Part shown: piece by piece, positions 1 through 64,000 of the stretch
Numbering within the stretch: position 1 is the first letter of the stretch
Layout of the letters: each line of letters begins with the position of its first letter
NCBI GenBank assembly: GCA_905178155.1
Contig: CAJINV010000004.1
Coordinates: 7,034,358-7,098,357 of the forward strand
Reading direction: 5' to 3'
DNA length: 64,000 nucleotides
From: Amoebophrya sp. A120
Taxonomy: Eukaryota > Protista > Dinoflagellata
Made by a program: the position numbers and the translations under genes
Notes under the pieces: model-generated
The model's input: only the letters and a program-made list of their open reading frames with translations
Told to the model about the DNA's origin: nothing
Database searches by the model: none

Positions 1-844
1 TTGTTTTTCCATTTTACGTCTCCCGAGACCGCCTAGAAAAAAGTGTCGAATTCTCAACCTTGCCTTCAGACGTGAAAGAACGGGCTGCAATAAAGGATCT
101 TCCGATGTGTTGAGAGCCGAGCTCCCCGTGCCGCTGTGCAGTGATTATCCTCTTTTACTTTTATACTACTAGATCTAGAACGTAACATGGAGAACAATTA
201 CATCTTTGTCCAAGAGCGGGCCGACCATGGTGCACCTATGAAGACGACACACGTGATGACAACCAACATTGCTACTAATTATGTGTTCATTGTGATGACC
301 TGCAACAAATGATGTTGTAACAACTTTTCCGGGTGGCGCGGCTGCTGATTCGGCAGCTAAAGCTATGACAATTTGACATCGTACATCTGCTTGCTTTGCG
401 CCAGGAAGGTGCTGAGGCTGACGCAAAAAGTGAATGACATTCGGAGAGGACACTTGCTTCGGCTGGACTGGTGACAGCCTGACAACTACCACGCCATCAG
501 CACAAGGAAGACCACGTGTCCTGGCATTGGTGGGAATTGGTGCGATAAATTTTCGTACTATTCCTAAATAAGTCATATGGTTCTTCCGCGAATATTGAAC
601 GAGATAACGGGGTAACAATTTGCAACTTCGATGTAGACGCGTGAAACTTGTTGTTGATGTGGAAAGTACCAAGCAAATCGATTTACATTGTACAGCCTCG
701 CAGCAATTTATCAAGCTGTTGCTACAAAAAAATCTTTCGTACCTAACAATTTAAAGAAGAAAATCATACATAGTCATAGTGTACTGTACAGTTAGAGTTA
801 CAACGACAAACGTTTCATCAAAACCGCGGCTCTGCAAGACGATC

Positions 845-3800
845 CTAGAACGAGCTCGGTGGTCTCGACTGTGGCCGCGGCTGGTAGCTGGCAGCGGACA
901 GTGGCACCCGGCCCGAGTTCACGTGCACCGCGAGCAGTTCGTGTGTGTTTGGAAATGGGTCCTCGATAGATTCGTCGTCGTTCTTCATTGTCGACCGGGA
1001 GAGTTCCTGGTCCAGAAACGAGTTGTACCTGGTGTTCCCCAAAGTGTCGCGCAAGGATTCGTGCAAGATCATTTCCCGCCGGCTTCGTTCGTGTTTCGAC
1101 TTGTGTTCGCCGAGCAAGGCGTCACTGCCATACCGGACGTTAGCCGTTCCAGAAGACATCATGGAGCTTGTTCCACCGAGCGGAAGGGAGGTCGCCGAGC
1201 CACCTGCTGGAATTATGACATTACCACCTCCTACCGCGACACCGGACCCGCTACCGCTACCGCTCTGCTCCGCGGTGAGTTGCCCGGCGGGGACGGGTAG
1301 TGGGACCGCCGTGCCCTTCATGTTTTGGTATTCGTTCAACCCGAGGGTGTCGCTCGTGTGTCGGGGCAGGTAAAACTGGGTTTGCCACCTGGTGGAGGAT
1401 TCGATCAAAACGTCTTGCTCCGTTACCACATCCCAGTACCCCGGGTCGCTCTGCCGCGATTCTAGCAGCTCCCGCTTCCGCATGTCGTATACCTCCGATT
1501 GTGGGTCGAAGAACTGCGAGTAGTTATCCACTGCAAGAGTATCGCACTCGTATATTATATGCCAGGCTTACATAAACAGATCTTTTTCTTATACCTCAAT
1601 CGGCACGACAAATTCCAAGTTGCTTCTCGAGAAAGTTTGTCATGCGATTTTTACAACTCGTACGATACTTTTGCATTGCATAGTGGTCTTCCTCCTGCAG
1701 TTCCCGGCTCGCCATCTCCTCTCGTTGCTGCTCTAACAAATGTTATCGTACGAAAGAGTGTTTCACATGTATAAAGGGATTTTGCGAGTTTTGCGATCAC
1801 AAGTGTGATTATACATGATCACAGAGAAAATTTATTTGCCATGGGAGGGTAGAAGTTCTAGGGGAAAACACAGCTAAAAATTTGTTCTCTTGCATCTGTA
1901 GCAAGACAAACACTTCTGAAATACATTTTCTGCATTGCAAGTTTACAGGGAAACAGTTTTTTCTTGCGATAAATGTGCCGGAGGGATCACCGCTCCGACG
2001 GTAACTGGGACTTGGATGTCCTCCGGTTGCTGCGCCATCTGCACTATACATTGCAAAAGTTGTATCGTACTAGTAGTTCTTGTAGTGCAAATTGCATAAC
2101 AAAGTAAGTAGGTCAGCACGATCACAATTGAATTTGTAAAAAGTAGTCATGCTGCTCTAGCTTATGCTTAGGAAGAAGATTTGTCGCGCCTTCTGCAATT
2201 GCACAAGTACGATAAACAACTCGTTTTGCAATGCATATGCACCTTCTTCTTCCTATCGCTGCGCGCCTTCTGCAGCGCGGGCCCCGGCTGGGACACGCCA
2301 GCCGAAAGGGCTTGCGCGTTTGCGACGGGGATGGCCGGCGCGTTAGACTCCTGTTCGTAGGTTATCGCGTAAAGCCGGTCGGCCACGTCCCTTCTGCGGT
2401 GAAACGCGGAGACGAAGAGAGGTGTGCGGCCCTCGTGGTCCACAACGCGGGGGAGCAAGAGTTTTGAAATGTCCATAAACTCCGTTTGCAAACCGCTACC
2501 GTGGTTCATCATATTACCCGGTGATGAACCAGACCCTGGCGGCGGGGAACCGCCGTGCGGGGCTGTACTATCCTGCTGCGCACCACCTGCTCCCTTCGAG
2601 GTTCTTGTCATGGTGCTCGCGAAGGTTTTGTCTTCGTGGACACTCACCCCGGTGTTGACATAGGTTCGTCTTCTGATCCCGTCGCTCAAATCCCCTCCTT
2701 TATTCCCCCCAAGCGTCAGCATGCCCGCCATGCGCGCCGCTTTTTCCCTTTCTTCCGTTACTTTCTGCTGGTATTCTACCTGCAACAAAAAATCCACCAT
2801 ATCTAACCGCCCCTTCATCGCCGCTAGATGCAGGCACGTGCAGCCGAAGTTATCCCTTAGAAACAAGTCGATCGATTTCGAACTGCTCGCCGCCGCGCCC
2901 CCGATCGGGATCTCCGGGTATCCGCAGAGGATCTTCACCGCTTCTAGGTCGCCCGATTGCACCGCACAGTGGAGACCTAAGCCCAAATACAGGTTCGGGC
3001 CCGGGACGGTCTCGATGTGGGAGGAAGCGTCGATTTCCTTGATGTCCAAAGCGACCGTGGGGTCCTGCATCAAAGCTAACGACTGTTGCGTGAAAGAGGG
3101 TTCGTTGGTCTGGTTGGCGATGCTGCTGTATGCATTGCAAAAGTATCGCATTACTAGTATAAATTGCATGACAAATTTTGGCAAAAAGGAAAGTGCAATT
3201 TGTAATGCTGTTTTGCCCTAGGAAAAATATTTGTCATGCATATGTGCAATTAGTACGAGTACGATACTTTTGCACAGGATATGCTGTCGTGCTGGGCGTT
3301 TAAAACGCTCATGTCCACCGCTAATCTGTTTATGGATTGCAAAAGTGTCTGGGTCTGGATGATTGCAACTTGTCATGCGAAATCCGAATCATGCAAAAAT
3401 CTGTGTTGCATGAGTGCCGAAAGCTGTCCACTTTCAACCAAGTTGCGAGGGAGTTTCTCATGCTGGATAGGCATCACAGATACCTCACAGAGTCTGTCGT
3501 GCTAGGTTCCGCATTCCAGACCTCATGGGTCATGAAAAACCTGCATGACAAGCTTACACTCTTCCAGACCCAGACATATTTGCAGTTCATACTGTTATTC
3601 CCAGGACCACCTCCACCCGGAGGACCCGCTGCGCCGGTCGGACTAACTATGGGCGAATTGGTGCCCTCGTTGAAAAACGCGGATGGAAATTCTTCACTCA
3701 TACTGGGCTGCAACCCCGCCGCGCCTGCCCCTTTCACGTGGAACTCAAAGTCGCCCCCTCTGGTCCAGTGTCGGATGGGTAACGGCAGCCCCTCGTCGTC

Positions 3801-6800
3801 AAACGCCTGCGTCAGCATTTTTTCGTCCTTGTCCGCACGTTCGGTATCGTGAGAAAAAAGCTGTTACAGTTACACACTCTGATGGAAGACAAGCAAGACA
3901 GACAACCTCTGTCATGCAGAAAATGCTTACCAGCCTCATTGCGTTCGTGTTTTCCCTATGAATCTGAGATTACAGGTTTTCTTTGCCATGTCGAGCAACT
4001 TTGTCACGCAGAAATTCCAACAAATGCGTAACTGTAACACTTTTTTCCTCTGATATTCGGGGATCCGGGACCACTGGGAGAGACTATTGTTGTACCGGTC
4101 GCGATCAATCAAGCCCTGTGGCCCCCCGTTTTGGTTCATCGGAAGGTCGATGCCGGTGGACGTTTGCTGCTGGGGATCATGACCGTGGTGCTCTGCTGTT
4201 TTTATCCCAGCGTTAAAGCTATTTGGGCCGTCGTCGAACCACTGTTGGTAATCCTCACCAACGACCGCGGCTTGATTTCTATTTCTTCCCGCCGGTGGAC
4301 TTGTTTTTATCTTTCCTGTCGCTGTAGTTGTTCCCTGTCCCTCCTCCAGAATCGCCCCTACTATCTTGCCGCCCGGTAGTTTGGGCGACGTCGGGCTCTT
4401 TCCGTGTACTTTGGGACTCAAATTCTCCCGCGACTCCGGTCTCGGTGACCTGGACGGCGGGCTGGCTTTCGTGCCCTGTTCGGCCGCCGCGGCTTGCTTC
4501 GGCTCGGGGGAATTCGAGGAAACGCCTTCTCTGTTAGCGGCTGATGTTGTCGAGGACAAATGCACCCGGGTTTTGGTGTCCCTGGTCGCGGGGCGGGAAA
4601 CGAGCGGGACGTTGGTTTCCGTGGTGATCACCGACATGCTGTTCAAATTCGTCGAGTTATCTTCGTACGCGATCCCCTCGCAACTGACGCAGCCTAGCTC
4701 TAGCAGCTTCGGGTCGTGCGCGTCGAGCGTCGGGGCGACGCCGTCTTCTAGTAGGTCGGCAATGCCGCCGTGGTCGCCGTTGAAAATGCAGTTTCGCAGC
4801 TGCTCCGCTTTGTCGTGCCTGCCGAAAATGTTGAAATGATGAAAATGAGATTTTCCCTGTCGATGCACCTTCGGCTATTGAACAAAGAATTGCATTTAGA
4901 ATGCCAAGAACGCTGCAGATGAAAATTCCAACTCTATACCTCCTCACACACTTCAGTTTTTTGTGCTCCGGGATCAACTTTCTAAAAATCGTCCACTCCC
5001 CGCACCAATTGCAGACCACCTCCCGGTTCACGCACAGTATCCTTTCGTGGTTCTCGATGTCTTTCACTTTCATGCTGAGCCCGCACTTGCCGCAAGTCCA
5101 GGGTCGGTACTCGCACTGTGCCATGTGACTGTCTAAGTCGTGGTAAATCACCACGGCGTTGCACAACGGACAAAACACTTCCCGGTTCACGCAGGCCTTG
5201 CAAATGTGCTCGTTAAGGTCCCTCGCGAGTAGCACCATGCCGCAATCTAAACTACAAGTTACCTGCCGCATGGAACACGAGGTCTCCTTGTGCTCGGCCA
5301 GCCGGCAATCCTGAAACCCTTCCTCCGTGCAGAGCGGGCACTGCACGTAGCGGAGACGGGTCTTGAAGTTGTAGGCTGATGTGTTTATTAAAGTTGTTGT
5401 ATTGTCATGTGAAACAGGATGGAATCACAGTCACACTACTTTTGTCATGCACAAAGACGCAACCGCAACACAATAAAAATCATTTACTCAATTTGTCGTT
5501 TCTGATCGGGAAGCACGCGTCTATTTTCCCCCGCGTCACCGTCATCCCTACCACTTGTGACCGCACCCAACTTCTCGTACCGCTCGTCCCACCCGCTGCG
5601 CCCATGTTTTTCAAGTATTTCAACAACGTCTCATACTTCTCATCCAACCGCACGATCCCGCCCGCGCCGAAATTTGTTCCCGATTCTATCTGGTCCGCGT
5701 ACAACTCGTGCCCTTCGTGTCTTCTAAAGTGCCGGGTCCGCGGGATCAGTTGCGAAGCGATTTTGGGGTGCAGTAGCAAAATATCCGCAACCACCGGCTG
5801 CCCGGTGCAAGAGAGAATGATCACCTGCGGATGGATCTTCCCGCTGTTGCTCGCGTCGGGCCCGCCCAACTGCATCACCTCTGAGAGATTTTGCAACACC
5901 TTCGCCTCGAAGGCCCAGGGATCCTGCAGCCAATCCGCGTAGGGGAGTTTGGTCACGAGGAGAAACCGGAGGAAGAGCTGGGTGTCGCGGAAGAGATTGG
6001 GGTGGTTGTAGGAAAGAGGTTATCCTGTGCAAAAAGTATCGCACTCGTACGAAATAAATGGTAGTACAGCATGACAGATCTACAGGTCCTACCTAACTCA
6101 GCATTACAAATTCCATTCTTCCTTCTGGAAAAATTTGTGATGCAGTTTTTACGTACGTAAATACGATACTTTTGCATGCAATGCATAATGGCTTACCCAG
6201 TATTCGCATCTGCTTGTGGTCTGCCTCTTCCACACGGTCAATGCGCTTCTTCAACCTTTCCTGCTCTTCTTTCTCCTCGACGTAAGATTTCAGGTCGGCT
6301 TTGAACGCGTCGTCTGCTTCGCACCCGATACAATAACCCGCCATCTCGCACCTGGTAGATAAGTTTATGGCCTTTGTCATGCACAACACGCAAACGGATC
6401 ATATATTTGAATGTCATGTACCACACCACGACCACATCTTCAAAGCGAATTCGAATACGATATAATTACGCACTTATGTCCACATCATAGAACCTAAACC
6501 TTGTAGTACCTTTTCCTGCACGTGATCACCTTGTAGGTTGTCAGCTCCTTGCACTCGATGCAGGGCGCCGGTCGGGTCCAGCAGAGCTCCTTGCAGGGAA
6601 TCGGCGTCATCAAATGCCCGTTCCGGCAGGTCCGGCCATCCATGTCCGTGAAGAGTTCTTTTCTCAGCTCCTCGGTCCCATGCATCTTACACTCGACCAC
6701 ATCCAGGGTAGCGAGGGAAACCGCGTCGCGGGCGAGGAAGGAATGGAGTAGTTTGCGGAGGAGGAGAACGAATTCACCTGGTTTTTGAATATAGTAAATC

Positions 6801-9108
6801 GAGATTTGACATACCACACTGCTTCAAGGCATATTTGCACACGATGCGGTGGAACAATACAGTTCGAGGAGACAGCTCTGCTGCACAAGATGAAAAAGGT
6901 GTTAATTCGACAATCTTAAGTCCGTCCTCGCGAAACGAAATTTCTTCTGTATCTGGTGCATCTGGCTGGCAATTTCTATAGACATACCTGCAAGAACAAA
7001 CCCGTTGAAGATATTGGTGGATTTTTAATCATCACGGGCTGAGCAGATAGTTGTAACGCGGTAAGAGCAGGTGAGCAAGGAGCATGCTGCAGCGCATGAG
7101 GCGGCTGCAATGATTTGCGGCACGGGACAAGCATTTAACTCAATGGGCGCGGGGCGGCGCGGCGCGTGGGCAGCCAGTGTAGAAGACGTTTTTACGACAT
7201 CATTCAAATAAACCTGTCCCAAAAATAATGCTCAACCGGAATCGAGTCGTATCGGTATTTTCTCTTCTGGACATAGTACTTTCATTTTCTCGTGAACAAA
7301 GCTCATAGCATTTGCAACACATGCGGTCTTCTGCATGACAAAGAGAAAGAACTACGCACGAGATCAAACTATGTATACCTTCATCCTCTTCGAAGCCTGC
7401 TAATTTGCTCTTGCTACTCGCCCTAGAACTGGACGCGGAGCTGGCTTTCTGTCCCTGCGAGACGACGCCATCAACGACAGTAGAACCATGCTCCTTCAAT
7501 CCCGCTAAGTCAAACACCTGGCCGCCACTGGCGCCGACTAGCTCCTCGAGGTTTAGGGGCACGTTGGTCGTGATATCGAAATCTTTGACCTCCAGCTTGT
7601 AGCCGAGATAGACCTCTTTCACCGTGTGACTCGACTGGTACACGATCTCCTTCCGGTAGTCTATCACTTCGCCGGGGGCCCTGATGGGGTAGTTGATCTG
7701 ATATCAATCTCTGTGGTATGCCCATGCAAAGGCATCGTGCAGTTTTGAGACAGGGCCGCGTCCTTAGCTCCTTGTAACATTCGTTCTTGCATGACAAAAT
7801 CGAAATCCACATCACGATCACAATCGCAATTTGCGTGACAGAACCGCTCCACCAAGTACTTATACCTGAATCTTATCTTCGCTACAGGTTTCCAGATTTC
7901 AAAGTGGAGGAATCCCTCCGGAGTTTTGTTTGGCTTGACGTGGTAGAGTTTCCTCTTTTTCAGTTCTTCTTCGTCGACTTCCAGCAGTGCCTCCTCCGCT
8001 GCCTGGTCGTTGGACGCAGGGACCGGGTGGGGCGAGAGCTGTGAATGATAGAACTTCTGATCTTTTTCATACTTACCGTCGTTTCTCATGTGTGAAGGAC
8101 TGGACTGTCATGTGTGAAGGACTAGAAGTAGTAGTAGATGCTTTTGGTTTATGGAAAGAAGAAAGTTTGTCACGACAGTCACTGAGTTGCAGGTTTTGCA
8201 TCACAAATGTTTCTTTCTAGCATCGCAGCTTTTGCTTGTCTTGCAGACACACTAGGGAAATCCCGTAGAAAATTTAAACTCGACTGTGTCTGTGATCCAT
8301 TTTTACGCATGACAGACAGTTTTGTATTGGAAAATTGCCCATGGCCATGAGGGGTCGTGAGAAACTCTTTTTGTTATGGTTTTGTAAAAGAACATTTCTA
8401 TACCTCCATCAAATCGTCCTTCGGAGGATCGAAGCCGTGCGTTCGCTTCAAATAGTAGCGGTCCAGAAACGTCGCAAAATCCACGTGTTCCTGTCTTAAG
8501 TGGTCGTACAATTCTGTCGGCGCGTCGGTCAACTCGTCGATCGTGAGGACGTCCGGGACGATCGTCCTTTGCCCGAAGCAGAACATCGCGGATTGGATGA
8601 CTTGACTCCCGGCGCCATTCGCTTCGGCGGAGGGCCTGAGGGAAAAAAAGTTGATGTGCAATTTTCATCGTAGCAGCTGCTGCAGAACGAACTTACAGTC
8701 ATTTCTCGTCCTGCCCCTGCAGTACAGCTTTAGTCTCATAGTAGAAGATTTTGCAAAAAAAATAAAAAACATCGTATACAGCTTGTTTTATAACGCTTAG
8801 TAGTTCATCTACCTCGCATAGGAATATAATCCTCCCTTCGAGTGCACTGGCGCGAGGACGGGAATGTAGCCTTTTCTGTTTCTGTCCAGGATGGGCGGAA
8901 GCTCCGACTGCTCTTCCGCCTCTTCCGCGACAGTCGTGAACCTCGTTGCCAAACCTAACAAGTCGTAGAAGTCCTTCGGGATTTCAATCGTTTCCAGCCC
9001 AAACTCATCCTGCAGAACGTCTATGGTGGAGGTCTCGGCTTTCTTCTGCCGCTGAAGTTTCCTCTGCTGCTTGTCAAACAGCCCCTTGGCGAGGGAGGCG
9101 ACCCGCAT
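845..9108 (-). CDS. Multi-exon gene: protein with TRAF-type/Cys-His zinc-finger repeats and ankyrin repeats
   Basis: 4940-5375 encodes repeated C-x2-C...H-x3-C units (CPLCTEEG..HKETSC; CSLDCG..HICKAC; CGKCG..HERILC). 2238-3128 has ankyrin motifs (LHCAVQSGDLEAVKIL, GCTCLHLAAMKGRLDMVDFLL, GRTPLFVSA). Frame verified by hand from 6777 to the stop at 845 across 7 TIR elements and 3 GT-AG introns. Junctions between 6780 and 8400 and the ATG at 9108 are less certain. Confidence 0.75.
1525..1682. mobile_element. Introner family A (TIR TATnnnnTGCAAAAGTATCG), 158 nt
   Basis: TATCCACTGCAAGAGTATCG...CGATACTTTTGCATTGCATA; flanks GTAGT/GTGGT (1 mismatch); removal joins EEDH to SQFF. Confidence 0.85.
1744..1971. 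mobile_element. Introner family F, 228 nt
   Basis: TATCGTACGAAAG...TTTTCTTGCGATA; TSD AATGT; homologous to 22584; frame restored. Confidence 0.9.
2045..2237. mobile_element. Introner family A, 193 nt
   Basis: TATACATTGCAAAA...TTTTGCAATGCATA; TSD TGCAC; frame restored (KKVQMAQ). Confidence 0.9.
3129..3281. mobile_element. Introner family A, 153 nt
   Basis: TIRs; TSD TGCTG; frame restored. Confidence 0.92.
3331..3591. mobile_element. Introner family B (TIR TATnnnnTGCAAAAnTGTCTGGGTCTGGA), 261 nt
   Basis: TIRs; TSD CTGTT; frame restored. Confidence 0.92.
3845..4055. mobile_element. Introner family G-like, 211 nt
   Basis: TATCGTGAGAAAAAAGCTGTTACAGTTA...TAACTGTAACACTTTTTTCCTCTGATA; TSD TTCGG; frame restored (RIPE-RADK). 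Confidence 0.9.
4819..4939 (-). other. Canonical GT-AG intron, 121 nt
   Basis: GTATAG...GGCAG; joins KCVRR to HDKAEQ in frame. Confidence 0.75.
5376..5487 (-). other. Canonical GT-AG intron, 112 nt
   Basis: GTAAAT...ATCAG; joins NDKL to TYNFKTR in frame; contains TGTCATGC and GCAACACA motifs. Confidence 0.8.
6021..6187. mobile_element. Introner family A, 167 nt, degenerate TSD
   Basis: Family A TIRs; flanks GAGGT/ATGGC; removing element plus 5 nt restores frame. Confidence 0.8.
6352..6509 (-). other. Canonical GT-AG intron, 158 nt
   Basis: GTACTA...ACCAG; yields TCRKRCEMAGYCIGC (Zn-finger-like spacing). Confidence 0.7.
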
Positions 9109-10751
9109 TTTGGGAAAAGTGGCAGTTCTTCACACGTCGACCGTGTATGTTCTTCCACTTGGTTCGGCGGCGCGCAAGTAGAAACAATACCTCCGCAAAG
9201 GCGCGGGTCGGGGCGGGAAAAAGAGGAGTCCTTTTTCTCCTTCGCGCAGCAGCAGGAGCTCTGCTTCTTCAAGAAACCGCTGGTAGTACCATCATCGCCA
9301 AGAAGTAGTGCGCATCTGAAAAAATGAACACTACACGAGCGCGGCGGCGAAAAGTAGAACTCCAGCAGCCATGTATATTTTCAGCTTTCCCACACTGGGA
9401 GAGACGGACCGCGGGCACTCTAAAACTAAATCTACGGTTAATTCCAAAATAAATCCACAATTTGGAAACCGTGTCTTGGCTTTGAGTCGAGTCGTACTCT
9501 TAATTGTGCGGAGTTACAGCTACACTCACTCACAGAGTCAAGTCGTCAATTCGCTATAGCGTCTCTCTCGTAAGGAGGGAAGTTGATAATTATTTCTACT
9601 TCACTGCAGTTCCTGCGCCTGGTGCGCCACAGGGCTTTCGCTTTCCTTATTTGGGTGTGCAATTCTTATTTTCACTTTCACTCAGAGCGGCAGCGGGCGG
9701 CTAAAATCTACTTAAACCGCGAAGGGCAAGGGCATGGGCAACATCGCTTAGCTGTGCCGTGAATTTTCGAAAATTTTCTGGGACTGCGAAGAAAAAACTC
9801 TAACACTAAGCCACGACCACGTCATGTCTGTCGTTACAGAAACATGACGAGAAATAGCAAATCACAGTCCATTCCTCTGTTTTGCGCTGTGCGTTTTCTT
9901 TCTTGCTTACGTGCGGTACAGCAATTGCAACTGCATAGAGAGACTGCTACTGCAATGTCAGGAAAACACTTTTGTAGTTACTTTCGCTTTGTCGTTTTGG
10001 TCATCAAAATTTGCAAATGAATCGTGACGGAAAATGTTCTATCTGTATTCTCGAAAATGTTCTTCTTCTTGTACAACCGGAAAATGAATTCCAACCACTC
10101 GTCATGTAGCTGAAACTACTGCAAATGCTTTGTTTATGCACGTACGCATCTTTGTATGTGTCTAAAGCAGAATCGACAGAATCGATAGGATGTTTTTTCT
10201 CGTTATCTTTGACCGATAATCAATTGATGCAGGCTGAGCCTTGAGTTGTAATACAATACTAAATCCGATTCGACACCAGTTCTTGTCCGACTTTTTCTCT
10301 TTCGATAGTCTAGGCGCCACGTCGGCTGAGATGAGTAGAATTGAGGTTTTTACTAGCAGGCATTCTCTTCAGTGCGCTCGTTGGCAAAATAGGTCGGTGT
10401 AAACGTACAGTTTGCTTGCTGTAGGGAAAAGGGCACAAGCGCATTTTCTCCCAAAATTGTTTGGTTAGAAATATTTGCCGCAAATTATATTGATACTTTT
10501 ACTTTTTCGTCGTTTTATTTCTTGCATATACAAATTCAAATTTTCCACATATTGATATTGTCGCTTTTCTTCTACATCAAATTCAAGGTAGGTCGCTACT
10601 GTTTTCAATTTCATCCTCGCTTAAAATAAAACTTGAACTTCTCTATTCTCATGTCGAAGCTACAGCAGGGAGTCATTGCTTATCTATTTCATGAGGTACA
10701 ATTACCAAATGTGCGTCTGCATAGGCCTACTTCTACTGCAAAGGATTGCAC

Positions 10752-13700
10752 TTACGATATGCCCGCTCCTGAGCTTGATGCTGATTCTGATCCACCAGCA
10801 TTATCACCGTGAGCAGGGGCACTACTGCCAGCGGCCTCTTGTTGGCCACCACCTCCATCATTTGTTCCTCGCCCGTCATTGAAAAACACGGTCAGGGATC
10901 CATCTGCGTTTTGCCGAAAAGTAGCAGCTGGGGTAGTTGTATCATCCGCAAGAACTGCAAGCACTTCTTGCGGCTCCGCTGATGGCTGCCCACTTGAGCC
11001 CCCATTTTGTGCACCAGCAGCCAAAGCTGAGTCACTCGGTGCTGGTGCAGAAGCAACGTGTTCACCCGATCCTGTGCTATTCATCGTCAACTCGTGCTCC
11101 TCTGCTCCGTCGCCACTCCCAGTTTGCAGCAACTGCGGTGACCAGCCGGAGAGGTCCTGTGAGAGTTGCTCCACCTGACCAGTTATGAACTGCAAAAGTA
11201 TCGTACTCGTATAAATGCATTACAAATTTCCTCAGCATGAGAAATAAAATTTGTAATGCAGATTTACCTTAAAAAGAAGACTTGTAATGCATGATTGCAA
11301 TACGAGTACGATACTTTTGCACAGGATACCAGTTCCACTACTTGTAGTACCTCCACCCATCTCGTTCTGGCGCCGGAGCCATTCGGTTGTGCCGTCCGAG
11401 ATGTATTGCTGTTGCGGTGCTGGTGGTGCGGGGCTTGGGCCTGGCGATGGCGGTGGCTCGTCGCTGAAGTAGGGCATGTTATCGGGAAACGCGCCTTCTT
11501 GCTCACCATCTTCCTGTCGCACTTGTCCTCGTCGCGTACTTTGAATGCCTGCAGGATCACCGGTACCTCTGCTGCTGCTGTCCTCCGTGTTGGCATGCGG
11601 TAGAAGTGCCCTGCTCTGGCTTCCATCTTGCGGTTGCGGTGGTATGAAGGCATTTAGAAGACCTCCCCCTCGTCCCGGTTCTGCAGCTGGCGGGGCGAGG
11701 CCAAGAGCGGTATTCCGAAAGATGGAGGTTATGTCTCGTGATGATGATGAATTACGGCCTGGAACATCAAGTCCTCTTCCTCCTGCAAAGCGATCTCGTC
11801 TATCAGACGGATCCAGATCGTCCACATCATGCTGATTTCCTAGCCTTTCCTCGAAGTGGTTCCGTAAGTCGTCCACTTTCCTTCTTCGCTCGATATCCAC
11901 TATCATTAAGGTTGAGTCCACAAAGTCAATTTCTCCAAAGGCAAGATCTCTTGTGGTCACCAATTTCTCCATATGGATTGCAAAAGTGTCTGGGTCTGGA
12001 AGAATGGAAGGTCTGTCATGCTCTGCTAGCATGACTCCAAAGTCTGTCATGCTCGTTACCCAAAAGCCCCACCTTTCTGTCATGCCGAAACACGGTTTGT
12101 CATGCAGAATACGCAACACCTAGCAAGTCAGAAACTTGTCATGCTGAGCCATCACTTGTGGCGTCCTCAGGATTCGCCAAACAGCATCGCAAGTTTCCAG
12201 ACCCAGACATTTTTGCATTTGATAGTCCAGTACCGCTACCCAATCGATGTCGAGAACGGAAGTTGTGTCGCGGTCTTCAGCTCTTCCTTGGGTGGTGGAA
12301 GGATAGTTGCTCTTGATGTCGATCATCCGCTCCTGCCGTTCTCGCATGGCGTCCCTGAAATCCTGCAGTTCCATCATGTAAACCAATTCCGCGAGGAACT
12401 GGTACCCGTTTAGCGCGCGCTTGAACCGATATCCACAGGAAATTTCCCGCACACGTACAAATGCTGCTTCTCCATAACAAAACTTACTTGCCTTCAATCC
12501 TAGTCTAGCATGACAAGTTGGACACTGCAAGGTAGACCGAAGTTTGTCATGCATTTTGTGCATGTAGTACGGGAAACGATGAAAATCTGTACTGCATAAC
12601 CGCAAGTGCCGCTTCACAAACTCAGGCAGGTGCTCCTCCAGCCTTCTGTCTTCGAGATGCACGCAGCCCGCATGGATCAACATGTGCAGGCCCAGGCCGA
12701 AGGGCGAGGCGATCACGTTGCTATTTTCTCTTTCCGGTGGTGGGCCCCGAAGTCGCTGGCGCAGCTTCGTCGCCTCGTCGAATGCAATGGAAGCCTGATA
12801 ATTACTCTCGATATTTCTTGTGCGGCGACTATCATCCCTTAATATCGTTTCTGCCTGCAGCACCTGCTGCAGGACCTGCACTTCCGTTACCAGCCACAAT
12901 CGCAACGCGTCTCGCTTCCTTACCAGCCACTGTTTCTGCTTTTGCAACGTCCGAGTTCGCCCCTTTCTACTTTTGAAAGAGTTTCTACCGTGCGGCGCGG
13001 ACGCGGAGGAAGGTGGTCGTTTTGCGAAGATGTTGATGTTGCTGCCGTCTTTAGTTCGTGATCTTTTTGAAGATGCAGTTGTCGTAGATTTTGATTTTTT
13101 GTCTCTACTACTACTACTCGAGTTGTAGATAACTTCCGCTGGTGGCGTAGCGAACGGTGTTTTCCAAGGATCGGTCAACGAATCAACTTCTTCGAAAATT
13201 CCCTTCAGCTGCGTTTCTTCCATTTTGAAAATCCGCCGGGTCTCTTCTTCCGGAATGTCAAACAGATTGCGGCTCGAGAGCAGGCGGTTGACGGTACTAC
13301 TACCAGTCGTGAAGATGTCCTCCAACCCATGATCCTCTACCTCTTCGTCACTATCTTCTTCCTTCCCCAGTAGCTGCTGCCAGGCGTATTGCTGCCGTTT
13401 CTGGAGAAGCTGTCGCTTTCTTTCCTCTTCGGGGATTTGGTGGAGTTCTTCAAAACGCACTGACGGTGACTTCTTCATCCCTGTAGTTGCGCTGGAAGAT
13501 GAAGGATTCGAACCTCCTCCTTCTGCACCCTGATTCGGCATGTTGAGCTGCTCTGTGGACGCTGAAAATGATGGATCGTTGTCTTTGTCAGACGGAGTAT
13601 TGTACAAGATGTTGTAGTCCTTGCGCAATTCAACTTCGTATTTCCACAGTTCCGCTGCGATATCCAACACGCCCTTCCATCCCGGATCGGCGCCCCGGCC

Positions 13701-16700
13701 GTCGTTTTCGAATAGCTCACTGTTGCACAGCGCGTCGAGGCCTCTGTAGGGCGCCAGAGGCCCCATTCTGCTCGTGCTCGTCATCTCGTCCACAGGGTTG
13801 TGCGTAGCCGTGTTCGTCATCCTTCGATTTCTCACCACATTTTCCTCGTCTTGCTGTCTGGTCGGCGGCCAGGTTGGAAACGGATCAACGGGTCCAGGCG
13901 GTCGGAGACTTCTAGTCTGAGGCCGTTGCTCTTGCTGTATTTGAGCATTTGGCTTCGGCGTACTAGCCGGGATGAAATTGGCTGCCAGCTTTCCACCGGG
14001 CAGCGCCGCCGCTTTAGATGTCGGGGGGACAAAAGGAAAAGGAACGGTTTGTGCTGCCTGTTCAGGATTTGCAGCTCCTTGCAGACCATCTGCTTCCTGT
14101 GCACCCCGGGCGGCCTCTTCTTGCGCCGCGGCACGACTTGCAGCCGCCGCCGCGAGACTCGCGAAGCTCAGCGCTGGTGCTGTGGGCGCACTTTCCACTT
14201 GTTCTCCAGGGCTCGTCTTACCTGCAGGCTTGGGCTGCACCGCCGGCCACTTGGGCGTCGGCGTGGGTGGTCGAGGCGTTGGTTGGACAACTGCCGTGTG
14301 AAATCCTAGTGGTGCCAGCGGGCCAAGTTGGAATGGCGCTTGTTCCTGCAACACGACACTAGCAGAACTGCTACTACTGCCGCCTCGGGTAGGTGCACTT
14401 GCGCCATGAAAATGGTCCCCGCCAAAAACAGAACTCGTGTGGTCCCCACGACCCCTCCAGCCTCGGGGTAGGTCTTGCGACAACACCTGCCGCGGCCCAG
14501 GGGCGCCGTGGTGTGCGGGGCTGTTGGGCTCTTCGCTCCGTCGAGAAGCTGCAAACGAGGCAGGCAACCGGCGACGAGAGCGCGACGCCGGAGACCCAGA
14601 TCGCGAGGATGGAAAGATACTTGCCGCACTCGCACGCGCTTCCTCCTCCTCCGTGGTGTCAGCATTGCGACGCCCTCTAAATTCTTCTTCAGTGTTGTTA
14701 CCGTCTGGGCCGCGGGGCGTCGCTCTTGCAGCCGGTTCGTCGCCATCACTCGTAGTACCTCTTGTTCGCCGTGAATGATGTAGTTCATCGTGCCTACCAT
14801 CATTTTCAATAATTTCGCCACCACGAGATGGCACACGCAAAATCGGCTCGCTCGCGCTTCTGCGCATAATTCTCCTGCCGGAGCGACCTCTGGGTCCGGT
14901 AGGTGGATGAAGTAATGCTTCTTCCTCCTCTTCTTCCTCACTCACAGCGCTGCTCAGATCTAGCCTCGGCAGCATCGACTTCAACCTCGTCCCTAAGAAC
15001 CCTTCTTCATTTCCAGCACCGTGTCCGTGTGGCGGGAGCACAACATCCCGAATCATGGTCGACGTGTCTGTCCGCTTCTCGAAGGGCCAATCTTGCTATG
15101 ACAGTGCACAACTCCCCCTCCCCTCATTTGTGTAGCATGAACAGCAACACAAGTGCGGGCAAAGATGCAGCTTTTGCATGACAAATTACTAGAGGACTGT
15201 AGTGCTGTTTTGGATTCCGGAATTTGTCATGCAAACAGTGACACAAGGCAGCGACTGGGTTTGGGATTTTGCATGACAGATAAGGCGGGGGGGGAGCTGT
15301 GCACATTCATACTTGCTCGAGTCTCTCCGACACGACCAACTGCGCTTGATACCCCGTCCGGAGCTGCACCACCATGTCCTTATCCTGAGTAAAACCGTAC
15401 CCACGCCAGAGTTGTAATGCAGATTTGCAAAGACAGGAAGACTTGTAATGCGCATCCCCATGAGAGCCATTTCCAATCGTGTTTTGGAATTTGTGATGCT
15501 GTGAACAGGATGAGCAGATGAATCTGTGATGCGACTGCACTTGCTAACCTGCACTACACTTCATAGTGCAACTTGTCATGCGTGACTCACAAAACTCCTA
15601 GGTTTGTGTTGCAAAATCCTCATCCTGACTCTTGTGTGGGCACGTTTTTACTCAGGATAGTCCTTTCGCAGGAACCAACAGGTCCACCGTGGTTTCAAAA
15701 GCACCTCCGCTGCCTCGGACGTCCACCTTTCGGAAGTTCCCGCGGTCGGTTGTTTCCCCAAAAACGCAATCAAGTGCAAATGTGTCTGGGTCTGCAAGAT
15801 TCCGAGACTTGTCATGCAGATTTTCCATGATCCATGTCGTCTGGAATGCAGGACCTGGTATGACAGATTCCGCGAGATCCCTATGATCATGCCTATCCTG
15901 CATGAGAAACTTGTTCCTTACAACCTGGTCAAAAGTGGACAACTTTTCTTCGCATTCATGCAACACAGATTTTTGGTTTGCACGATCCAGAATTAGCATT
16001 ACAAGTTGCATCCTTCCAGACCCAGACATTTTTGCTATGCATAAACGCAATCTGCGATGTTTTCTCCTTCCAAACTGCGATCTGCTTGTCGTCCTCGAGT
16101 TTGATGTAGTTGAGAACAAACGCCTATCAAGTGCAAAAGTGTCTGGGTCTGGAAGAGTGTAGACTTGTCATGCAGATTTTCCATGACCCATGAGGTCTGG
16201 AGTGCGGGACTTAGCATGACAGACTCTGCGAGGTCTCTGCCATGCCTATTCTGCACAAGAAACTCCGTTCCAACTTGGTCAAAAGTGGACAGCTTTTGGC
16301 ACTGACGCAGCACAGATTTTTGCATGCTTCAGATTTACCAATGACAAGTTGCAATCTTCCAGACCCAGACATTTTTGCAATTCATAAAGCCAGCACCTTC
16401 AACCGCTTCAACCCAATGACAAACTCCCGCATTTTCGTGGAGTCCGAAACCTTGCTGGTAATTTCCATCGGCTTGCGCTTCTTCAACGCCGATTTACTGC
16501 TGACCACGTATCCTGTGCAAAAGTAGCGCACTCGTATTGCAATCATGCATTACAAATCTTTATCTTAAGGCAAATCCGCATTACAAATTTTATCTCTCAT
16601 GCTGAGGAAATTTGTAATGCATTTATACGAGTACGATACTTTTGCACAGGATACCACGCGCGCCGGAACGATTTGTGGTGCCTGGATTCTTGTGGTTCTA

Positions 16701-19700
16701 CTTGCTGGCGGGGGTGATGTTGTTGCTGTAGCTGTGGTAAGATTGGGAGGGATCGTTGGATCTACAGGTGGGACGACATCTTCCACGAGGCCCGTTGAAT
16801 ATGCCGCACCGTTGGTCGACATGTAGGACGAGACAGGGTCGTTTGAAGATGTTGACCCGGTAATTGTATTCTCTGAGACCACAGGACCTCCTCCTGCAGA
16901 GGACGAAGAACTACTGCCTCCAGTCTGCACGACTCCTGGTGCTACAGGGACAACATCTATCGGGTTGATGCCCGGTGGGGGAATCGCAAAAGAAGATGCG
17001 CCAACAGCTGGAGCGGCCTCGCGGGGGCCCGCGACGACTCTGTTAATCGTAGTGCTGGAAAATGAATTATGCAATTCCGGTCGGGCCGGAACCCGGTTAT
17101 TTCCGCCATTTGTTGATGTTCCCGGGGGTGTGGACGGCGCGGGCGAACTGGTGGAGGACGAGGGAATGTAGTAGTCTATCCACAAAAAAAACCCAGGCCC
17201 ATCCACTTTGTCATGCAAAAGTTGCATCAATTCCAGTGTTTGTCATGCAAAACATGGATGGGAATGAGTGTTTTTTCCTGGATATCCTCAGGGATGTTCG
17301 GATTGTTGATGTTGTTCACGACCCGCGGCGCATCAGCCTGCGCCACTGTTGCTGATCCACCTGTAGGTGGTGCAACTTCTTCGCTAGTGGACATGAAGTT
17401 CGCCGTTGTACTACTAGCAACCAGCCCGCCCTGTGCACCAGTGGCGGGGGTCTGCGCGTCAAGAAGTACTACAGGGGAGCCAACAACTTGCAGTGGGTCC
17501 CAAAGCTGCTGCTGCTGCTGCTGTTCCTGTGGAAGACCTTGTTGCGGTGGTACTCCTACCGGTAGTTCTTGATCATTTTCAAGCGGAGTTCCAGTTACGG
17601 CTGCGTCCTGCCCTTCCTCCACGTCCAGCTGAAACTCTTCCATGTCGGAGATCTCCGGATTTGCCACGGCGCTCCAATCGAATTGTTGAGCTTGACCAGC
17701 AACACCTCCTACTGGCGGAAAGGGTGGCGACTCGGCTACAGGTGCGGTGTGGGCGCCGGGGGCCAAAGGATCTTCTTCCTGGTCCTCGTCAACTTCTCGT
17801 GGAGGTGTCAACGGCGCAAGAACAAAAGGTGTTATCGGGGCAGCTGCTGCACCAGCGGAGGTGGGGAACAGGGTGCTGAGATCGAGTTGTGAAGAGGACT
17901 CGTCATGGTTTACTCCTTCTTGCGCCGGGGGAGAGATTGGGTCGTTGATGTCTGTTATGAACTCCTCGTCGGTGGGCGATGAAACAAGTGGCACAGCAGC
18001 GGATGTTGCTTGTGGCTGCTGTAGCTGCTCGTCGGGAAGTTGTGGAGTAGGAAGATGATCATGATCTGCAGCAGCGGCATAATCACCCTGATCATCCTCT
18101 ACATGCTGCTCCGGCTGTGGGGGAAGCAACGCGGCCTCGAAGATCGCGGTCGGCCTGCTTGACGTACTCGTGGTACTGGTGGAAATAAGCTCGTCCTGCC
18201 CATCTGCTCGCGGTCTACGTCCGGGTGCAGGTGGCGGATCTGCTCGCGGAGCCGGGGGAATTGGGATTAAGAAGTGAGGACTCTCAACAACAGCAGGTGC
18301 GCCAGCTGATGTTGCCCCAATTGTCATTCCTGTCGTTCCAGATGAAGATGAAGATCCGGAGCCTGCTTGAGTTTGTCCAGGCTCCAACATAGCGCTCGCG
18401 TTTTGACGCCGGATGGGTGGAGTAGGAGGTCCAAGTCCATCCGCCCTTCTTCTTGTCGAGAAGGCCGCTCCTTCTTCCCCATCTTCCATCGACGCGGCTT
18501 CTTGTTCTAGCTGGGGACCTAAGTTCCTCACGACATTCATTTCTTCATCTGTTAGTCGCATAGTTTGCGCTTGTTGGTTCGCGGTCGCCAGTGCTAAGGG
18601 GGATAGTTGCTGTTGGTCGTCTAGTATTGGTGTTCCAGCATCAGTCGTCGTCCCTGCAGCTGTTTGTTCTATTGGTCTTGGTGTTGTGCCATTACCAATA
18701 GGTTGTCCCGAGGATTCCTGCTCTGCATTCACTTGCTCCGCCAACCGTTGGGCCCGGTTACGCGCGCGCACGGTTGGAGGAATGGTGGAGGACGAAGATG
18801 ACATTACCGGAACGGGTGGGGGTGCAGTGGAGGCCGCGGACGGGACAACGAGACCGCTCGGCGGCCCCATGGCGGTGATCACTGTCAAATCCTCGGGACG
18901 CAGCGCGTCGTTCTCAAAGACGTGCTGCGCCAGGTGCTGCAAGTGCGCCTGCCCGCCCTGCTGCTGGACCAACTGCGTGATCCGGCGGAGGGGTTGGTCT
19001 TTCGGCTGCGGCCGGTTGCGGCTGTTCCGAGGTTCGGCACTCGTTGTTTTTGTGTAGTACAGCGATTTCCGTCGGTGCCAGTCGGTCAGGACCTTTTTCC
19101 GATATGCAATGCAAAAGTATCGTACTCGTATAAATGCATGACAAATTAGTCCAGCATTACAAATTAAGTTTGTACATGCTGAATTACCTTGACAAAGAAA
19201 TTTGTAATGCATAAACGCAATTCCTAGTCCTACGAGTACGACACTTTTGCACAGCATATCCGATTCCCCAGCGCCATCCGGGCGACGATGTGCAGCAAAT
19301 TCTCCGTGCGGTCCGCCGCGGACCGGTGCAGGAGAAATTGCGTCTTGTAGTGAACCAGCGGCCGGGTGGAAACGTCTTCATTTCTATCTTTCACCCCAAG
19401 CAGCTTCGACCGCTTCAGGGCCATCTGCTTGTGCTTCCGGCGAGGTTTGCCGTTCGTATTAGAACCCTCTTGGTCCTCGTCGTGTTCTTCCTGCCCGGTG
19501 AGAAATGCGCTGCCGTCGAAGTACTTGATCTCAAATTGCCGGTCTAGCGAAGTAGTAGATGTACTGTTATCAGGGTGGTGAGCATCTTCTTCACCTTCTT
19601 GGTTGCCGCTACCACTAAGCCGTGTGTTGTGGGTGAACAGCGGGGTGTTGGGTTCATTTGGGGACTCGGACAACATCAAAGGTACCCAGCGGCCGATCGG

Positions 19701-22700
19701 GGAGGTAGTAGTAGTCCTCGTAATTGATGTACTACTAGAAGGGGCTGCTCCTGAAGAAACTACGCCGGGCTGCACTGCAGCAGTAGGTCCAGCAGGGAGT
19801 AGACCTTCAGCTCCACTTGTGCTTGTGCGTGCGACTCTATCAGCAGCATTATTCCTTGCCCCAACTCTCTCCTCGTTGTTTTTCCTGTCCCACACACTCG
19901 GGTCGTATTTCGCGTCCCAAACCAAGACTCTCTCCCCGGGCTTGCGCTATGCATTGCAAAAGCATCGTACTCGTATGAATGCATTACAAGTTTCCTCAGC
20001 GTGATAAATAAAATTTGTGATGCTGGTTTCCCTTAAAAAAAAGATTTGTAACGCATGATTGCAACACGAATACGATTACTTTTGCACTGGATATGCGCAG
20101 TCCGTCGACAAGGTCGGTTTTCGTCAATAATTTCGCCAAGTAACGAAACGAATTATCGTTTCCGTCAAACGTATGGAAGTGTCAGGATCGAAATCGTCAG
20201 AGTTGAAATAATTTGTGATGCAAACAATCGATGCCAGTTAGCCCTACAGTTTGTAGTTGGCGCATGACAAAGTTTCCCCGTGGTCCTGGAAGCGAGTCTG
20301 TCATGCGGTTTAGGGCAAAAGAGCTGCCTTCTGTCATGCTAGTCAGAGGTCCACCTTTTGACGCTTACTAGGACTATAATCTGCCTCCCGTGCGTCCTCT
20401 GCAATAGACTCACTTTTTGCGTCGCATTTTATGCATGACAAATCATTTCAACTTTGACGATTTCAATCCTGACACTCCCATAAAACGCCGCCAATTCCAT
20501 GGCCGCCTGCAGCGGGCGCTCGAACTTCCTTGCCGCGTGGTATCGCAAGGAAAAATGACCGCTCCGAACTTGGGAGCATTTGTATTGCAAACCTTTCCAA
20601 AAGAAACACTCGCCCTCTTGCATCTAACAGCATCACAGATTTCCGATCGTGAATAGCAAAAATCTGTATTGCAAAAGATCCCAGCAAGAGCGGCGCTTGT
20701 TATGCAAGCGATGCTATATACGCCTAGACTCTGCATCAGAAAGATTCATACTCCTTTCATGCATGACAAAAACTTTTCATTTGGAAACTTCGCATCACAA
20801 ATTATTGCAACTTTGGGGGTGGGGGCACTTTTCCTTGTAGTACGTGGGGGTTCCGGTTCTCCGCGTCGTCGGCGGGGGTGCGGTCTTTTTGCTGTTTGTG
20901 CAACGACAGCGTGTATTGCAGGTCGGGGATCCTGGCGTTGTTTAACTTAAAATCCTCGCCGCCCTGGCCGAATTGAAACACCTCTTTCAACACTTGCCCC
21001 ATCGAATTCATAATGGCGTAGTCGTAGAAGAAGTCCGGGGAGAAGTCTAGGATGTCAGTGATATGGGAGTGTCAGGATTGAAATCGTCAAAGTGAAAGTT
21101 AAAATAGTTTGTCATGCATAAAATGCAAGGCATGAAGTGGCTGTCTTGCCGGGATGGCAAGTGAGGCCAATTGTGAGCCTGTTTAGGGGCTGAAATAGAG
21201 CTGCTAAAGTAGCATGACAAAAGTAGTCTTCTGTTCCCAAACAGCATGACAAGTCGGATTTTGGTGCTTGGAAAATTTGTCATGCGCCGCTTGATAAGTG
21301 GGCTTCCGACTGGTATCGGTTTTATGCATGGCAAATCCTTTCAACTTTCTCCATTTCAAACCTGACGCTTTCATAGGTGACCGCTTTTCGGTAATTCCCC
21401 TTTTATCCAGTGCAAAAACGTCGCCACCCCATAGTCAAGATGGGAATCTAGCAACACAAATCCAGAAGCTTTGGGAGTTAAGCATGACAAGTTCCTCATT
21501 GTATTGTAGTGCAGTTTAGCAAGTACAGCCGCAACACAAATCCACCTAGTCATCCTGTTTATAGCATTACAAAGTCCGACACATGACTGGAAATGCCTCT
21601 CATGGGGATGCACATTACAAATCTTCCTGTGACTGCCAATCTGCATGACAACTATGGGGTGGAGACGTTTTTACACGGGATACCTTTCTCAGCTTTTTCT
21701 TCTCCTCGTTCGGCTTCAAAACGTTGTCTTGATAGTAGTCCAGAATCGTGTCACACAACTCCGTTTGCTTGTGCAGAAGAAAACCGTGCCAGACCGTGGG
21801 CAAGGCCGAGTGCGCGTCCACGTTCAGGCCTAAAATGTTTTGGCTCGAATATTCCGTCAGGCGATTAAACCGTCTTTCCGGCACTGCGAAGTCGGTGAAG
21901 CGCTCCGCAAGCTCAAACTTGAACAAACCAAGCAGGGCGCGCTCGTTCGGGAGGGTTTTCTTGGTCGGGTCGTGGATATTTGATATTTTCTCTGTTTGTG
22001 TTTCTGCTCTGGATGCTGGTGGAGTTTGCTTCTCTTGCTCCCCGTGCTTCTGCTGCGTCCTCGATTCTACTGGTTTCATATTCGCCGCTGGGCTGAAAAG
22101 TAATTCTCCCGCTGTTGACGACGCTCCTTCTGCTCGCTTGGCATTGGCTGCTGGGGCAGTAGCTGCAGAACCTGAAGAACCTGCATTATCACTTCTGGAT
22201 GTTGGTTCTTCCCACCTCGTGGTCAACATCTCCGTGGCTGCGATTGCGTTGGCTTTCCACGCTCTCAAATACTTCTTCAGCTCCTGCTGTTCATCTGCAG
22301 TGCCAGGACCTGCTGCTGTTCTTGAGCCAGGTCGTGTTATTAGCCGCGCGTTGGGGAGCTGACAGCCCGGCGCGTCCGGCGTGAACGCGTTAAGAAAAAC
22401 TGAACGCCAGTACTGGTGCGTGTGGGTGATGAACTTCTTGTTCCTTTTGCCGCTTCTCTCATCGTTCTTCTTTTTGCCTCTGCTGTTAACATAAGTCCGG
22501 CTCACCACTCCCTGCAAGATCGCGAGTCTTTCCTCCTTCTTCAAGCGTTCCCTTCCCGCTTCCGCCAGCAGCTCTAGCTCGTTTATCGTACGAAAAAATT
22601 GTTTCACTGTAAGGATTTCGCAAGTTTTGCATCACAAGTTTGTTCTACATGATAGAGAAGATTTACCATGCGAGGGGCCTAAGGGAAAACGCAGCGAAAA

Positions 22701-25700
22701 ATCCTCTGTATTGCATGTGTAGTAACACAAACACTTCTCCGATGCATTTTCTGCATCACAAATGTACAGTGAAACAGTTTCTTCTGGGGATATCGTTGTA
22801 AGTGAAGTGAAAGCAGGATTTTTTCGAGGTTTTGGCATTGGGGTTCAGGCCCGGGAATAGCAGGTTTTTTTCCTGAATCTCCTGCTTCCACAGCATTTCC
22901 ACAATTTGCCAAATGTTAGAAACAAGAACTAAGCTCGCTTGTTTCGGCGGTTTCTGTGGGGTGGGACTGGGATCGAAGAGAGATGATCCTCCTGCAGCGG
23001 GCGGTATTTGGGCGGAAAATAGACCCGGATTGTTCTTTGTTCCAGAGGGCAAAGGCGGGACCCGCCCCTCGCCGCCGCTGCGTAGCGAGCCCGACCCCGA
23101 CGTAGTAGTTCGAACAGGAACTACCGGTTTGCTGCCAACTCTCGTAGGTTCCAATCCGAGAGCGGAAAAAAGTTGGCCCGCGGATGCGGCAGATTGCGCC
23201 GAAAAGGATGGATCGAATATAGGTCGGGCTTTGGAGGTCGTGGTACTTCTGGTTCTGCTGGACGATAGTCTTTCTTCTGGTCGTGGTTGTCCCTGTCCCT
23301 GCTCGGAAGAAGCAGCAGCGTGATCAAGAACAACATCTCCATCTCCCGCCCGGGAAGATGCACCTGACCCTGTCTCCTTCCCAGCAGCTGAACAACTACT
23401 AGTACTTCTAAACGCCAGCTCGTTCATCGCATGTCTCACCCTCTTCGGCCTCCAATTCAGCCGGCGTTTGTCGCCTTTCACGTACTCGAACACCAACACT
23501 TTGTTCGTAGTCCCCTGTTGGTGCATCATGGCTCTTTTTGGATGATGACCTTTTTTTGTAAAGCTGTCCGCACTATGAAGAGCGCCCGCATTCGGGTAGT
23601 AGTCCACTTCCTCGTCAGGTTGTTCAGCATGTCTCTTCTTGTCCTCGTCCGTCCTTTTTTCGCGGTCCACCTTTTCTTGAACCATCGCTGATAGTTCCAC
23701 ATTTTTCCACTCCAAATCGAATTGCAACACTTCGTCGGCCAAAAACGCCCAATTCAGCTGGAATTTCCGGTTTTGCTCAAAAACACGAACGTACCGCAAA
23801 TACGTCTCTACCATCTTCGCGAACTCCACGTACGTCCGGGAAACCACCTCCCCATTCCACACCAGTTCGCGCCGCTCGGTCGGCGCCACGCTGTAGGGGA
23901 ATTTCGCTAGCAAATTCGTGGGGTACAGGACGAAACTGGTGTGCAAGACGGAGTGACCGTGGTAAGAAGAGCCCTTCTCAATCTGGACCGAATTGTACAT
24001 GGATCCCACGTATGAACATGGAGCGAAAATTGTTTTTTTTCCGAGTTTGTCATTGTTATGCTTGTCCTTGTATTGTTCCGATGCCAATCTGTCTATCTGC
24101 TATGCACATTTTGAATTCATAGATACAGATACACCAAGGCATACTCATACAGCATCAAACCCGCCTAAAAATTCCTCCCACTCCACGTTTCATACCAGCA
24201 AGGGGATCATGGCATTCGGCTTCAAGTGCACATTCGGTTCCATGTTCCAGCTGGCCAGCGACGTCCGGGCCAACCTCCCGGTCTGCAGCAACACCTTCAG
24301 CACCGAACTGTATCAAATGCAAAAATGTCTGGGTCTGGAAGAACGCATGTTTGTCATGCTTGTCTGGCATGAGTCTTAAATCTGTCATGCAAGTTACCCA
24401 AAAGCTCCATTTTTCTGTGATGCAGAAACGCAGTCTGTCATGCAGAATAGGCAACACCTAGAAGCTCAGAAACTTGTGATGCTGAGCCGGCATTTCTGGC
24501 CTCATCATGAGACGCCACCCAGCATCACAAGTTTCCAGACCCAGACATTTTTACATTTGATAAACTGTCGCCCATCGCAACCGAGGCGTGAATCCGCGCG
24601 CCGTGCACCGGGTAGTTATCGGCGAGGAAATGCCTTCTTTTCGTATGAAAGAGCACAACTCCCCCTCCCCCTTACTTGTATTGTTATTGTATGAACAGCA
24701 TTACAAGCGCCAGCAAGAATACCGGTTGTGCATGACAAATTCGGACAGGAGCGTAGCCGTAGCGCTATTTGGGCTGCCAGAACTTGTCATGCAAACAGTG
24801 CCAAGAGCCAAGCTGTCAATTAGGTATCTTGCATGACAAATGAGGGGGAGGGGGAGTTGTGCACAATCATATTTCGCGAATAAGGCGTCGAAGAAATTCT
24901 GTCGTCGAAAAAGCTGCTGCACACCGACTGGTTTTATATTCGTCGGGAAGACGAAGCTCGAGGAGTGCTGGGAAAGCATTTTTCTTTCTGCCGCGGTTAA
25001 GAAAGAATTTCTTGAAACAATCGTTTCTTTCAGCAGGTCTGCGATCGGCTTGATCCCTTGGTAGTCCACCTCCCCGTGATTGTATTCGAGAAGCTTGAGT
25101 TCTTTTGGCAACGCCCTCAGCTGGGACGAGTTGTCGTTTGTTTTCTGATTCTGCTGCTGCCAAAACGCGTCTAGATTTTGCATCACTCTCTGCAAAACGG
25201 GGGGCAGTTTGTGATTCAGCATGTCGGTGAAGTGGTTCAGGATTTTCACAAATGTAGTTCTTGACGTTGTGTCTCCCGAAGTACTTGCACTGTCCGCAGC
25301 GGTACTCGAACTTGTTCCAGCAAAAATCACCGGCTTCATCTGCACCGGCTTTTCATCCGAAATCACTTTTTCGTATAAAACCTCCAAAAGCCTGTCGCTG
25401 TACTGCGCCAGAGTATCTGTCGTCACGTACTGGTTGAAAAAGAGGTCGCTGCCGCTCGCGTGCCTCTGCTTGAAGTGGCGAACTTTCATATTTGCGGGCA
25501 CAGATGAGGGAATAGGCAGCAAGTGCAAGGAACCTTTACCTTCTTCTTCTTGTCCGACGTCGTGATCGGTGTGTTTCCCGCCCTTCAGAGCAGATGCGAT
25601 CGGAATTGGAACGGACGTCAAAGACACGGATGTTCTTCCCGCCGTAGTTCTTTGTTCGCAACTACTTGTACGACCAAATAAACCAGCAGGCTTTGCGTTT

Positions 25701-28700
25701 GTTGTTGCAGCAGTGGTACTATTACTATGTTCTTCCGCGTGCTTGTTCCCACCTCGACGACCCGCCACGGAATAATTTTTACTGCTTGCCAGCCAGCCAG
25801 TGCCTTTCAGGTAGCCAGCGAAAACCGGATCGGGGTCTTTCAACGCGGCTTGACGCATGCGCTGCCCTTGGTTCACGGCGCTCATTATCGAATGGCTCCA
25901 ATCCGGAAGAACTTCACCGTTGGAATCATTTTGGTGCGGTGGACGAGATGTAGTTGGCGCTGAGGACAGTGACATCATGATCCCTTCTTGTTCATCTACT
26001 TGAGCAACCGAGAAAGAACTATTCTCAGCGGCGCGTGCAGCTCCTGCACTTCTGGCTGTAGTTTCGTCGCACAAGAGAGATGAAACAGCAGGACCTGTTT
26101 GATGTTTCTTTTCCTGCTTCATCTGCTCCTGCTGTGCCAGGCTTCTTTTATCTTTCTGTTTCTTTGCCGCGACGGTGGCCCTCGAAGCGGTCCGCTCCAC
26201 TTCGAATTCTTTGCGGAGTAAACTATGAAATGCAAAAGCATCGTACAACTAGTAGAAATCGCATTACAAATTTCCTCAGCATTACAAATTGAATTTGTAA
26301 TGCTGATTTGCCTTGAGAAAGAAATTTGTAATGCATAAATGCAATTACTAAGACTACGATGCTTTTGCACAGGATATAAACTGTACTGCGCCAGCTCACT
26401 GAACCCATAGTACGACTCCGCTTGATTTCCGACCACCGACTATCCAGAGTAAATTTCCTTTTCCCGCACACATACTTACAAATGCGGTCTCCGTCTCTGC
26501 ATGACAAAACTTGGCTCCGATCTTAGTTTAGCATGACAAGCGTTACAACGCCCCAAATTGGTCGTGAAATTTGTGATGCATCTTGTACTACATGTGCGGG
26601 AAATTTGTGTTGCATATCGACCACTGCTTTTCCACAAACGCGTTCCGTGGATGGTTCCGTTCCGCTAGCCGCATTATCCTGTGCAAAAGTATCGTTCTCG
26701 TAGTAATCGCAATCATGCATTACAAATTTTTTCCCTAAGCTAAATCCACATGACAAATTCCATTTGTCATGCTGACCGAATTTGTAATGCGATTTCTACT
26801 AGTACGATGCTTTAGCTTTTGCACTGCGTACGCATCTCAAACGCTAAATTCCCACAGGACCGTGCCCAGGAACACTGCCCATTCCAGAAGTAGGGGTGCA
26901 GCAACTCGTGCGGCGTAGACAAAACTAGTCTGGTTAAGGTGATGTCGTTAGAGAGCATCGCGTGCTCCAACAGTGAAGTAACCTTCCCGACGGGAACCGC
27001 CGCCTCCGGATGCCAGTAGTCAGACGCCGAAACCTGCTGCACGTCTGACCGCTATGGAAGCGTCAGGATTGAAATCGTCAGAGTTGAAATAGTTTGTGAT
27101 GCATAAAACGCAACCCACAAAGTGCGCATCTTGCAGAGTAGGCAAGGGAGGCAGGTTGTGAGCCTGTTGAGGGGTAGAAACAGACCTGCTAAAGCAGCAT
27201 GACAAAAGGCGTCCTCCTTACCCAAACAGCATTACAAACTGGATTTAGGCACCACCAACATTTGTCATTCGCCACTTGGGAACTGTGTTCCAACTGGCAT
27301 CCATTTTACGCATGGCAAATCATTTCAACTTTGTCGATTTCAATCCTGACACTTCCATAACCGCCACCGGTTTGCCAACAGCCCCGTGTACCAGATCGCG
27401 GGGCCGAGATACAGACCCGGGAAGCGCGGCTGGGTGACGTGATTGCGGTCGCTGGAGCCGGTAAACGGGTCGGTAAAGGAAGTTCCTTTGGTGGCTAGAA
27501 TAAGTTGCTTCTCACTGTACAAATTGGTGTCCGGGACTTTGAGGGTAGCTTTCACAAAAAACGGGTCCCAGATCGGCCGCGACCACCGTTCGTCTGCCGA
27601 GTCGGTCGCCATAAAGTTCCACACCGTGTCCGGCATGTAGAACAGGATCTCTTTCAGCTTCTTTTTGTCGGTCCGGAACTGGTATGCGTTGCAAAATTAT
27701 TGGACTCGTCTAAATGCATTAAAACAGCATGAGAAATAACATTTGTAATGCGGATCTACCTTAAGAAAAAGATTTGTAATGCATGACTGCAATACGAGTA
27801 CGACACTTTTGCAATGCATAACTGGTGCAGCTTCGCCATCCACCAGCGGACGGTGTTCACGTTGACGCAGTCGTGCAGCCTATCCTGAGTGAAAATGTCC
27901 CCACCCCAAAGTTGTCATGCAGATTTGCGATTACAGGAAGATTTGTAATACGCATCTCCAGGAGATGCATTGCCAGTCGTGTTTTGGAATTCGTAATGCT
28001 GCAAACACGATAAGCAGATGGATTTGTGATGCGGTTGTCCTTGCTAACATGCACTACACTACGGACTGCAACTTGTCATGCGTGGCTACCAAGAGTTCTG
28101 GATTTGTGTTGCTAAGTTCCCAACTTGACTATGGGGTGGGGACGTTTTTACATATGATACAGCCTTTTACTGTGCACCCCGATCAAAACCTTCGCAAGTT
28201 TTTTCGGGGGAGGCATTTGCGGTGGTGTCTCCGGTTGTTGGTGCTGGGGCCCGATCAGAGGAGGCGGGGGAAGGGTAGTTGTTCGCTCGGTTTGCTGGTT
28301 CGGATCATTATTTGTGGGTCCTGCTGCAAGTTCATCTACGGTTGCTGCATTTAGAAGTCCTTCCGGCGTTTGCGGTTGAGATGTTGAATTTGGTGCATCA
28401 AGTGCAACTCCACTTCCACTTCCTGCTGCCGCCTGCAATTGCTGCACGAGCGATGTCATACCAGTACCGCCCTGTGCAACAGCTCCTTGATACGCTTGAG
28501 CAGCTGCCACTGGAGCTTGTGCTCCTTGTGCCGCGCTGCTACTTCCTCCACCAGCTCCTTGTACAACCCCCGGGAGGTCTTCGGAACGTGGCGGGGGGTC
28601 CGCAAAGTCGTCCCGCTCTTCCAAATAGTCTTCATTGTAGGGATTGGCAGCCTCCCTTGCGGTATCAAATGCAAAAATGTCTGGGTCTGGAAGGTTGGAA

Positions 28701-31700
28701 CTTGTGATGCTAACTTTGGAACCCGGAACCCTGAGGTGATGCTACTAAGGGAAAATGGAACAATCCTCAGTCCGAACGCGTCGAAAAAGAGGGGGCCATA
28801 ATCCCCTGGGGTTGAGCACGGGGTGGCCCCATGTGGCAGTGATGCAAGATCACCACCGGGTAGAGGAGCGGGAGTATCACCTGGAGGAACTCCACAGAAC
28901 CTCAACCAACCACTGCCCCGCGATCACAAATGCAGACCCACCATCGAGAACCGAGGGGGAAGCAACCCCGAACACCCTTCCCTGCACCCGAATACCGAAG
29001 GGGAAGAAGATGCCCAACAGTTTAGACGGGGGCAGAGGATTCTAGAAAAATCTGTATTGCATAACCCGCAAGAGGAGTCTAGTTTCTGCTACGCGGGGAG
29101 GGCATTTGTCATGCATACCCGACTGCACCACATCAAAAACCTTTGCACCGTCGCCGCAAGCAGCTTCGGACGCAGGAGATCTAGGGTCACAACCGCGAAA
29201 AACATCGCGAGTACTTCTTCATCCCCGGGCACTTATGTTATCTTTACCTTACTTCTCGCTAACACTGTATGGAGGGCATTTGTCATGCGGAGTAGGCATG
29301 ACGAAGCCTTCTACAAGTCTGTGATGCTAGATCGTGCATTACAGACATCCTGGGTCATGCAAAATATGCATGACAAACCCGGCAACATTCCAGACCCAGA
29401 CATTTTTGCATTTGATATGCGGCTTGCGCTGCGATGACCAAGTCCGGCTGAAACGGGGTTCTATTCCGCGGCGGAGCTCTATGAGAGTGCACAACTCCCC
29501 CTCCCCCTCATTTGTGTTGCATGAACAGCAACACAAGCGCTGGCAAAGATGTAGCTTTTGCATGACAAATTCCTAGCTGATTGTAGTGCTGTTTTCGCTT
29601 TCGGAATCTGTCATGCAAAGAGTGCTAACAAGCAGAAGGTAGACGTAGATTGGGGATTTTGCATGACAAATGAGGGGGAGGGGGAGTTGAGCAGTGTCAT
29701 AAGCTCCTGCTGCGGGTGCAGGTCGACGAGATTGTATCGGATTTGCTGAACGAGAGCCAACAATTGTTCTCCCCGCTCCTGCAGCTGCAGCCGTCGTTGG
29801 TTCCAGTACCGTGGACACCCAAGTTCCCCCTTGGCGCGCAGCCCCACCGGACGGCCCCGTCGGAAGTCCTACTTGTGCAAAAGATGACGCACCTCGTCCT
29901 GCCTGTGGTGGTGCCGAGGCAGAGGAGGATCTTGTTCCTCCCTCAGTCGGGTCAGGAACAGGAACAGGAATATCAGCCGCAGCACCAGTAGTGCTTCGGC
30001 CTAAACGAGGACCAGACTCGTCACGACGGTCATCAGCTGAAGAGGACCGCGACGGAGTACTAGCGCCACTACGGTTCTCGCGACCGCTGCTCGACGTTGA
30101 CCCTGGCGGGTCTTCTTCGGGGAGATCGTGGTGGTCGTAAATCTCTTCAACTTCCTCGTCGCTGCGGCGTTCTTCAGGCTCCACTTCCTCACTTCGAATC
30201 TCTTCGTCTTCAGCATCTCCTTCGCGGTCCTGGTCGCTGTTGAGATTCGCCTCGTGGCCGCTGCCATGTTGATGCTCTATCCCTATGCAGTGCAAAAGTA
30301 TCGCACTCGTATAAATGCATTACAGCTTCCCTCAGCATGACGAGAAATGAAATTTGTAATGCTGTTTTACCTTAAAACAAAGCTTTGTAATGCATGATTG
30401 CAATACGAGAACGAGTACGATACTTTTGCACAGGATAATCCCTTCCTCGTCCTCTTCTTCCTCCGGCTGCTCGGCCCGGTACACAATGTGGTAGTCCGGC
30501 TCGTCGTTGCTTGACGGATTGTTCTATGAATTGCAAAAGCACCGTACTAGTAGGAATGGCATGACAAATTTCCTCTGCATTACAAATGGAATTTGTAATG
30601 CTGATTTTCCTTGAGAAAGGGATTTGTAATGCATAAATGCAATTACTACGAGTACGATACTTTTGCACAGGATATGTTCGCGGACGAATTCTCCGTGGAC
30701 CCGTCAAACTGCTGCTCTTCTGGCGCAATTCCGTATGCTGTGCAAAAGGTACCAAACTCGTAGTAATCGCAGTCATGCACGACAAGTCTCCTTCTTGAGG
30801 TGAATCCGCATCACAAAGTCATCCGTTTCTCATGCTGAGCAAATTATTTGTCATGCGGTCTACACTACTACGATTACGATACTTTTCCAATTCATATGCC
30901 GATCTCGTAGTCAATCCCGTCCTGTCTCTGCAAGGAAGACTGTTCCTCTGGCGTCTGAGCCCCGGTGCCCGGCGTTTCCTGCCCCGCGGGGAGGAAGTCC
31001 ACCGGTCGGAGGTTAGGGTTAGGCCGTCCCTCTGCCATGGAAGCACCACCAGCAGATCGCTCGAGTTGTGCACCAGCAGGAATGGCAGGAATATGAGCTT
31101 CTCCGGAACTACCACTACTACTGCTCGTCCCTGCAGTTCCTGTATTCAAATTAAAGTTGTTTCCGCTAGATGGCTGTTCCCACTCGAATAAGACTGGCGT
31201 CGCCGGTTGATGCTGCTCGTCTTGCGACAATGCTAATGCCGAGGACGCCTCTGCGAGTAGTTCCTGCATTCTGCTCTCGTCCAATCCTGGCGGCGATGGT
31301 GGGAGATCATGATGGGGAGCAGTTGCAGTGTTAGGAGGTTCTTGGGCAGGAGCTACGGGCGGCGGTGCGCTGGACGAGGTCGGCGCGTCGTCCACGACAG
31401 CAATGTTGATGTTCAAGCCCGACCAAAGATTCGTGTTGTTCACGGTCACGACCACATCTTCATTAGGGTCGACAGGCTGCGCAGAAGATGAAGATTCAGG
31501 TCGTGCTACGGGTCCTGCTCGTCCAGGTTGTAGTTGTCCTGCTTCTACTTCTTCATCCTCCAGAACTTGTGCTGGCGAGGGGTAGGGCGTGAAGCCGCTG
31601 GTTGTTGAGGTCACTATCCCCTCTGCGTTCGCCGTTTGCTCTCGCACCGCACGGACGAGATCGTCGTGGGACACGCCGGGGACTTCAGACATTTCTTGAC

Positions 31701-34700
31701 TTGGAATGATGAAATCTGGACTGCTGGTGTTACTCAGGATGTTGTCGTCCCCTTCTTCTTGCAGCTGCACGCCGGCTCCGTTGTCAACACGACCTCCATC
31801 TTGCGGCTGCTGTAGTTGTAGGTGGTCTTGAGATGAAATATCTATCTCCTGTACAACCTGCTCCTCCTGAGACGACTGCATCTCGTGCACATGCACCGGC
31901 GTCCAGGTGGCGGGAAAAAAGGGGAAATTCGGGGTGTTCATTTCATCTTGAGAGCCTGGCGCATCTTGATCTTCACCTTCCCCGCTCTCCTCGGCGCTGG
32001 TTTGCGGCCGGAAAGGAAGCGGGGAATGCGGCGGAAGTCTCGGTGGCGGCATCGGGGGCGGCGGTGGCAATGAAGTAGAAGTACTTATTTGGTTGTTCAT
32101 TCCGGCCCCTACTTCGCCGGTTGAAGAAGATGACGCGGCATGACTAGTTACTGAACGAGCGCCGTGGTCTTGCGCAGGAGCAGCTTCCACATCATGCTCC
32201 TGACTGGATGACGTGGTCTCTCCCCCAGCGTGTGTGGTCGCACTGGTTGGCGGAGGTGTCCGTAGTGGTGTTGGGGTGGGGATCAGGTCCAGGTGGTCTT
32301 GTGTCGCGTCATCTTGATGTATCGCGGGGTCCTGAGACGCAGCAAGCCCTGGGGGGGACTGCTCAACTAACGCGTTCCGATCGTCTGAAAGTGGCGACAC
32401 GCCCCCCGCTGATGTACTGACGACAGGACGACTTCTACCCTCCTGCGCTCCTGCGGTGCTGGCGAGGGTAATACTATCCGCGCTCGTTTGATGTGTCTCT
32501 CCGCCCGGGCCGCGGAGGTGTAGTCCTCCTCGTGCGGCAGCAGAAGCCGCAGCCGCTTTCGCTTCATGTGCACCACCACGACTGGCACCACCACGCGCGT
32601 GCTCCGAGCTGAGCTTGCCCCCAGCACTTGCTAAGGTCGCCGTGATCACTCCGGCGCGCCTTCCCGCCCGCGTTTTTTCCCTGCCCTGTTCCTCGGTTTT
32701 CAGCTTCATCAGAAATTCGACCTGTCCGGTTTCGCTGTCGACCTCTACATTCGGTTCGTTGATCTGTAGCTGCAACGCTGGCTGGTCTATCAACTGCGCA
32801 AATGTCTGGGTCTGGACGAATGCCAGACACGTCATGCAGGTTTTCCATGACCCATGAGATCTGGTACGTAGGACATAGCATGACAGACTCTGTGAGAGTT
32901 CTATCATGCCTATCCTGCATGAGAAACTGCCTCGCGATTAGGTCAAAAGTGAGCCGCTTTTGGTAATCATGCAACACAGATTTATTTTACATGATTCAGA
33001 TCTAGCATGACAAGTTGCTTTGTTCCAGACCCAGACATTTTTGCATTTGATATGGTCCAGCCCCCCGGACACTTCGTAGGGCGCAATCGTCCAAAGCGAG
33101 TCCACGGAGTTCTGCGCTGATAAAAAAGAGCAGTGCTCGTAGAGCCGCTCGTGGTCGTACGAATCACTGCTCCTCGACGAAGTTGGTGCGCGGTCGTAGT
33201 TCTCGTTGTTGCACTCCTCCAACACGAGAGGCTCGTGCTCCGCCTGCAGGACAACCAATGCGTAGTTTTTCGCGAAGTCGTTCTGTCGCTGTTTTTCGTC
33301 GTAGTTCGAAACGCCGCCGTCCCACAGACAAATGTTGTCCACCTCCTGCCGCGAGCCGGGAAGCTCCTCCCCAAAATCCGCGCGGAACAGGAAACTCAGC
33401 TGCTCGAAATCCAGATCGTCTCTGTGGAGTGGTTGATCATCATGTTGATCATGTTGTCCAGCAGTGCTGTTTATTTTGCCATCATTCGCCGAAGATCCTG
33501 CTGCGGCTGTTGATGATGTTCCAATTGTGCTAGTTCCACCCCGACGACCTCCATGCATTTTATTTTCAACGATGGCCGAAGATTGCAGGTTTTGGAGGTG
33601 AGGGTTCTTCTGATCTGCCAAAAGCCCAGCGAGTACGTTTGCCCGCGTATTCCTGGTTTTTTCCTGGGCCTGAAATTGCTTGTCGTGGAGGTCCAGCACG
33701 GTCTTGTCCGCTTCCATAATGTTCATCTTGTTGTGTCCTAACACCTTCTCCGCAAAGTCCTCGTGTTTAAAATTTTCCAAGATCGAAGCCTCTTCGGCGA
33801 AACTGAATCTCTCGCCCGGCATGTCGTCTAAAAATCCTTTCGCTGCGTTTTCCACAAACTCAAACGCGAAGCCTGATTGGTGCCGGAAGCGGTACAGCGG
33901 ATAATTGTTGCTTCCACCCGATGAACTACCCTCGAGGTAATGCTTGAACTTCAAGTTCTCTGCAACAGTCCTTCCGGGCAAAACATTTTTCACCTCCGCT
34001 TTCGCTATTGTATCACCTTGCACGCGAAAGGGGATTCTGTCTACCTCGCCAGTGGTTGTTGATTCGATTTTGTGCTTCGGTTATGGTGTGAATCACCTCC
34101 CCACGCATCCCCTCCCCACCTCCCTACCTCCCCGCCCTGGGGAGGTGCCTCCCCAGTGGTGGGGAGGTGGGGAGGTACTTCCCCGCCTCCCCACCTCCCA
34201 GTCGTCCAGCACTTCCCCACTGCGTTGCACTGCCCCGTGATTGTCGAGCAGAACGTGACTACGTCTGGATGCATGCTGCTTGGCTTCTGTGCCATCTACC
34301 TCGCGGCGATGAAGCCAGGTATCTGCCACAACGCACATGACTCCTCATCCTGCATGACAGATCAGCCTATGTACGCGGCCACCAGATGGCGGCCGGCGGC
34401 CCTAAGGTGGCGAACATGGAGTGACTCTCTCACGGGGCACGCAAGGCAATGCGACAGGGGGTCAAGGCACGGGAATACGACGGGGGCAAAGGGCGCACAA
34501 CATAAGAAAAAAAAAAAACGGAAGCCAAAAAGGTGGCGCACGAGGGCGGAGAAGGAGGAAACAACACGAGAAAACAAAAAGAGAATCGGCGAGGCCAGCC
34601 TGCGCGACGGCGCCGTCGCGCCGGCTGACCTCGACGACCCTAAACCCCGAACCCTAAACCCAGACCCAAACAACCAAGGCCGCAGCCGGCTCTGCTTCTG

Positions 34701-37700
34701 CATCACCTCCGGCCGTTACGGTGGTGATGCGAGCGCGTCACGAGGTGATGCGGGGGAGGTGGGTAGGTGATCCGGGTGGGGGGGTGATGCGTGGGGAGGT
34801 GATTCAAAGGGGTGGGGAGGTGATTCACACTCCTACCTTGTGCTTCGCCATCGCGATCACGAGACGGTCCTCCTCGCGCACCTCGTCTTTGTGGAAAAAA
34901 GGGCTGGAGAATTTTTTCTGCGGTCGTCGTGGGTGTGGTACTTGTTGAGGACTAGATCTTGCTCGTGAAAAAGAACTAGATCTTCCAGACGATGTAGTGC
35001 CACCACCAGCTGTAGAGGACCCTTCCTCGCTTGACGTCCTGGCACCACCTCCCCCGGGTGTACTAGCGCTGGTCCTCCGATGCACCTGCTGATTCCAATC
35101 AATCATCCATTCGGATTCTGGCAGCTGCGGTGGTACAAAAAAGGGATTTGATGTAGTGATTGGGCTCTGTTGCTGTTCTTGCGCGGAGGTTGAACGACCA
35201 GACGAGTAGTTCTGGGCCTCACCTCCAAGTGCAGGAGCTCCTCCCGCCCCTGTTATTCCCGCCGTCGCCGACGTGGTAATTATTTCTTGACCAGAATATG
35301 ACGTGCTGTGGAGTAGAGCATGATCACTTACTCCTGAATATCAAAAGAAAAAGTGTTAACGTTACCGGAATTGAATTTGTGATGCACTAACGCATCAGGA
35401 AAGGTGCCCAAATTTGTATTGCGTAGCATGCATGGAAGGCAAAATTTGTATATGCATAGCTGCCATCTGTGACAACCGTTAACGTTGTAACACTTTTTTG
35501 TTTGATACTGAAAAAGCCGGTGGGTACACACCCCTTCCCGGGGGCACAAGGCGGTCCGGCGTGTTGCTGTAATCGATCAAGTATGCATGGCAAAAGTATC
35601 GTGCTAGTAGTAATTGCATTACAAATTAGCTCAGCATTACTACAAATTGAATTTGTAATGCTGATTTACCTTGAGAAAGTAAAGAGATTTGTCATGCATA
35701 ATTGCGATTAGTACGAGTACGATACTTTTGCACAGGATATCAAGCGGTTCTCTTCGAGGTCTCGGAGTTCTAAATATTCGTCTTCAATGTCCAAGGCCTC
35801 GTGCAGCAGGAGCCTTGTTGTACTACTATGTTCATCTTGGCCATCATCATCATCATCATCATCATCATCTCTGCTCGGCATGTTGATGCGCACTTCGCTT
35901 TGGGCCTCAGAAACTTTCTTGTGGACGTCGAGATGGACTGCCTCAGAAGATGTTCCTTTCTTCTTCAAGCCTTGTTGTACTAGTTCCTGCCCTTCTTGTT
36001 TCTCGTTATTCTTTGCGAGAACAACCTTCAGCAGATTGCCGTCCGAGAGCGACCTTTGCTGAGAGGCTTGCAGGGACGTCGAGAGCAGTTCTTGTTGAGA
36101 TGAACCGCCACGTCGTGGACTTCCTTTTCCTCCTGCATCATGAAGAGTTTCATCTTTCCTGTCAAGGAGCCCCTCCTCGCCGAAGAAGAAGATCCTCTCC
36201 CCTATATTATCTTCTCTCTCCACCGCGAATTCGTAGGCTAAATTTCCCTGTGCCCGCTCCTGGTCAAAATCGAGTTTCTCGTCGGTATACACCGAGCTCG
36301 CGGGTAACGGCACCCCGGACACAATTTCGTCAATCCACTGCAAATCCTTGAATTGCGCGAATTTTTTCAACTGCAGGACCGGTCGATGGTCCTTTTTCCT
36401 CTCGAGTATCTGCATTTTGAGTGCCTGCATCTTCGCGAGTTGGTACTGTTCGAAGTGTTGTGCGGGTTTTTCCGCCGGGAAATTGCGGACGTCTTCCTCG
36501 TATCCTGTGCAAAAGTATCGCACTCGTAGTAATTGCGTTACAAATCTAATTCTCAAGGTGAATCAGCATTACAAATTTATTAATTTTGTAATGCTGGGCC
36601 ACTTTGTAATGAAATTTGTACGTAGTACGATGCTTTTACATTGCATACCTCGGCAAGGAGTTCGAGTTGGAGGGAGTTTTTCTCTAATTCCAAGTCCTCA
36701 AACGTCCGGTCCAAGTGTATCAAAATGAAAAATCCCCCCTCCCCATATCGAAAACGAATTTTGTGATGCTGTATTTGAGTACACAAATCGACTTGTTATG
36801 CTAGAAGGCCAAGAGACGCAGCTGTTGCCTCGTTTGCAGGAAATTTGTCATGCTGTTTCCCACTTCCAGCTGCCCCCTGTCATGCTGAAGACGCAAGGCT
36901 TTCCCACGCCAACCACCACTACAGTCGCAGTCCGCATCTTTTCCCCTCTAGCATGACAAAGCTGATTTGTGACCACAAATCTGTATCACAAATTTCTAGT
37001 TTGAGTACGGGGTTGTACGGGGATTTTTCACTTTGATAAAGTGCTCCATTTTGTTCCACTGCGCATACCGCATCCCCCCACACGCGAAGAGATACTGGGC
37101 GGCTAAAGAGCGCGCCTCCTCAACGGGGATGGAGATCTTCGTGTGTTGATGCTGCAGCGGCTTTCGATGACCCAGACTGGACGTCGAGTGGGAGGCTGGC
37201 CCGCGGCCAGGTGGAAAAGCCAAAGCGACGTCTTGCTTCTCCAGCACATAACTCTTTGCAGTGCTTTTCTTGTTGCGGAAGAAGTTTTCGTAGCAGTGCT
37301 TCATCTCCACGAAGCCGGTTTCGACGGTGACGACTTTGCTTGATGACTTACTGGTGTCGCTAGGATTTTTGATGTCAGAACCAGCTTCTTTATCCGCGGA
37401 CGTCGTGTTCTTTGTCTTCATTTCCTCCCCAGCTGCACCGTCGGTATCCACTAGCGTCTGCTTCACGTACGGTGTCAGATGGGTCGACCGCACCCAGACT
37501 TCAAACACCTTCGTCCTGGGAATGCCCGCGCGGAGCACCCTCTGCTCCGGGAGGGGCGTCTCCCGGAAATCTAACAGCCCTAAAAGCATAAAATCCGCAT
37601 TCAACTCATTGCGGAAGTCGGATTCTCTTTCAAACAGCAGGGTCCCCGCAGTGTTGCTGTAGATCACATACGGGGCGGTTGTCGTCGTGGTCCTCGCAAA

Positions 37701-40700
37701 TACTTCCTTGTTGTGGTATGGATTGCAAAAGTATCGCGTACCGTAGCAGTCATGCATTACAAGCTTTTTCCTTATAGGTAAATCCGCAATACAAATTTCA
37801 TAGTCTCATGCTGAGTAAATTTGTCATGCGATTTATACGAACCAGTACGATACTTCTGCAATGCATATGTGGGTTTGAAAAGCAATCGCGATATCTTCTT
37901 TGAAGAACCCCCGCATCGAAGCGATCCGGTTGGCGAGGATGGTGAGAGCATGCTCGTGTTTCAGAAACTCCGCTGCTGCGGCGAAGGTTAGGGCGTTTTT
38001 GTAGGTGCGAGAGGAAAGGGCCAAAGCGTTATTTTCGTATTCCGCTTGGAGAAGCGTCCCGATGTGTTGAAGGATGCGCTCCTGTCGGTCTTGTTCGTGG
38101 TCCCGCTTAGTAGGTGTACTTTTTGCTACATCGTCTCGTTGCACAAAAAGAGGGGCTGCAAATGGTAGCTGTAGTTGCGCTGGTTCTTCTTGTAAGAACC
38201 CCGGCTGTACATCATTAACCGGAGCTGCAACTACATCTGCTGCGCCGGCTCTAGCCTGCTGCGCACCTGGAAGATGCCTTTTGTTCCACGACCTGCGCGC
38301 CGTGGCGAATATGTTGACTTTTCTGTTTTGCGCCTTGAAGGGACAAAGGTCGTCGCCAGAAGACTTTAACAACTCGGCGTCAGAGTTACTAGAACTTCTC
38401 TTGCGCGGCCTGTTGGCTTTGGACCCAAAAACGAAAACGTCTTTCGGTTGTTCTTCGCACGTTTTCACAGTGCTTATTTCCACTTCCAGCTTCTCCTCGT
38501 CCTTCCCATCAATACCGCCAAGTTGCGCAACCTTGGTTTTCAACTTTTTCTTCGGCACAGCTTCTCTCGCAGGGCATGATTCAACCGCCCCTGTTTGTGC
38601 TTCGGGGAAGACCTGTGCGGAGGAACATGAACTTGAACCTGTGGCGGAACTAGAAGACGATGCGCCTCCGCTGCTCAATTGGCAAATGGCAGCTCCAGAG
38701 GAAGACGAAGCTGCAGTGGTGGCACCTTGACCAAAAACTACCGCAGTACTCCCAGTGGATGAAGCAGAAGTTGTCCTCTGTGCCAGGACCTTAGCCTTCT
38801 CTTCGCGTCGCAGCAGTGAAGATTTTTTCATCTTCTGCCACCTCCTGGTCGCAGAGGAACTACCTTGTTGTGCAACCGGACCGCCGGTAGCAGCGTTCTG
38901 TAGTCCCGGTCCTTGCGCAGAAGCTTTAGCCGGACCGGCTCCTTTCGAGCCAAACTTTTTTTTGTTAACGATCCCGGTCTTTCTTCTCCGCGCCTTCTTG
39001 CTCTTCAACGACCTTAGATTCGCCTCGTCCTTTCTATTCCCTGGAGCAGATCCTGCCGAGCACTGCTGTCTATAGCCCGAAGTCGTAATTGTATCCTGCT
39101 CTACTTTCATCTTCTGCTGCTGACTACTACTTCCGCTACCCCAAATACTGCTCGCTTCTTCCAAAACTCGTTTCTGTGCGCTTGAGGTTTTACTACTTGC
39201 GGCCCGTTTTATTCTTTCGGCCTCCGCGTCTGCGTCTGCCTGCACCTCCTTGTCGTATTTCTTTATCGCAGTCTCTTTCATTTTCCCGATTTCCTGCTTC
39301 AACCTGCAGACTGCCTGTCTCCCCTCCAGCAGCCCCACGACCCAGTTCATCGTTTCGTCTTGGTACACCCGCTCCGTTTTCGCGCCAAACGTCTCCTTAC
39401 CCGCGTACGGCCGCACGCTGTGCTCCGGATAGGCGGATCGGCCGCAGCCGAAATTCCCGGTGCGGGCGAAAAGTTTTTCCAGCCGGGAAGCGGTGCGTGG
39501 TGCTGTGATGTTGGCAGTTTATTTTTTGTGATGTTGTGTCTCAACTACACGTCGTCGATGTCGCTCATCATTCAAGAATAAACATAAAGAGCGACGTACT
39601 GGCACTAGCATTGTGTCACTTTCACACTTGTAATTGTAAATCAGTTTGAAAATAGTAATTTTCTCTTCTTGAAAGCTATTGACGATGCCTCACGACCTTG
39701 CAAGAACACAACCAGTACCTGTGAAGAACGTCGACGTTGACCCCGCGGCACTACTTATTCCCCCTCTGTTCGTCTGCAGCACCTCGTCCCTTCTCGCCAG
39801 CCGCCGACTGGTATGAGAGTGCACAACTCCCCCTCCCCCTCATTTGTCATGCAAAACTCCAGATTCAAATGCTTCCCTGTGGCACTGTTTGCATCACAGA
39901 TTTCGGAAGCCCAAACAGTACTACACTGGGCGCATGAATTTGTCATGCACAGGCTCCACGTGTGGTGGTGTTTGTATTGCTGTTCATGCAACACAAATGA
40001 GGCAGAGGGGGAGTTGTGCACTCTGATAACTGGCGCAGGGTCCTCCGTGATTCAAAACAACGGATATTCCCTGAAAATCATACCATCCCCACCAAATTTG
40101 TCGTGAAGTGAAGTGAAGTTCTCTTTGTCATGCAAAACATGTAATAAAAGGTGTGCTTGTCATGCAAAAAGTGGATGGGGATGGTCAATTTTCAGGGAAT
40201 AACGGAGCTTGGCGGTAGAGAGGTGAACGGATTCTGGTTGAACGGAGTAGAAGATGTTGACCAAAAACTACCGCTACTGGTCTCAGCCTATGCAACATTG
40301 CAAAAGTACCTTCCTACAGATTGCAGTCCTACATGACAAATCTAGCTCTCTACCTGATTCTGAATGACAAACTGCGTTTTTGTTTTTGGTAAAATTTGTC
40401 ATGCAATCAATACCTTAGTACAATACTTTTGCAATGCATACAGCCATGACTGATGATGTGCTGTCAAACCTATCAAAGTCCGTCGGCGTCATCATCTCCG
40501 GGCCTGCTGCCCACGCTGGTACGGTGTTTATTTTCTTTGCCTTGTTTGTTGTAGTTCCATATGCTTTCTTCTTGGGTGGAACTTCAGTCGATGGACTACT
40601 CGAAGTTGCAGTCGCAGCAGCCTCCACGGCGTCTAGAAACGCAAACGAATCTACCGAAGCCAGCCAGAAGTAAAACACCGGTCGCTTCGGATTCACATCC

Positions 40701-43700
40701 GGGTCCTCCATTGTCGATAACAGGGTATGCGACACGTATGCAGCGTAAGTTTCAATTCCTCCCTGTACAACACGTTGTGAATACAAATTTTTATGCGGTT
40801 TCTGCAAGACAGACCTTTTCTCTAATCCTATTCCGCATGACAAGTGGCATTCTCTAAATTTTTGGCGAGATAATTTGTGATGCACTTTGTGTGTGTGTAG
40901 AAGGTGAAGGAAATCGAAATTTGTATTGCATAACACCCAGCTGTGCCGCATCGAGTTCTTCTTTCCGGTCTGCGATTTCCAGTAGGAATCCGTCCGCGCG
41001 CTTTCGTCCACTGCGAGGAAAAACGGTTTCAAAATGGTTTCCTCCATCGTGTACGACTGTATCGTTTGAAACGCGTTGTCGTCGGACTTTTGGAGATTGA
41101 AACCACCATCTTCAGTAGAGCTACTGCCTCCGTCCAGCCGAAACTGGTCGACGAAATGATAGGTGGGAAGAAGGCCGGTGAGGTCTGCGAACCCCATCTT
41201 CTTGTAGTTACTGATCAGCACTGTGTGCATCGCGGGCGCGGGGATTACTTCTTGATCTACTTCTTCCACATCATGATCATGATCCTGGAAAATATTAACA
41301 TCTCGTCTTTCTCCGCCTTGGTCGGAGTTTCCTGCTGGAGATGGTCTGGTGCCAGCAGAAGTGCCTGTGCCACGAGAACCTGTAGTACTACTTCTAGGCG
41401 CGGGGGCCGCTCCCGGGTTCGGGTTCGCGTTCAGCTCGATGTAGGATTCGGTTGGCGTTTTTTCATAGCTGGTGGTGATCCCGTCGAAATCATTGGATGA
41501 ACTCAGATTCAGCACCCCGCGGCCTTTTCGCTTCCATAAATCTTGCCTCTGCTGCCTGCTCTTTGCAGATTTAGATTTATTTTCTTGCAGATCCACATGA
41601 TCCCGGCCGTAAGGAATGGAAAGGAGTTTCTGGTACAGCTTCGTCAACTCGCGGCCAATTGTCCGGAACAATCGCTATCACAGGAAAAAGTGTTAACGTT
41701 AACGGAATTTGTGATGCAGTGATGCATCAGAAAAGGTGCGCAAATTTGTATTGCATAGCATACACGGAAGGCAAAATTTGTAATGCATGACTGCCATCTA
41801 TGAAAATAACCGCTAACGTTAACACTTTTTTGTTTGATAATCGCTGCTGCGGTTTCAGGATCGCCGGGGTAAGGAGGTGATAAGGAACGAGCTTTATTGA
41901 CGATTTTTTTCCAAGATTATGCTCCTGTTGAGGAGCAGCTGCATCCAAGTTTTTTTCCTGTGGTGGTGCGGAAACATCAACAAAATCTTCTAGCGCCGTC
42001 TTCTCAACATAATCCGAGAGTTCCGTAGCGGTTTGTATTGGATTCAATTTCAGCAATCGCATCAGGTTCCGGCACTTCAGGTCCATGGGCTGCGCTTCGA
42101 TGATTTGGTCTCCTCCGTCGAAGTTGCCGAATTGCATCATGTTTGCCAGTATCCTGTGCAAAAGTATCGCACTCGTACTCGTTCTCGTAGTAATTGCAGG
42201 CACGCATGACAAATTTCCTTCCCAAGGTAAAACAGCATGACAAATTCAATTTTATTTCATGCTGAGAAAATTTGTGATGCAATTCATACTAGTACGATGC
42301 TTTTGCAATGTATAGCCAGTTGCTGCGCGATCTTCTGCATTGCCGGGGAGGAAAAGAGGGAGCCGGGCTGCGAATACATGTGACGTTTTTCGGCCAGTGT
42401 TTCGAACTCCTTGTTGTCATAAAGCAGAACTTTCCACAGGAGTATCTCCTGCAAGACATCCACCGGCAAGTTTGGTCGCAAGTTCAGGTGGACCGCACAA
42501 GTCGTCCCTCTTGTCAGGTCCAACTTCTTCATCGGATTTGCCTTGATAGCTTCCTTTTGTTGCTTGAAAAATCTCTCCCTTTGCAACTGCCGTTCGGCCA
42601 TAGGCTTCAAGGCCTCCGGATCAAAGCTGTGGCTGTCCATGTTGGCAACGTCCTTGATAAAGTGAAGCAGGCTCGCGGAAGCGTCGCAGGTAGCGTCGTC
42701 GAGCTGGGCTGATGCTGCAGAGGGGTCTGCTCGTCTTTCCAGAAAACTGTATTGCGGTCGAGGAAGAACATTTTTTCCATTGCATGCTTGTTGCATACGC
42801 AGCAATAAAGGAGCCGCCAGAAAGCAGAACGGCGTAGTAGAACTCCCGGAAGTATCAACGCAAAAGTACTACATAGTTGACGTTTCTCATCATTCAAGCA
42901 AAAACTTCATACGTTGCCAGCCCCGGCACGTGCAAAATCCCGCGGACCAGAAGTCGCTCAAGCACCGGAAATCGAAAGGTCACCACCGGCCAGTAGCTGA
43001 AGTACAGTGTGATGGTCAGCGCTTCGGCCTTCTCCTCGTATGTTTGTTGCGCTTGTTGCGCTTGTTGTGGTAGTCCGGGATCATCTGCGAGACTTCTTTC
43101 CCGCCACTGCATTGCCGGTAGTGCGGTGAGGCTGTGCGCCGCTTCCGCAACGGTTCCCGCTGATAAAGCGGCAGATGCGGGTCTTGCGGCAGCCGGTTCG
43201 AATGCTGCTCTTGCTTTAGAAGTGGGCGGGGTCATAATGGTATGATCTTGATCTTCACTGATCTCCATATGATCTTCCTCGTCACCGCCGGCTTGTTGCG
43301 GTTCTAGACGAGCCGCGATGACGTCGGCGTTCGAAACTCGCCGGCTACCGCCATCCAGCTGGCGTGCGAAAGCCAGGCTCGCTCTACTACTTGACGACAC
43401 TGAAGGAGGACCAGATTGTTCTTGTAGTACGGGCGCGGCTAGGGCTTGCTCATGACTTTCAGCTGCCGTACCACCAGGCTCCTCTTGATGTTCTTGTTCC
43501 TGCAGCCCACCGCCGCCTTGGTGGTCACCTACTCCTGTACTACCACGATCCGACTGCAGAGTCGCGGTGCTGGTACTTCTAGAAGAGGACGAGGAGGACG
43601 TCGAGCTTGAAGACGCCGCGCTACTCGAGCTACTGCTCGCTTCCCCAGAATTCGCCGCGTCTCGCGGCGAAGACTGCATGCCGGCAGTTTTCGCACCAGG

Positions 43701-46700
43701 ACTCTCCCCCTGGAGTTGCAGCTCGGCGAAGCTTGTACCTAGAGCAGCTGGTGCTGTTGTAGCACCTCCGGCGCTTTGTTGTTCCGCTTCGCCAGATGTA
43801 GTGGAGGAACGGGTTATCTCGGCCTCCGGTAATCCACCTCGAGCTGCAGCTGTTTGATTATATTCTCTCACCGATTCAGCCGCTGTCTGCTGGGCTAAAG
43901 CTAGCGCTCGCCGCAGCTCTTCGGCAGCTTCCTGAAGCTTTAGATTCTTCAGCCTCGCTATCAAATGCAAAGGTGTCTGGGTCTGGAAGAGGCATGCTGT
44001 TTTTGCATGACACAGAAGGTCTGGCACGGAAGCTCTAGCAACACAGGTTTCGAACAGCTTCCGCAATGCCGAATCCGCAAGACAAGTCCCCCATTTTGGT
44101 GACAGAAAGTGGGCAGCTTCTGCTAAGTGCCTATGCATGAGAGATTTTTCTGTGTTCTGAAATGCGCATCACAAGTTTGTATTCCTCCAGACCCGGACAT
44201 ATTTGCAATCCATACTCGCTTGCTCGCGTTCTTTTTCCTCTCGGTCCTCTTGTTCCTTCTTCAGAAGCGCGCTTTCCTTCTCCGCGATGCGGAGGTCATG
44301 CATCCGTTGCTGCGTCCACAATTCCTCCAACGTCTTTGTCCGGGCGAGCGGCAGCTCACCGGCGCGGTGGATCCTCGGCCACCGGTTATTGGGCGCCGAC
44401 GAGGAGGCCCGCTTCGTATGGCTTGGTCAGCTGGAGCCATGATCTTCTCAACTGGAACAATATTTAAACGACCCCGAACTTTTACACAAAGAAACACCAC
44501 TTGGCACAAAGAAGCACCACCAATATTTATATTTGATTGTCTTTGCACAAAATTATACATACGTTTTTCCACCACTTGAGAACATTGTTGTTCGAGCTGT
44601 GAGCAGCACCACACCATACTTCGACAACACCGTTTCCTGCTGGTGAAACACGATCGCTTCGGTTTGCCACCGGCTGTCGTACACGGAGTTCAATTCGCCC
44701 GCCAGCTCGTTCGCGAGTAATCCCAAGGAAAAATCCCCGTCTAGCCAATAGTCCGCGTCGTCATCGCGGAAGTTCCTGCTCCTGCTGCTGTTTCGCCTGC
44801 TGGCCGCCGATGGATTTTGAAACAGCGTTCCCTGACTCGGCCACGGCTCGCGGGAGGACCGACGCGGCCAGGTGATCTCACTGTGCGCGAAAATGCGGAC
44901 CCGAAACTTGGTTGGAGCTTTCGCATGATCCTTGTTCCGGTTGGGCTTTGAAGTCGAAGATGAACCATGCGCCGCGTGGAGGTCCTCTTGCGCTGGCTTC
45001 GAAGACGCAGACGCCGTGGCAGAAGATGACGTTCTTGGACCACTTGCGGCAGGAGTGCTGGATCTTTATTTCGAGTCAGTTAAACGAAGTGCTCGCATTT
45101 TATTTTCAAGTCCATACTTATGGATAGAGCGTGTAACGTAGTTGCTGCCCACAAGCAGTAATTCTACATTTCACTTTGGCCTCGACGTGGTACGAATACA
45201 CGGGCTTAAAGGATTGCGAAAGTGAACTGCAAGCGCAGCGAACTTTTTGGGTAAAGCTAAAGTCGAGCAGACAACCAAGAACTTGCGCCGTCTTTATTCA
45301 TTCTGTGTCGCTGTGCCAAGATGAAAACAAAAAACGAACGAAAACGTGCAAAATACCCTTGCTCGTCTTGATCCCCGGCCAGCAGTCCCATCCGGTGTTT
45401 GTACATGAAAATGCGGAACGCCAGCTCCCAATCCGTTTCCCGCACCGCCTCCACGTAGGTATTTGTGATGGGGTTTTTGATCTGCGGCATAGGATTCAGA
45501 GGCGTTGGCTGCCGTGGAGGGCGCACGTTCTGGGCGAGCTCCCAGTTGTCCAGGGACGTGGAGTCAAACCTAAATGAGAAGCAAGATAGGTTTGGATTTA
45601 CTTTATTTTGCGCACAAAAAACGGAGAAATTCATTCACAAGGAAAGAGCTGCCCACTGGGATTTGGAAACTACGGAATGGCATACAACTCAACATGATTT
45701 TCATATCTTGTTACCTATGCGGTGTACTGGAGTCGACGTAGAACTGTGGAATACGCATCAGTTCCTGTGTAATCGTATCAAATGAAAAAGTGTCTGGGTC
45801 TGGAATGTTGCCGGGTTTGTCATGCATATTTTGCATGACTCCTGACGTCTGTGATGGATGCCCTAGCATCACAGATTTTGTGAGGGCTTTCTGATGCCTA
45901 TGCCGCATGAGAAATGCCTTCCCGCCGGGGCAAAAACTGGACCGCTCCTGCTGTTCATGCAATACAGATTTTTGTAGCATCCAAACACAGCATCACAAGT
46001 TCGCATCCTTCCAGACCCAGACACTTTTGCAGTTGATAAATCGAGCACAGGTAGTTCTCGGGAGGATCTGGAGCCTTCCTATTTGTGTTGCCCTGATTGG
46101 CATCAAATCCTCCCCACTGAGTTCGGATTCTTGCGTGAATTTCCGCCGCCTCTGCGACTTCTTCCTCCAACAGCTGGATTTGCCGAGCAGGGTCTATTTG
46201 GTCCTCCATCACAGGGAACTCAGATGTCCAAAGGAAAATTCCCGCATACATACAAGAAGAAGAACAAACGATGTCTCTGCATAACAAAAGAACTTGCCTT
46301 CAATGATCTGAGTCAGCTTGACAAGTGTGACGCCCCAAGTAAACCAGATTGGCGGGCTTGCATTTTGTACATCATGCACGGGAAATCGAAATTTGTATTG
46401 CATATCAGAGTTGTAAAAAACATCATGTACGGGAAACTTGTATTGCATATCAGAGTAGAATTTTTCCAAAACCGCAAACTCCGCCGCAACCGACAGCCCG
46501 CCCTCATCAACATGCTCCTGTTCCTGTCGCTCCTGGGCAACACCAACATGCCTCACGAGCGGGGAGGGGGGCGGAAGCTCCTGCATCATGTTCATATCTC
46601 CTCCTTCAAGTTGTACAACTGGCTGGTCCCCCAGAGGTTGCCCGAAGTGCTCCGAAGTGGCCTGTGCCAGGTTCCGGAGGTCCGACGGGGTCGCTTGTGC

Positions 46701-48287
46701 GGACAGAGACGCAGACGTCGAACCCGAAACATTGCTAATAGCCTCACGCAGCTCCGTCGACGATCTCCTTCTAGCCTCGTCCTCTACCACATCCGTCGGA
46801 CGAAGGTCCGGGCTGGGTGGCGGGACAGAGGTTTGCGGTTGCAGCTGGTTCAGAACGTCGCCGAGATTGTCGATCGCGGACAAAGCCTCGTCTACGGCGG
46901 CTAGGGTGGCAGTTTGCAGGGCCGACGGGGGCGGTCGTGGTTCTACTAGTGTAGATGAAGCACCTCCGATAATGTCCGATGAACTACCGGCGCTGGTACT
47001 TCTTGTTTCTGGCACGACGCCGACGTTACCTTCCGCGCGTCTTTGCTGTGGGCTCGAGGCACTATCGGCGCCGTCGATGTTAGGATCGCCTTCTTCCTGC
47101 AGCTCGGGGGGACCTGTAATATTCCTGCTGGGTCCACCTCTGGCTCTGGGGTCCGACGACCCACTGCTGGAAGAAAATTGTCGGTACATGGTAGTATCAC
47201 CGGCGCGCCCCCGGCGGAACGCGTATTGTCCCTCCGGGTGCCGGGCAATTCCCTGCGAAGGTTGTTGTACGGCCGTGGCCTCCGACGAAGCATCTGCGGC
47301 ACGACCTGGGGCTTGCGGGACGAAGACCCGTCCGCGGGCAGTGGAAAACGTGCTTGCTTGTTCTCTATCAAGAACTCCCGTCTCGTCGTCCTGCTGTAGA
47401 GGTTCAGAGGGTACTTCTTGTACGAGCAGCACAGGATGAGGAGCAGCTTCGCTCTCATCTTCAGCGCGTGCTGCTGCAGCTGCAGGCGAAAAAACTACAG
47501 GGACATTTGTTCCCTCTGCGGCTGCGGATGGCTGCTGCACGTCCTGAACGGCGTGGGCTTCGGGAAGGTCATGCAGTATGGAAGCGTCAGGTTTGAAATC
47601 GTCAAAGTTGAAATGATTTGTAATGCATAAAATGCATGACCCGCGGCACGTGTGTTGCAGAGCAGGTAAGTGAGGCAGATTGTAAGCCTGTTTGGGGCTA
47701 CAGCTCGAGCTGCTAAAGTAGCATGAGAAAATCGCTTTTTTTTACCTAAACAGCATGACAAACTAGATTTAGGGACCACCGAAATTTGTCATGCGCCACT
47801 TGGAAACTGGGTTCCAACTGGCATCCATTTTATGCATGACAAATTATTTCAACTTTGTCGATTTCAACTCTGACACATCCATATGCAGGAGCTGCGAAGT
47901 AGAGGACTCTGCCTCAGGCATATGAAGAATCCCCAAGGAGGATGAAGATGAAGATGCACCTTGTTGCCCTCCCGCCTGACTTTGTGGTCCACTGGCGGCT
48001 GCTGCAGCATCTTGATCTTCTTCCACTCCGTTTCTTTCTGCCACGATTTCTGCATCACCAGCGTTCCCTTCACGAAGATGACCCCCGAGACTGGATCGGA
48101 TTCCTGAAACCCCTCTGATGTAATTGCAAGGAGCTCCTCCTGTCAGGAATGAACTCAATACTAAATCGTGTTGAAATAGTATCGTCTGAGCAGCATGGTG
48201 AAGCGATGCTGCAAGAATGAGCAGAACCCAGGAGGTCGTCGATGTGGAGGCTGTTCTGCACCTGCAAGATGAAACATTCGACCGCAT
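10752..48287 (-). CDS. Giant hypothetical protein (~8,500 aa, ~53 exons), mostly low-complexity S/A/P/Q/E-rich tracts between short globular-looking segments, hydrophobic N-terminal stretch
   Basis: From ATG 48287 (MRSNVSS..WVLLILAASLHHA) one frame is kept across 44 TAT..ATA elements and 8 GT-AG introns; each junction phase was checked by hand and the residual length is divisible by 3. The 3' end is either TAA at 10752 or continues via a GTAAGT donor at 10755. No domain confidently recognised. Confidence 0.72.
11184..11328. mobile_element. Introner family A, 145 nt
   Basis: TIRs; TSD CCAGT; frame restored; opposite orientation to 16509. Confidence 0.93.
11972..12224. mobile_element. Introner family B, 253 nt
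   Basis: TIRs; flanks CTCCA/GTCCA; frame restored. Confidence 0.9.
12430..12598. mobile_element. Introner family K, 169 nt, stop-free and in frame
   Basis: TATCCACAGGAAATTTCCCGCAC...GTACGGGAAA..TGTACTGCATA; flanks ACCGA/ACCGC; similar to 26441. Confidence 0.82.
15097..15311. mobile_element. Introner family C (TIR TATGAnAGTGCACAACTCCCCCTCCCC), 215 nt
   Basis: TIRs; TSD CTTGC; frame restored. Confidence 0.92.
15381..15659. mobile_element. Introner family E (TIR TATCCTGAGTAAAA.CGT.CCCAC), 279 nt
   Basis: TIRs; TSD GTCCT; frame restored. Confidence 0.92.
15768..16043. mobile_element. Introner family B, 276 nt (left end AAT)
   Basis: TIRs; TSD AACGC; frame restored. Confidence 0.9.
16125..16386. 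mobile_element. Introner family B, 262 nt
   Basis: TIRs; flanks ACGCC/AAGCC; frame restored. Confidence 0.9.
16509..16653. mobile_element. Introner family A, 145 nt
   Basis: TIRs; TSD CCACG; frame restored. Confidence 0.93.
17177..17284. mobile_element. Introner family H, 108 nt
   Basis: TATCCACAAAAAAA..CCCATCCA...TGGATGGG..TTTTTTCCTGGATA; flanks TAGTC/TCCTC; frame restored. Confidence 0.8.
19103..19258. mobile_element. Introner family A, 156 nt
   Basis: TIRs; TSD TCCGA; frame restored. Confidence 0.92.
19948..20093. mobile_element. Introner family A, 146 nt
   Basis: TIRs; TSD TGCGC; frame restored. Confidence 0.92.
20172..20482. mobile_element. Introner family D (TIR TATGGAAGTGTCAGGATTGAAATCGTCAAAGTTGAAAT), 311 nt
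   Basis: Long TIRs; TSD AAACG; frame restored; opposite orientation to the other D copies. Confidence 0.92.
20541..20842. mobile_element. Introner family J (single copy here), 302 nt
   Basis: TATCGCAAGGAAAAATG...CACTTTTCCTTGTAGTA; TSD CGTGG; frame restored. Confidence 0.85.
21062..21375. mobile_element. Introner family D, 314 nt
   Basis: TIRs; flanks AGTGA/GGTGA; frame restored. Confidence 0.9.
21404..21682. mobile_element. Introner family E, 279 nt
   Basis: TIRs; TSD CCTTT; frame restored; opposite orientation to 15381 and 27881. Confidence 0.92.
22584..22792. mobile_element. Introner family F, 209 nt
   Basis: TATCGTACGAAAAAA...TTCTGGGGATA; TSD TCGTT; frame restored. Confidence 0.9.
24097..24195 (-). 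other. Canonical GT-AG intron, 99 nt
   Basis: GTATGA...TAGCAG; joins MIPLL to IDRLASEQ. Confidence 0.7.
24311..24562. mobile_element. Introner family B, 252 nt
   Basis: TIRs; TSD AACTG; frame restored. Confidence 0.92.
24644..24871. mobile_element. Introner family C, 228 nt
   Basis: TIRs; TSD TTTCG; frame restored. Confidence 0.92.
26224..26376. mobile_element. Introner family A, 153 nt
   Basis: TIRs; TSD TAAAC; frame restored. Confidence 0.92.
26441..26616. mobile_element. Introner family K, 176 nt
   Basis: TATCCAGAGTAAATTTCC..TTCCCGCACA...TGTGCGGGAAATTTGTGTTGCATA; flanks CCGAC/TCGAC; frame restored. Confidence 0.85.
26675..26830. mobile_element. Introner family A, 156 nt (right end GTA)
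   Basis: TIRs; TSD CGCAT; frame restored. Confidence 0.9.
27053..27359. mobile_element. Introner family D, 307 nt
   Basis: TIRs; TSD ACCGC; frame restored. Confidence 0.92.
27683..27820. mobile_element. Introner family A, 138 nt
   Basis: TIRs; TSD ACTGG; frame restored. Confidence 0.9.
27881..28159. mobile_element. Introner family E, 279 nt
   Basis: TIRs; TSD CAGCC; frame restored. Confidence 0.92.
28663..29417. mobile_element. Introner family B, expanded copy (755 nt) with two internal insertions
   Basis: Perfect 29-nt TIR; TSD TGCGG; frame restored; extra segments ~28723-29040 and 29115-29270. Confidence 0.9.
29480..29701. mobile_element. Introner family C, 222 nt
   Basis: TIRs; TSD AGCTC; frame restored. 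Confidence 0.92.
30284..30437. mobile_element. Introner family A, 154 nt
   Basis: TIRs; TSD ATCCC; frame restored. Confidence 0.92.
30525..30674. mobile_element. Introner family A, 150 nt
   Basis: TIRs; TSD TGTTC; frame restored. Confidence 0.92.
30734..30896. mobile_element. Introner family A, 163 nt
   Basis: TIRs; flanks TTCCG/TGCCG; frame restored. Confidence 0.88.
32788..33052. mobile_element. Introner family B, 265 nt
   Basis: TIRs; TSD TGGTC; frame restored. Confidence 0.92.
34079..34837. mobile_element. GC-rich non-autonomous TIR element with 9-bp TSD (MULE-like), forming GT-AG intron 34075-34836
   Basis: TIR GG..GTGTGAATCACCTCCCCAC at both ends; TSD TTGTGCTTC (34070-34078, 34838-34846); many subterminal CACCTCCCC/GGGGAGGTG repeats; donor GT in TIR and acceptor AG in TSD give an in-frame splice. 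Confidence 0.85.
35339..35507. mobile_element. Introner family G (TIR TATCAnAnnAAAAAGTGTTAACGTTA), 169 nt
   Basis: TIRs; TSD CTGAA; frame restored; homologous to 41676. Confidence 0.92.
35582..35739. mobile_element. Introner family A, 158 nt
   Basis: TIRs; TSD TCAAG; frame restored. Confidence 0.92.
35842..35868. repeat. (CAT)9 coding microsatellite (poly-Asp on minus strand)
   Basis: Direct read; translates to a D run in the giant gene. Confidence 0.9.
36501..36647. mobile_element. Introner family A, 147 nt
   Basis: TIRs; TSD CCTCG; frame restored. Confidence 0.92.
36718..37038. mobile_element. Introner family I (single copy here), 321 nt
   Basis: TATCAAAATGAAAAATCCCC...GGGGATTTTTCACTTTGATA; TSD AAGTG; frame restored. 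Confidence 0.9.
37717..37867. mobile_element. Introner family A, 151 nt
   Basis: TIRs; TSD TGTGG; frame restored. Confidence 0.92.
39503..39718 (-). other. Canonical GT-AG intron, 216 nt
   Basis: GTACTG...CACAG; joins STFFT to APRTASRL in frame. Confidence 0.75.
39812..40028. mobile_element. Introner family C, 217 nt
   Basis: TIRs; TSD ACTGG; frame restored; opposite orientation to the other C copies. Confidence 0.92.
40065..40201. mobile_element. Introner family H, 137 nt
   Basis: TATTCCCTGAAAAT..ACCATCCCCA...TGGGGATGGTCAATTTTCAGGGAATA; TSD ACGGA; frame restored. Confidence 0.9.
40289..40440. mobile_element. Introner family A (diverged), 152 nt
   Basis: TIRs; TSD CAGCC; frame restored. 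Confidence 0.88.
40763..40936 (-). other. Probable GT-AG intron (174 nt, stop-free) built on a decayed introner (40775-40932)
   Basis: Right end AAATTTGTATTGCATA, decayed left end TTGTGAATACAAATTT, flanks ACACG/ACACC; the TSD rule shifts frame but GTGTTA...TACAG keeps it. Confidence 0.6.
41676..41839. mobile_element. Introner family G, 164 nt
   Basis: TIRs; TSD ATCGC; frame restored. Confidence 0.92.
42150..42314. mobile_element. Introner family A, 165 nt
   Basis: TIRs; TSD GCCAG; frame restored. Confidence 0.92.
42747..42912 (-). other. Canonical GT-AG intron, 166 nt
   Basis: GTATGA...TACAG; joins PGLAT to FLERR. Confidence 0.7.
43959..44214. mobile_element. Introner family B, 256 nt
   Basis: TIRs; TSD CTCGC; frame restored. 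Confidence 0.9.
44422..44619 (-). other. Canonical GT-AG intron, 198 nt
   Basis: GTATGG...CTGACCAAG; phase 2 on both sides. Confidence 0.55.
45064..45356 (-). other. Canonical GT-AG intron, 293 nt
   Basis: GTATTT...CTGAC..TAAAG; phase 2 on both sides. Confidence 0.6.
45570..45714 (-). other. Canonical GT-AG intron, 145 nt
   Basis: GTAACA...TTTAG; joins STPHR to FDST. Confidence 0.75.
45776..46038. mobile_element. Introner family B, 263 nt
   Basis: TIRs; TSD AATCG; frame restored. Confidence 0.92.
46225..46449. mobile_element. Introner family K, 225 nt, with tandemly duplicated right end plus TSD
   Basis: Left TCAGA|TGTCC; right TGTATTGCATA|TCAGA ends at both 46404 and 46449; frame restored with either. 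Confidence 0.8.
47577..47883. mobile_element. Introner family D, 307 nt
   Basis: TIRs; TSD TGCAG; frame restored. Confidence 0.92.
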
Positions 48288-48555
48288 TCTGGATGGTTTC
48301 TTTGCAGTTCCTAGGAGGAGGAACTTTTACAACACAAGGGTGTTTTGCGCTTGGGTAGCGTTTTTAGCACGATCATGAAACATGTTTAATGCAAGAATTG
48401 TACATGTACGTCGACGAGGTCTTGGAATCAAATGAATGACACCCGACGTCGTGTGCCACATAGATTTGGATTTCCATACCTCAGTCTCCGTGCAGTGACG
48501 TAAAAATATTTATTCGTTAATTTTTCCACGACGTTTGCCTTTACTTTCACGGGAG

Positions 48556-48575
48556 CACACACACACACACACACA
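48556..48575. repeat. (CA)10 microsatellite upstream of the giant gene
   Basis: Direct read. Confidence 0.9.
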
Positions 48576-49688
48576 TCGCAGCTTCTATCCTTCTAACCAT
48601 ACTACAAGATGCAAAATATGATCATGCACTTTCAATAGCAATCCAAGAGCTTCGATTGGCTACGACTTGAGTCAAGTCTGCAAGATGCTCGTGATCACGT
48701 GACAGAAGAACCTTTACTCGCATACACGAAGACGACCGCAATAGCGCATAAGAGCGATCATCATCTCACCAAAAAAAAAAGGGCAACAAGCGATATCTAC
48801 TTTTACATGTGATGCAAAAATTCAAAAATGATGTTGATGTTCTTGGACACACGACGCACACCCAGACAGACCATCTGACGGTGGGCTGCAAGTAGACCTG
48901 AATAGCTGAGTGGGGTCGTTTGATCTTTTTGCGCAGATGAACAAACAAAGGGTCGTCGAAAAACTTCGCGTATGAACGGTGTGCTGCTGGTGCTGGCCTG
49001 CGATCTTTCATAACGGCAACGGATAGAGAGCTCGACGTTCTCTACTTTTGTCTACTCATGTACGTGTTTTATGCGTATTCAGACGGCTGAACGGCCACAT
49101 GGACCATGATCTTTATCGAAAGAAAACCGCGCTCGCGAATAAAGCCACCAAACGGAACTCAGTCGTGCATATTCAGTACGTGATCTGTTCTTCGCTGTAG
49201 TTGACATCGCACGCTGCACAAGGAAGAACCACGAAAAAGATGACACATGTTCAGGATAGAGCAGACCGCAGTAGGAGTAGTTCTGCAGCAATTGGAATTA
49301 TTCAGCTTCGCCTTCGGAGTTTCGACACGCACGCATCAGGATCTTCTTGATCCTCATTTTCATTCAGCTCTTGCAGCACCATAGCATTCACAAATCACAA
49401 TAGCAGACGAAGATCTCTACTAGCCTAGCACTAGACGTGGGCTAGGTTTAGGTAATAGAGGAACATCGCGGCCGTGGACCGCAGCCCATTTTTCAAACGG
49501 ACATACGACCCCAGAGCCGCCCACGGCAAACGTCACTGAATTACAGGACTGTATTTTCGTTTTTTCTCTTCGAACATCGGCAGTTAACATGAAATTCAAA
49601 TGTCGCGGCGCTCGTTCAAAGGAAAAAGTAATTCTTTTGCTGAGGAGCATGTGCATGCTCTAATTGTTCGTCATACTAGCGGCCAGAG

Positions 49689-52600
49689 CTATTTCGAAGA
49701 CGGTCCGCCTCCGTTCGCAGTAGTCCCTTGCTTTTGGTTGTTCGACGCCGAAGTTGTTCCAGCGGGAGTTTTCTTTTTGTAGTACTGATAGCTGTTATTT
49801 CTTTCGCCGCTCTGTCTTTTCTGCTCTTGTTGACCATTTGCATTTCTTTCCCGGGTATGAACTGCAAAAGTATCGCACTCGTATAAATGCATTACAAAAA
49901 CTCAGCATGAAAAATGAAATTTGTAATGCTGATTTGCCTTCATCAGAAAAAAAATTTGTGATGCAAGACTTGCATTTATACGAGTACGATACTTTTGCAC
50001 AGGATACCGGGCTGGAGGTTGGTAAGAGCTGTCTTTGCTGTCCTTGTTTGCTCCTGCGCCACTCTCGTTTATGCATTGCAAATTTGTCTGGGTCTTGAAA
50101 GGTTGAACTTGTATTGCGTGTCCAGGACTCCAGAAAAATCTGTATTGCATAAAAGCAAGAAAAGCGCCACAAATTGTTTGTCATGAAAAAGCACAGTTTC
50201 TAATGCGCACTAAGCATGAGAGACAAAGCGTTTGAAAAATTTGTCATGCAATACTGCACTTAGAGACGCACTCACTCATGACTATTCAGCATTACAGGTT
50301 TCCAGACCCAGACATACTTGCATTTCATATCGTTAGCGCTGGAGCAGTTGTGGAACTCCTCTGATTCGTCTGCGTGGTCCGCTGGAATCATGGGTTGTTC
50401 CACCTGATTTCTATCTTTCTTTGCTCCGCCGGCTTTTTTATTTCCAGTCGTACTTGTTGAACTTGTTGTATCAGCGGTAGCAGCTCCACCTGATGCGCCG
50501 CCCGGCTTACTGTTACTTTCCACTTGATCCAAATTTAAACAACTCCTCACTATTGCCGGCATCACGGCTCTCGGAATCGCCTTGTTGTGGAGAATACTGA
50601 ATCCGAGCTCGCACATCTCCAATACATTGACGGTGACAACCGCACTGTTGGCGGGGTTGACCCACTGATTGGAATAGCTTTGTTGCTCCGAGCCTGCTGT
50701 AGTAGAAGTACTGTTGTTCATTTTTCCGCCACCATTCGCCTTAGAAGCACCAGAGGAAGATTTCTGTTGCTGATCTGGGAGGTTGCTAGAAGAGGAACTG
50801 CTAGATGAGCTACTACTTGCTTTGCTGTTCCCCACCAACCCGTACCCCTCCACGCCGAACTTGCTCAGCCCCTCTTGCTGTTTGTTGTTCATTTTGTGCA
50901 CCTCTTTCTGTTCGTACTGCAGAAAAAAATCAAACCGCAAAGCCGGAATCTCGTCGTCTAACGTTTGGGTGCGGACCTGGGATAGATGCGAAATAGGTTT
51001 TATTTTTCGTAAGATGGAGATGCATGACCATGACGTAACATTTACTCTTATGAGCCAGGTGGACCAATTTTTTTTGGAAAAAAATTCAGAATTGCATATA
51101 ATTTCTGCTGGTCCAAAGATGGCACCATGATGCTGGCTCTTTACGTAGTACAAGAGCTGCGTCAACTTGATACTACAAATCGCTATCCAAACTCCTATAT
51201 AGTACCCAATCCAGCAGTTCTCGCGCCGTCTCCTTGCCCATTTCGATCGCCTTGTCCAGAGCCTTATCAACTGCAAAGATGTCTAGGTCTGGAAGAGTCG
51301 GGGCTTGTCAAGCACATTTTGCATGACCCGTGAGGTCTGTGATGCTGGTGCTAGCAACACAGATTTTTTGGGAGCCTCTTGATGCTAATTACGCAGGAGA
51401 AATAACGCCCTCTCCGCGTGCCAAGAGCTGAGTCCTCGTGCTGCTCATGCAACACAGATATTTTTAGACTCCGCAGACAGCATTACAAGTTCCACTCTTC
51501 CAGACCCAGACACATTTGCAATCCATAAGCCTCCTTGTCATTGTGGAACCCGGTGGCCAACACCTGGTCCTTGGTCAAATAGTATCCTGTGCAAAAGCAT
51601 CGTACTCGTATTGCAATCATGCATTACAAATTCTTTTCTTAAGGTCAATCCGCATTACAAATTTTATTTCTCATGCTGAGGAAATTTGTAATGCCTTTAT
51701 ACGAGTACGATACTTTTGCAGTTCATAAATAGTTGAAGTCGCCGAATTCCTGGTTCGCTTTGATCTTGCCAAATTTCGTGAACATGACGAACTCGCACTT
51801 GTTCTCCACAAAATACAGCCGCATCTCCGTCGCGTGGTGAACGAATTCTTGCACGATGACGTGGTCCAGCGTGTGTGCCTGCCCCACAAAGTTGGACGTG
51901 ATCTCAATCTGCTGGGTCAGGTCGTTCAGAGCGGAGACCAGGTTGTAGTTCCCGACGTCTTATCCTGTGCAAAAGCATCGTACTCGTACAAATCGCTGTC
52001 ATGCATTACAAATCCCTTTCTTTGGGGGAATCCGCATTACAAATTCCATTTCTAATGCTGAGGAAATTTGTAATGCTATTTATACTAGTACGATACTTTT
52101 GCAATGCATACGTCTTCCCGCCACAGCTTCACGTCCAACGCCTCCCAACTGTAGCCCAGCTTCTATGGCGTTCTCAAACGTTACATTCTCAGCTGTTACA
52201 TGGATTTGTAATGCAAGAACAGCAATAGTGAAAGTGGCATTATTGCAGCTTTCGCATCACAGATTTTCCACAGATTTAGATGCTGTTTAGCCCTTCGAAG
52301 ATTTGTCATGCTGCCCACCTTGATCAAGTGGAGGCTGATGGCAATTTTGCATGACAAATTCATGTAACAGTTGAGAATGTAACAGTTGAGAACTCCATAG
52401 CTTCCCGACGCCCTGCACGATCTTCTTGGCTGTGATATTTTTACATTTATGTGGTGTTTATATTTGTTGGGTTGATGGGAAAATAATTCGCGATGCTGCA
52501 TTTATTGCATTTCATACCACCTGATGCCCCCTCCGCCGTGGGTGTGAAAGGAAAATCCGTCTTGCACGACGATCACATCTGCAACAAGTGCATCATGGCC

Positions 52601-54408
52601 CTCGATTGATTTCAATACCTGGGCACATCCCGAGCGCCGTCTGCTTGTCCCGGACCATCTGCAGCATTTTCCTCGCTTTCGCCGCGGTAATTGCCACGTC
52701 TCTTTCTATCCACATCCGCGGTACCGCGATCGACGCGGGGATCCGGTATTTCGGGTTCAGACACAGCTGGTGTGTCCACTCCTTGTTTGTCAAGATTTGG
52801 TAGAAGTGCGCGGAGTGCGGGAACCGGGTGACCATTCCGCACCGTTCGGACGCGCGGATCAGCTTGTAGAGGGATTCGTACTCAAGAGACCCGGCCCCAT
52901 TTTCGTCGCCGGTCATCAGTGCCGGTTCTGACTCGGTATCGAACCCCGTTGGCTGGAGGAAAAACATGGAGACCACGTTCTTCGCCCGCCTGCAGGGGTG
53001 GTGGTCGCCGAAGATCAGATGAAGGCTGTTCGCCAGGTTTTCGCAGTCGTGGCGGTCTTCAACAAAAACCGACCAGATTTCGTACTTTCGGCCGAGGGTG
53101 GGTCGCAAGCCGTCGTCGCAAAGTTTGTACAGGTAGCGGTTGGTAATCCCGAGGAGCTCGCCTGGGTCGGAGTCAGGGATGTCTCTTCCCCCCCACCGAA
53201 ACGCGACGATGGCGAGTTCGGGCTGGAAATCCGGCTCAAACTGCCCACCGCGGTAGAGGAAGGGCTCTGTAGTAGAGTCATGTAGTGGCCGATAAGTGTC
53301 GACGTCAAATTGGTAAAACGATATAAGACGCTAGATCACATTCAAGTACTGTATAGTGGATTTCGTGACACAATTTGCGATGGAGCGAAACCTCCAGCTG
53401 CGGCACCAGGAGCAAAAAAAACTATGATAGTACCCAGATGAAATTCTAGTTCTACATCTACTTGACATAAAAAATACTTTGTCTCCCCCGGAGTCCCTTC
53501 TGAATCGCGACATCCTCGCGGCTCGCGACGAAATCGGGCTGCGCATAGTAGTACAGCTGGTGCTTTTCCAAGTACGCGCCTCTGCAGTTGAACCAGTGCG
53601 GCCAGGTGAACTCGAATTGCAGGTGCGTGTCGCGTTTCTTCTCGTTGTACTTCTCTGGAGCAAAGTCGTGCGTCACCACCGCGGGAACCCAGCCCTCGGA
53701 AAGCCCTGTTCTCGGACGAAAATTTCCGTGCCGATGGTCGAGCACGGCAATGTAGGCCACGTGGTTTTTCGCATCGTAGTCGCGCTCCTCCGTGGTGAAG
53801 ACCTGTGTTGGGGAGGGGAAGGTGTTAAAATGTAACTACTGAAAAGGACGAATAGAGAAGACTGCGACTCTCGGCTTGAACGCAAACTGGTGCAGCAGGG
53901 GAGCTCAGTAATAAATCAATGCCCATGTTGCGACCAACAAATTTATAGAACGGTGAGTGATTCTGGTGCAGCTATACAACACCAGGAGGGACGAAGAAAT
54001 TCGTGTTCTAGTAAATCGACAACACTGTACCCATATCAAATCTCCCGCCTTGTATTTCGAGATGTTTTTTGTAGCCGGCGCCATCTCCGCAGCGCTGTCG
54101 TCTGTCAAGGCCCGTTGTCTTTTGCGACTAGTACCTTCGTCCTGTTCCACGTCGGACCGGCTTCTGAGGCGGGCGCGCTTGTTGACCTCTTTTGCAGCTG
54201 CTGCTCGGGAAGACGCAGACTTCGCTGTAGTAGGTCCTCCAGTCGAAGTCTTCTTGTCGCTAGCGTTTTTCTTGTTGTTTCTCTCGTTATGCGCCCCTGC
54301 GTCGGAATCGGTTACTATCTTCTCGGCCTGAATTTTCTGCTGGTACTGCTGCTCGATTGCGTCCTCAGGGTCCGGCTCGCAGTCTCGAGAGGGTTGTGCG
54401 CGCTTCAT
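49689..54408 (-). CDS. Multi-exon gene, probable ATP-grasp-fold protein
   Basis: Spliced peptide contains KLGYSWEALDVK, HVIVQEFVHHATEMRLYFVE and IPALRFDFF, resembling ATP-grasp motifs (K..G.S, xQEFx, ExR, RxD). Frame verified 52172-49689 across 5 elements and one GT-AG intron; upstream exons 52600-53270, 53460-53800, 54030-54408 are less exactly joined. Confidence 0.65.
49856..50006. mobile_element. Introner family A, 151 nt
   Basis: TIRs; TSD CCGGG; frame restored. Confidence 0.92.
50070..50329. mobile_element. Introner family B, 260 nt
   Basis: TIRs; TSD TCGTT; frame restored. Confidence 0.9.
50977..51205 (-). other. Canonical GT-AG intron, 229 nt
   Basis: GTACTA...CCCAG; joins ARELLDW to VRTQTLDD. 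Confidence 0.75.
51265..51527. mobile_element. Introner family B, 263 nt
   Basis: TIRs; TSD AGCCT; frame restored. Confidence 0.92.
51583..51727. mobile_element. Introner family A, 145 nt
   Basis: TIRs; TSD AATAG; frame restored. Confidence 0.93.
51961..52110. mobile_element. Introner family A, 150 nt
   Basis: TIRs; TSD CGTCT; frame restored. Confidence 0.92.
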
Positions 54409-56088
54409 AAAATGAGATTCTGCTTTTTGATGACTAAATTGGCGAAATAGTCAAAGGAAAAACTGCACGAAAGAGTCCTATCACTGATATTGAAAAATAC
54501 AAATAACCAATCGATAGGAAACATAACGAAAGCGTTCATTGACATTGAAACATTTTACTAGTCGAGGTATCCTGGTGCTGGTCGCCTGAAGAATGCAATT
54601 TTTCAAACATTGCTTAGTACTATCACTGTGCCGAGAATCGATGAGAGCAAAATCATCCGTGGCTTCGCAAGATCGTCGACAGAAACAATTGGCCACAGAC
54701 ACATCACATGATCAAGTAGGAACTTCCGAAAAACGAAAAAGTTTAAATGATTGATCGCTTGCTTGCGGCTTTGATTGTGCCCTCTTTCTTTGTTCTTTCT
54801 TCCTTTTCGGTCTGGGCACGGCGCCAAAGATGCGAGGTTCTATAGGCTTCTCTTTCCAGCAGAACAAGACGAAGATCCTCATGATCCTGATCCTGTTCAA
54901 CATCATATACAAAAATAGAGCGAAAATCTTCATTCCTGAGACTGCTGAGGATCCTATTGACTTCGCAGATGGAGATGATGAACTGTCTGCAGCAGTCATC
55001 GCAAAAAAAACCCGTCCCGCTGTATTTCTTCATTCTCAATTCGAGGAAGCGAGGGAGTGGGTTCAAACGAACAACCAGTAGCAAATGCAGCAGTATACCA
55101 GTATACTTGTTCAGAATGAACAACCAGTAACTTGTTCAGATCATGCTAGCACTAGCATATGACCGTCACGAGCACGAAAACGTAAAGCGCTGGTCACTGC
55201 GCCAGGCACCATGTATTTTGTGCTTGGTTCCTGTCCATACCGAAATTGCAAATGCTCAATGGATGGGCCGCGGAAAATTCTTGCGTACTTAGCCCAACCT
55301 CCCTGCGATCGCGAGGACATTCAACAGAAGCAGGGTGCAGCTTATGCAATTGACGATAGATCCGAAGAGAAAAAATACAGATGGCCCTCCGACACCTTCG
55401 CACGCTTCTTGGTGAATAGAGTTCGATAATTTTGGTGATTCGGTAGGAAACTACTCAAGCCACATGACCCATCGACATCGTGAATTAGTAATAGTATGAC
55501 GTCAATTAATTTTGAAATTGAAGAAAATAAAGTTGCTAAAGGTCGTGGTCGATATTCATTGCAATACATGACTCGATGTTGTACGTAACGAAGCAAAAGA
55601 ATTCTATAAACACGTGATGAAAAAACAAAAATAAAGATGAGGAATCGAAAAACAAAAAATACACCGTGGATGAAAGAATAAATGATATATCAAAGCGGCA
55701 ATGTCGTATAGAAGTGACGCGGGCTTGATGAGGGTCATTAAAACCACAAAACCCTCTGTAACAGCACGATCGGAAGACCGGTAGTTGGCTAGCAGGCAAA
55801 ACTTCGCCCGATAGCCATGCGCAGAAGCATGTGATCCCCATCTCCTGCAACGGGACCACATCCACCCGACGCTCCTGTATTTTTTTTACGAAAATCTTCA
55901 GGACGTCTGATCCGGCGTATTCTCGTTTCCTCGAGGCCCAAAGAAATTCGCCAAAAACTCCAGCTTGAACTTCTCAATAGGAATATATATGCAGATGCAA
56001 ACTATGAAAAAAACGTCGGATAAGCCAGGAGAAGGACGAAATCAGAGCAAGAACAACAACAAGACCAATAGTAGCCGCGCCCGCGGGG

Positions 56089-56824
56089 GTAGTGAGGTCA
56101 CGCCGGTTTTCTTGACTACTTACCCGGCCCCATTTCCCTCACTGCTCCTGCGCATTCCCATGAGCAAAAGAAAATAGTCGCGCTTTTGTCTCGAGCATTC
56201 CCACGCGTAGAATGTTGCTCCACATGGTGTCGCGGATGGATGATTGAAATCACGACCACCGGCCTCCGCATTCCTGTCTTCAAAGCTCGAAAGCCTTCCC
56301 CACATGATATGGCCCCGGCAAGGCCTCCACCAGGGCCGAGCCCTTGGGCGCCCCAAATCGGGTCCAGCATAGCATGCGGACTGGCTTTCTGCCTTTGGCG
56401 GCCTCTGAAGTTTTTGCTTTTTTTTCGTGCAGAAGTCGCACTCTTTGGCGTGCTCCCCACATTACAACTGGCCGACTTTTACTTCCGCCTCAAAATTATA
56501 CAGGCCAAAACGGGGCCCATAGGTACCGCGCGGACTCGCTCTTTCTTTCCCGCCGCCCATTTTTTGGCGCCCCCAATCGGCGGAAGTAGTTTCGCAGGGC
56601 GCCGCAGAAGGGCGCCACCTTTGCCGGCTCCCTTGCGTCGTTTTGTTGTCAATCGGCAATCGACAGTATTCCTCCGGGCTTGTTTGGCAACAAAGCCCCA
56701 CCCGATTGCAAAATGGAAATCTTTTTTGTGCAAAAACGCCGCCGGCTGATAGATATCTGCCGGTCGTTTTGGATAAAGAGGCGTCAAAGGAAAAACTAGG
56801 ATAGAACGTTCGTGACCTCACTAC
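56089..56824. mobile_element. Candidate intergenic MITE (~736 nt)
   Basis: 14-bp inverted repeat GTAGTGAGGTCACG (56089-56102) / CGTGACCTCACTAC (56811-56824) bracketing a GC-rich block; no TSD found. Confidence 0.4.
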
Positions 56825-56945
56825 ACATCATATAATCATAATATCAAAATTATAAACGCGGCGTACTTGTAGTATCTCTGGCTCCTCCTGCTGGGCCCCT
56901 TCGCTCACAAGTTTGGCAACACCCGACACAAGAACGCACCACATT

Positions 56946-58561
56946 TTAGACTGACAGAAACGAGGACGAAGACGAATGTGCCTTTGCTGGATACAATATC
57001 ACAATGGGAGCCACGTTCTCACTGACGTTACATGCCCGGAGTACAGAAACCGGCAATGACGGGAATGCGTAAAACAAGGGCGGTTGCACCGAATTTCGGC
57101 GCGGGAGAAACGACTGCAGCAGAGAGGGGTTCTGCGGCGTGCTTTCAGGCGGTGAGAAGCGGAAGAACCTGTTGTTTGCGGTTCCTGGGATCATGTGTCC
57201 ACCAGAAATGCTAGCAAGCCAGTCCTCCACGAAGTAATTCAGTGCCCGCGCTTTGTCCATCATGTTGTGACCGGCGAGCGCCTTGTCCACCTCTCCGATG
57301 GCATCCGTGCCGCGATTTCCATTGTTCACTATCGACTGAAATTCAGGTATACCCGTGTTGCTGACCCATGGACCAACCGAAAAGGCGGCATTATAGTTCA
57401 GCTTGGCCACACCTTGCTTGGTCCCTACCACCTGTAGTGTGTAGTCTTGCGGGTTGTTGTCTCCGACGCCAGTTACACTTTGGACAGAAAAATATGAATC
57501 CGGGGGCACAATAAGATTGCCGGACTGTGACAACACCGTCCGTGTGGCAAAGGATTCAAGGACGGTCTCCTGAACGACTGTCGGGTTGCCCATGCAGTCT
57601 TGGGTGAGTCTTCTTCGTATGCCCAGGTCTCTTTTTTCGGTCGTAAGCGAGAGAGTCAGACGGTGTTCTGTTGTTTGTTTATGAATGTCTTGCACCAGTG
57701 ACGCAAAGTTACGTTGCTCCGAAGCGGTTGGCTGAGGTACTTGAGGAACAGGACGTCGGCCCGCCGCCTCTTCCAACAACCGCTCAGCCTTGACGCCTAT
57801 TAAAATGATATCACCAACTCCGGCCGACGCGATCCGAACGAAGACGCCCCGTCCCCAGCCCATCCTGTCGCCTTTGCGCGACTTCCTTTGCAACTTCACC
57901 CTACAAAAGGCACCGATACGGAGGGCAGACTACTAAAAGCGTAGGTAGCTCCTGCTTCTGTGATTCCGTTCCCCGGTCTCGCAACCAAGACACCGTTTTC
58001 CTCAAACGTTCGAGTCGTTGCGCCCCCAGTCGGCGACCCCAGTAGTGACCAACTACCAGCGTTGCGTCTTCTGAGTCGATTCTCCAAGTTCAAGTACAAG
58101 TTGCTGGCGCCGTTGACCACGAATTTGCGGCTGTGTCGTGCTTGCTCTACTTGTCGTTTGCTCGGTTGTCGTCGTGCTTGCGAGCAAAGCTTTGCGCTAC
58201 TGTTCTTCCTCGTTCTCCTGGTAGTCTTGATCCAGATGCTAATTAGGGCGGCACTGACGTAAAATATTGCGTGCTTCCAAACGAACAAACTGCGCTGAGA
58301 GAGTGCCAGTTGCTCTGCGCCCGAAAAAAGAAAAACCCCGAAGGTGGAACTGCAGCTGATAAAAAAAAAAAGCGATCCTCCCCTGATAGCGAGTCCCGAG
58401 CTTGAATGCAGAATCCTTTCTGGGGCCTGTAATTGTCCCGGTTCGTTAAATTTAGTTCCAGTACGCTCCCTGTGCGCGAAGTTGTTGATGTTGTACCTGT
58501 GCAAAATATTTGATGTTGTGCTCGTCGTCGTCTTTGAAATGAGGAAGAGCTGTGCTTGCAA
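56946..58561 (-). CDS. Hypothetical protein, multi-exon; ends uncertain
   Basis: ORFs 57896-58561 and 56946-57899 join in frame via a 35-nt GT-AG intron (57865-57899: VPFVG-MGWGRG); central part looks globular; no family recognised. Confidence 0.5.
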
Positions 58562-61027
58562 AAGCTATAAAGCTTACCCGGGTTTTGTTTCTTCGATTCC
58601 GCTGGTGTAGTACACCGAGCAGGATTGCAGCCTCCCGTGTGTCCGTTCCGGTTAGCACCAACACACTCTCTCTGTAACACAAACAGACCCCGACACTAAT
58701 ATATACTAATTGTTGTTGGGTTTTGAAAAAAAGGGCCGAGAAAATCTATACCTTCAACAGTGCGCCGCACTTCTCGCAGGTCCCCCAACGAAAAGCCGTT
58801 CTTGCCCTTCAAAAAGATAAAGAAGCTCTTGCCCTTCCGTTCCTCTCCCGCACAGTTTTACGCTATAGTTTTTTTTGTTCTGCTTAAGGCACGAGCTGTC
58901 CGTCAATTTGCTGCATGCAGGTCGTCGCGCAGCCTGTAGAAAAGAGAAACACAATTTGAGTTTTGAAGAATGAAATATAGATGGAGAAGAAGAAGAAGAA
59001 GTTGGAGTACTGCACTCAAAGACTATCAAGTCGAGGCTCGACTTCGTTGTTCGGCAAAGACAACTACGAGTACGACGCTTGCTTATTGCCGTCGAAAATA
59101 AAAGTATGTGGATCGATAGTGCTATATCTTCTCTTAGCCCCGAGTTTTCTTAGAAGATAACTCAGGTCTAATAAAATATACTTACCTGCTGCTTTTTATT
59201 TGCGTTTCCAATTCTTGACGTTTTGGTTTTTCCCGTTATTCAAATCCGTCCGGTTCTCCTTGCAGCTGTTTTGGTACGTAGTGATGTTCTGATGTGCTTC
59301 TCCTTGGGTAAAGAAATTAGAAGCTCGTTATTTTGGGTGAGTGCAGACGTGTTGGGTAAAGACGAAGTTTTTTTCGAGTAAAAAAGTAGTTGAGATGAGC
59401 GAACTGGTTGGTAACAATTCGTTAATTTTGCGACTCAGTAGTCTTTGCAGAAAAAATATGAACAAGAAAGCGAGTCGCCCTCCAATTCGCCTCCTTCCTT
59501 GGTTGCGCAGAAGTTTCAGTTTGTGTGCAGCTGCAGCTGGACCTTGAGTGAAAATAATAACAAACGATCGATGTAAATGGAGAAGACAGGAGCGCAAAAT
59601 CGACGAAGCTTGACGCTCTGTTGTTGATGCAAGAAATAGGACTTCAGAGGCTTCTTGCCTTTTGTGTTCGATGCAAGTGCTGTCTTCATGATTTTGTCCT
59701 TTCATTTTTCTTTCTCTGCCGTAGCTGTTGCTGCATTGTTCCTCAAGGGCTTATTGTTTCGCGACTGGAAATGTGATGAGGATGACGGAACCCCGCAAAA
59801 ACAACGCCAACAAACTGAAACTACTGCTCCACGCACGACAAGGAGGCAATGCTGTGAACGACTGCTCTTCTAGAATGATAAAAAAGGGCTTCTTCCGCGA
59901 AAACAGGTTGAGTGGCTGTAGTGGGGGGAAAGAGTCACGAAGAAATAAATGCACTTAGTTTGTAGCGACAGATGGTGTAGTCCACTTGGCAAGTGGAACA
60001 TGAGTATGCTCCCCTCACGAAAAAATCGTGTTGCATTACAGTCGTGGCCAATGTCCATCCCTTGAACGAAATTACGCACGTTCGCAGATCAAGAAAGCGC
60101 GAGGAACGAAGATGGGTCTGAGGCAGTGGAGTACGTCCGATTGACCCACATGCACGTCAACTTCAAAAGTACGGCTGTCAGTTGATATCTGGTACGACCA
60201 CGGCCAACTTCTACTTCATTGACGAAAGCAAGCGACTACGCGCGTGTGGACGAACCGATATTAATTATCAAAAATTTTTCTTGAAGAAAAAGCGCAAGAG
60301 CAAAGAAACCGAGACCGTTCACCATGCAAACAGCACTGTAACTTCTTCTACTATAAATATGTCATGTTCATAAAAAGCACGCGCTACTCTGTGATCTTCA
60401 AGATGCGTTTTTTCCGAAATATTCTCAAATCCGCGACGGGAATTGGCTCACGATGACACCGACATCATGCAGGGGCAGGACACAAAAAAATAGGAGAAGA
60501 TGACGCTCAATCTGACACCGAAAAAGAGATAAACTTCGTGAACGATAAGCGATGAAAGAAGCAGCCGACACGTTCATTCTGAGAGCATTCCTGTGTATCT
60601 CATCAACTACTGCAAGAAGAAAACCGAAACCGAATCATGGCAAACCGAAATTAAATGTTGCTTCATAGGGCGGTAGTTAAGGCTGCATCGACATGCAACA
60701 CGATCTGCATTTTCAACGAACAGTTTTTCCTTTGGTTATTGTGTGCTAACCTCGTGCTCTTCTTCCTGGTACTTTTCTTTCCCACGGAGACGGACTGTGA
60801 AGTCACTGCAATCCCAGTTGAAAATAAACTCCGTTGTACGACACATCACCGCTTAAAAGCCGCACTGTCAACATCTTTAACATCCCAAACAGATCTACTT
60901 CCTTCAAGCGATCTGGCGCATCAACACATGTCTTTGTCGTAGTACACGACCACTGGCAAAGAAATAACGGAAAGAACAACTACAACTCGAATTGCTTATG
61001 CTCCTCGCTGTCCTTCTCTCCCCACCC

Positions 61028-64000
61028 TCAACCGTCGAGAATCTCGTCTTCATCGTCCTCCGCAACATCGTCCTCAAACGAATCTTCCCCCCCAACAGCC
61101 TCGTCATCCTCCTGTGCCCACAACTGTTCCACCTCACTCCATGGCAGCGGAATCTCGTCGCCATACTTTTCCTCCAGCGCCGCCCGGAACTTGTCGACTA
61201 CCCCGAGGTCGTGCAGGATGTCGTTTTTGAACTCGCACGCTTCCATAATCATTTCCAGCCGGCACTTGAGCGGCTTGAAGTCGTAAACCAAGTACGGATC
61301 GTCTTCGAATTCGGTGCCGACCAGGTTCATCCGCCGCCGCGGGTGCTCCTTGTTGGGGACTGCTCTTCTCGGTAAGTGTGGATGGATCAACCGCCACACG
61401 ATGTGGTCCAGAGCCCGTAACCCATCCGCGAAGTGCTGGTCGAACAGTTCCGCGAGACGTAACGAGTTTGCTCGATAGTTTTTCTTTTGATCCGACTGTG
61501 ACTCTATAACGGGCGTTTGTGGTTGTACCGCGGAAGTGGCCGCATTCGTACTGGTTCTGTGCTGGGTGATGTCGTTGTTTTCGTCTTCGTTTTCATCTTC
61601 TTCATCACTGTCATCTTCTTCTTCTTCTCCACCAACATCGGATGCACCAAAAAATCCATCCCTCTTCCACATGTAGTCGCAGGTATCGGCATAGTGTGCC
61701 ACTGCGGCTTGCGCTTGCAGTTGAATTCTTTCTTTTGTAAATTCCTTCTCGTCCAGAGCTTTGCAAAACGCCAACAGCTCGTCCTTGTTCTTTTCGTTGC
61801 AGCTCGATTGCCGCTCTAAGTTGTGGACCAACATCTTGAACGCGAGGTCACAGTCTCCGTCCCCGTTGTAGATCCCTCGGAAGAAATCGAACTTTTTCAA
61901 GCCGGTAAGAAAGAGAACGCCAATCTCCTCCGCCGCGGCCATTCCGTCCATATTGGACACGGCAAAGATCAGTTTGCAGAGCTCCTCCTTCTGTGTCTCC
62001 ACAAGCGCTTTTCGGTCTGCGTCTCGCCGTATCAAGTGTAAAAGTGTCTGGGTCTGGAAGATTGCGAGATTTGTCATGCATATTTCGGATCACGCAAATG
62101 GCGTCTGATGCAGGCAAAAGCATCACAGGTTTTGAGCACGCCTCATGATGCCTCTGCCGCATGAGAAACTTCCTACTTGCGTGCCAAGAAATGGACAGCT
62201 TTTGGCGCTCATGCAACACAAATTTTTGTGTGTTCCAGAGTTTGCGTCACAAGTTCCAACCCTTCCACACCCAGACATTTTTGCATTTGATACGCCGTGA
62301 CTCGCTCGAGTGCATCGAGTCAAACCACTTGAAAGCAGCGGCATCGTCGTGCCGGAACAGCTGGACCCGCAGCCGTCTCGCGTATCTCTCCCGCTGCTCC
62401 CACGCGAAATACCGCCCGCCGAAAAGCTTCTCGTGCTTGGCCCATTCCCGCTGCGGGAGCGAGAAGATGGCCGTCGTAATTGCCAAAATCACACCGATAT
62501 GGATTGCAAATATGTCTGGGTCTGGAAGATTCCGAGATTTGTCATGCGGTTTTTACAAGCTCTGCCAAGTCTGGAATGCAGGGCGTAGCGTCACAGATTC
62601 TGCAGCCCCTTGGTGATGCCTACTCTGCATGAGAAATGCCCTCTCAGCATGGCCAGAAATGGGGACCTTTTGCAAGTCATGCAACACAGATTTGTGTATG
62701 ATCCGCAACACGCATCACAAGTTTGCATCCTTCCAGACCCAGACATTTTTGCGTTTGATAGCTGATCTGCTTTTTCCGGTTGTAGAGCTCGTCGATTTTA
62801 TCCCGCGCAGTTTCATCGCTTTCGTATCAAGTGCAAAAAAGTCTGAATCTGGAAACTTGTAATGCTCGGTTGGGAATAGTGAATGCTCTGCAATGCACAG
62901 CCCAGCATGAGAAATATCTGCGCTACTTAGTGTTGCGCTCTTCGCATGACAAGCTGCGTTTTTGCATGACACCAGGCAAAAGGCTCTCTTCTTGGACACG
63001 CATCACAAACTCCCCAGTCATGCCAGACAAGCATGACAAACTTGCATCCACATTCTTCCAGACCTCCCAGACATTTTTGCATTTGATATTTCGGCTTGTT
63101 CGGCTTGTCCCCCGAACGGCAACCACGTTTCTGGCAGAAGCTCAGGACAGTATTTCTTCGCCTCTTCGTATTCTTTCAACCCGGCGTGCGCTTTCAGCTC
63201 CAGCAGCAGGCTCTCGATGACCTCCCAGCTGCGGTCGTATAGGAAGCTTTGACCTTGTTCCAGGGTGAGGTTTTCAAAGACGTCCTGCAGCTGGTCCCCG
63301 AAAGCATCACCACTTTTGAAAACCTCCTCCGCAGGTCTTCCCGCCAAAAATTTCTCGCGGTCGAACTCCCCCGCAGAGATCACGAACTGGAAGTATGGAG
63401 TTGTAGAACGACGGGTTATTTTTCGGCGTTTTTTGTTGTTATTGTTAACGCTTGCTGCAGCAACATCCCGCTGGTCGTCATAGTCATCAGCTTCCTCAGC
63501 CTGATCTCCGTAGTAGTCAATCTCGGTTGCGGGGTCCAAAAACGCCTCTGGGTGATCATGCTCATAGGGAACAAGGCTGTCTGGTGCGGAGGTCCCACGT
63601 GTACTAGTTCCTGTGGACGAGGTAATATTTTGATTGCTCTTCCCTTCCATCGCAACTGCGAGATCATCTTCATCGTGGTAAGGCTCCTCCTGCTCAGCAT
63701 CATTATCATTTTCCCAACACTCTTCTTCATCCCCCGCCCTCCAATACAGCCACTTTAAACGATGGACCGGCGGCCGCAGCTCTTCTTCGGCCAAAATGGC
63801 GTCGAGAATGACGTCTTGGTTGCACAGATCTGCGACTGTTCTTACTTTTGTCGGGTCCACAAGCTGTTCGACGACTTTGGAGCCACTCATGTTACGAATC
63901 TTGATGGTGCGGAGCCGTTTTTTAACATTGGCTTTATTCGAGGAAGTTGTGGAGGTGGAGTTACTGGAGGTGGTTGCAGGAACTGCGTGGTTCGCTGCGT
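61028..64000 (-). CDS. Acidic hypothetical protein, possibly 5' partial
   Basis: ORFs 63018-63890, 62761-62824, 62293-62497 and 61028-62029 join in one frame after removing three family B elements. Confidence 0.75.
62030..62292. mobile_element. Introner family B, 263 nt
   Basis: TIRs; TSD CGCCG; frame restored. Confidence 0.92.
62498..62760. mobile_element. Introner family B, 263 nt
   Basis: TIRs; flanks ACCGA/GCTGA (2 mismatches); frame restored. Confidence 0.88.
62825..63088. mobile_element. Introner family B, 264 nt
   Basis: TIRs; TSD TTTCG; frame restored. Confidence 0.9.

What the first reader, a model, noticed from the sequence alone, without database searches (positions are those of the whole stretch)
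1525..63088. A non-GT-AG intron system: 59 TAT...ATA hairpin elements, 11 families, one 'element + 5 bp' removal rule
Seen: 59 insertions in four genes, each with TIRs (55 with TAT...ATA ends) and a 5-bp flanking repeat (49 perfect). In every case deleting the element plus one 5-bp copy rejoins the flanking exons in frame, in all three phases. Only 2 of the 49 perfect cases can be drawn as GT-AG. Established: inverted-repeat/direct-repeat non-canonical introners were reported in Amoebophrya (Farhat et al. 2021), so the class is not new. Inference: a uniform 5-bp TSD and shared ends across unrelated families point to one transposase superfamily and one scarless excision machinery. No transposase is visible in this window.
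Basis: partly seen in the sequence, partly recalled or inferred. Interest (0 to 1): 0.88.

Follow-up and report, generated by a model that had tools for sequence, protein, structure and literature searches.

The report
Amoebophrya hairpin introns: a hidden splice code
These are the already-published transposon-derived introns of the marine parasite Amoebophrya, each removed together with 5 neighbouring bases; the new point is a likely fixed cutting rule (1 base before the element, 4 after it, with one never-changing U and one never-changing A) that would make their unknown splicing chemistry directly testable.

Summary
I count 62 TIR elements with a 5-bp target-site duplication (51 perfect), all in minus-strand genes. 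A window exon matches a protein named Amoebophrya sp. A120, and Farhat et al. 2021 described these introners, so the class is known.

Removal of element+5 holds at 12 of 12 joints in RNA-like contigs (one sample; 14 elements in the stretch) and at 20 of 20 junctions inside database proteins. In a second assembly the TSD is exactly 5 bp (274 of 349; at most 5 for lengths 3-10).

New here:
- Imperfect TSDs leave one common cut register, intron = N-TAT...ATA-NNNN, if the register is uniform.
- Across 410 oriented copies the terminal TAT/ATA bases are conserved asymmetrically along transcription: intron +2 U and -7 A never vary, while their mirror positions vary 8 and 13 times (p 5e-6 to 2e-4).
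- GT and AG are not enriched.

Best reading: a modified spliceosome uses +2U and a branch A at -7 and measures the 3' cut. This is inferred; no lariat data exist here. No transposase was found.

The parts
845..9108 (-). Gene 1 (protein P0003, 1712 aa; TRAF zinc finger and ankyrin repeats); 7 TAT elements plus introns with GT/AG-like ends
10755..48326 (-). Gene block 2 (its 3' part is P0001, 2288 aa, named Amoebophrya sp. A120); 46 elements; whether it is one gene is inferred
49692..52450 (-). Gene 3 (predicted), 6 elements
61031..63998 (-). Gene 4 (P0002, 739 aa), 3 elements
1525..1682 (-). element, family A, TSD 4/5; protein gives cut offset <=2
1744..1971 (-). element, family F, perfect TSD
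2045..2237 (-). element, singleton, perfect TSD
3129..3281 (-). element, family A, perfect TSD
3331..3591 (-). element, family B, perfect TSD
3845..4055 (-). element, singleton, perfect TSD; homologous proteins align ungapped across the site
6021..6187 (-). element with family-A-like ends, TSD 2/5; protein gives offset >=1
11184..11328 (-). element, family A, perfect TSD
11972..12224 (-). element, family B, TSD 4/5; contig joint skips 258, offset 1-5
12430..12598 (-). element, family G, TSD 4/5; joint skips 174, offset <=4
15097..15311 (-). element, family C; joint skips 220
15381..15659 (-). element, family E; joint skips 284
15768..16043 (-). element, family B, last A of the mRNA 3' end changed, still removed; joint skips 281
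16125..16386 (-). element, family B, TSD 4/5; joint skips 267, offset <=1
16509..16653 (-). element, family A; joint skips 150
17177..17284 (-). element, singleton, TSD 3/5; joint skips 113, offset 0-1
19103..19258 (-). element, family A; joint skips 161
19948..20093 (-). element, family A; joint skips 151
20172..20482 (-). element, family D; no joint seen (low cover)
20541..20842 (-). element, singleton, TAC at the mRNA 5' end; no joint seen (low cover)
21062..21375 (-). element, family D, TSD 4/5; joint skips 319, offset 1-5
21404..21682 (-). element, family E; joint skips 284; reads GT-AG exactly at offset 1
22584..22792 (-). element, family F
24311..24562 (-). element, family B
24644..24871 (-). 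element, family C
26224..26376 (-). element, family A
26441..26616 (-). element, singleton, TSD 4/5 (cut not tested)
26675..26830 (-). element, family A, TAC at the mRNA 5' end
27053..27359 (-). element, family D
27683..27820 (-). element, family A
27881..28159 (-). element, family E
28663..29417 (-). longest element (755 bp), family-B ends with a perfect 30-bp TIR; internal ORF has no Pfam hit
29480..29701 (-). element, family C
30284..30437 (-). element, family A
30525..30674 (-). element, family A
30734..30896 (-). element, family A, TSD 4/5 (cut not tested)
32788..33052 (-). element, family B
35339..35507 (-). element, family H
35582..35739 (-). element, family A
36501..36647 (-). element, family A; reads GT-AG at offset 1
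36718..37038 (-). element, singleton
37717..37867 (-). element, family A
39812..40028 (-). element, family C
40065..40201 (-). element, singleton
40289..40440 (-). element, family A
40737..40932 (-). element, singleton, TSD 4/5 (cut not tested)
41676..41839 (-). element, family H
42150..42314 (-). element, family A
43959..44214 (-). element, family B
44417..44618 (-). element, singleton, weak TIR (10/22), perfect TSD
45776..46038 (-). element, family B
46225..46449 (-). element, family G, middle base of the mRNA 3' end changed
47577..47883 (-). element, family D
49856..50006 (-). element, family A
50070..50329 (-). element, family-B ends
51265..51527 (-). element, family B
51583..51727 (-). 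element, family A
51961..52110 (-). element, family A
52164..52399 (-). element, singleton
62030..62292 (-). element, family B
62498..62760 (-). element, family B, TSD 3/5; protein gives offset <=2
62825..63088 (-). element, family B

Best explanation
These are non-autonomous TIR transposons (Amoebophrya A120 introner elements) that sit in exons between 5-bp target-site duplications and are removed together with 5 flanking bases, likely at the RNA level by the host's own modified spliceosome, which would cut 1 base before the TAT and 4 bases after the ATA, likely using an invariant U at intron +2 and an invariant A at -7 as the predicted branch point. Shown: elements, exact 5-bp TSD, element+5 removal in RNA-like contigs and database proteins, no GT or AG preference, and direction-dependent invariance of those two bases. 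Inferred: a single register for all copies; a lariat at A-7; a 3' cut set by distance (six bases after the branch A) instead of AG; help from the TIR hairpin in bringing the ends together in place of the U1 snRNA that Farhat et al. could not find; mobilisation by one integrase-type DDE transposase not seen here. Both TIRs carry TAT inward, so either orientation supplies both signals and any 5-bp target is restored exactly, which would let the elements insert almost anywhere in exons at little cost.
For: Joints: 12 of 12 skip element+5. Allowed cut offsets intersect only at 1: >=1 at 11972 and 21062, <=1 at 16125 and 17177, <=4 at 12430. Database proteins add >=1 at 6021 and <=2 at 1525 and 62498 and match 20 of 20 junctions inside their span. 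By hand, all 8 constraints would fit offset 1 with p about 0.013 if offsets were random over 0-5. In 410 oriented copies: 5' end T1 410/410, A2 409, T3 397; 3' end last A 402, T 406, first A 410/410; Fisher p 4.9e-6, or 2.2e-4 with two ambiguous copies scored the other way. The contrast is between the same base on the same strand, so strand-biased mutation alone does not explain it, and DNA-level transposase recognition cannot see transcription direction. Orientation method: 61 of 61 correct in the window, 4 of 4 against Pfam-positive ORFs. Both GT-AG-drawable elements fall at offset 1. Predicted canonical donors in the window mostly begin GTA, several GTAT, so N-UAU looks like a donor with a free first base. 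Farhat: U2/U4/U5/U6 and 83 of 89 spliceosomal proteins present in A120, U1 not found. Precedent: the U2 spliceosome removes non-GT-AG introns in Fritillaria. TSD-blind test: 274 of 349 perfect at 5 bp.
Against: No single junction is pinned to offset 1 by itself; the register rests on assuming uniformity over 8 informative sites. Runs X1-X4 are flagged 'RNA? (a guess)', come from one sample and are contigs; the database proteins are not known to be independent of them. No lariat or branch data. By my hand pairing with the recalled U2 GUAGUA motif, the sequence around A-7 pairs weakly (2-4 of 6). There is no preference for G at +1 (111 of 410) or AG at the end (29 observed, 31.9 expected), and no covariation of first and last intron base (p 0.19), which a lightly changed spliceosome might show. 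Euglena's similar hairpin introns are thought to be non-spliceosomal. No transposase was found.
Confidence: 0.55

Rival explanations
1. Same RNA-level element+5 rule, but a non-spliceosomal protein machinery (endonuclease plus ligase, Euglena-like) cuts around the TIR hairpin; U+2 and A-7 are protein contacts and the intron leaves as a circle or linear RNA.
For: Elements fold strongly: median z -6.8 against mononucleotide shuffles, 55 of 60 with at least 8 expected TIR pairs of 20. No GT or AG residue at all. Euglena non-conventional introns have a similar offset geometry (3 nt before, 5-6 nt after the stem) and are proposed to circularise. U1 not found.
Against: G-U mismatches are not favoured over A-C in the TIRs (47 vs 42; 136 vs 156). 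A wobble-preserving change at A-7 is never seen while a pair-breaking T-to-C at the 5' T3 is seen 9 times. Some removed elements have little predicted terminal pairing (12430: 0.0 of 20, yet joined). The invariant bases are a +2 U and an A near the 3' end, the two things a lariat reaction needs (own knowledge).
Confidence: 0.25
2. Spliceosomal or hairpin-guided removal with no fixed register: cuts slide within the duplicated 5 bases and only the total length is fixed.
For: Farhat drew splice positions as variable or unknown; each informative junction alone allows 2-5 offsets.
Against: All 8 informative junctions fit one offset. Position-specific invariance at fixed distances from the element ends suits a fixed geometry.
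Confidence: 0.13
3. The elements are cut out of DNA (ciliate IES-like programmed elimination or somatic transposon excision), and the joined contigs are excised DNA or its transcripts.
For: TA-type ends, TIRs and loss of exactly one TSD copy resemble IES (own knowledge); the RNA label of X1-X4 is a guess.
Against: Contigs of run X5 go from exons into the elements, and none of the 15 joints shown (of 2434) is an element+5 joint. Signals depend on transcription direction. The junction is asymmetric (1+4), unlike symmetric repair of a staggered cut. Farhat reports these as RNA-seq-supported introns in a DNA assembly.
Confidence: 0.04

Closest known systems
Amoebophrya A120 introner elements (Farhat et al. 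2021, PMC7789003)
   Same: Same strain name on the window's protein; IR starts TAT, 7 nt, AAA; DRs of 3-5 nt with a 5-bp example; RNA-supported non-canonical introns; hairpins.
   Different: The paper gives DRs as 3-5 nt and variable, leaves the intron border unknown and rules out general transposase mobilisation. Here the TSD is strictly 5 bp, one register fits, and U+2 and A-7 are invariant. Its figures S19-S25 were not visible to me.
A120 introner families in Gozashti et al. 2025 (PMC12130899, dataset sd07)
   Same: Most A120 families are classed as TIR DNA; fam38 is noted '5-bp TSD, TA/TA Termini', filed Ginger, with homology to LTR elements. In fam2, 6681 of 9716 annotated 5' ends have T second (my sum), in line with N|TAT, though aligner bias confounds this.
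   Different: Automated TSD calls there range from 2 to 11 bp and mechanism calls are mixed (co-opt/carry); no single rule is stated in the 58 of 58 A120 rows seen.
Euglena non-conventional introns (PMC12501133)
   Same: Majority class, non-GT-AG, TIR hairpin close to both ends, direct repeats that blur junctions, cuts offset from the stem.
   Different: Signature N3CDG...CH'GN5-6|R with pairing required; here N-TAT...ATA-N4, no purine rule after the 3' cut and no sign of selection on pairing.
Fritillaria borealis non-canonical introns (via PMC13326754, PMC11282704)
   Same: MITE-derived, with TIR and TSD, removed by a U2-type spliceosome.
   Different: Preferred AG-AC/AG-AT ends and a conserved U1 there; free terminal dinucleotides and no detected U1 here.
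IS3EU/GingerRoot and hAT5 transposons (PMC10045372, PMC12730594)
   Same: IS3EU/GingerRoot have TA..TA (TAYGG..CCRTA) termini; hAT5 makes 5-bp TSDs.
   Different: IS3EU/GingerRoot TSDs are 6 bp (0 of 349 here); no transposase was found to place the elements in either group.

Membership tests
Amoebophrya A120 introner elements | In the A120 genome | tested here: met
   P0001, 100% identical, named Amoebophrya sp. A120
Amoebophrya A120 introner elements | IR begins TAT, 7 variable nt, then 3 or more A | tested here: met
   position counts; definition; families D and a few others lack the A run
Amoebophrya A120 introner elements | Direct repeat of 3-5 nt at the borders | tested here: met
   5 bp: 51 of 62 perfect in the window; 274 of 349 in a second assembly
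Amoebophrya A120 introner elements | Removed from transcripts with non-GT-AG ends | tested here: met
   12 of 12 joints, 1 drawable as GT-AG; the runs' RNA label is a guess
U2-type spliceosomal intron | GT...AG termini | tested here: not met
   11 of 410 are GT..AG at offset 1; AG 29 observed vs 31.9 expected
U2-type spliceosomal intron | Branch-point adenosine near the 3' end | tested here: inconclusive
   A at -7 invariant, 410 of 410; weak predicted U2 pairing; no lariat data
U2-type spliceosomal intron | Lariat intermediate and snRNP dependence | not testable with these tools
   needs lariat sequencing or snRNA blocking
IS3EU/GingerRoot | TA..TA termini | tested here: met
   351 of 373 TAT..ATA; definition
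IS3EU/GingerRoot | 6-bp TSD | tested here: not met
   0 of 349 perfect at 6 bp
IS3EU/GingerRoot | Integrase-type DDE transposase | tested here: inconclusive
   no transposase Pfam hit in 22 window proteins or 126 locus ORFs; only 0.64 Mb seen
hAT5 | 5-bp TSD | tested here: met
   definition
hAT5 | hAT transposase | tested here: inconclusive
   none seen
Ginger / Transib | TGT..ACA or CAC..GTG termini (recalled) | tested here: not met
   ends are TAT..ATA
Euglena non-conventional introns | N3CDG...CH'GN5-6|R signature | tested here: not met
   ends N-TAT...ATA-N4; first downstream exon base A51/C44/G50/T35 of 180; definition
Ciliate IES | Removal from DNA | tested here: inconclusive
   X5 contigs keep the elements, but only 15 of 2434 joints were shown; direction-dependent signals argue against

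The most novel reading that the evidence does not exclude
Amoebophrya A120 runs a U1-independent, AG-independent spliceosome that needs only N-UA at the donor and a branch A, and measures the 3' splice site six bases past the branch. One unrecognised integrase-type transposon lineage (TAT..ATA ends, 5-bp TSD) carries both signals in its symmetric ends, so tens of thousands of insertions in either orientation are spliced out without a trace.
Probability: 0.4. Interest if true: 0.8.

Novelty: already known. Interest (0 to 1): 0.52.

Why it matters
The elements are published, but how they are spliced is stated as open, and even the intron borders were left unknown. A fixed register with an invariant +2 U and -7 A turns that into a one-experiment question: look for a lariat joining the base before TAT to the first A of the terminal ATA. 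If true, it shows a spliceosome that has dropped both GT and AG and sets the 3' site by distance. It would explain how a transposon class can fill about a fifth of this 64-kb window (21%) without changing the proteins, and it gives a direct annotation rule for this genome.

Tried and rejected
- No whole genome is held, so no genome-wide transposase search was possible.
- No listed holder of the stretch is on record as RNA. Raw RNA runs X8 and X9 laid only 23 and 6 reads, on element ends, and say nothing on splicing. Elements 20172 and 20541 had no joint, in a thinly covered part.
- An apparent lack of C at TSD position 5 in the window (4 of 61) did not repeat in the second assembly (44 of 180): rejected as a splice signal.
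- First/last intron base covariation: none (p 0.19). G-U vs A-C test for selection on RNA pairing: null.
- A local codon-score test of +4/+5/+6 chose +5 in only 49 of 62 and missed two joints that one search shows as +5, so it is too noisy.
- Long TIR-bounded stretches (L013, L018, L025, L040, L049, L060, window 28663) show no shared internal ORF and look like nested insertions or chance pairings. Pfam: no transposase family in 22 window proteins or 126 locus ORFs of 260 aa or more.
- The TIR pattern is absent from viral contigs. No Rfam hit in the window. No database protein was returned for the exon next to 26441, so 26441, 30734 and 40737 are untested.
- Earlier scan notes: nothing.
- Dropped rows: 17 of 78 window candidates; 41 of 414 second-assembly copies with TSD below 4/5 and 24 of 373 that could not be oriented.

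Full report
1. Observation. A blind scan for TAT..ATA pairs with at least 13/20 TIR matches gave 118 pairs, 45 with a perfect 5-bp flanking repeat; five block shuffles gave 66-72 pairs each and no perfect repeat. A permissive scan gave 78 non-overlapping candidates, of which I kept 61 and dropped 17 low-scoring ones by eye; 6021-6187 was added later. Of the 62, 51 have perfect TSDs and 58 have TAT and ATA intact. All lie in minus-strand genes, and 0 of 61 lie in the three gaps between gene blocks. Removing element+5 gives ORFs of 3232, 2140 and 1240 aa against at most 966 aa for +0, +3, +4 or +6. Per element, 49 of 62 give a 159-codon open frame at +5 against 4-14 for other sizes; five of the 13 misses were checked and are in frame, eight were not. 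At 65% identity over 70% length there are 8 multi-copy families and 12 singletons, and family A sits in both orientations. A short motif (TGT[GCA]ATGC or its reverse) occurs 177 times, 167 inside the 78 candidate elements.

2. Identity. The exon 12606-15092 is 100% identical to P0001, named 'unnamed protein product [Amoebophrya sp. A120]'. Farhat et al. 2021 (PMC7789003; I saw the abstract, passages, sections 10-12 and supplement legends, not the figures) report that over 60% of A120 introns are non-canonical and RNA-seq-supported, with 8-20 nt IRs beginning TAT, seven variable bases and three or more A, DRs of 3-5 nt (a 5-bp example in Fig. S19), no U1 snRNA and no transposase in A120, and with the intron border position 'unknown'. 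Gozashti et al. 2025 (PMC12130899; passages and 58 of 58 A120 rows of dataset sd07; files 13-14 not searched) class most A120 families as TIR DNA and note fam38 as '5-bp TSD, TA/TA Termini'. The finding is therefore a sample of a published system.

3. Removal. Contigs of four runs (X1-X4, flagged 'RNA? a guess', one sample) laid on 11600-21900 gave 12 joints over the 14 elements there. Every joint skips exactly element+5, and no other joints were listed. Only one of the 12 can be drawn as GT-AG. Contigs of run X5 run from exons into elements, and none of the 15 joints shown of 2434 was element+5. Database proteins P0001, P0002 and P0003 match the +5 junction at 10, 3 and 7 sites, 20 of 20 inside their span; six further elements upstream of P0001's start could not be tested. 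Homologous proteins P0010 and P0022 align without a gap across 3845, and P0010 across 6021; the other sites lie in poorly aligned regions.

4. TSD length. The family-B TIR pattern found 127 loci (578 kb, L001-L127) in one other assembly in the metagenome collection; its relation to the window's strain is unknown. Among 349 full-length homologues picked without looking at the flanks, 274 have a perfect 5-bp duplication; lengths 3, 4 and 6-10 give 5, 1, 0, 1, 0, 0 and 0. The TSD is exactly 5 bp, and its sequence shows no clear base preference.

5. The cut register. Where the two TSD copies differ, the joint shows which copy survives. Counting how many bases of the left (+ strand) copy are kept: 1-5 at 11972 and 21062, at most 1 at 16125 and 17177, at most 4 at 12430; the 12 joints intersect only at 1. 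Proteins add at least 1 at 6021 and at most 2 at 1525 and 62498. In mRNA sense the intron is then N-TAT...ATA-NNNN. No junction fixes this alone; it holds if the register is uniform. By hand, eight random offsets would all fit 1 with probability about 0.013. All tested genes are on one strand, so the flip with gene direction is untested. Both GT-AG-drawable elements fall at this offset.

6. Asymmetric signals. I re-collected second-assembly copies without requiring TAT or a TSD (414), kept 373 with TSD of at least 4/5, and oriented 349 by codon score plus neighbours (method 61 of 61 correct in the window; 4 of 4 against Pfam ORFs). With the 61 window copies (n=410), the 5' end has T1 410, A2 409, T3 397; the 3' end has last A 402, T 406, first A 410. 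Fisher's test on position 1 vs 3 by end gives 4.9e-6; two copies (L035, L066) were oriented by neighbours against their own weak score, a rule I adopted after seeing them, and scoring them the other way gives 2.2e-4. The window copies were found with a scan that tolerates only one change per end. Under the register, the invariant bases are intron +2 U and -7 A. Other TIR positions show at most weak end differences (p 0.015-0.03 at 3 of 25, not significant after correction). G at +1 (111 of 410) and AG at the end (29 vs 31.9 expected) are not enriched. The elements fold into strong hairpins (mononucleotide shuffles, and expected from TIRs), but G-U mismatches are not favoured over A-C.

7. Mechanism. 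Shown: insertion with a 5-bp duplication, exact removal, and direction-dependent need for two bases. Inferred (0.55): the resident spliceosome, with U2/U4/U5/U6 present and U1 not found, uses N-UA as a donor, branches at A-7 and cuts six bases further on without AG. Predicted canonical donors in the window mostly begin GTA, so the TIR supplies a donor minus its G. Fritillaria shows a U2 spliceosome can be retuned this way (PMC13326754 and PMC11282704, passages). Against: weak pairing to the recalled U2 motif and no residual GT/AG bias. Rivals: a Euglena-like non-spliceosomal hairpin machinery (0.25; PMC12501133, passages), sliding cuts (0.13), DNA elimination (0.04).

8. Transposase. None found. 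TA..TA ends match IS3EU/GingerRoot, but those make 6-bp TSDs (PMC10045372, passages); 5-bp TSDs match hAT5 (PMC12730594, passages); Gozashti's fam38 points to an LTR-integrase-related enzyme. I favour an integrase-type enzyme, about even odds, and file the elements under no superfamily.

9. Novelty and verdict. The system is already known. I found no statement of a fixed register, of the +2U/-7A asymmetry or of a branch point in the papers read or in searches (search 84 returned one review; PMC11453091, passages, repeats Farhat). The library lacks most subscription papers (Henriet 2019, Roy 2023 and Huff 2016 were not read), and Farhat's figures S19-S25 could bear on this. Interest 0.52: ordinary as a discovery of elements, useful as a testable splice code for an open question.

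Noticed in passing
window 34079-34837: A second class of inserted element in gene block 2: 759 bp, GG..CC ends with TIRs and an exact 9-bp TSD, with an 81% identical partial copy in L022. It resembles the Mutator-like A120 family in Gozashti's table (fam65). The frame is kept either by element+9 removal or by a GT-AG cut that adds two residues; in the latter an A also lies at -7. Not tested with RNA.
   Followed up: partly
all elements, e.g. window 24311-24562: An 8-bp internal motif (TGT[GCA]ATGC or reverse) recurs in unrelated families, arranged forward-reverse-forward-reverse along the element, so it could form inner stems or be sub-terminal transposase sites; 76 vs 90 copies by strand, no clear bias.
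   Followed up: partly
window 5374-5488, 6351-6508, 7680-7864, 8039-8403: Gene 1 introns with GT/AG-like ends (from the P0003 exon map) hold the same internal motif, and 8150-8375 has 75-77% copies in L020 and L035: possibly old elements that became, or landed in, canonical introns.
   Followed up: partly
window 19670-24099: Database model P0001 appears to start near 19670, but the spliced frame stays open to 24099 (3232 aa) and contigs join 19948, 21062 and 21404, so the model may be truncated at its 5' end.
   Followed up: partly
L018:3862-4492, L049:765-1461, L060:9991-11566, L025:628-1599: Long elements with normal family ends and extra internal DNA, probably nested insertions; no coding homology seen.
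   Followed up: partly
window 24562 and 28663-28713: A few raw RNA reads of run X8 (same species label, no exon cover) match family-B TIRs and run on into other sequence, hinting that another isolate carries this family at other sites.
   Followed up: no
TIR position 5, both ends: T is never seen at TIR position 5 in 820 ends, although C is common there; unexplained.
   Followed up: no
window 52450-61020: 8.6 kb without any TAT element; four ORFs of 204-327 aa plus one more have no Pfam hit.
   Followed up: no

Follow-up and report, generated by a model that had tools for sequence, protein, structure and literature searches.

A single cut register fits the removal of introners lying in both orientations in genes of Amoebophrya sp. 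A120

The window, its host genes and its introners

The stretch of DNA analysed here, referred to as the window, is 64,000 nucleotides long. Its source is Amoebophrya sp. A120, and two proteins encoded in it, P0001 and P0009, are 100 % identical to entries named for A120. Amoebophrya is a marine parasite, and small transposons that act as introns have already been reported in A120 (PMC7789003). A preliminary description of the window had placed all host genes on the minus strand. This is borne out by the two published proteins, which map there, and by minus-strand frames of 3,232, 2,140 and 1,240 aa that are obtained when each element is removed together with 5 nt. The host genes and frames used below are:

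848..9108, minus strand, gene for P0009 (ankyrin, TRAF zinc finger), seven GT-AG introns and seven introners; published protein
10752..24099, minus strand, frame of 3,232 aa with 16 introners inside; element plus 5 nt removal
24190..34080, minus strand, frame of 2,140 aa with 14 introners inside; frame, and P0013 matches across 24311 and 24644
49692..54408, minus strand, gene for P0001 (Amoebophrya sp. A120), four GT-AG introns and six introners; published protein

A protein search with the 2,140-aa gene gave no match, and a representative protein search for this gene, with the P0013 match, covered no imperfect target duplication (TSD).

The TAT…ATA inverted-repeat elements with 5-bp TSDs are the introners described by Farhat et al. 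in 2021 (PMC7789003). The A120 introner repeat is described there as TAT, seven variable bases and an A run, with direct repeats of 3-5 nt and non-GT-AG introns. The window elements conform to this pattern, with a 5′ TAT in 57 of the 59 catalogued and A at positions 11, 12 and 13 in 50, 50 and 53 of them, the A run being missing from families C and D. The catalogue was compiled from 62 finder hits by exclusion of five that were likely false and addition of two by hand, and includes eight families. A 5-bp TSD, which the finder itself demanded, is found across the catalogue and is imperfect in 10 cases. For comparison outside the window, a public collection was queried with a 28-base end of family A, which returned 130 loci, of which 129 (390,742 bases) were analysed. 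These contained 373 unique elements; the 87 without a called strand were left out, leaving 286, and 61 of these were not assigned to a family.

In window and loci the elements have the features of MITEs, namely TIRs, a TSD of fixed length, no coding capacity and occurrence in both orientations. A scan of the window and the 129 loci for an autonomous partner found five elements of >400 bp, and the longest stop-free stretch was 209 aa. There were no Rfam matches. A one-sided motif, RCRA, was seen 10 bp away from the insertion site.

The preliminary description had listed family members that are reverse complements of each other, and for every pair that it named the reverse-complement alignment is better than the same-sense alignment. 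The family A copies 11184 and 51583 are 95.2 % identical as reverse complements (74.5 % in the same sense), and the family B copies 3331 and 16125 are 85.9 % identical (70.6 %). The three family A copies concerned are each 145 nt and the three family E copies each 279 nt. Lengths vary in family C (39812, 217 nt; 15097, 215 nt; 29480, 222 nt), family D (20172, 311 nt; 27053 and 47577, 307 nt) and family B (3331, 261 nt; 16125, 262 nt). Orientation calls in family A agree over all 144 edges, and the window copies divide 10 to 9. In the outside loci the division is 77 to 47 overall and 13 to 27 among unseeded copies, but the family A end used as seed biases this family and no orientation bias is claimed. 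The copies needed for the argument are listed below; skips are from contigs of runs X1-X4 (see next section).

11184..11328, minus strand, family A, orientation 1; predicted intron 11329 to 11180 (GT..TG); 150-nt skip in 4/4 runs, no G(T/C/A)-AG slide
16509..16653, minus strand, family A, orientation 2; predicted intron 16654 to 16505 (GT..TG); 150-nt skip in 4/4 runs
51583..51727, minus strand, family A, orientation 2; crossed by published protein P0001
49856..50006, minus strand, family A, orientation 1, in the same gene as 51583; crossed by P0001
19103..19258, minus strand, family A, orientation 1; 161-nt skip in 1/4 runs
19948..20093, minus strand, family A, orientation 1; 151-nt skip in 1/4 runs
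15381..15659, minus strand, family E, orientation 1; 284-nt skip in 4/4 runs, GA..AG slide possible
21404..21682, minus strand, family E, orientation 2, GT..AG at the common register; 284-nt skip in 3/4 runs, short side 22 nt
27881..28159, minus strand, family E, orientation 1; frame only
15097..15311, minus strand, family C, orientation 1; 220-nt skip in 4/4 runs
29480..29701, minus strand, family C, orientation 1; frame only
39812..40028, minus strand, family C, orientation 2; frame, weak
20172..20482, minus strand, family D, orientation 2; required for the 3,232-aa frame
21062..21375, minus strand, family D, orientation 1, imperfect TSD that places the cut ≥1 nt ahead of TAT; 319-nt skip in 3/4 runs
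27053..27359, minus strand, family D, orientation 1; frame only
47577..47883, minus strand, family D, orientation 1; frame only
3331..3591, minus strand, family B, orientation 2; crossed by published protein P0009
16125..16386, minus strand, family B, orientation 1, imperfect TSD that places the cut ≤1 nt ahead of TAT; 267-nt skip in 4/4 runs
15768..16043, minus strand, family B, 3′ end ATT yet removed; 281-nt skip in 4/4 runs
11972..12224, minus strand, family B2, imperfect TSD that places the cut ≥1 nt ahead of TAT; 258-nt skip in 4/4 runs
12430..12598, minus strand, introner, imperfect TSD that places the cut ≤4 nt ahead of TAT; 174-nt skip in 4/4 runs
17177..17284, minus strand, short introner, imperfect TSD that places the cut 0 or 1 nt ahead of TAT; 113-nt skip in 4/4 runs

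Removal of both orientations

The element plus 5 nt is absent at 13 junctions in contigs from four runs, X1-X4, which all derive from one sample and are presumed to be RNA. Both orientations are skipped in family A (11184, 19103 and 19948 versus 16509) and in family E (15381 versus 21404), and a single contig (X1 record 1) crosses both the 16509 and the 11184 copies. The published proteins also lack family A copies of both orientations, 49856 versus 51583 and 51961, and 3129 versus 1525. For family B, 3331 is missing from a published protein and 16125 from contigs. No joint is listed for the family D copy 20172, where depth is low, and in the raw-read RNA runs X9 and X10, with 23 and 6 reads placed, there were no joints. 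The central statement of the preliminary description, that the same element is removable either way round, is upheld by the likely-RNA contigs for families A and E. Family A is the clean case of two-way removal, because both family E members offer a G(T/A)-AG option (GT-AG at 21404, GA-AG at 15381), while none of the four family A joints has a G(T/C/A)-AG option.

Reading frames lead to the same rule. If +0, +3, +4 or +6 nt is removed with the elements instead of +5, the frames fall below 1,000 aa. Of the copies named in the preliminary description, 12 were tested singly, and retention or +4/+6 removal shortened the frame in 12/12, though the support is weak for the family C copy 39812 (705 aa versus 681-685). 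A looser test, whether any stop-free frame spans the element, was passed by 59/59 elements but also by 52-58/59 controls, and has no evidential value.

Cut register and boundary signals

A single cut register that fits all 13 junctions is new here. The sole offset common to them is 1, written N|TAT…ATA NNNN, and the cut is asymmetric about the element, 1 nt before it and 4 nt after. Only five of the 13 joints, those with imperfect TSDs, are informative. All four discriminating cases favour a low register, all three TSD mismatches at position 5 need an offset of at least 1, and no case requires an offset of 2 or more. Two cases at the protein level are compatible, 1525 needing at most 2 and 6021-6187 at least 1. 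Given the inferred register, TAT or TAC occupies intron positions +2 to +4 in 342/345 elements; the canonical introns of the P0001 and P0009 genes start with GTA in 11/11 and with GTAY in 9/11. Table S4 of Farhat et al. (PMC7789003) gives T at +2 in all nine top A120 motifs, which is compatible with the register but is not counted as support, as the choice made by the aligner may shape it. In the window, TSD position 5 is depleted in C (p 0.001), an observation not repeated in the loci (p 0.056).

GT-AG stands exactly at the register in 12/345 elements. G at +1 is slightly raised (33 % versus 28 %, p 0.04), as is AG at the 3′ end (11.9 % versus 7.7 %, p 0.006), but this AG excess ranks second among 34 positions and the window alone shows none. 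In 56/345 elements there is no TTT run close to the 3′ end, no branch-point consensus was found in the 345, and pairing between flanking exons was looked for and not found. The internal motif GCATNACA was considered as a branch point and set aside as unsupported, as its position varies by family, the strands are about equal (479 versus 431) and it is missing from 6/11 canonical introns. It is also absent or one-way in 106/345 elements, and the suggestion in the preliminary description that two-way internal motifs carry splice information is not supported. TAT is kept equally at both element ends, and the three family A introns that were folded, including both orientations, form strong hairpins (z -8.9 to -10.1).

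Candidate machineries and comparison with known systems

Among introners, independence of orientation is not in itself a novelty, and it does not identify the machinery. The preliminary description had reasoned from the polarity of spliceosomal signals to symmetric recognition. This step is not supported, as TIR ends read alike in either orientation, the 5′ and 3′ sequences being identical either way, so that polar signals inside the TIR work both ways. What stands is that removal depends neither on orientation nor on conventional boundaries; the further step to endonuclease/ligase splicing is unsupported.

Our leading reading, on which the case for and against is evenly balanced, is that a relaxed U2-type spliceosome measuring from the hairpin ends removes the introners. 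A DNA transposase would insert them in random orientation and, as the repeat is shared by both element ends, the transcript would always begin N-UAU and finish AUA-NNNN. The N-UAU might be recognized as GUAY donors are in this organism, with the G dispensable; the hairpin would draw the two intron termini close to each other, and distance, not AG, would fix the 3′ cut site. Weakly paired positions 4, 6 and 7 of the family A repeat (paired in 28, 24 and 17 of 143) and the first 8 nt, open in 2/3 folded family A introns, could leave the donor accessible. The register puts TAT where GTAY donors have TAY, and A120 is reported to keep U2, U4, U5 and U6 and almost the full set of spliceosomal proteins, with U1 snRNA not detected (PMC7789003). 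Measured as U2 introns, the introners lack GT/GC/GA-AG ends but have, given the inferred register, a donor-like +2 to +4. Against this reading, there is no requirement for G at +1 or for AG, no excess of isosteric end pairs and no branch-point consensus.

A second, non-spliceosomal system, built on an endonuclease and a ligase or on a novel RNP, that recognizes the hairpin and cuts at 1-nt and 4-nt spacers is a tentative alternative. It would accommodate the tolerance of any base at +1 and in the final two bases, the lack of preference in the first/last base pair (G-G 33 and A-C 20 of 286, expected ~36 and ~20) and strong hairpins in both orientations. The same logic is found in Euglena (N3-CDG…CHG-N5, with spacer lengths tested; PMC12501133), where introns are reported to come out as circles, with no lariats (PMC11282704). 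At position 21 of family A, U-G is preferred over C-A, 36 to 7. However, the coincidence of TAT with the TAY of canonical donors is exact, and general selection on the stem at the RNA level was not found (G-U 176 versus A-C 171 over 20 positions in 286 copies; in the first 15 positions of the window copies alone, A-C exceeds G-U, 45 to 26). Nor does the sense strand fold better than the antisense (80/143 and 96/195). No transcription-strand mutation bias was found (A>G 707, T>C 718). The fuller proposal, a second genome-wide, lariat-free and spliceosome-free cis-splicing machine that takes no account of either splice-site dinucleotide, uses a hairpin-end ruler and evolved independently of that in Euglena, is doubtful. 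If true, it would mean that insertion at any coding site in either orientation leaves no trace after removal.

With either machinery, the register could be tied to element orientation or family instead of to one transcript-polar ruler, which we consider unlikely. The family A contig joints have perfect TSDs throughout and do not pin the register, Farhat et al. describe splice sites whose place with respect to the hairpin varies (Fig. 3 legend, PMC7789003), and a codon test on 32 single-mismatch TSDs disfavours only offsets 4 and 5, mostly via one stop codon, with 0-3 not separated. A mixed register, 1 one way and 4 the other, would be opposed by just the four low-register cases, whose agreement has a chance of ~1 in 16. 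Yet these and the position-5 mismatches are all compatible with a single offset of 1, and no case calls for 2 or beyond.

Ordinary signals for each orientation, with GT/GC/GA-AG co-opted from the TSD as in Polarella and Aureococcus, are very improbable, and as a general rule are refuted. Such an option is absent at every equivalent slide in 311/345 copies and 11/13 contig joints, including all four of family A. The option is present in 34/345 copies against 11 on the opposite strand, a comparison confounded by coding-strand composition, and might apply to about a tenth of copies, such as 21404 and 15381. That the elements are excised from DNA and the element-free contigs are DNA is hardly credible: the RNA nature of X1-X4 is presumed and the stretch they cover had no TSD-less canonical intron, but run X5 contigs continue from exons into elements, the published A120 introns are based on RNA-seq (PMC7789003), and at four imperfect-TSD joints the retained copy varies by position as a single register predicts.

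Over 60 % of A120 introns are reported as non-canonical, with their borders left unresolved (PMC7789003). If a fixed N|TAT…ATA NNNN register holds, many annotated borders would be corrected, the ends to expect when lariats or circles are mapped would be exact, and the minimal design of a reporter test would follow. The spread of these transposons through coding sequence would be explained as well, because clean removal would need no particular target sequence or orientation.

In the part of Farhat et al. 2021 drawn on here, the intron border is termed unknown and introner orientation is not discussed (PMC7789003). In Polarella glacialis and Aureococcus anophagefferens, spliceosomal TIR-transposon introners are reported to make introns in either orientation, with two-way use of GT/GC/GA donors in Polarella classes (10.1101/2020.10.14.339549). 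These need GT/GC/GA and AG, and therefore only some target sites serve, whereas the A120 copies need neither. Polarella class 12 (5-nt TSD, NNAGG) has a boundary geometry equal to that in A120 but is described as one-way, unlike A120 (10.1101/2020.10.14.339549). Fritillaria borealis is reported to have TIR-derived non-GT-AG introns on a genome scale, as A120 does, and to remove them with the U2 spliceosome (PMC13326754). Their ends are AG-AC/AT-biased and U1 snRNA is kept, while A120 introns have almost unconstrained ends, and U1 snRNA is reported as not detected in A120. The nonconventional introns of Euglena, a lineage unrelated to Amoebophrya, share with A120 introners the inverted-repeat ends, direct repeats that blur the borders and, on the proposed register, fixed spacers that are shorter 5′ than 3′, and for this stem-plus-spacer code non-spliceosomal factors were suggested (PMC12501133). 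The Euglena code, N3-CDG…CHG-N5-6, is not matched: it has a CAG/CTG core, spacers of 3 and 5-6 nt and a purine exon start, whereas A120 introners end N-TAT…ATA-N4, with spacers of 1 and 4 nt.

Identity of the elements

Two exons in the window are 100 % identical to proteins named Amoebophrya sp. A120. The search for inverted repeats that begin TAT, end ATA and are flanked by duplications returned 62 hits; five likely false ones were dropped and two were added by hand, giving 59 elements. These match the A120 introner elements described in excerpts of Farhat et al. 2021 (PMC7789003), and are therefore already known. A second set came from 129 loci of another assembly, where gene strand was assignable for 286 of 373 unique elements. 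Applied to the window elements, the strand method was right for 57 of 59 and left two uncalled.

Two degenerate family A-like copies, at 6021-6187 and 40289-40440, lie outside this catalogue. Excision of the first with 5 nt agrees with P0009, a published A120 protein mapped to a minus-strand gene, and excision of the second with 5 nt lengthens the frame at 42868. The 755-bp element at 28663-29417 has ends of the B type, a perfect repeat of 20 bases and a duplication of 5 bp. Its longest stretch without a stop is 205 aa, and it is possibly a nested or deleted derivative.

Removal in both orientations and cut positions

The preliminary description held that family members occur as reverse complements, which was borne out for all named pairs, and that elements are removed whichever way they lie. 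This too is confirmed, by restored frames, joints in contigs of likely RNA and published proteins. Family A orientations in the window number 10 vs 9, with zero inconsistent edges, and families A, B, B2, C, D, E, G, H and K show both orientations among strand-assigned locus elements. Excising each element plus 5 nt restores two minus-strand frames, one of 3,232 aa across 16 elements and one of 2,140 aa across 14; other excision lengths give frames of <1,000 aa. Individual excision was needed in the frame test for 12/12 named copies, with weak support for the family C copy 39812. Contigs of four likely-RNA runs from one sample contain 13 joints in 10900-22700, each without an element plus 5 nt, and a single contig of run X1 spans the joints of A 11184 and A 16509, which differ in orientation. 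Contigs of run X5 continue into elements. Published proteins, which may share the same RNA data and are not independent, cross both family A orientations inside single genes.

Only one offset fits 13/13 joints, with the intron starting 1 nt before TAT and ending 4 nt after ATA. Perfect duplications blur the cut position, and five of the 13 joints have imperfect ones. Two protein-level cases are consistent with this register. A mixed register (offsets 1 and 4) is disfavoured, as 4/4 discriminating cases go against it; the codon test on loci did not separate offsets 0-3. Given offset 1, TAT or TAC occupies intron +2 to +4 in 342/345 copies (window and loci), while the first base and last two bases are nearly free (GT-AG in 12/345). 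The canonical introns of two genes begin GTA in 11/11 cases and GTAY in 9/11. Phase 0 is the commonest intron phase, with a split of 99:57:66 among 222 locus copies (p 0.001) and of 23:15:13 among 51 copies in the window.

The register is a parsimony result, and these are known elements with a splice register that is likely new and is testable. No statement of A120 orientation independence or a fixed register was found in literature text from PMC7789003, PMC12130899, PMC9860276, PMC11453091, PMC8469720, PMC13149111 and PMC11282704, each represented by part of its content; the Farhat figures (Fig. 3, S19-S25), bioRxiv supplements and subscription papers may already show part. Among rows 1-21 of 58, PMC12130899 gives differing automated calls per family for A120.

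A long minus-strand intron at 34075-34836 has inverted-repeat ends, contains TTTAGGG-like repeats and is flanked by a longer direct repeat. Its boundaries could be GT-AG, for a length of 762 nt, or follow the introner register, for 759 nt, both being in frame, and its excision would fuse the 1,240-aa and 2,140-aa frames.

Target, hairpin and internal motifs

Insertion sites carry T at -13 with G at -11 on the upstream side of the duplication, or C at +11 with A at +13 on the downstream side, the two signals being anti-correlated within a site (59 with both vs 88 expected, p 1e-10). In a scan of flanking sequence covering 59 window elements and 285 from loci L001-L130, RCRA started at a distance of 10 bp from the 5-bp duplication, on a single side, at 122/344 sites vs 6-26 at other distances. 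The one-sided motif is found in family A and non-A copies alike and its side has no visible link to element orientation, which suggests DNA-level targeting independent of insertion direction. RCRA may mark the transposase, or a host factor that determines where insertion occurs.

Most tests for selection on the hairpin at the RNA level gave a negative result: G-U and A-C numbered 176 vs 171, the sense strand was not more stable than the antisense, and substitutions were strand-symmetric with no transcript-strand bias. The exception is position 21 of family A, counted from each end, with a mirrored, transcript-polar bias: 36 copies combine 5' T and 3' G, whereas 7 combine 5' C and 3' A. This count is partly seed-biased; it is 7 vs 0 within the window and 10 vs 4 among unseeded loci, the latter not significant. 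Other positions had no such bias.

The internal GCATNACA motif is specific to the elements, occurring 169 times in 13,042 bases vs once in 28,058 exonic bases. It is found in both directions, and canonical introns do not need it.

The motif or its complement is present in 5/11 GT-AG introns, which may be decayed introners:
8403-8039, GT-AG intron
7865-7681, GT-AG intron
7378-6778, GT-AG intron
6509-6352, GT-AG intron
5487-5376, GT-AG intron

Route of removal

Structure-guided or endonuclease/ligase-type splicing had been proposed from the two-way removal. The supported part of this is that removal depends neither on orientation nor on conventional boundaries, 311/345 copies offering no G(T/C/A)-AG ends whichever slide is taken; the step to endonuclease/ligase splicing is not supported. 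Two-way removal does not imply a non-spliceosomal route, because an inverted repeat supplies identical transcript ends in both orientations. According to excerpts of 10.1101/2020.10.14.339549, Polarella classes make introns in either orientation with GT, GC or GA donors, a pattern said there and in part of PMC10228655 to resemble that in Aureococcus.

We favour, with roughly even confidence, removal by a relaxed U2 spliceosome, which would read N-UAU as donor and place the 3' cut according to how far it lies from the hairpin. This reading is favoured because of the donor match, a boundary geometry shared with Polarella class 12, the spliceosome that A120 keeps (U1 snRNA was not detected, in the portion of PMC7789003 concerned) and the precedent in Fritillaria (PMC13326754, in part). 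Against it, the intron ends are free, and neither a favoured first/last base pair nor a branch consensus was found. Removal of introners by a non-spliceosomal route is less likely, but is kept open by analogy with Euglena, where, in excerpts of PMC12501133, the code is a stem with experimentally tested spacers.
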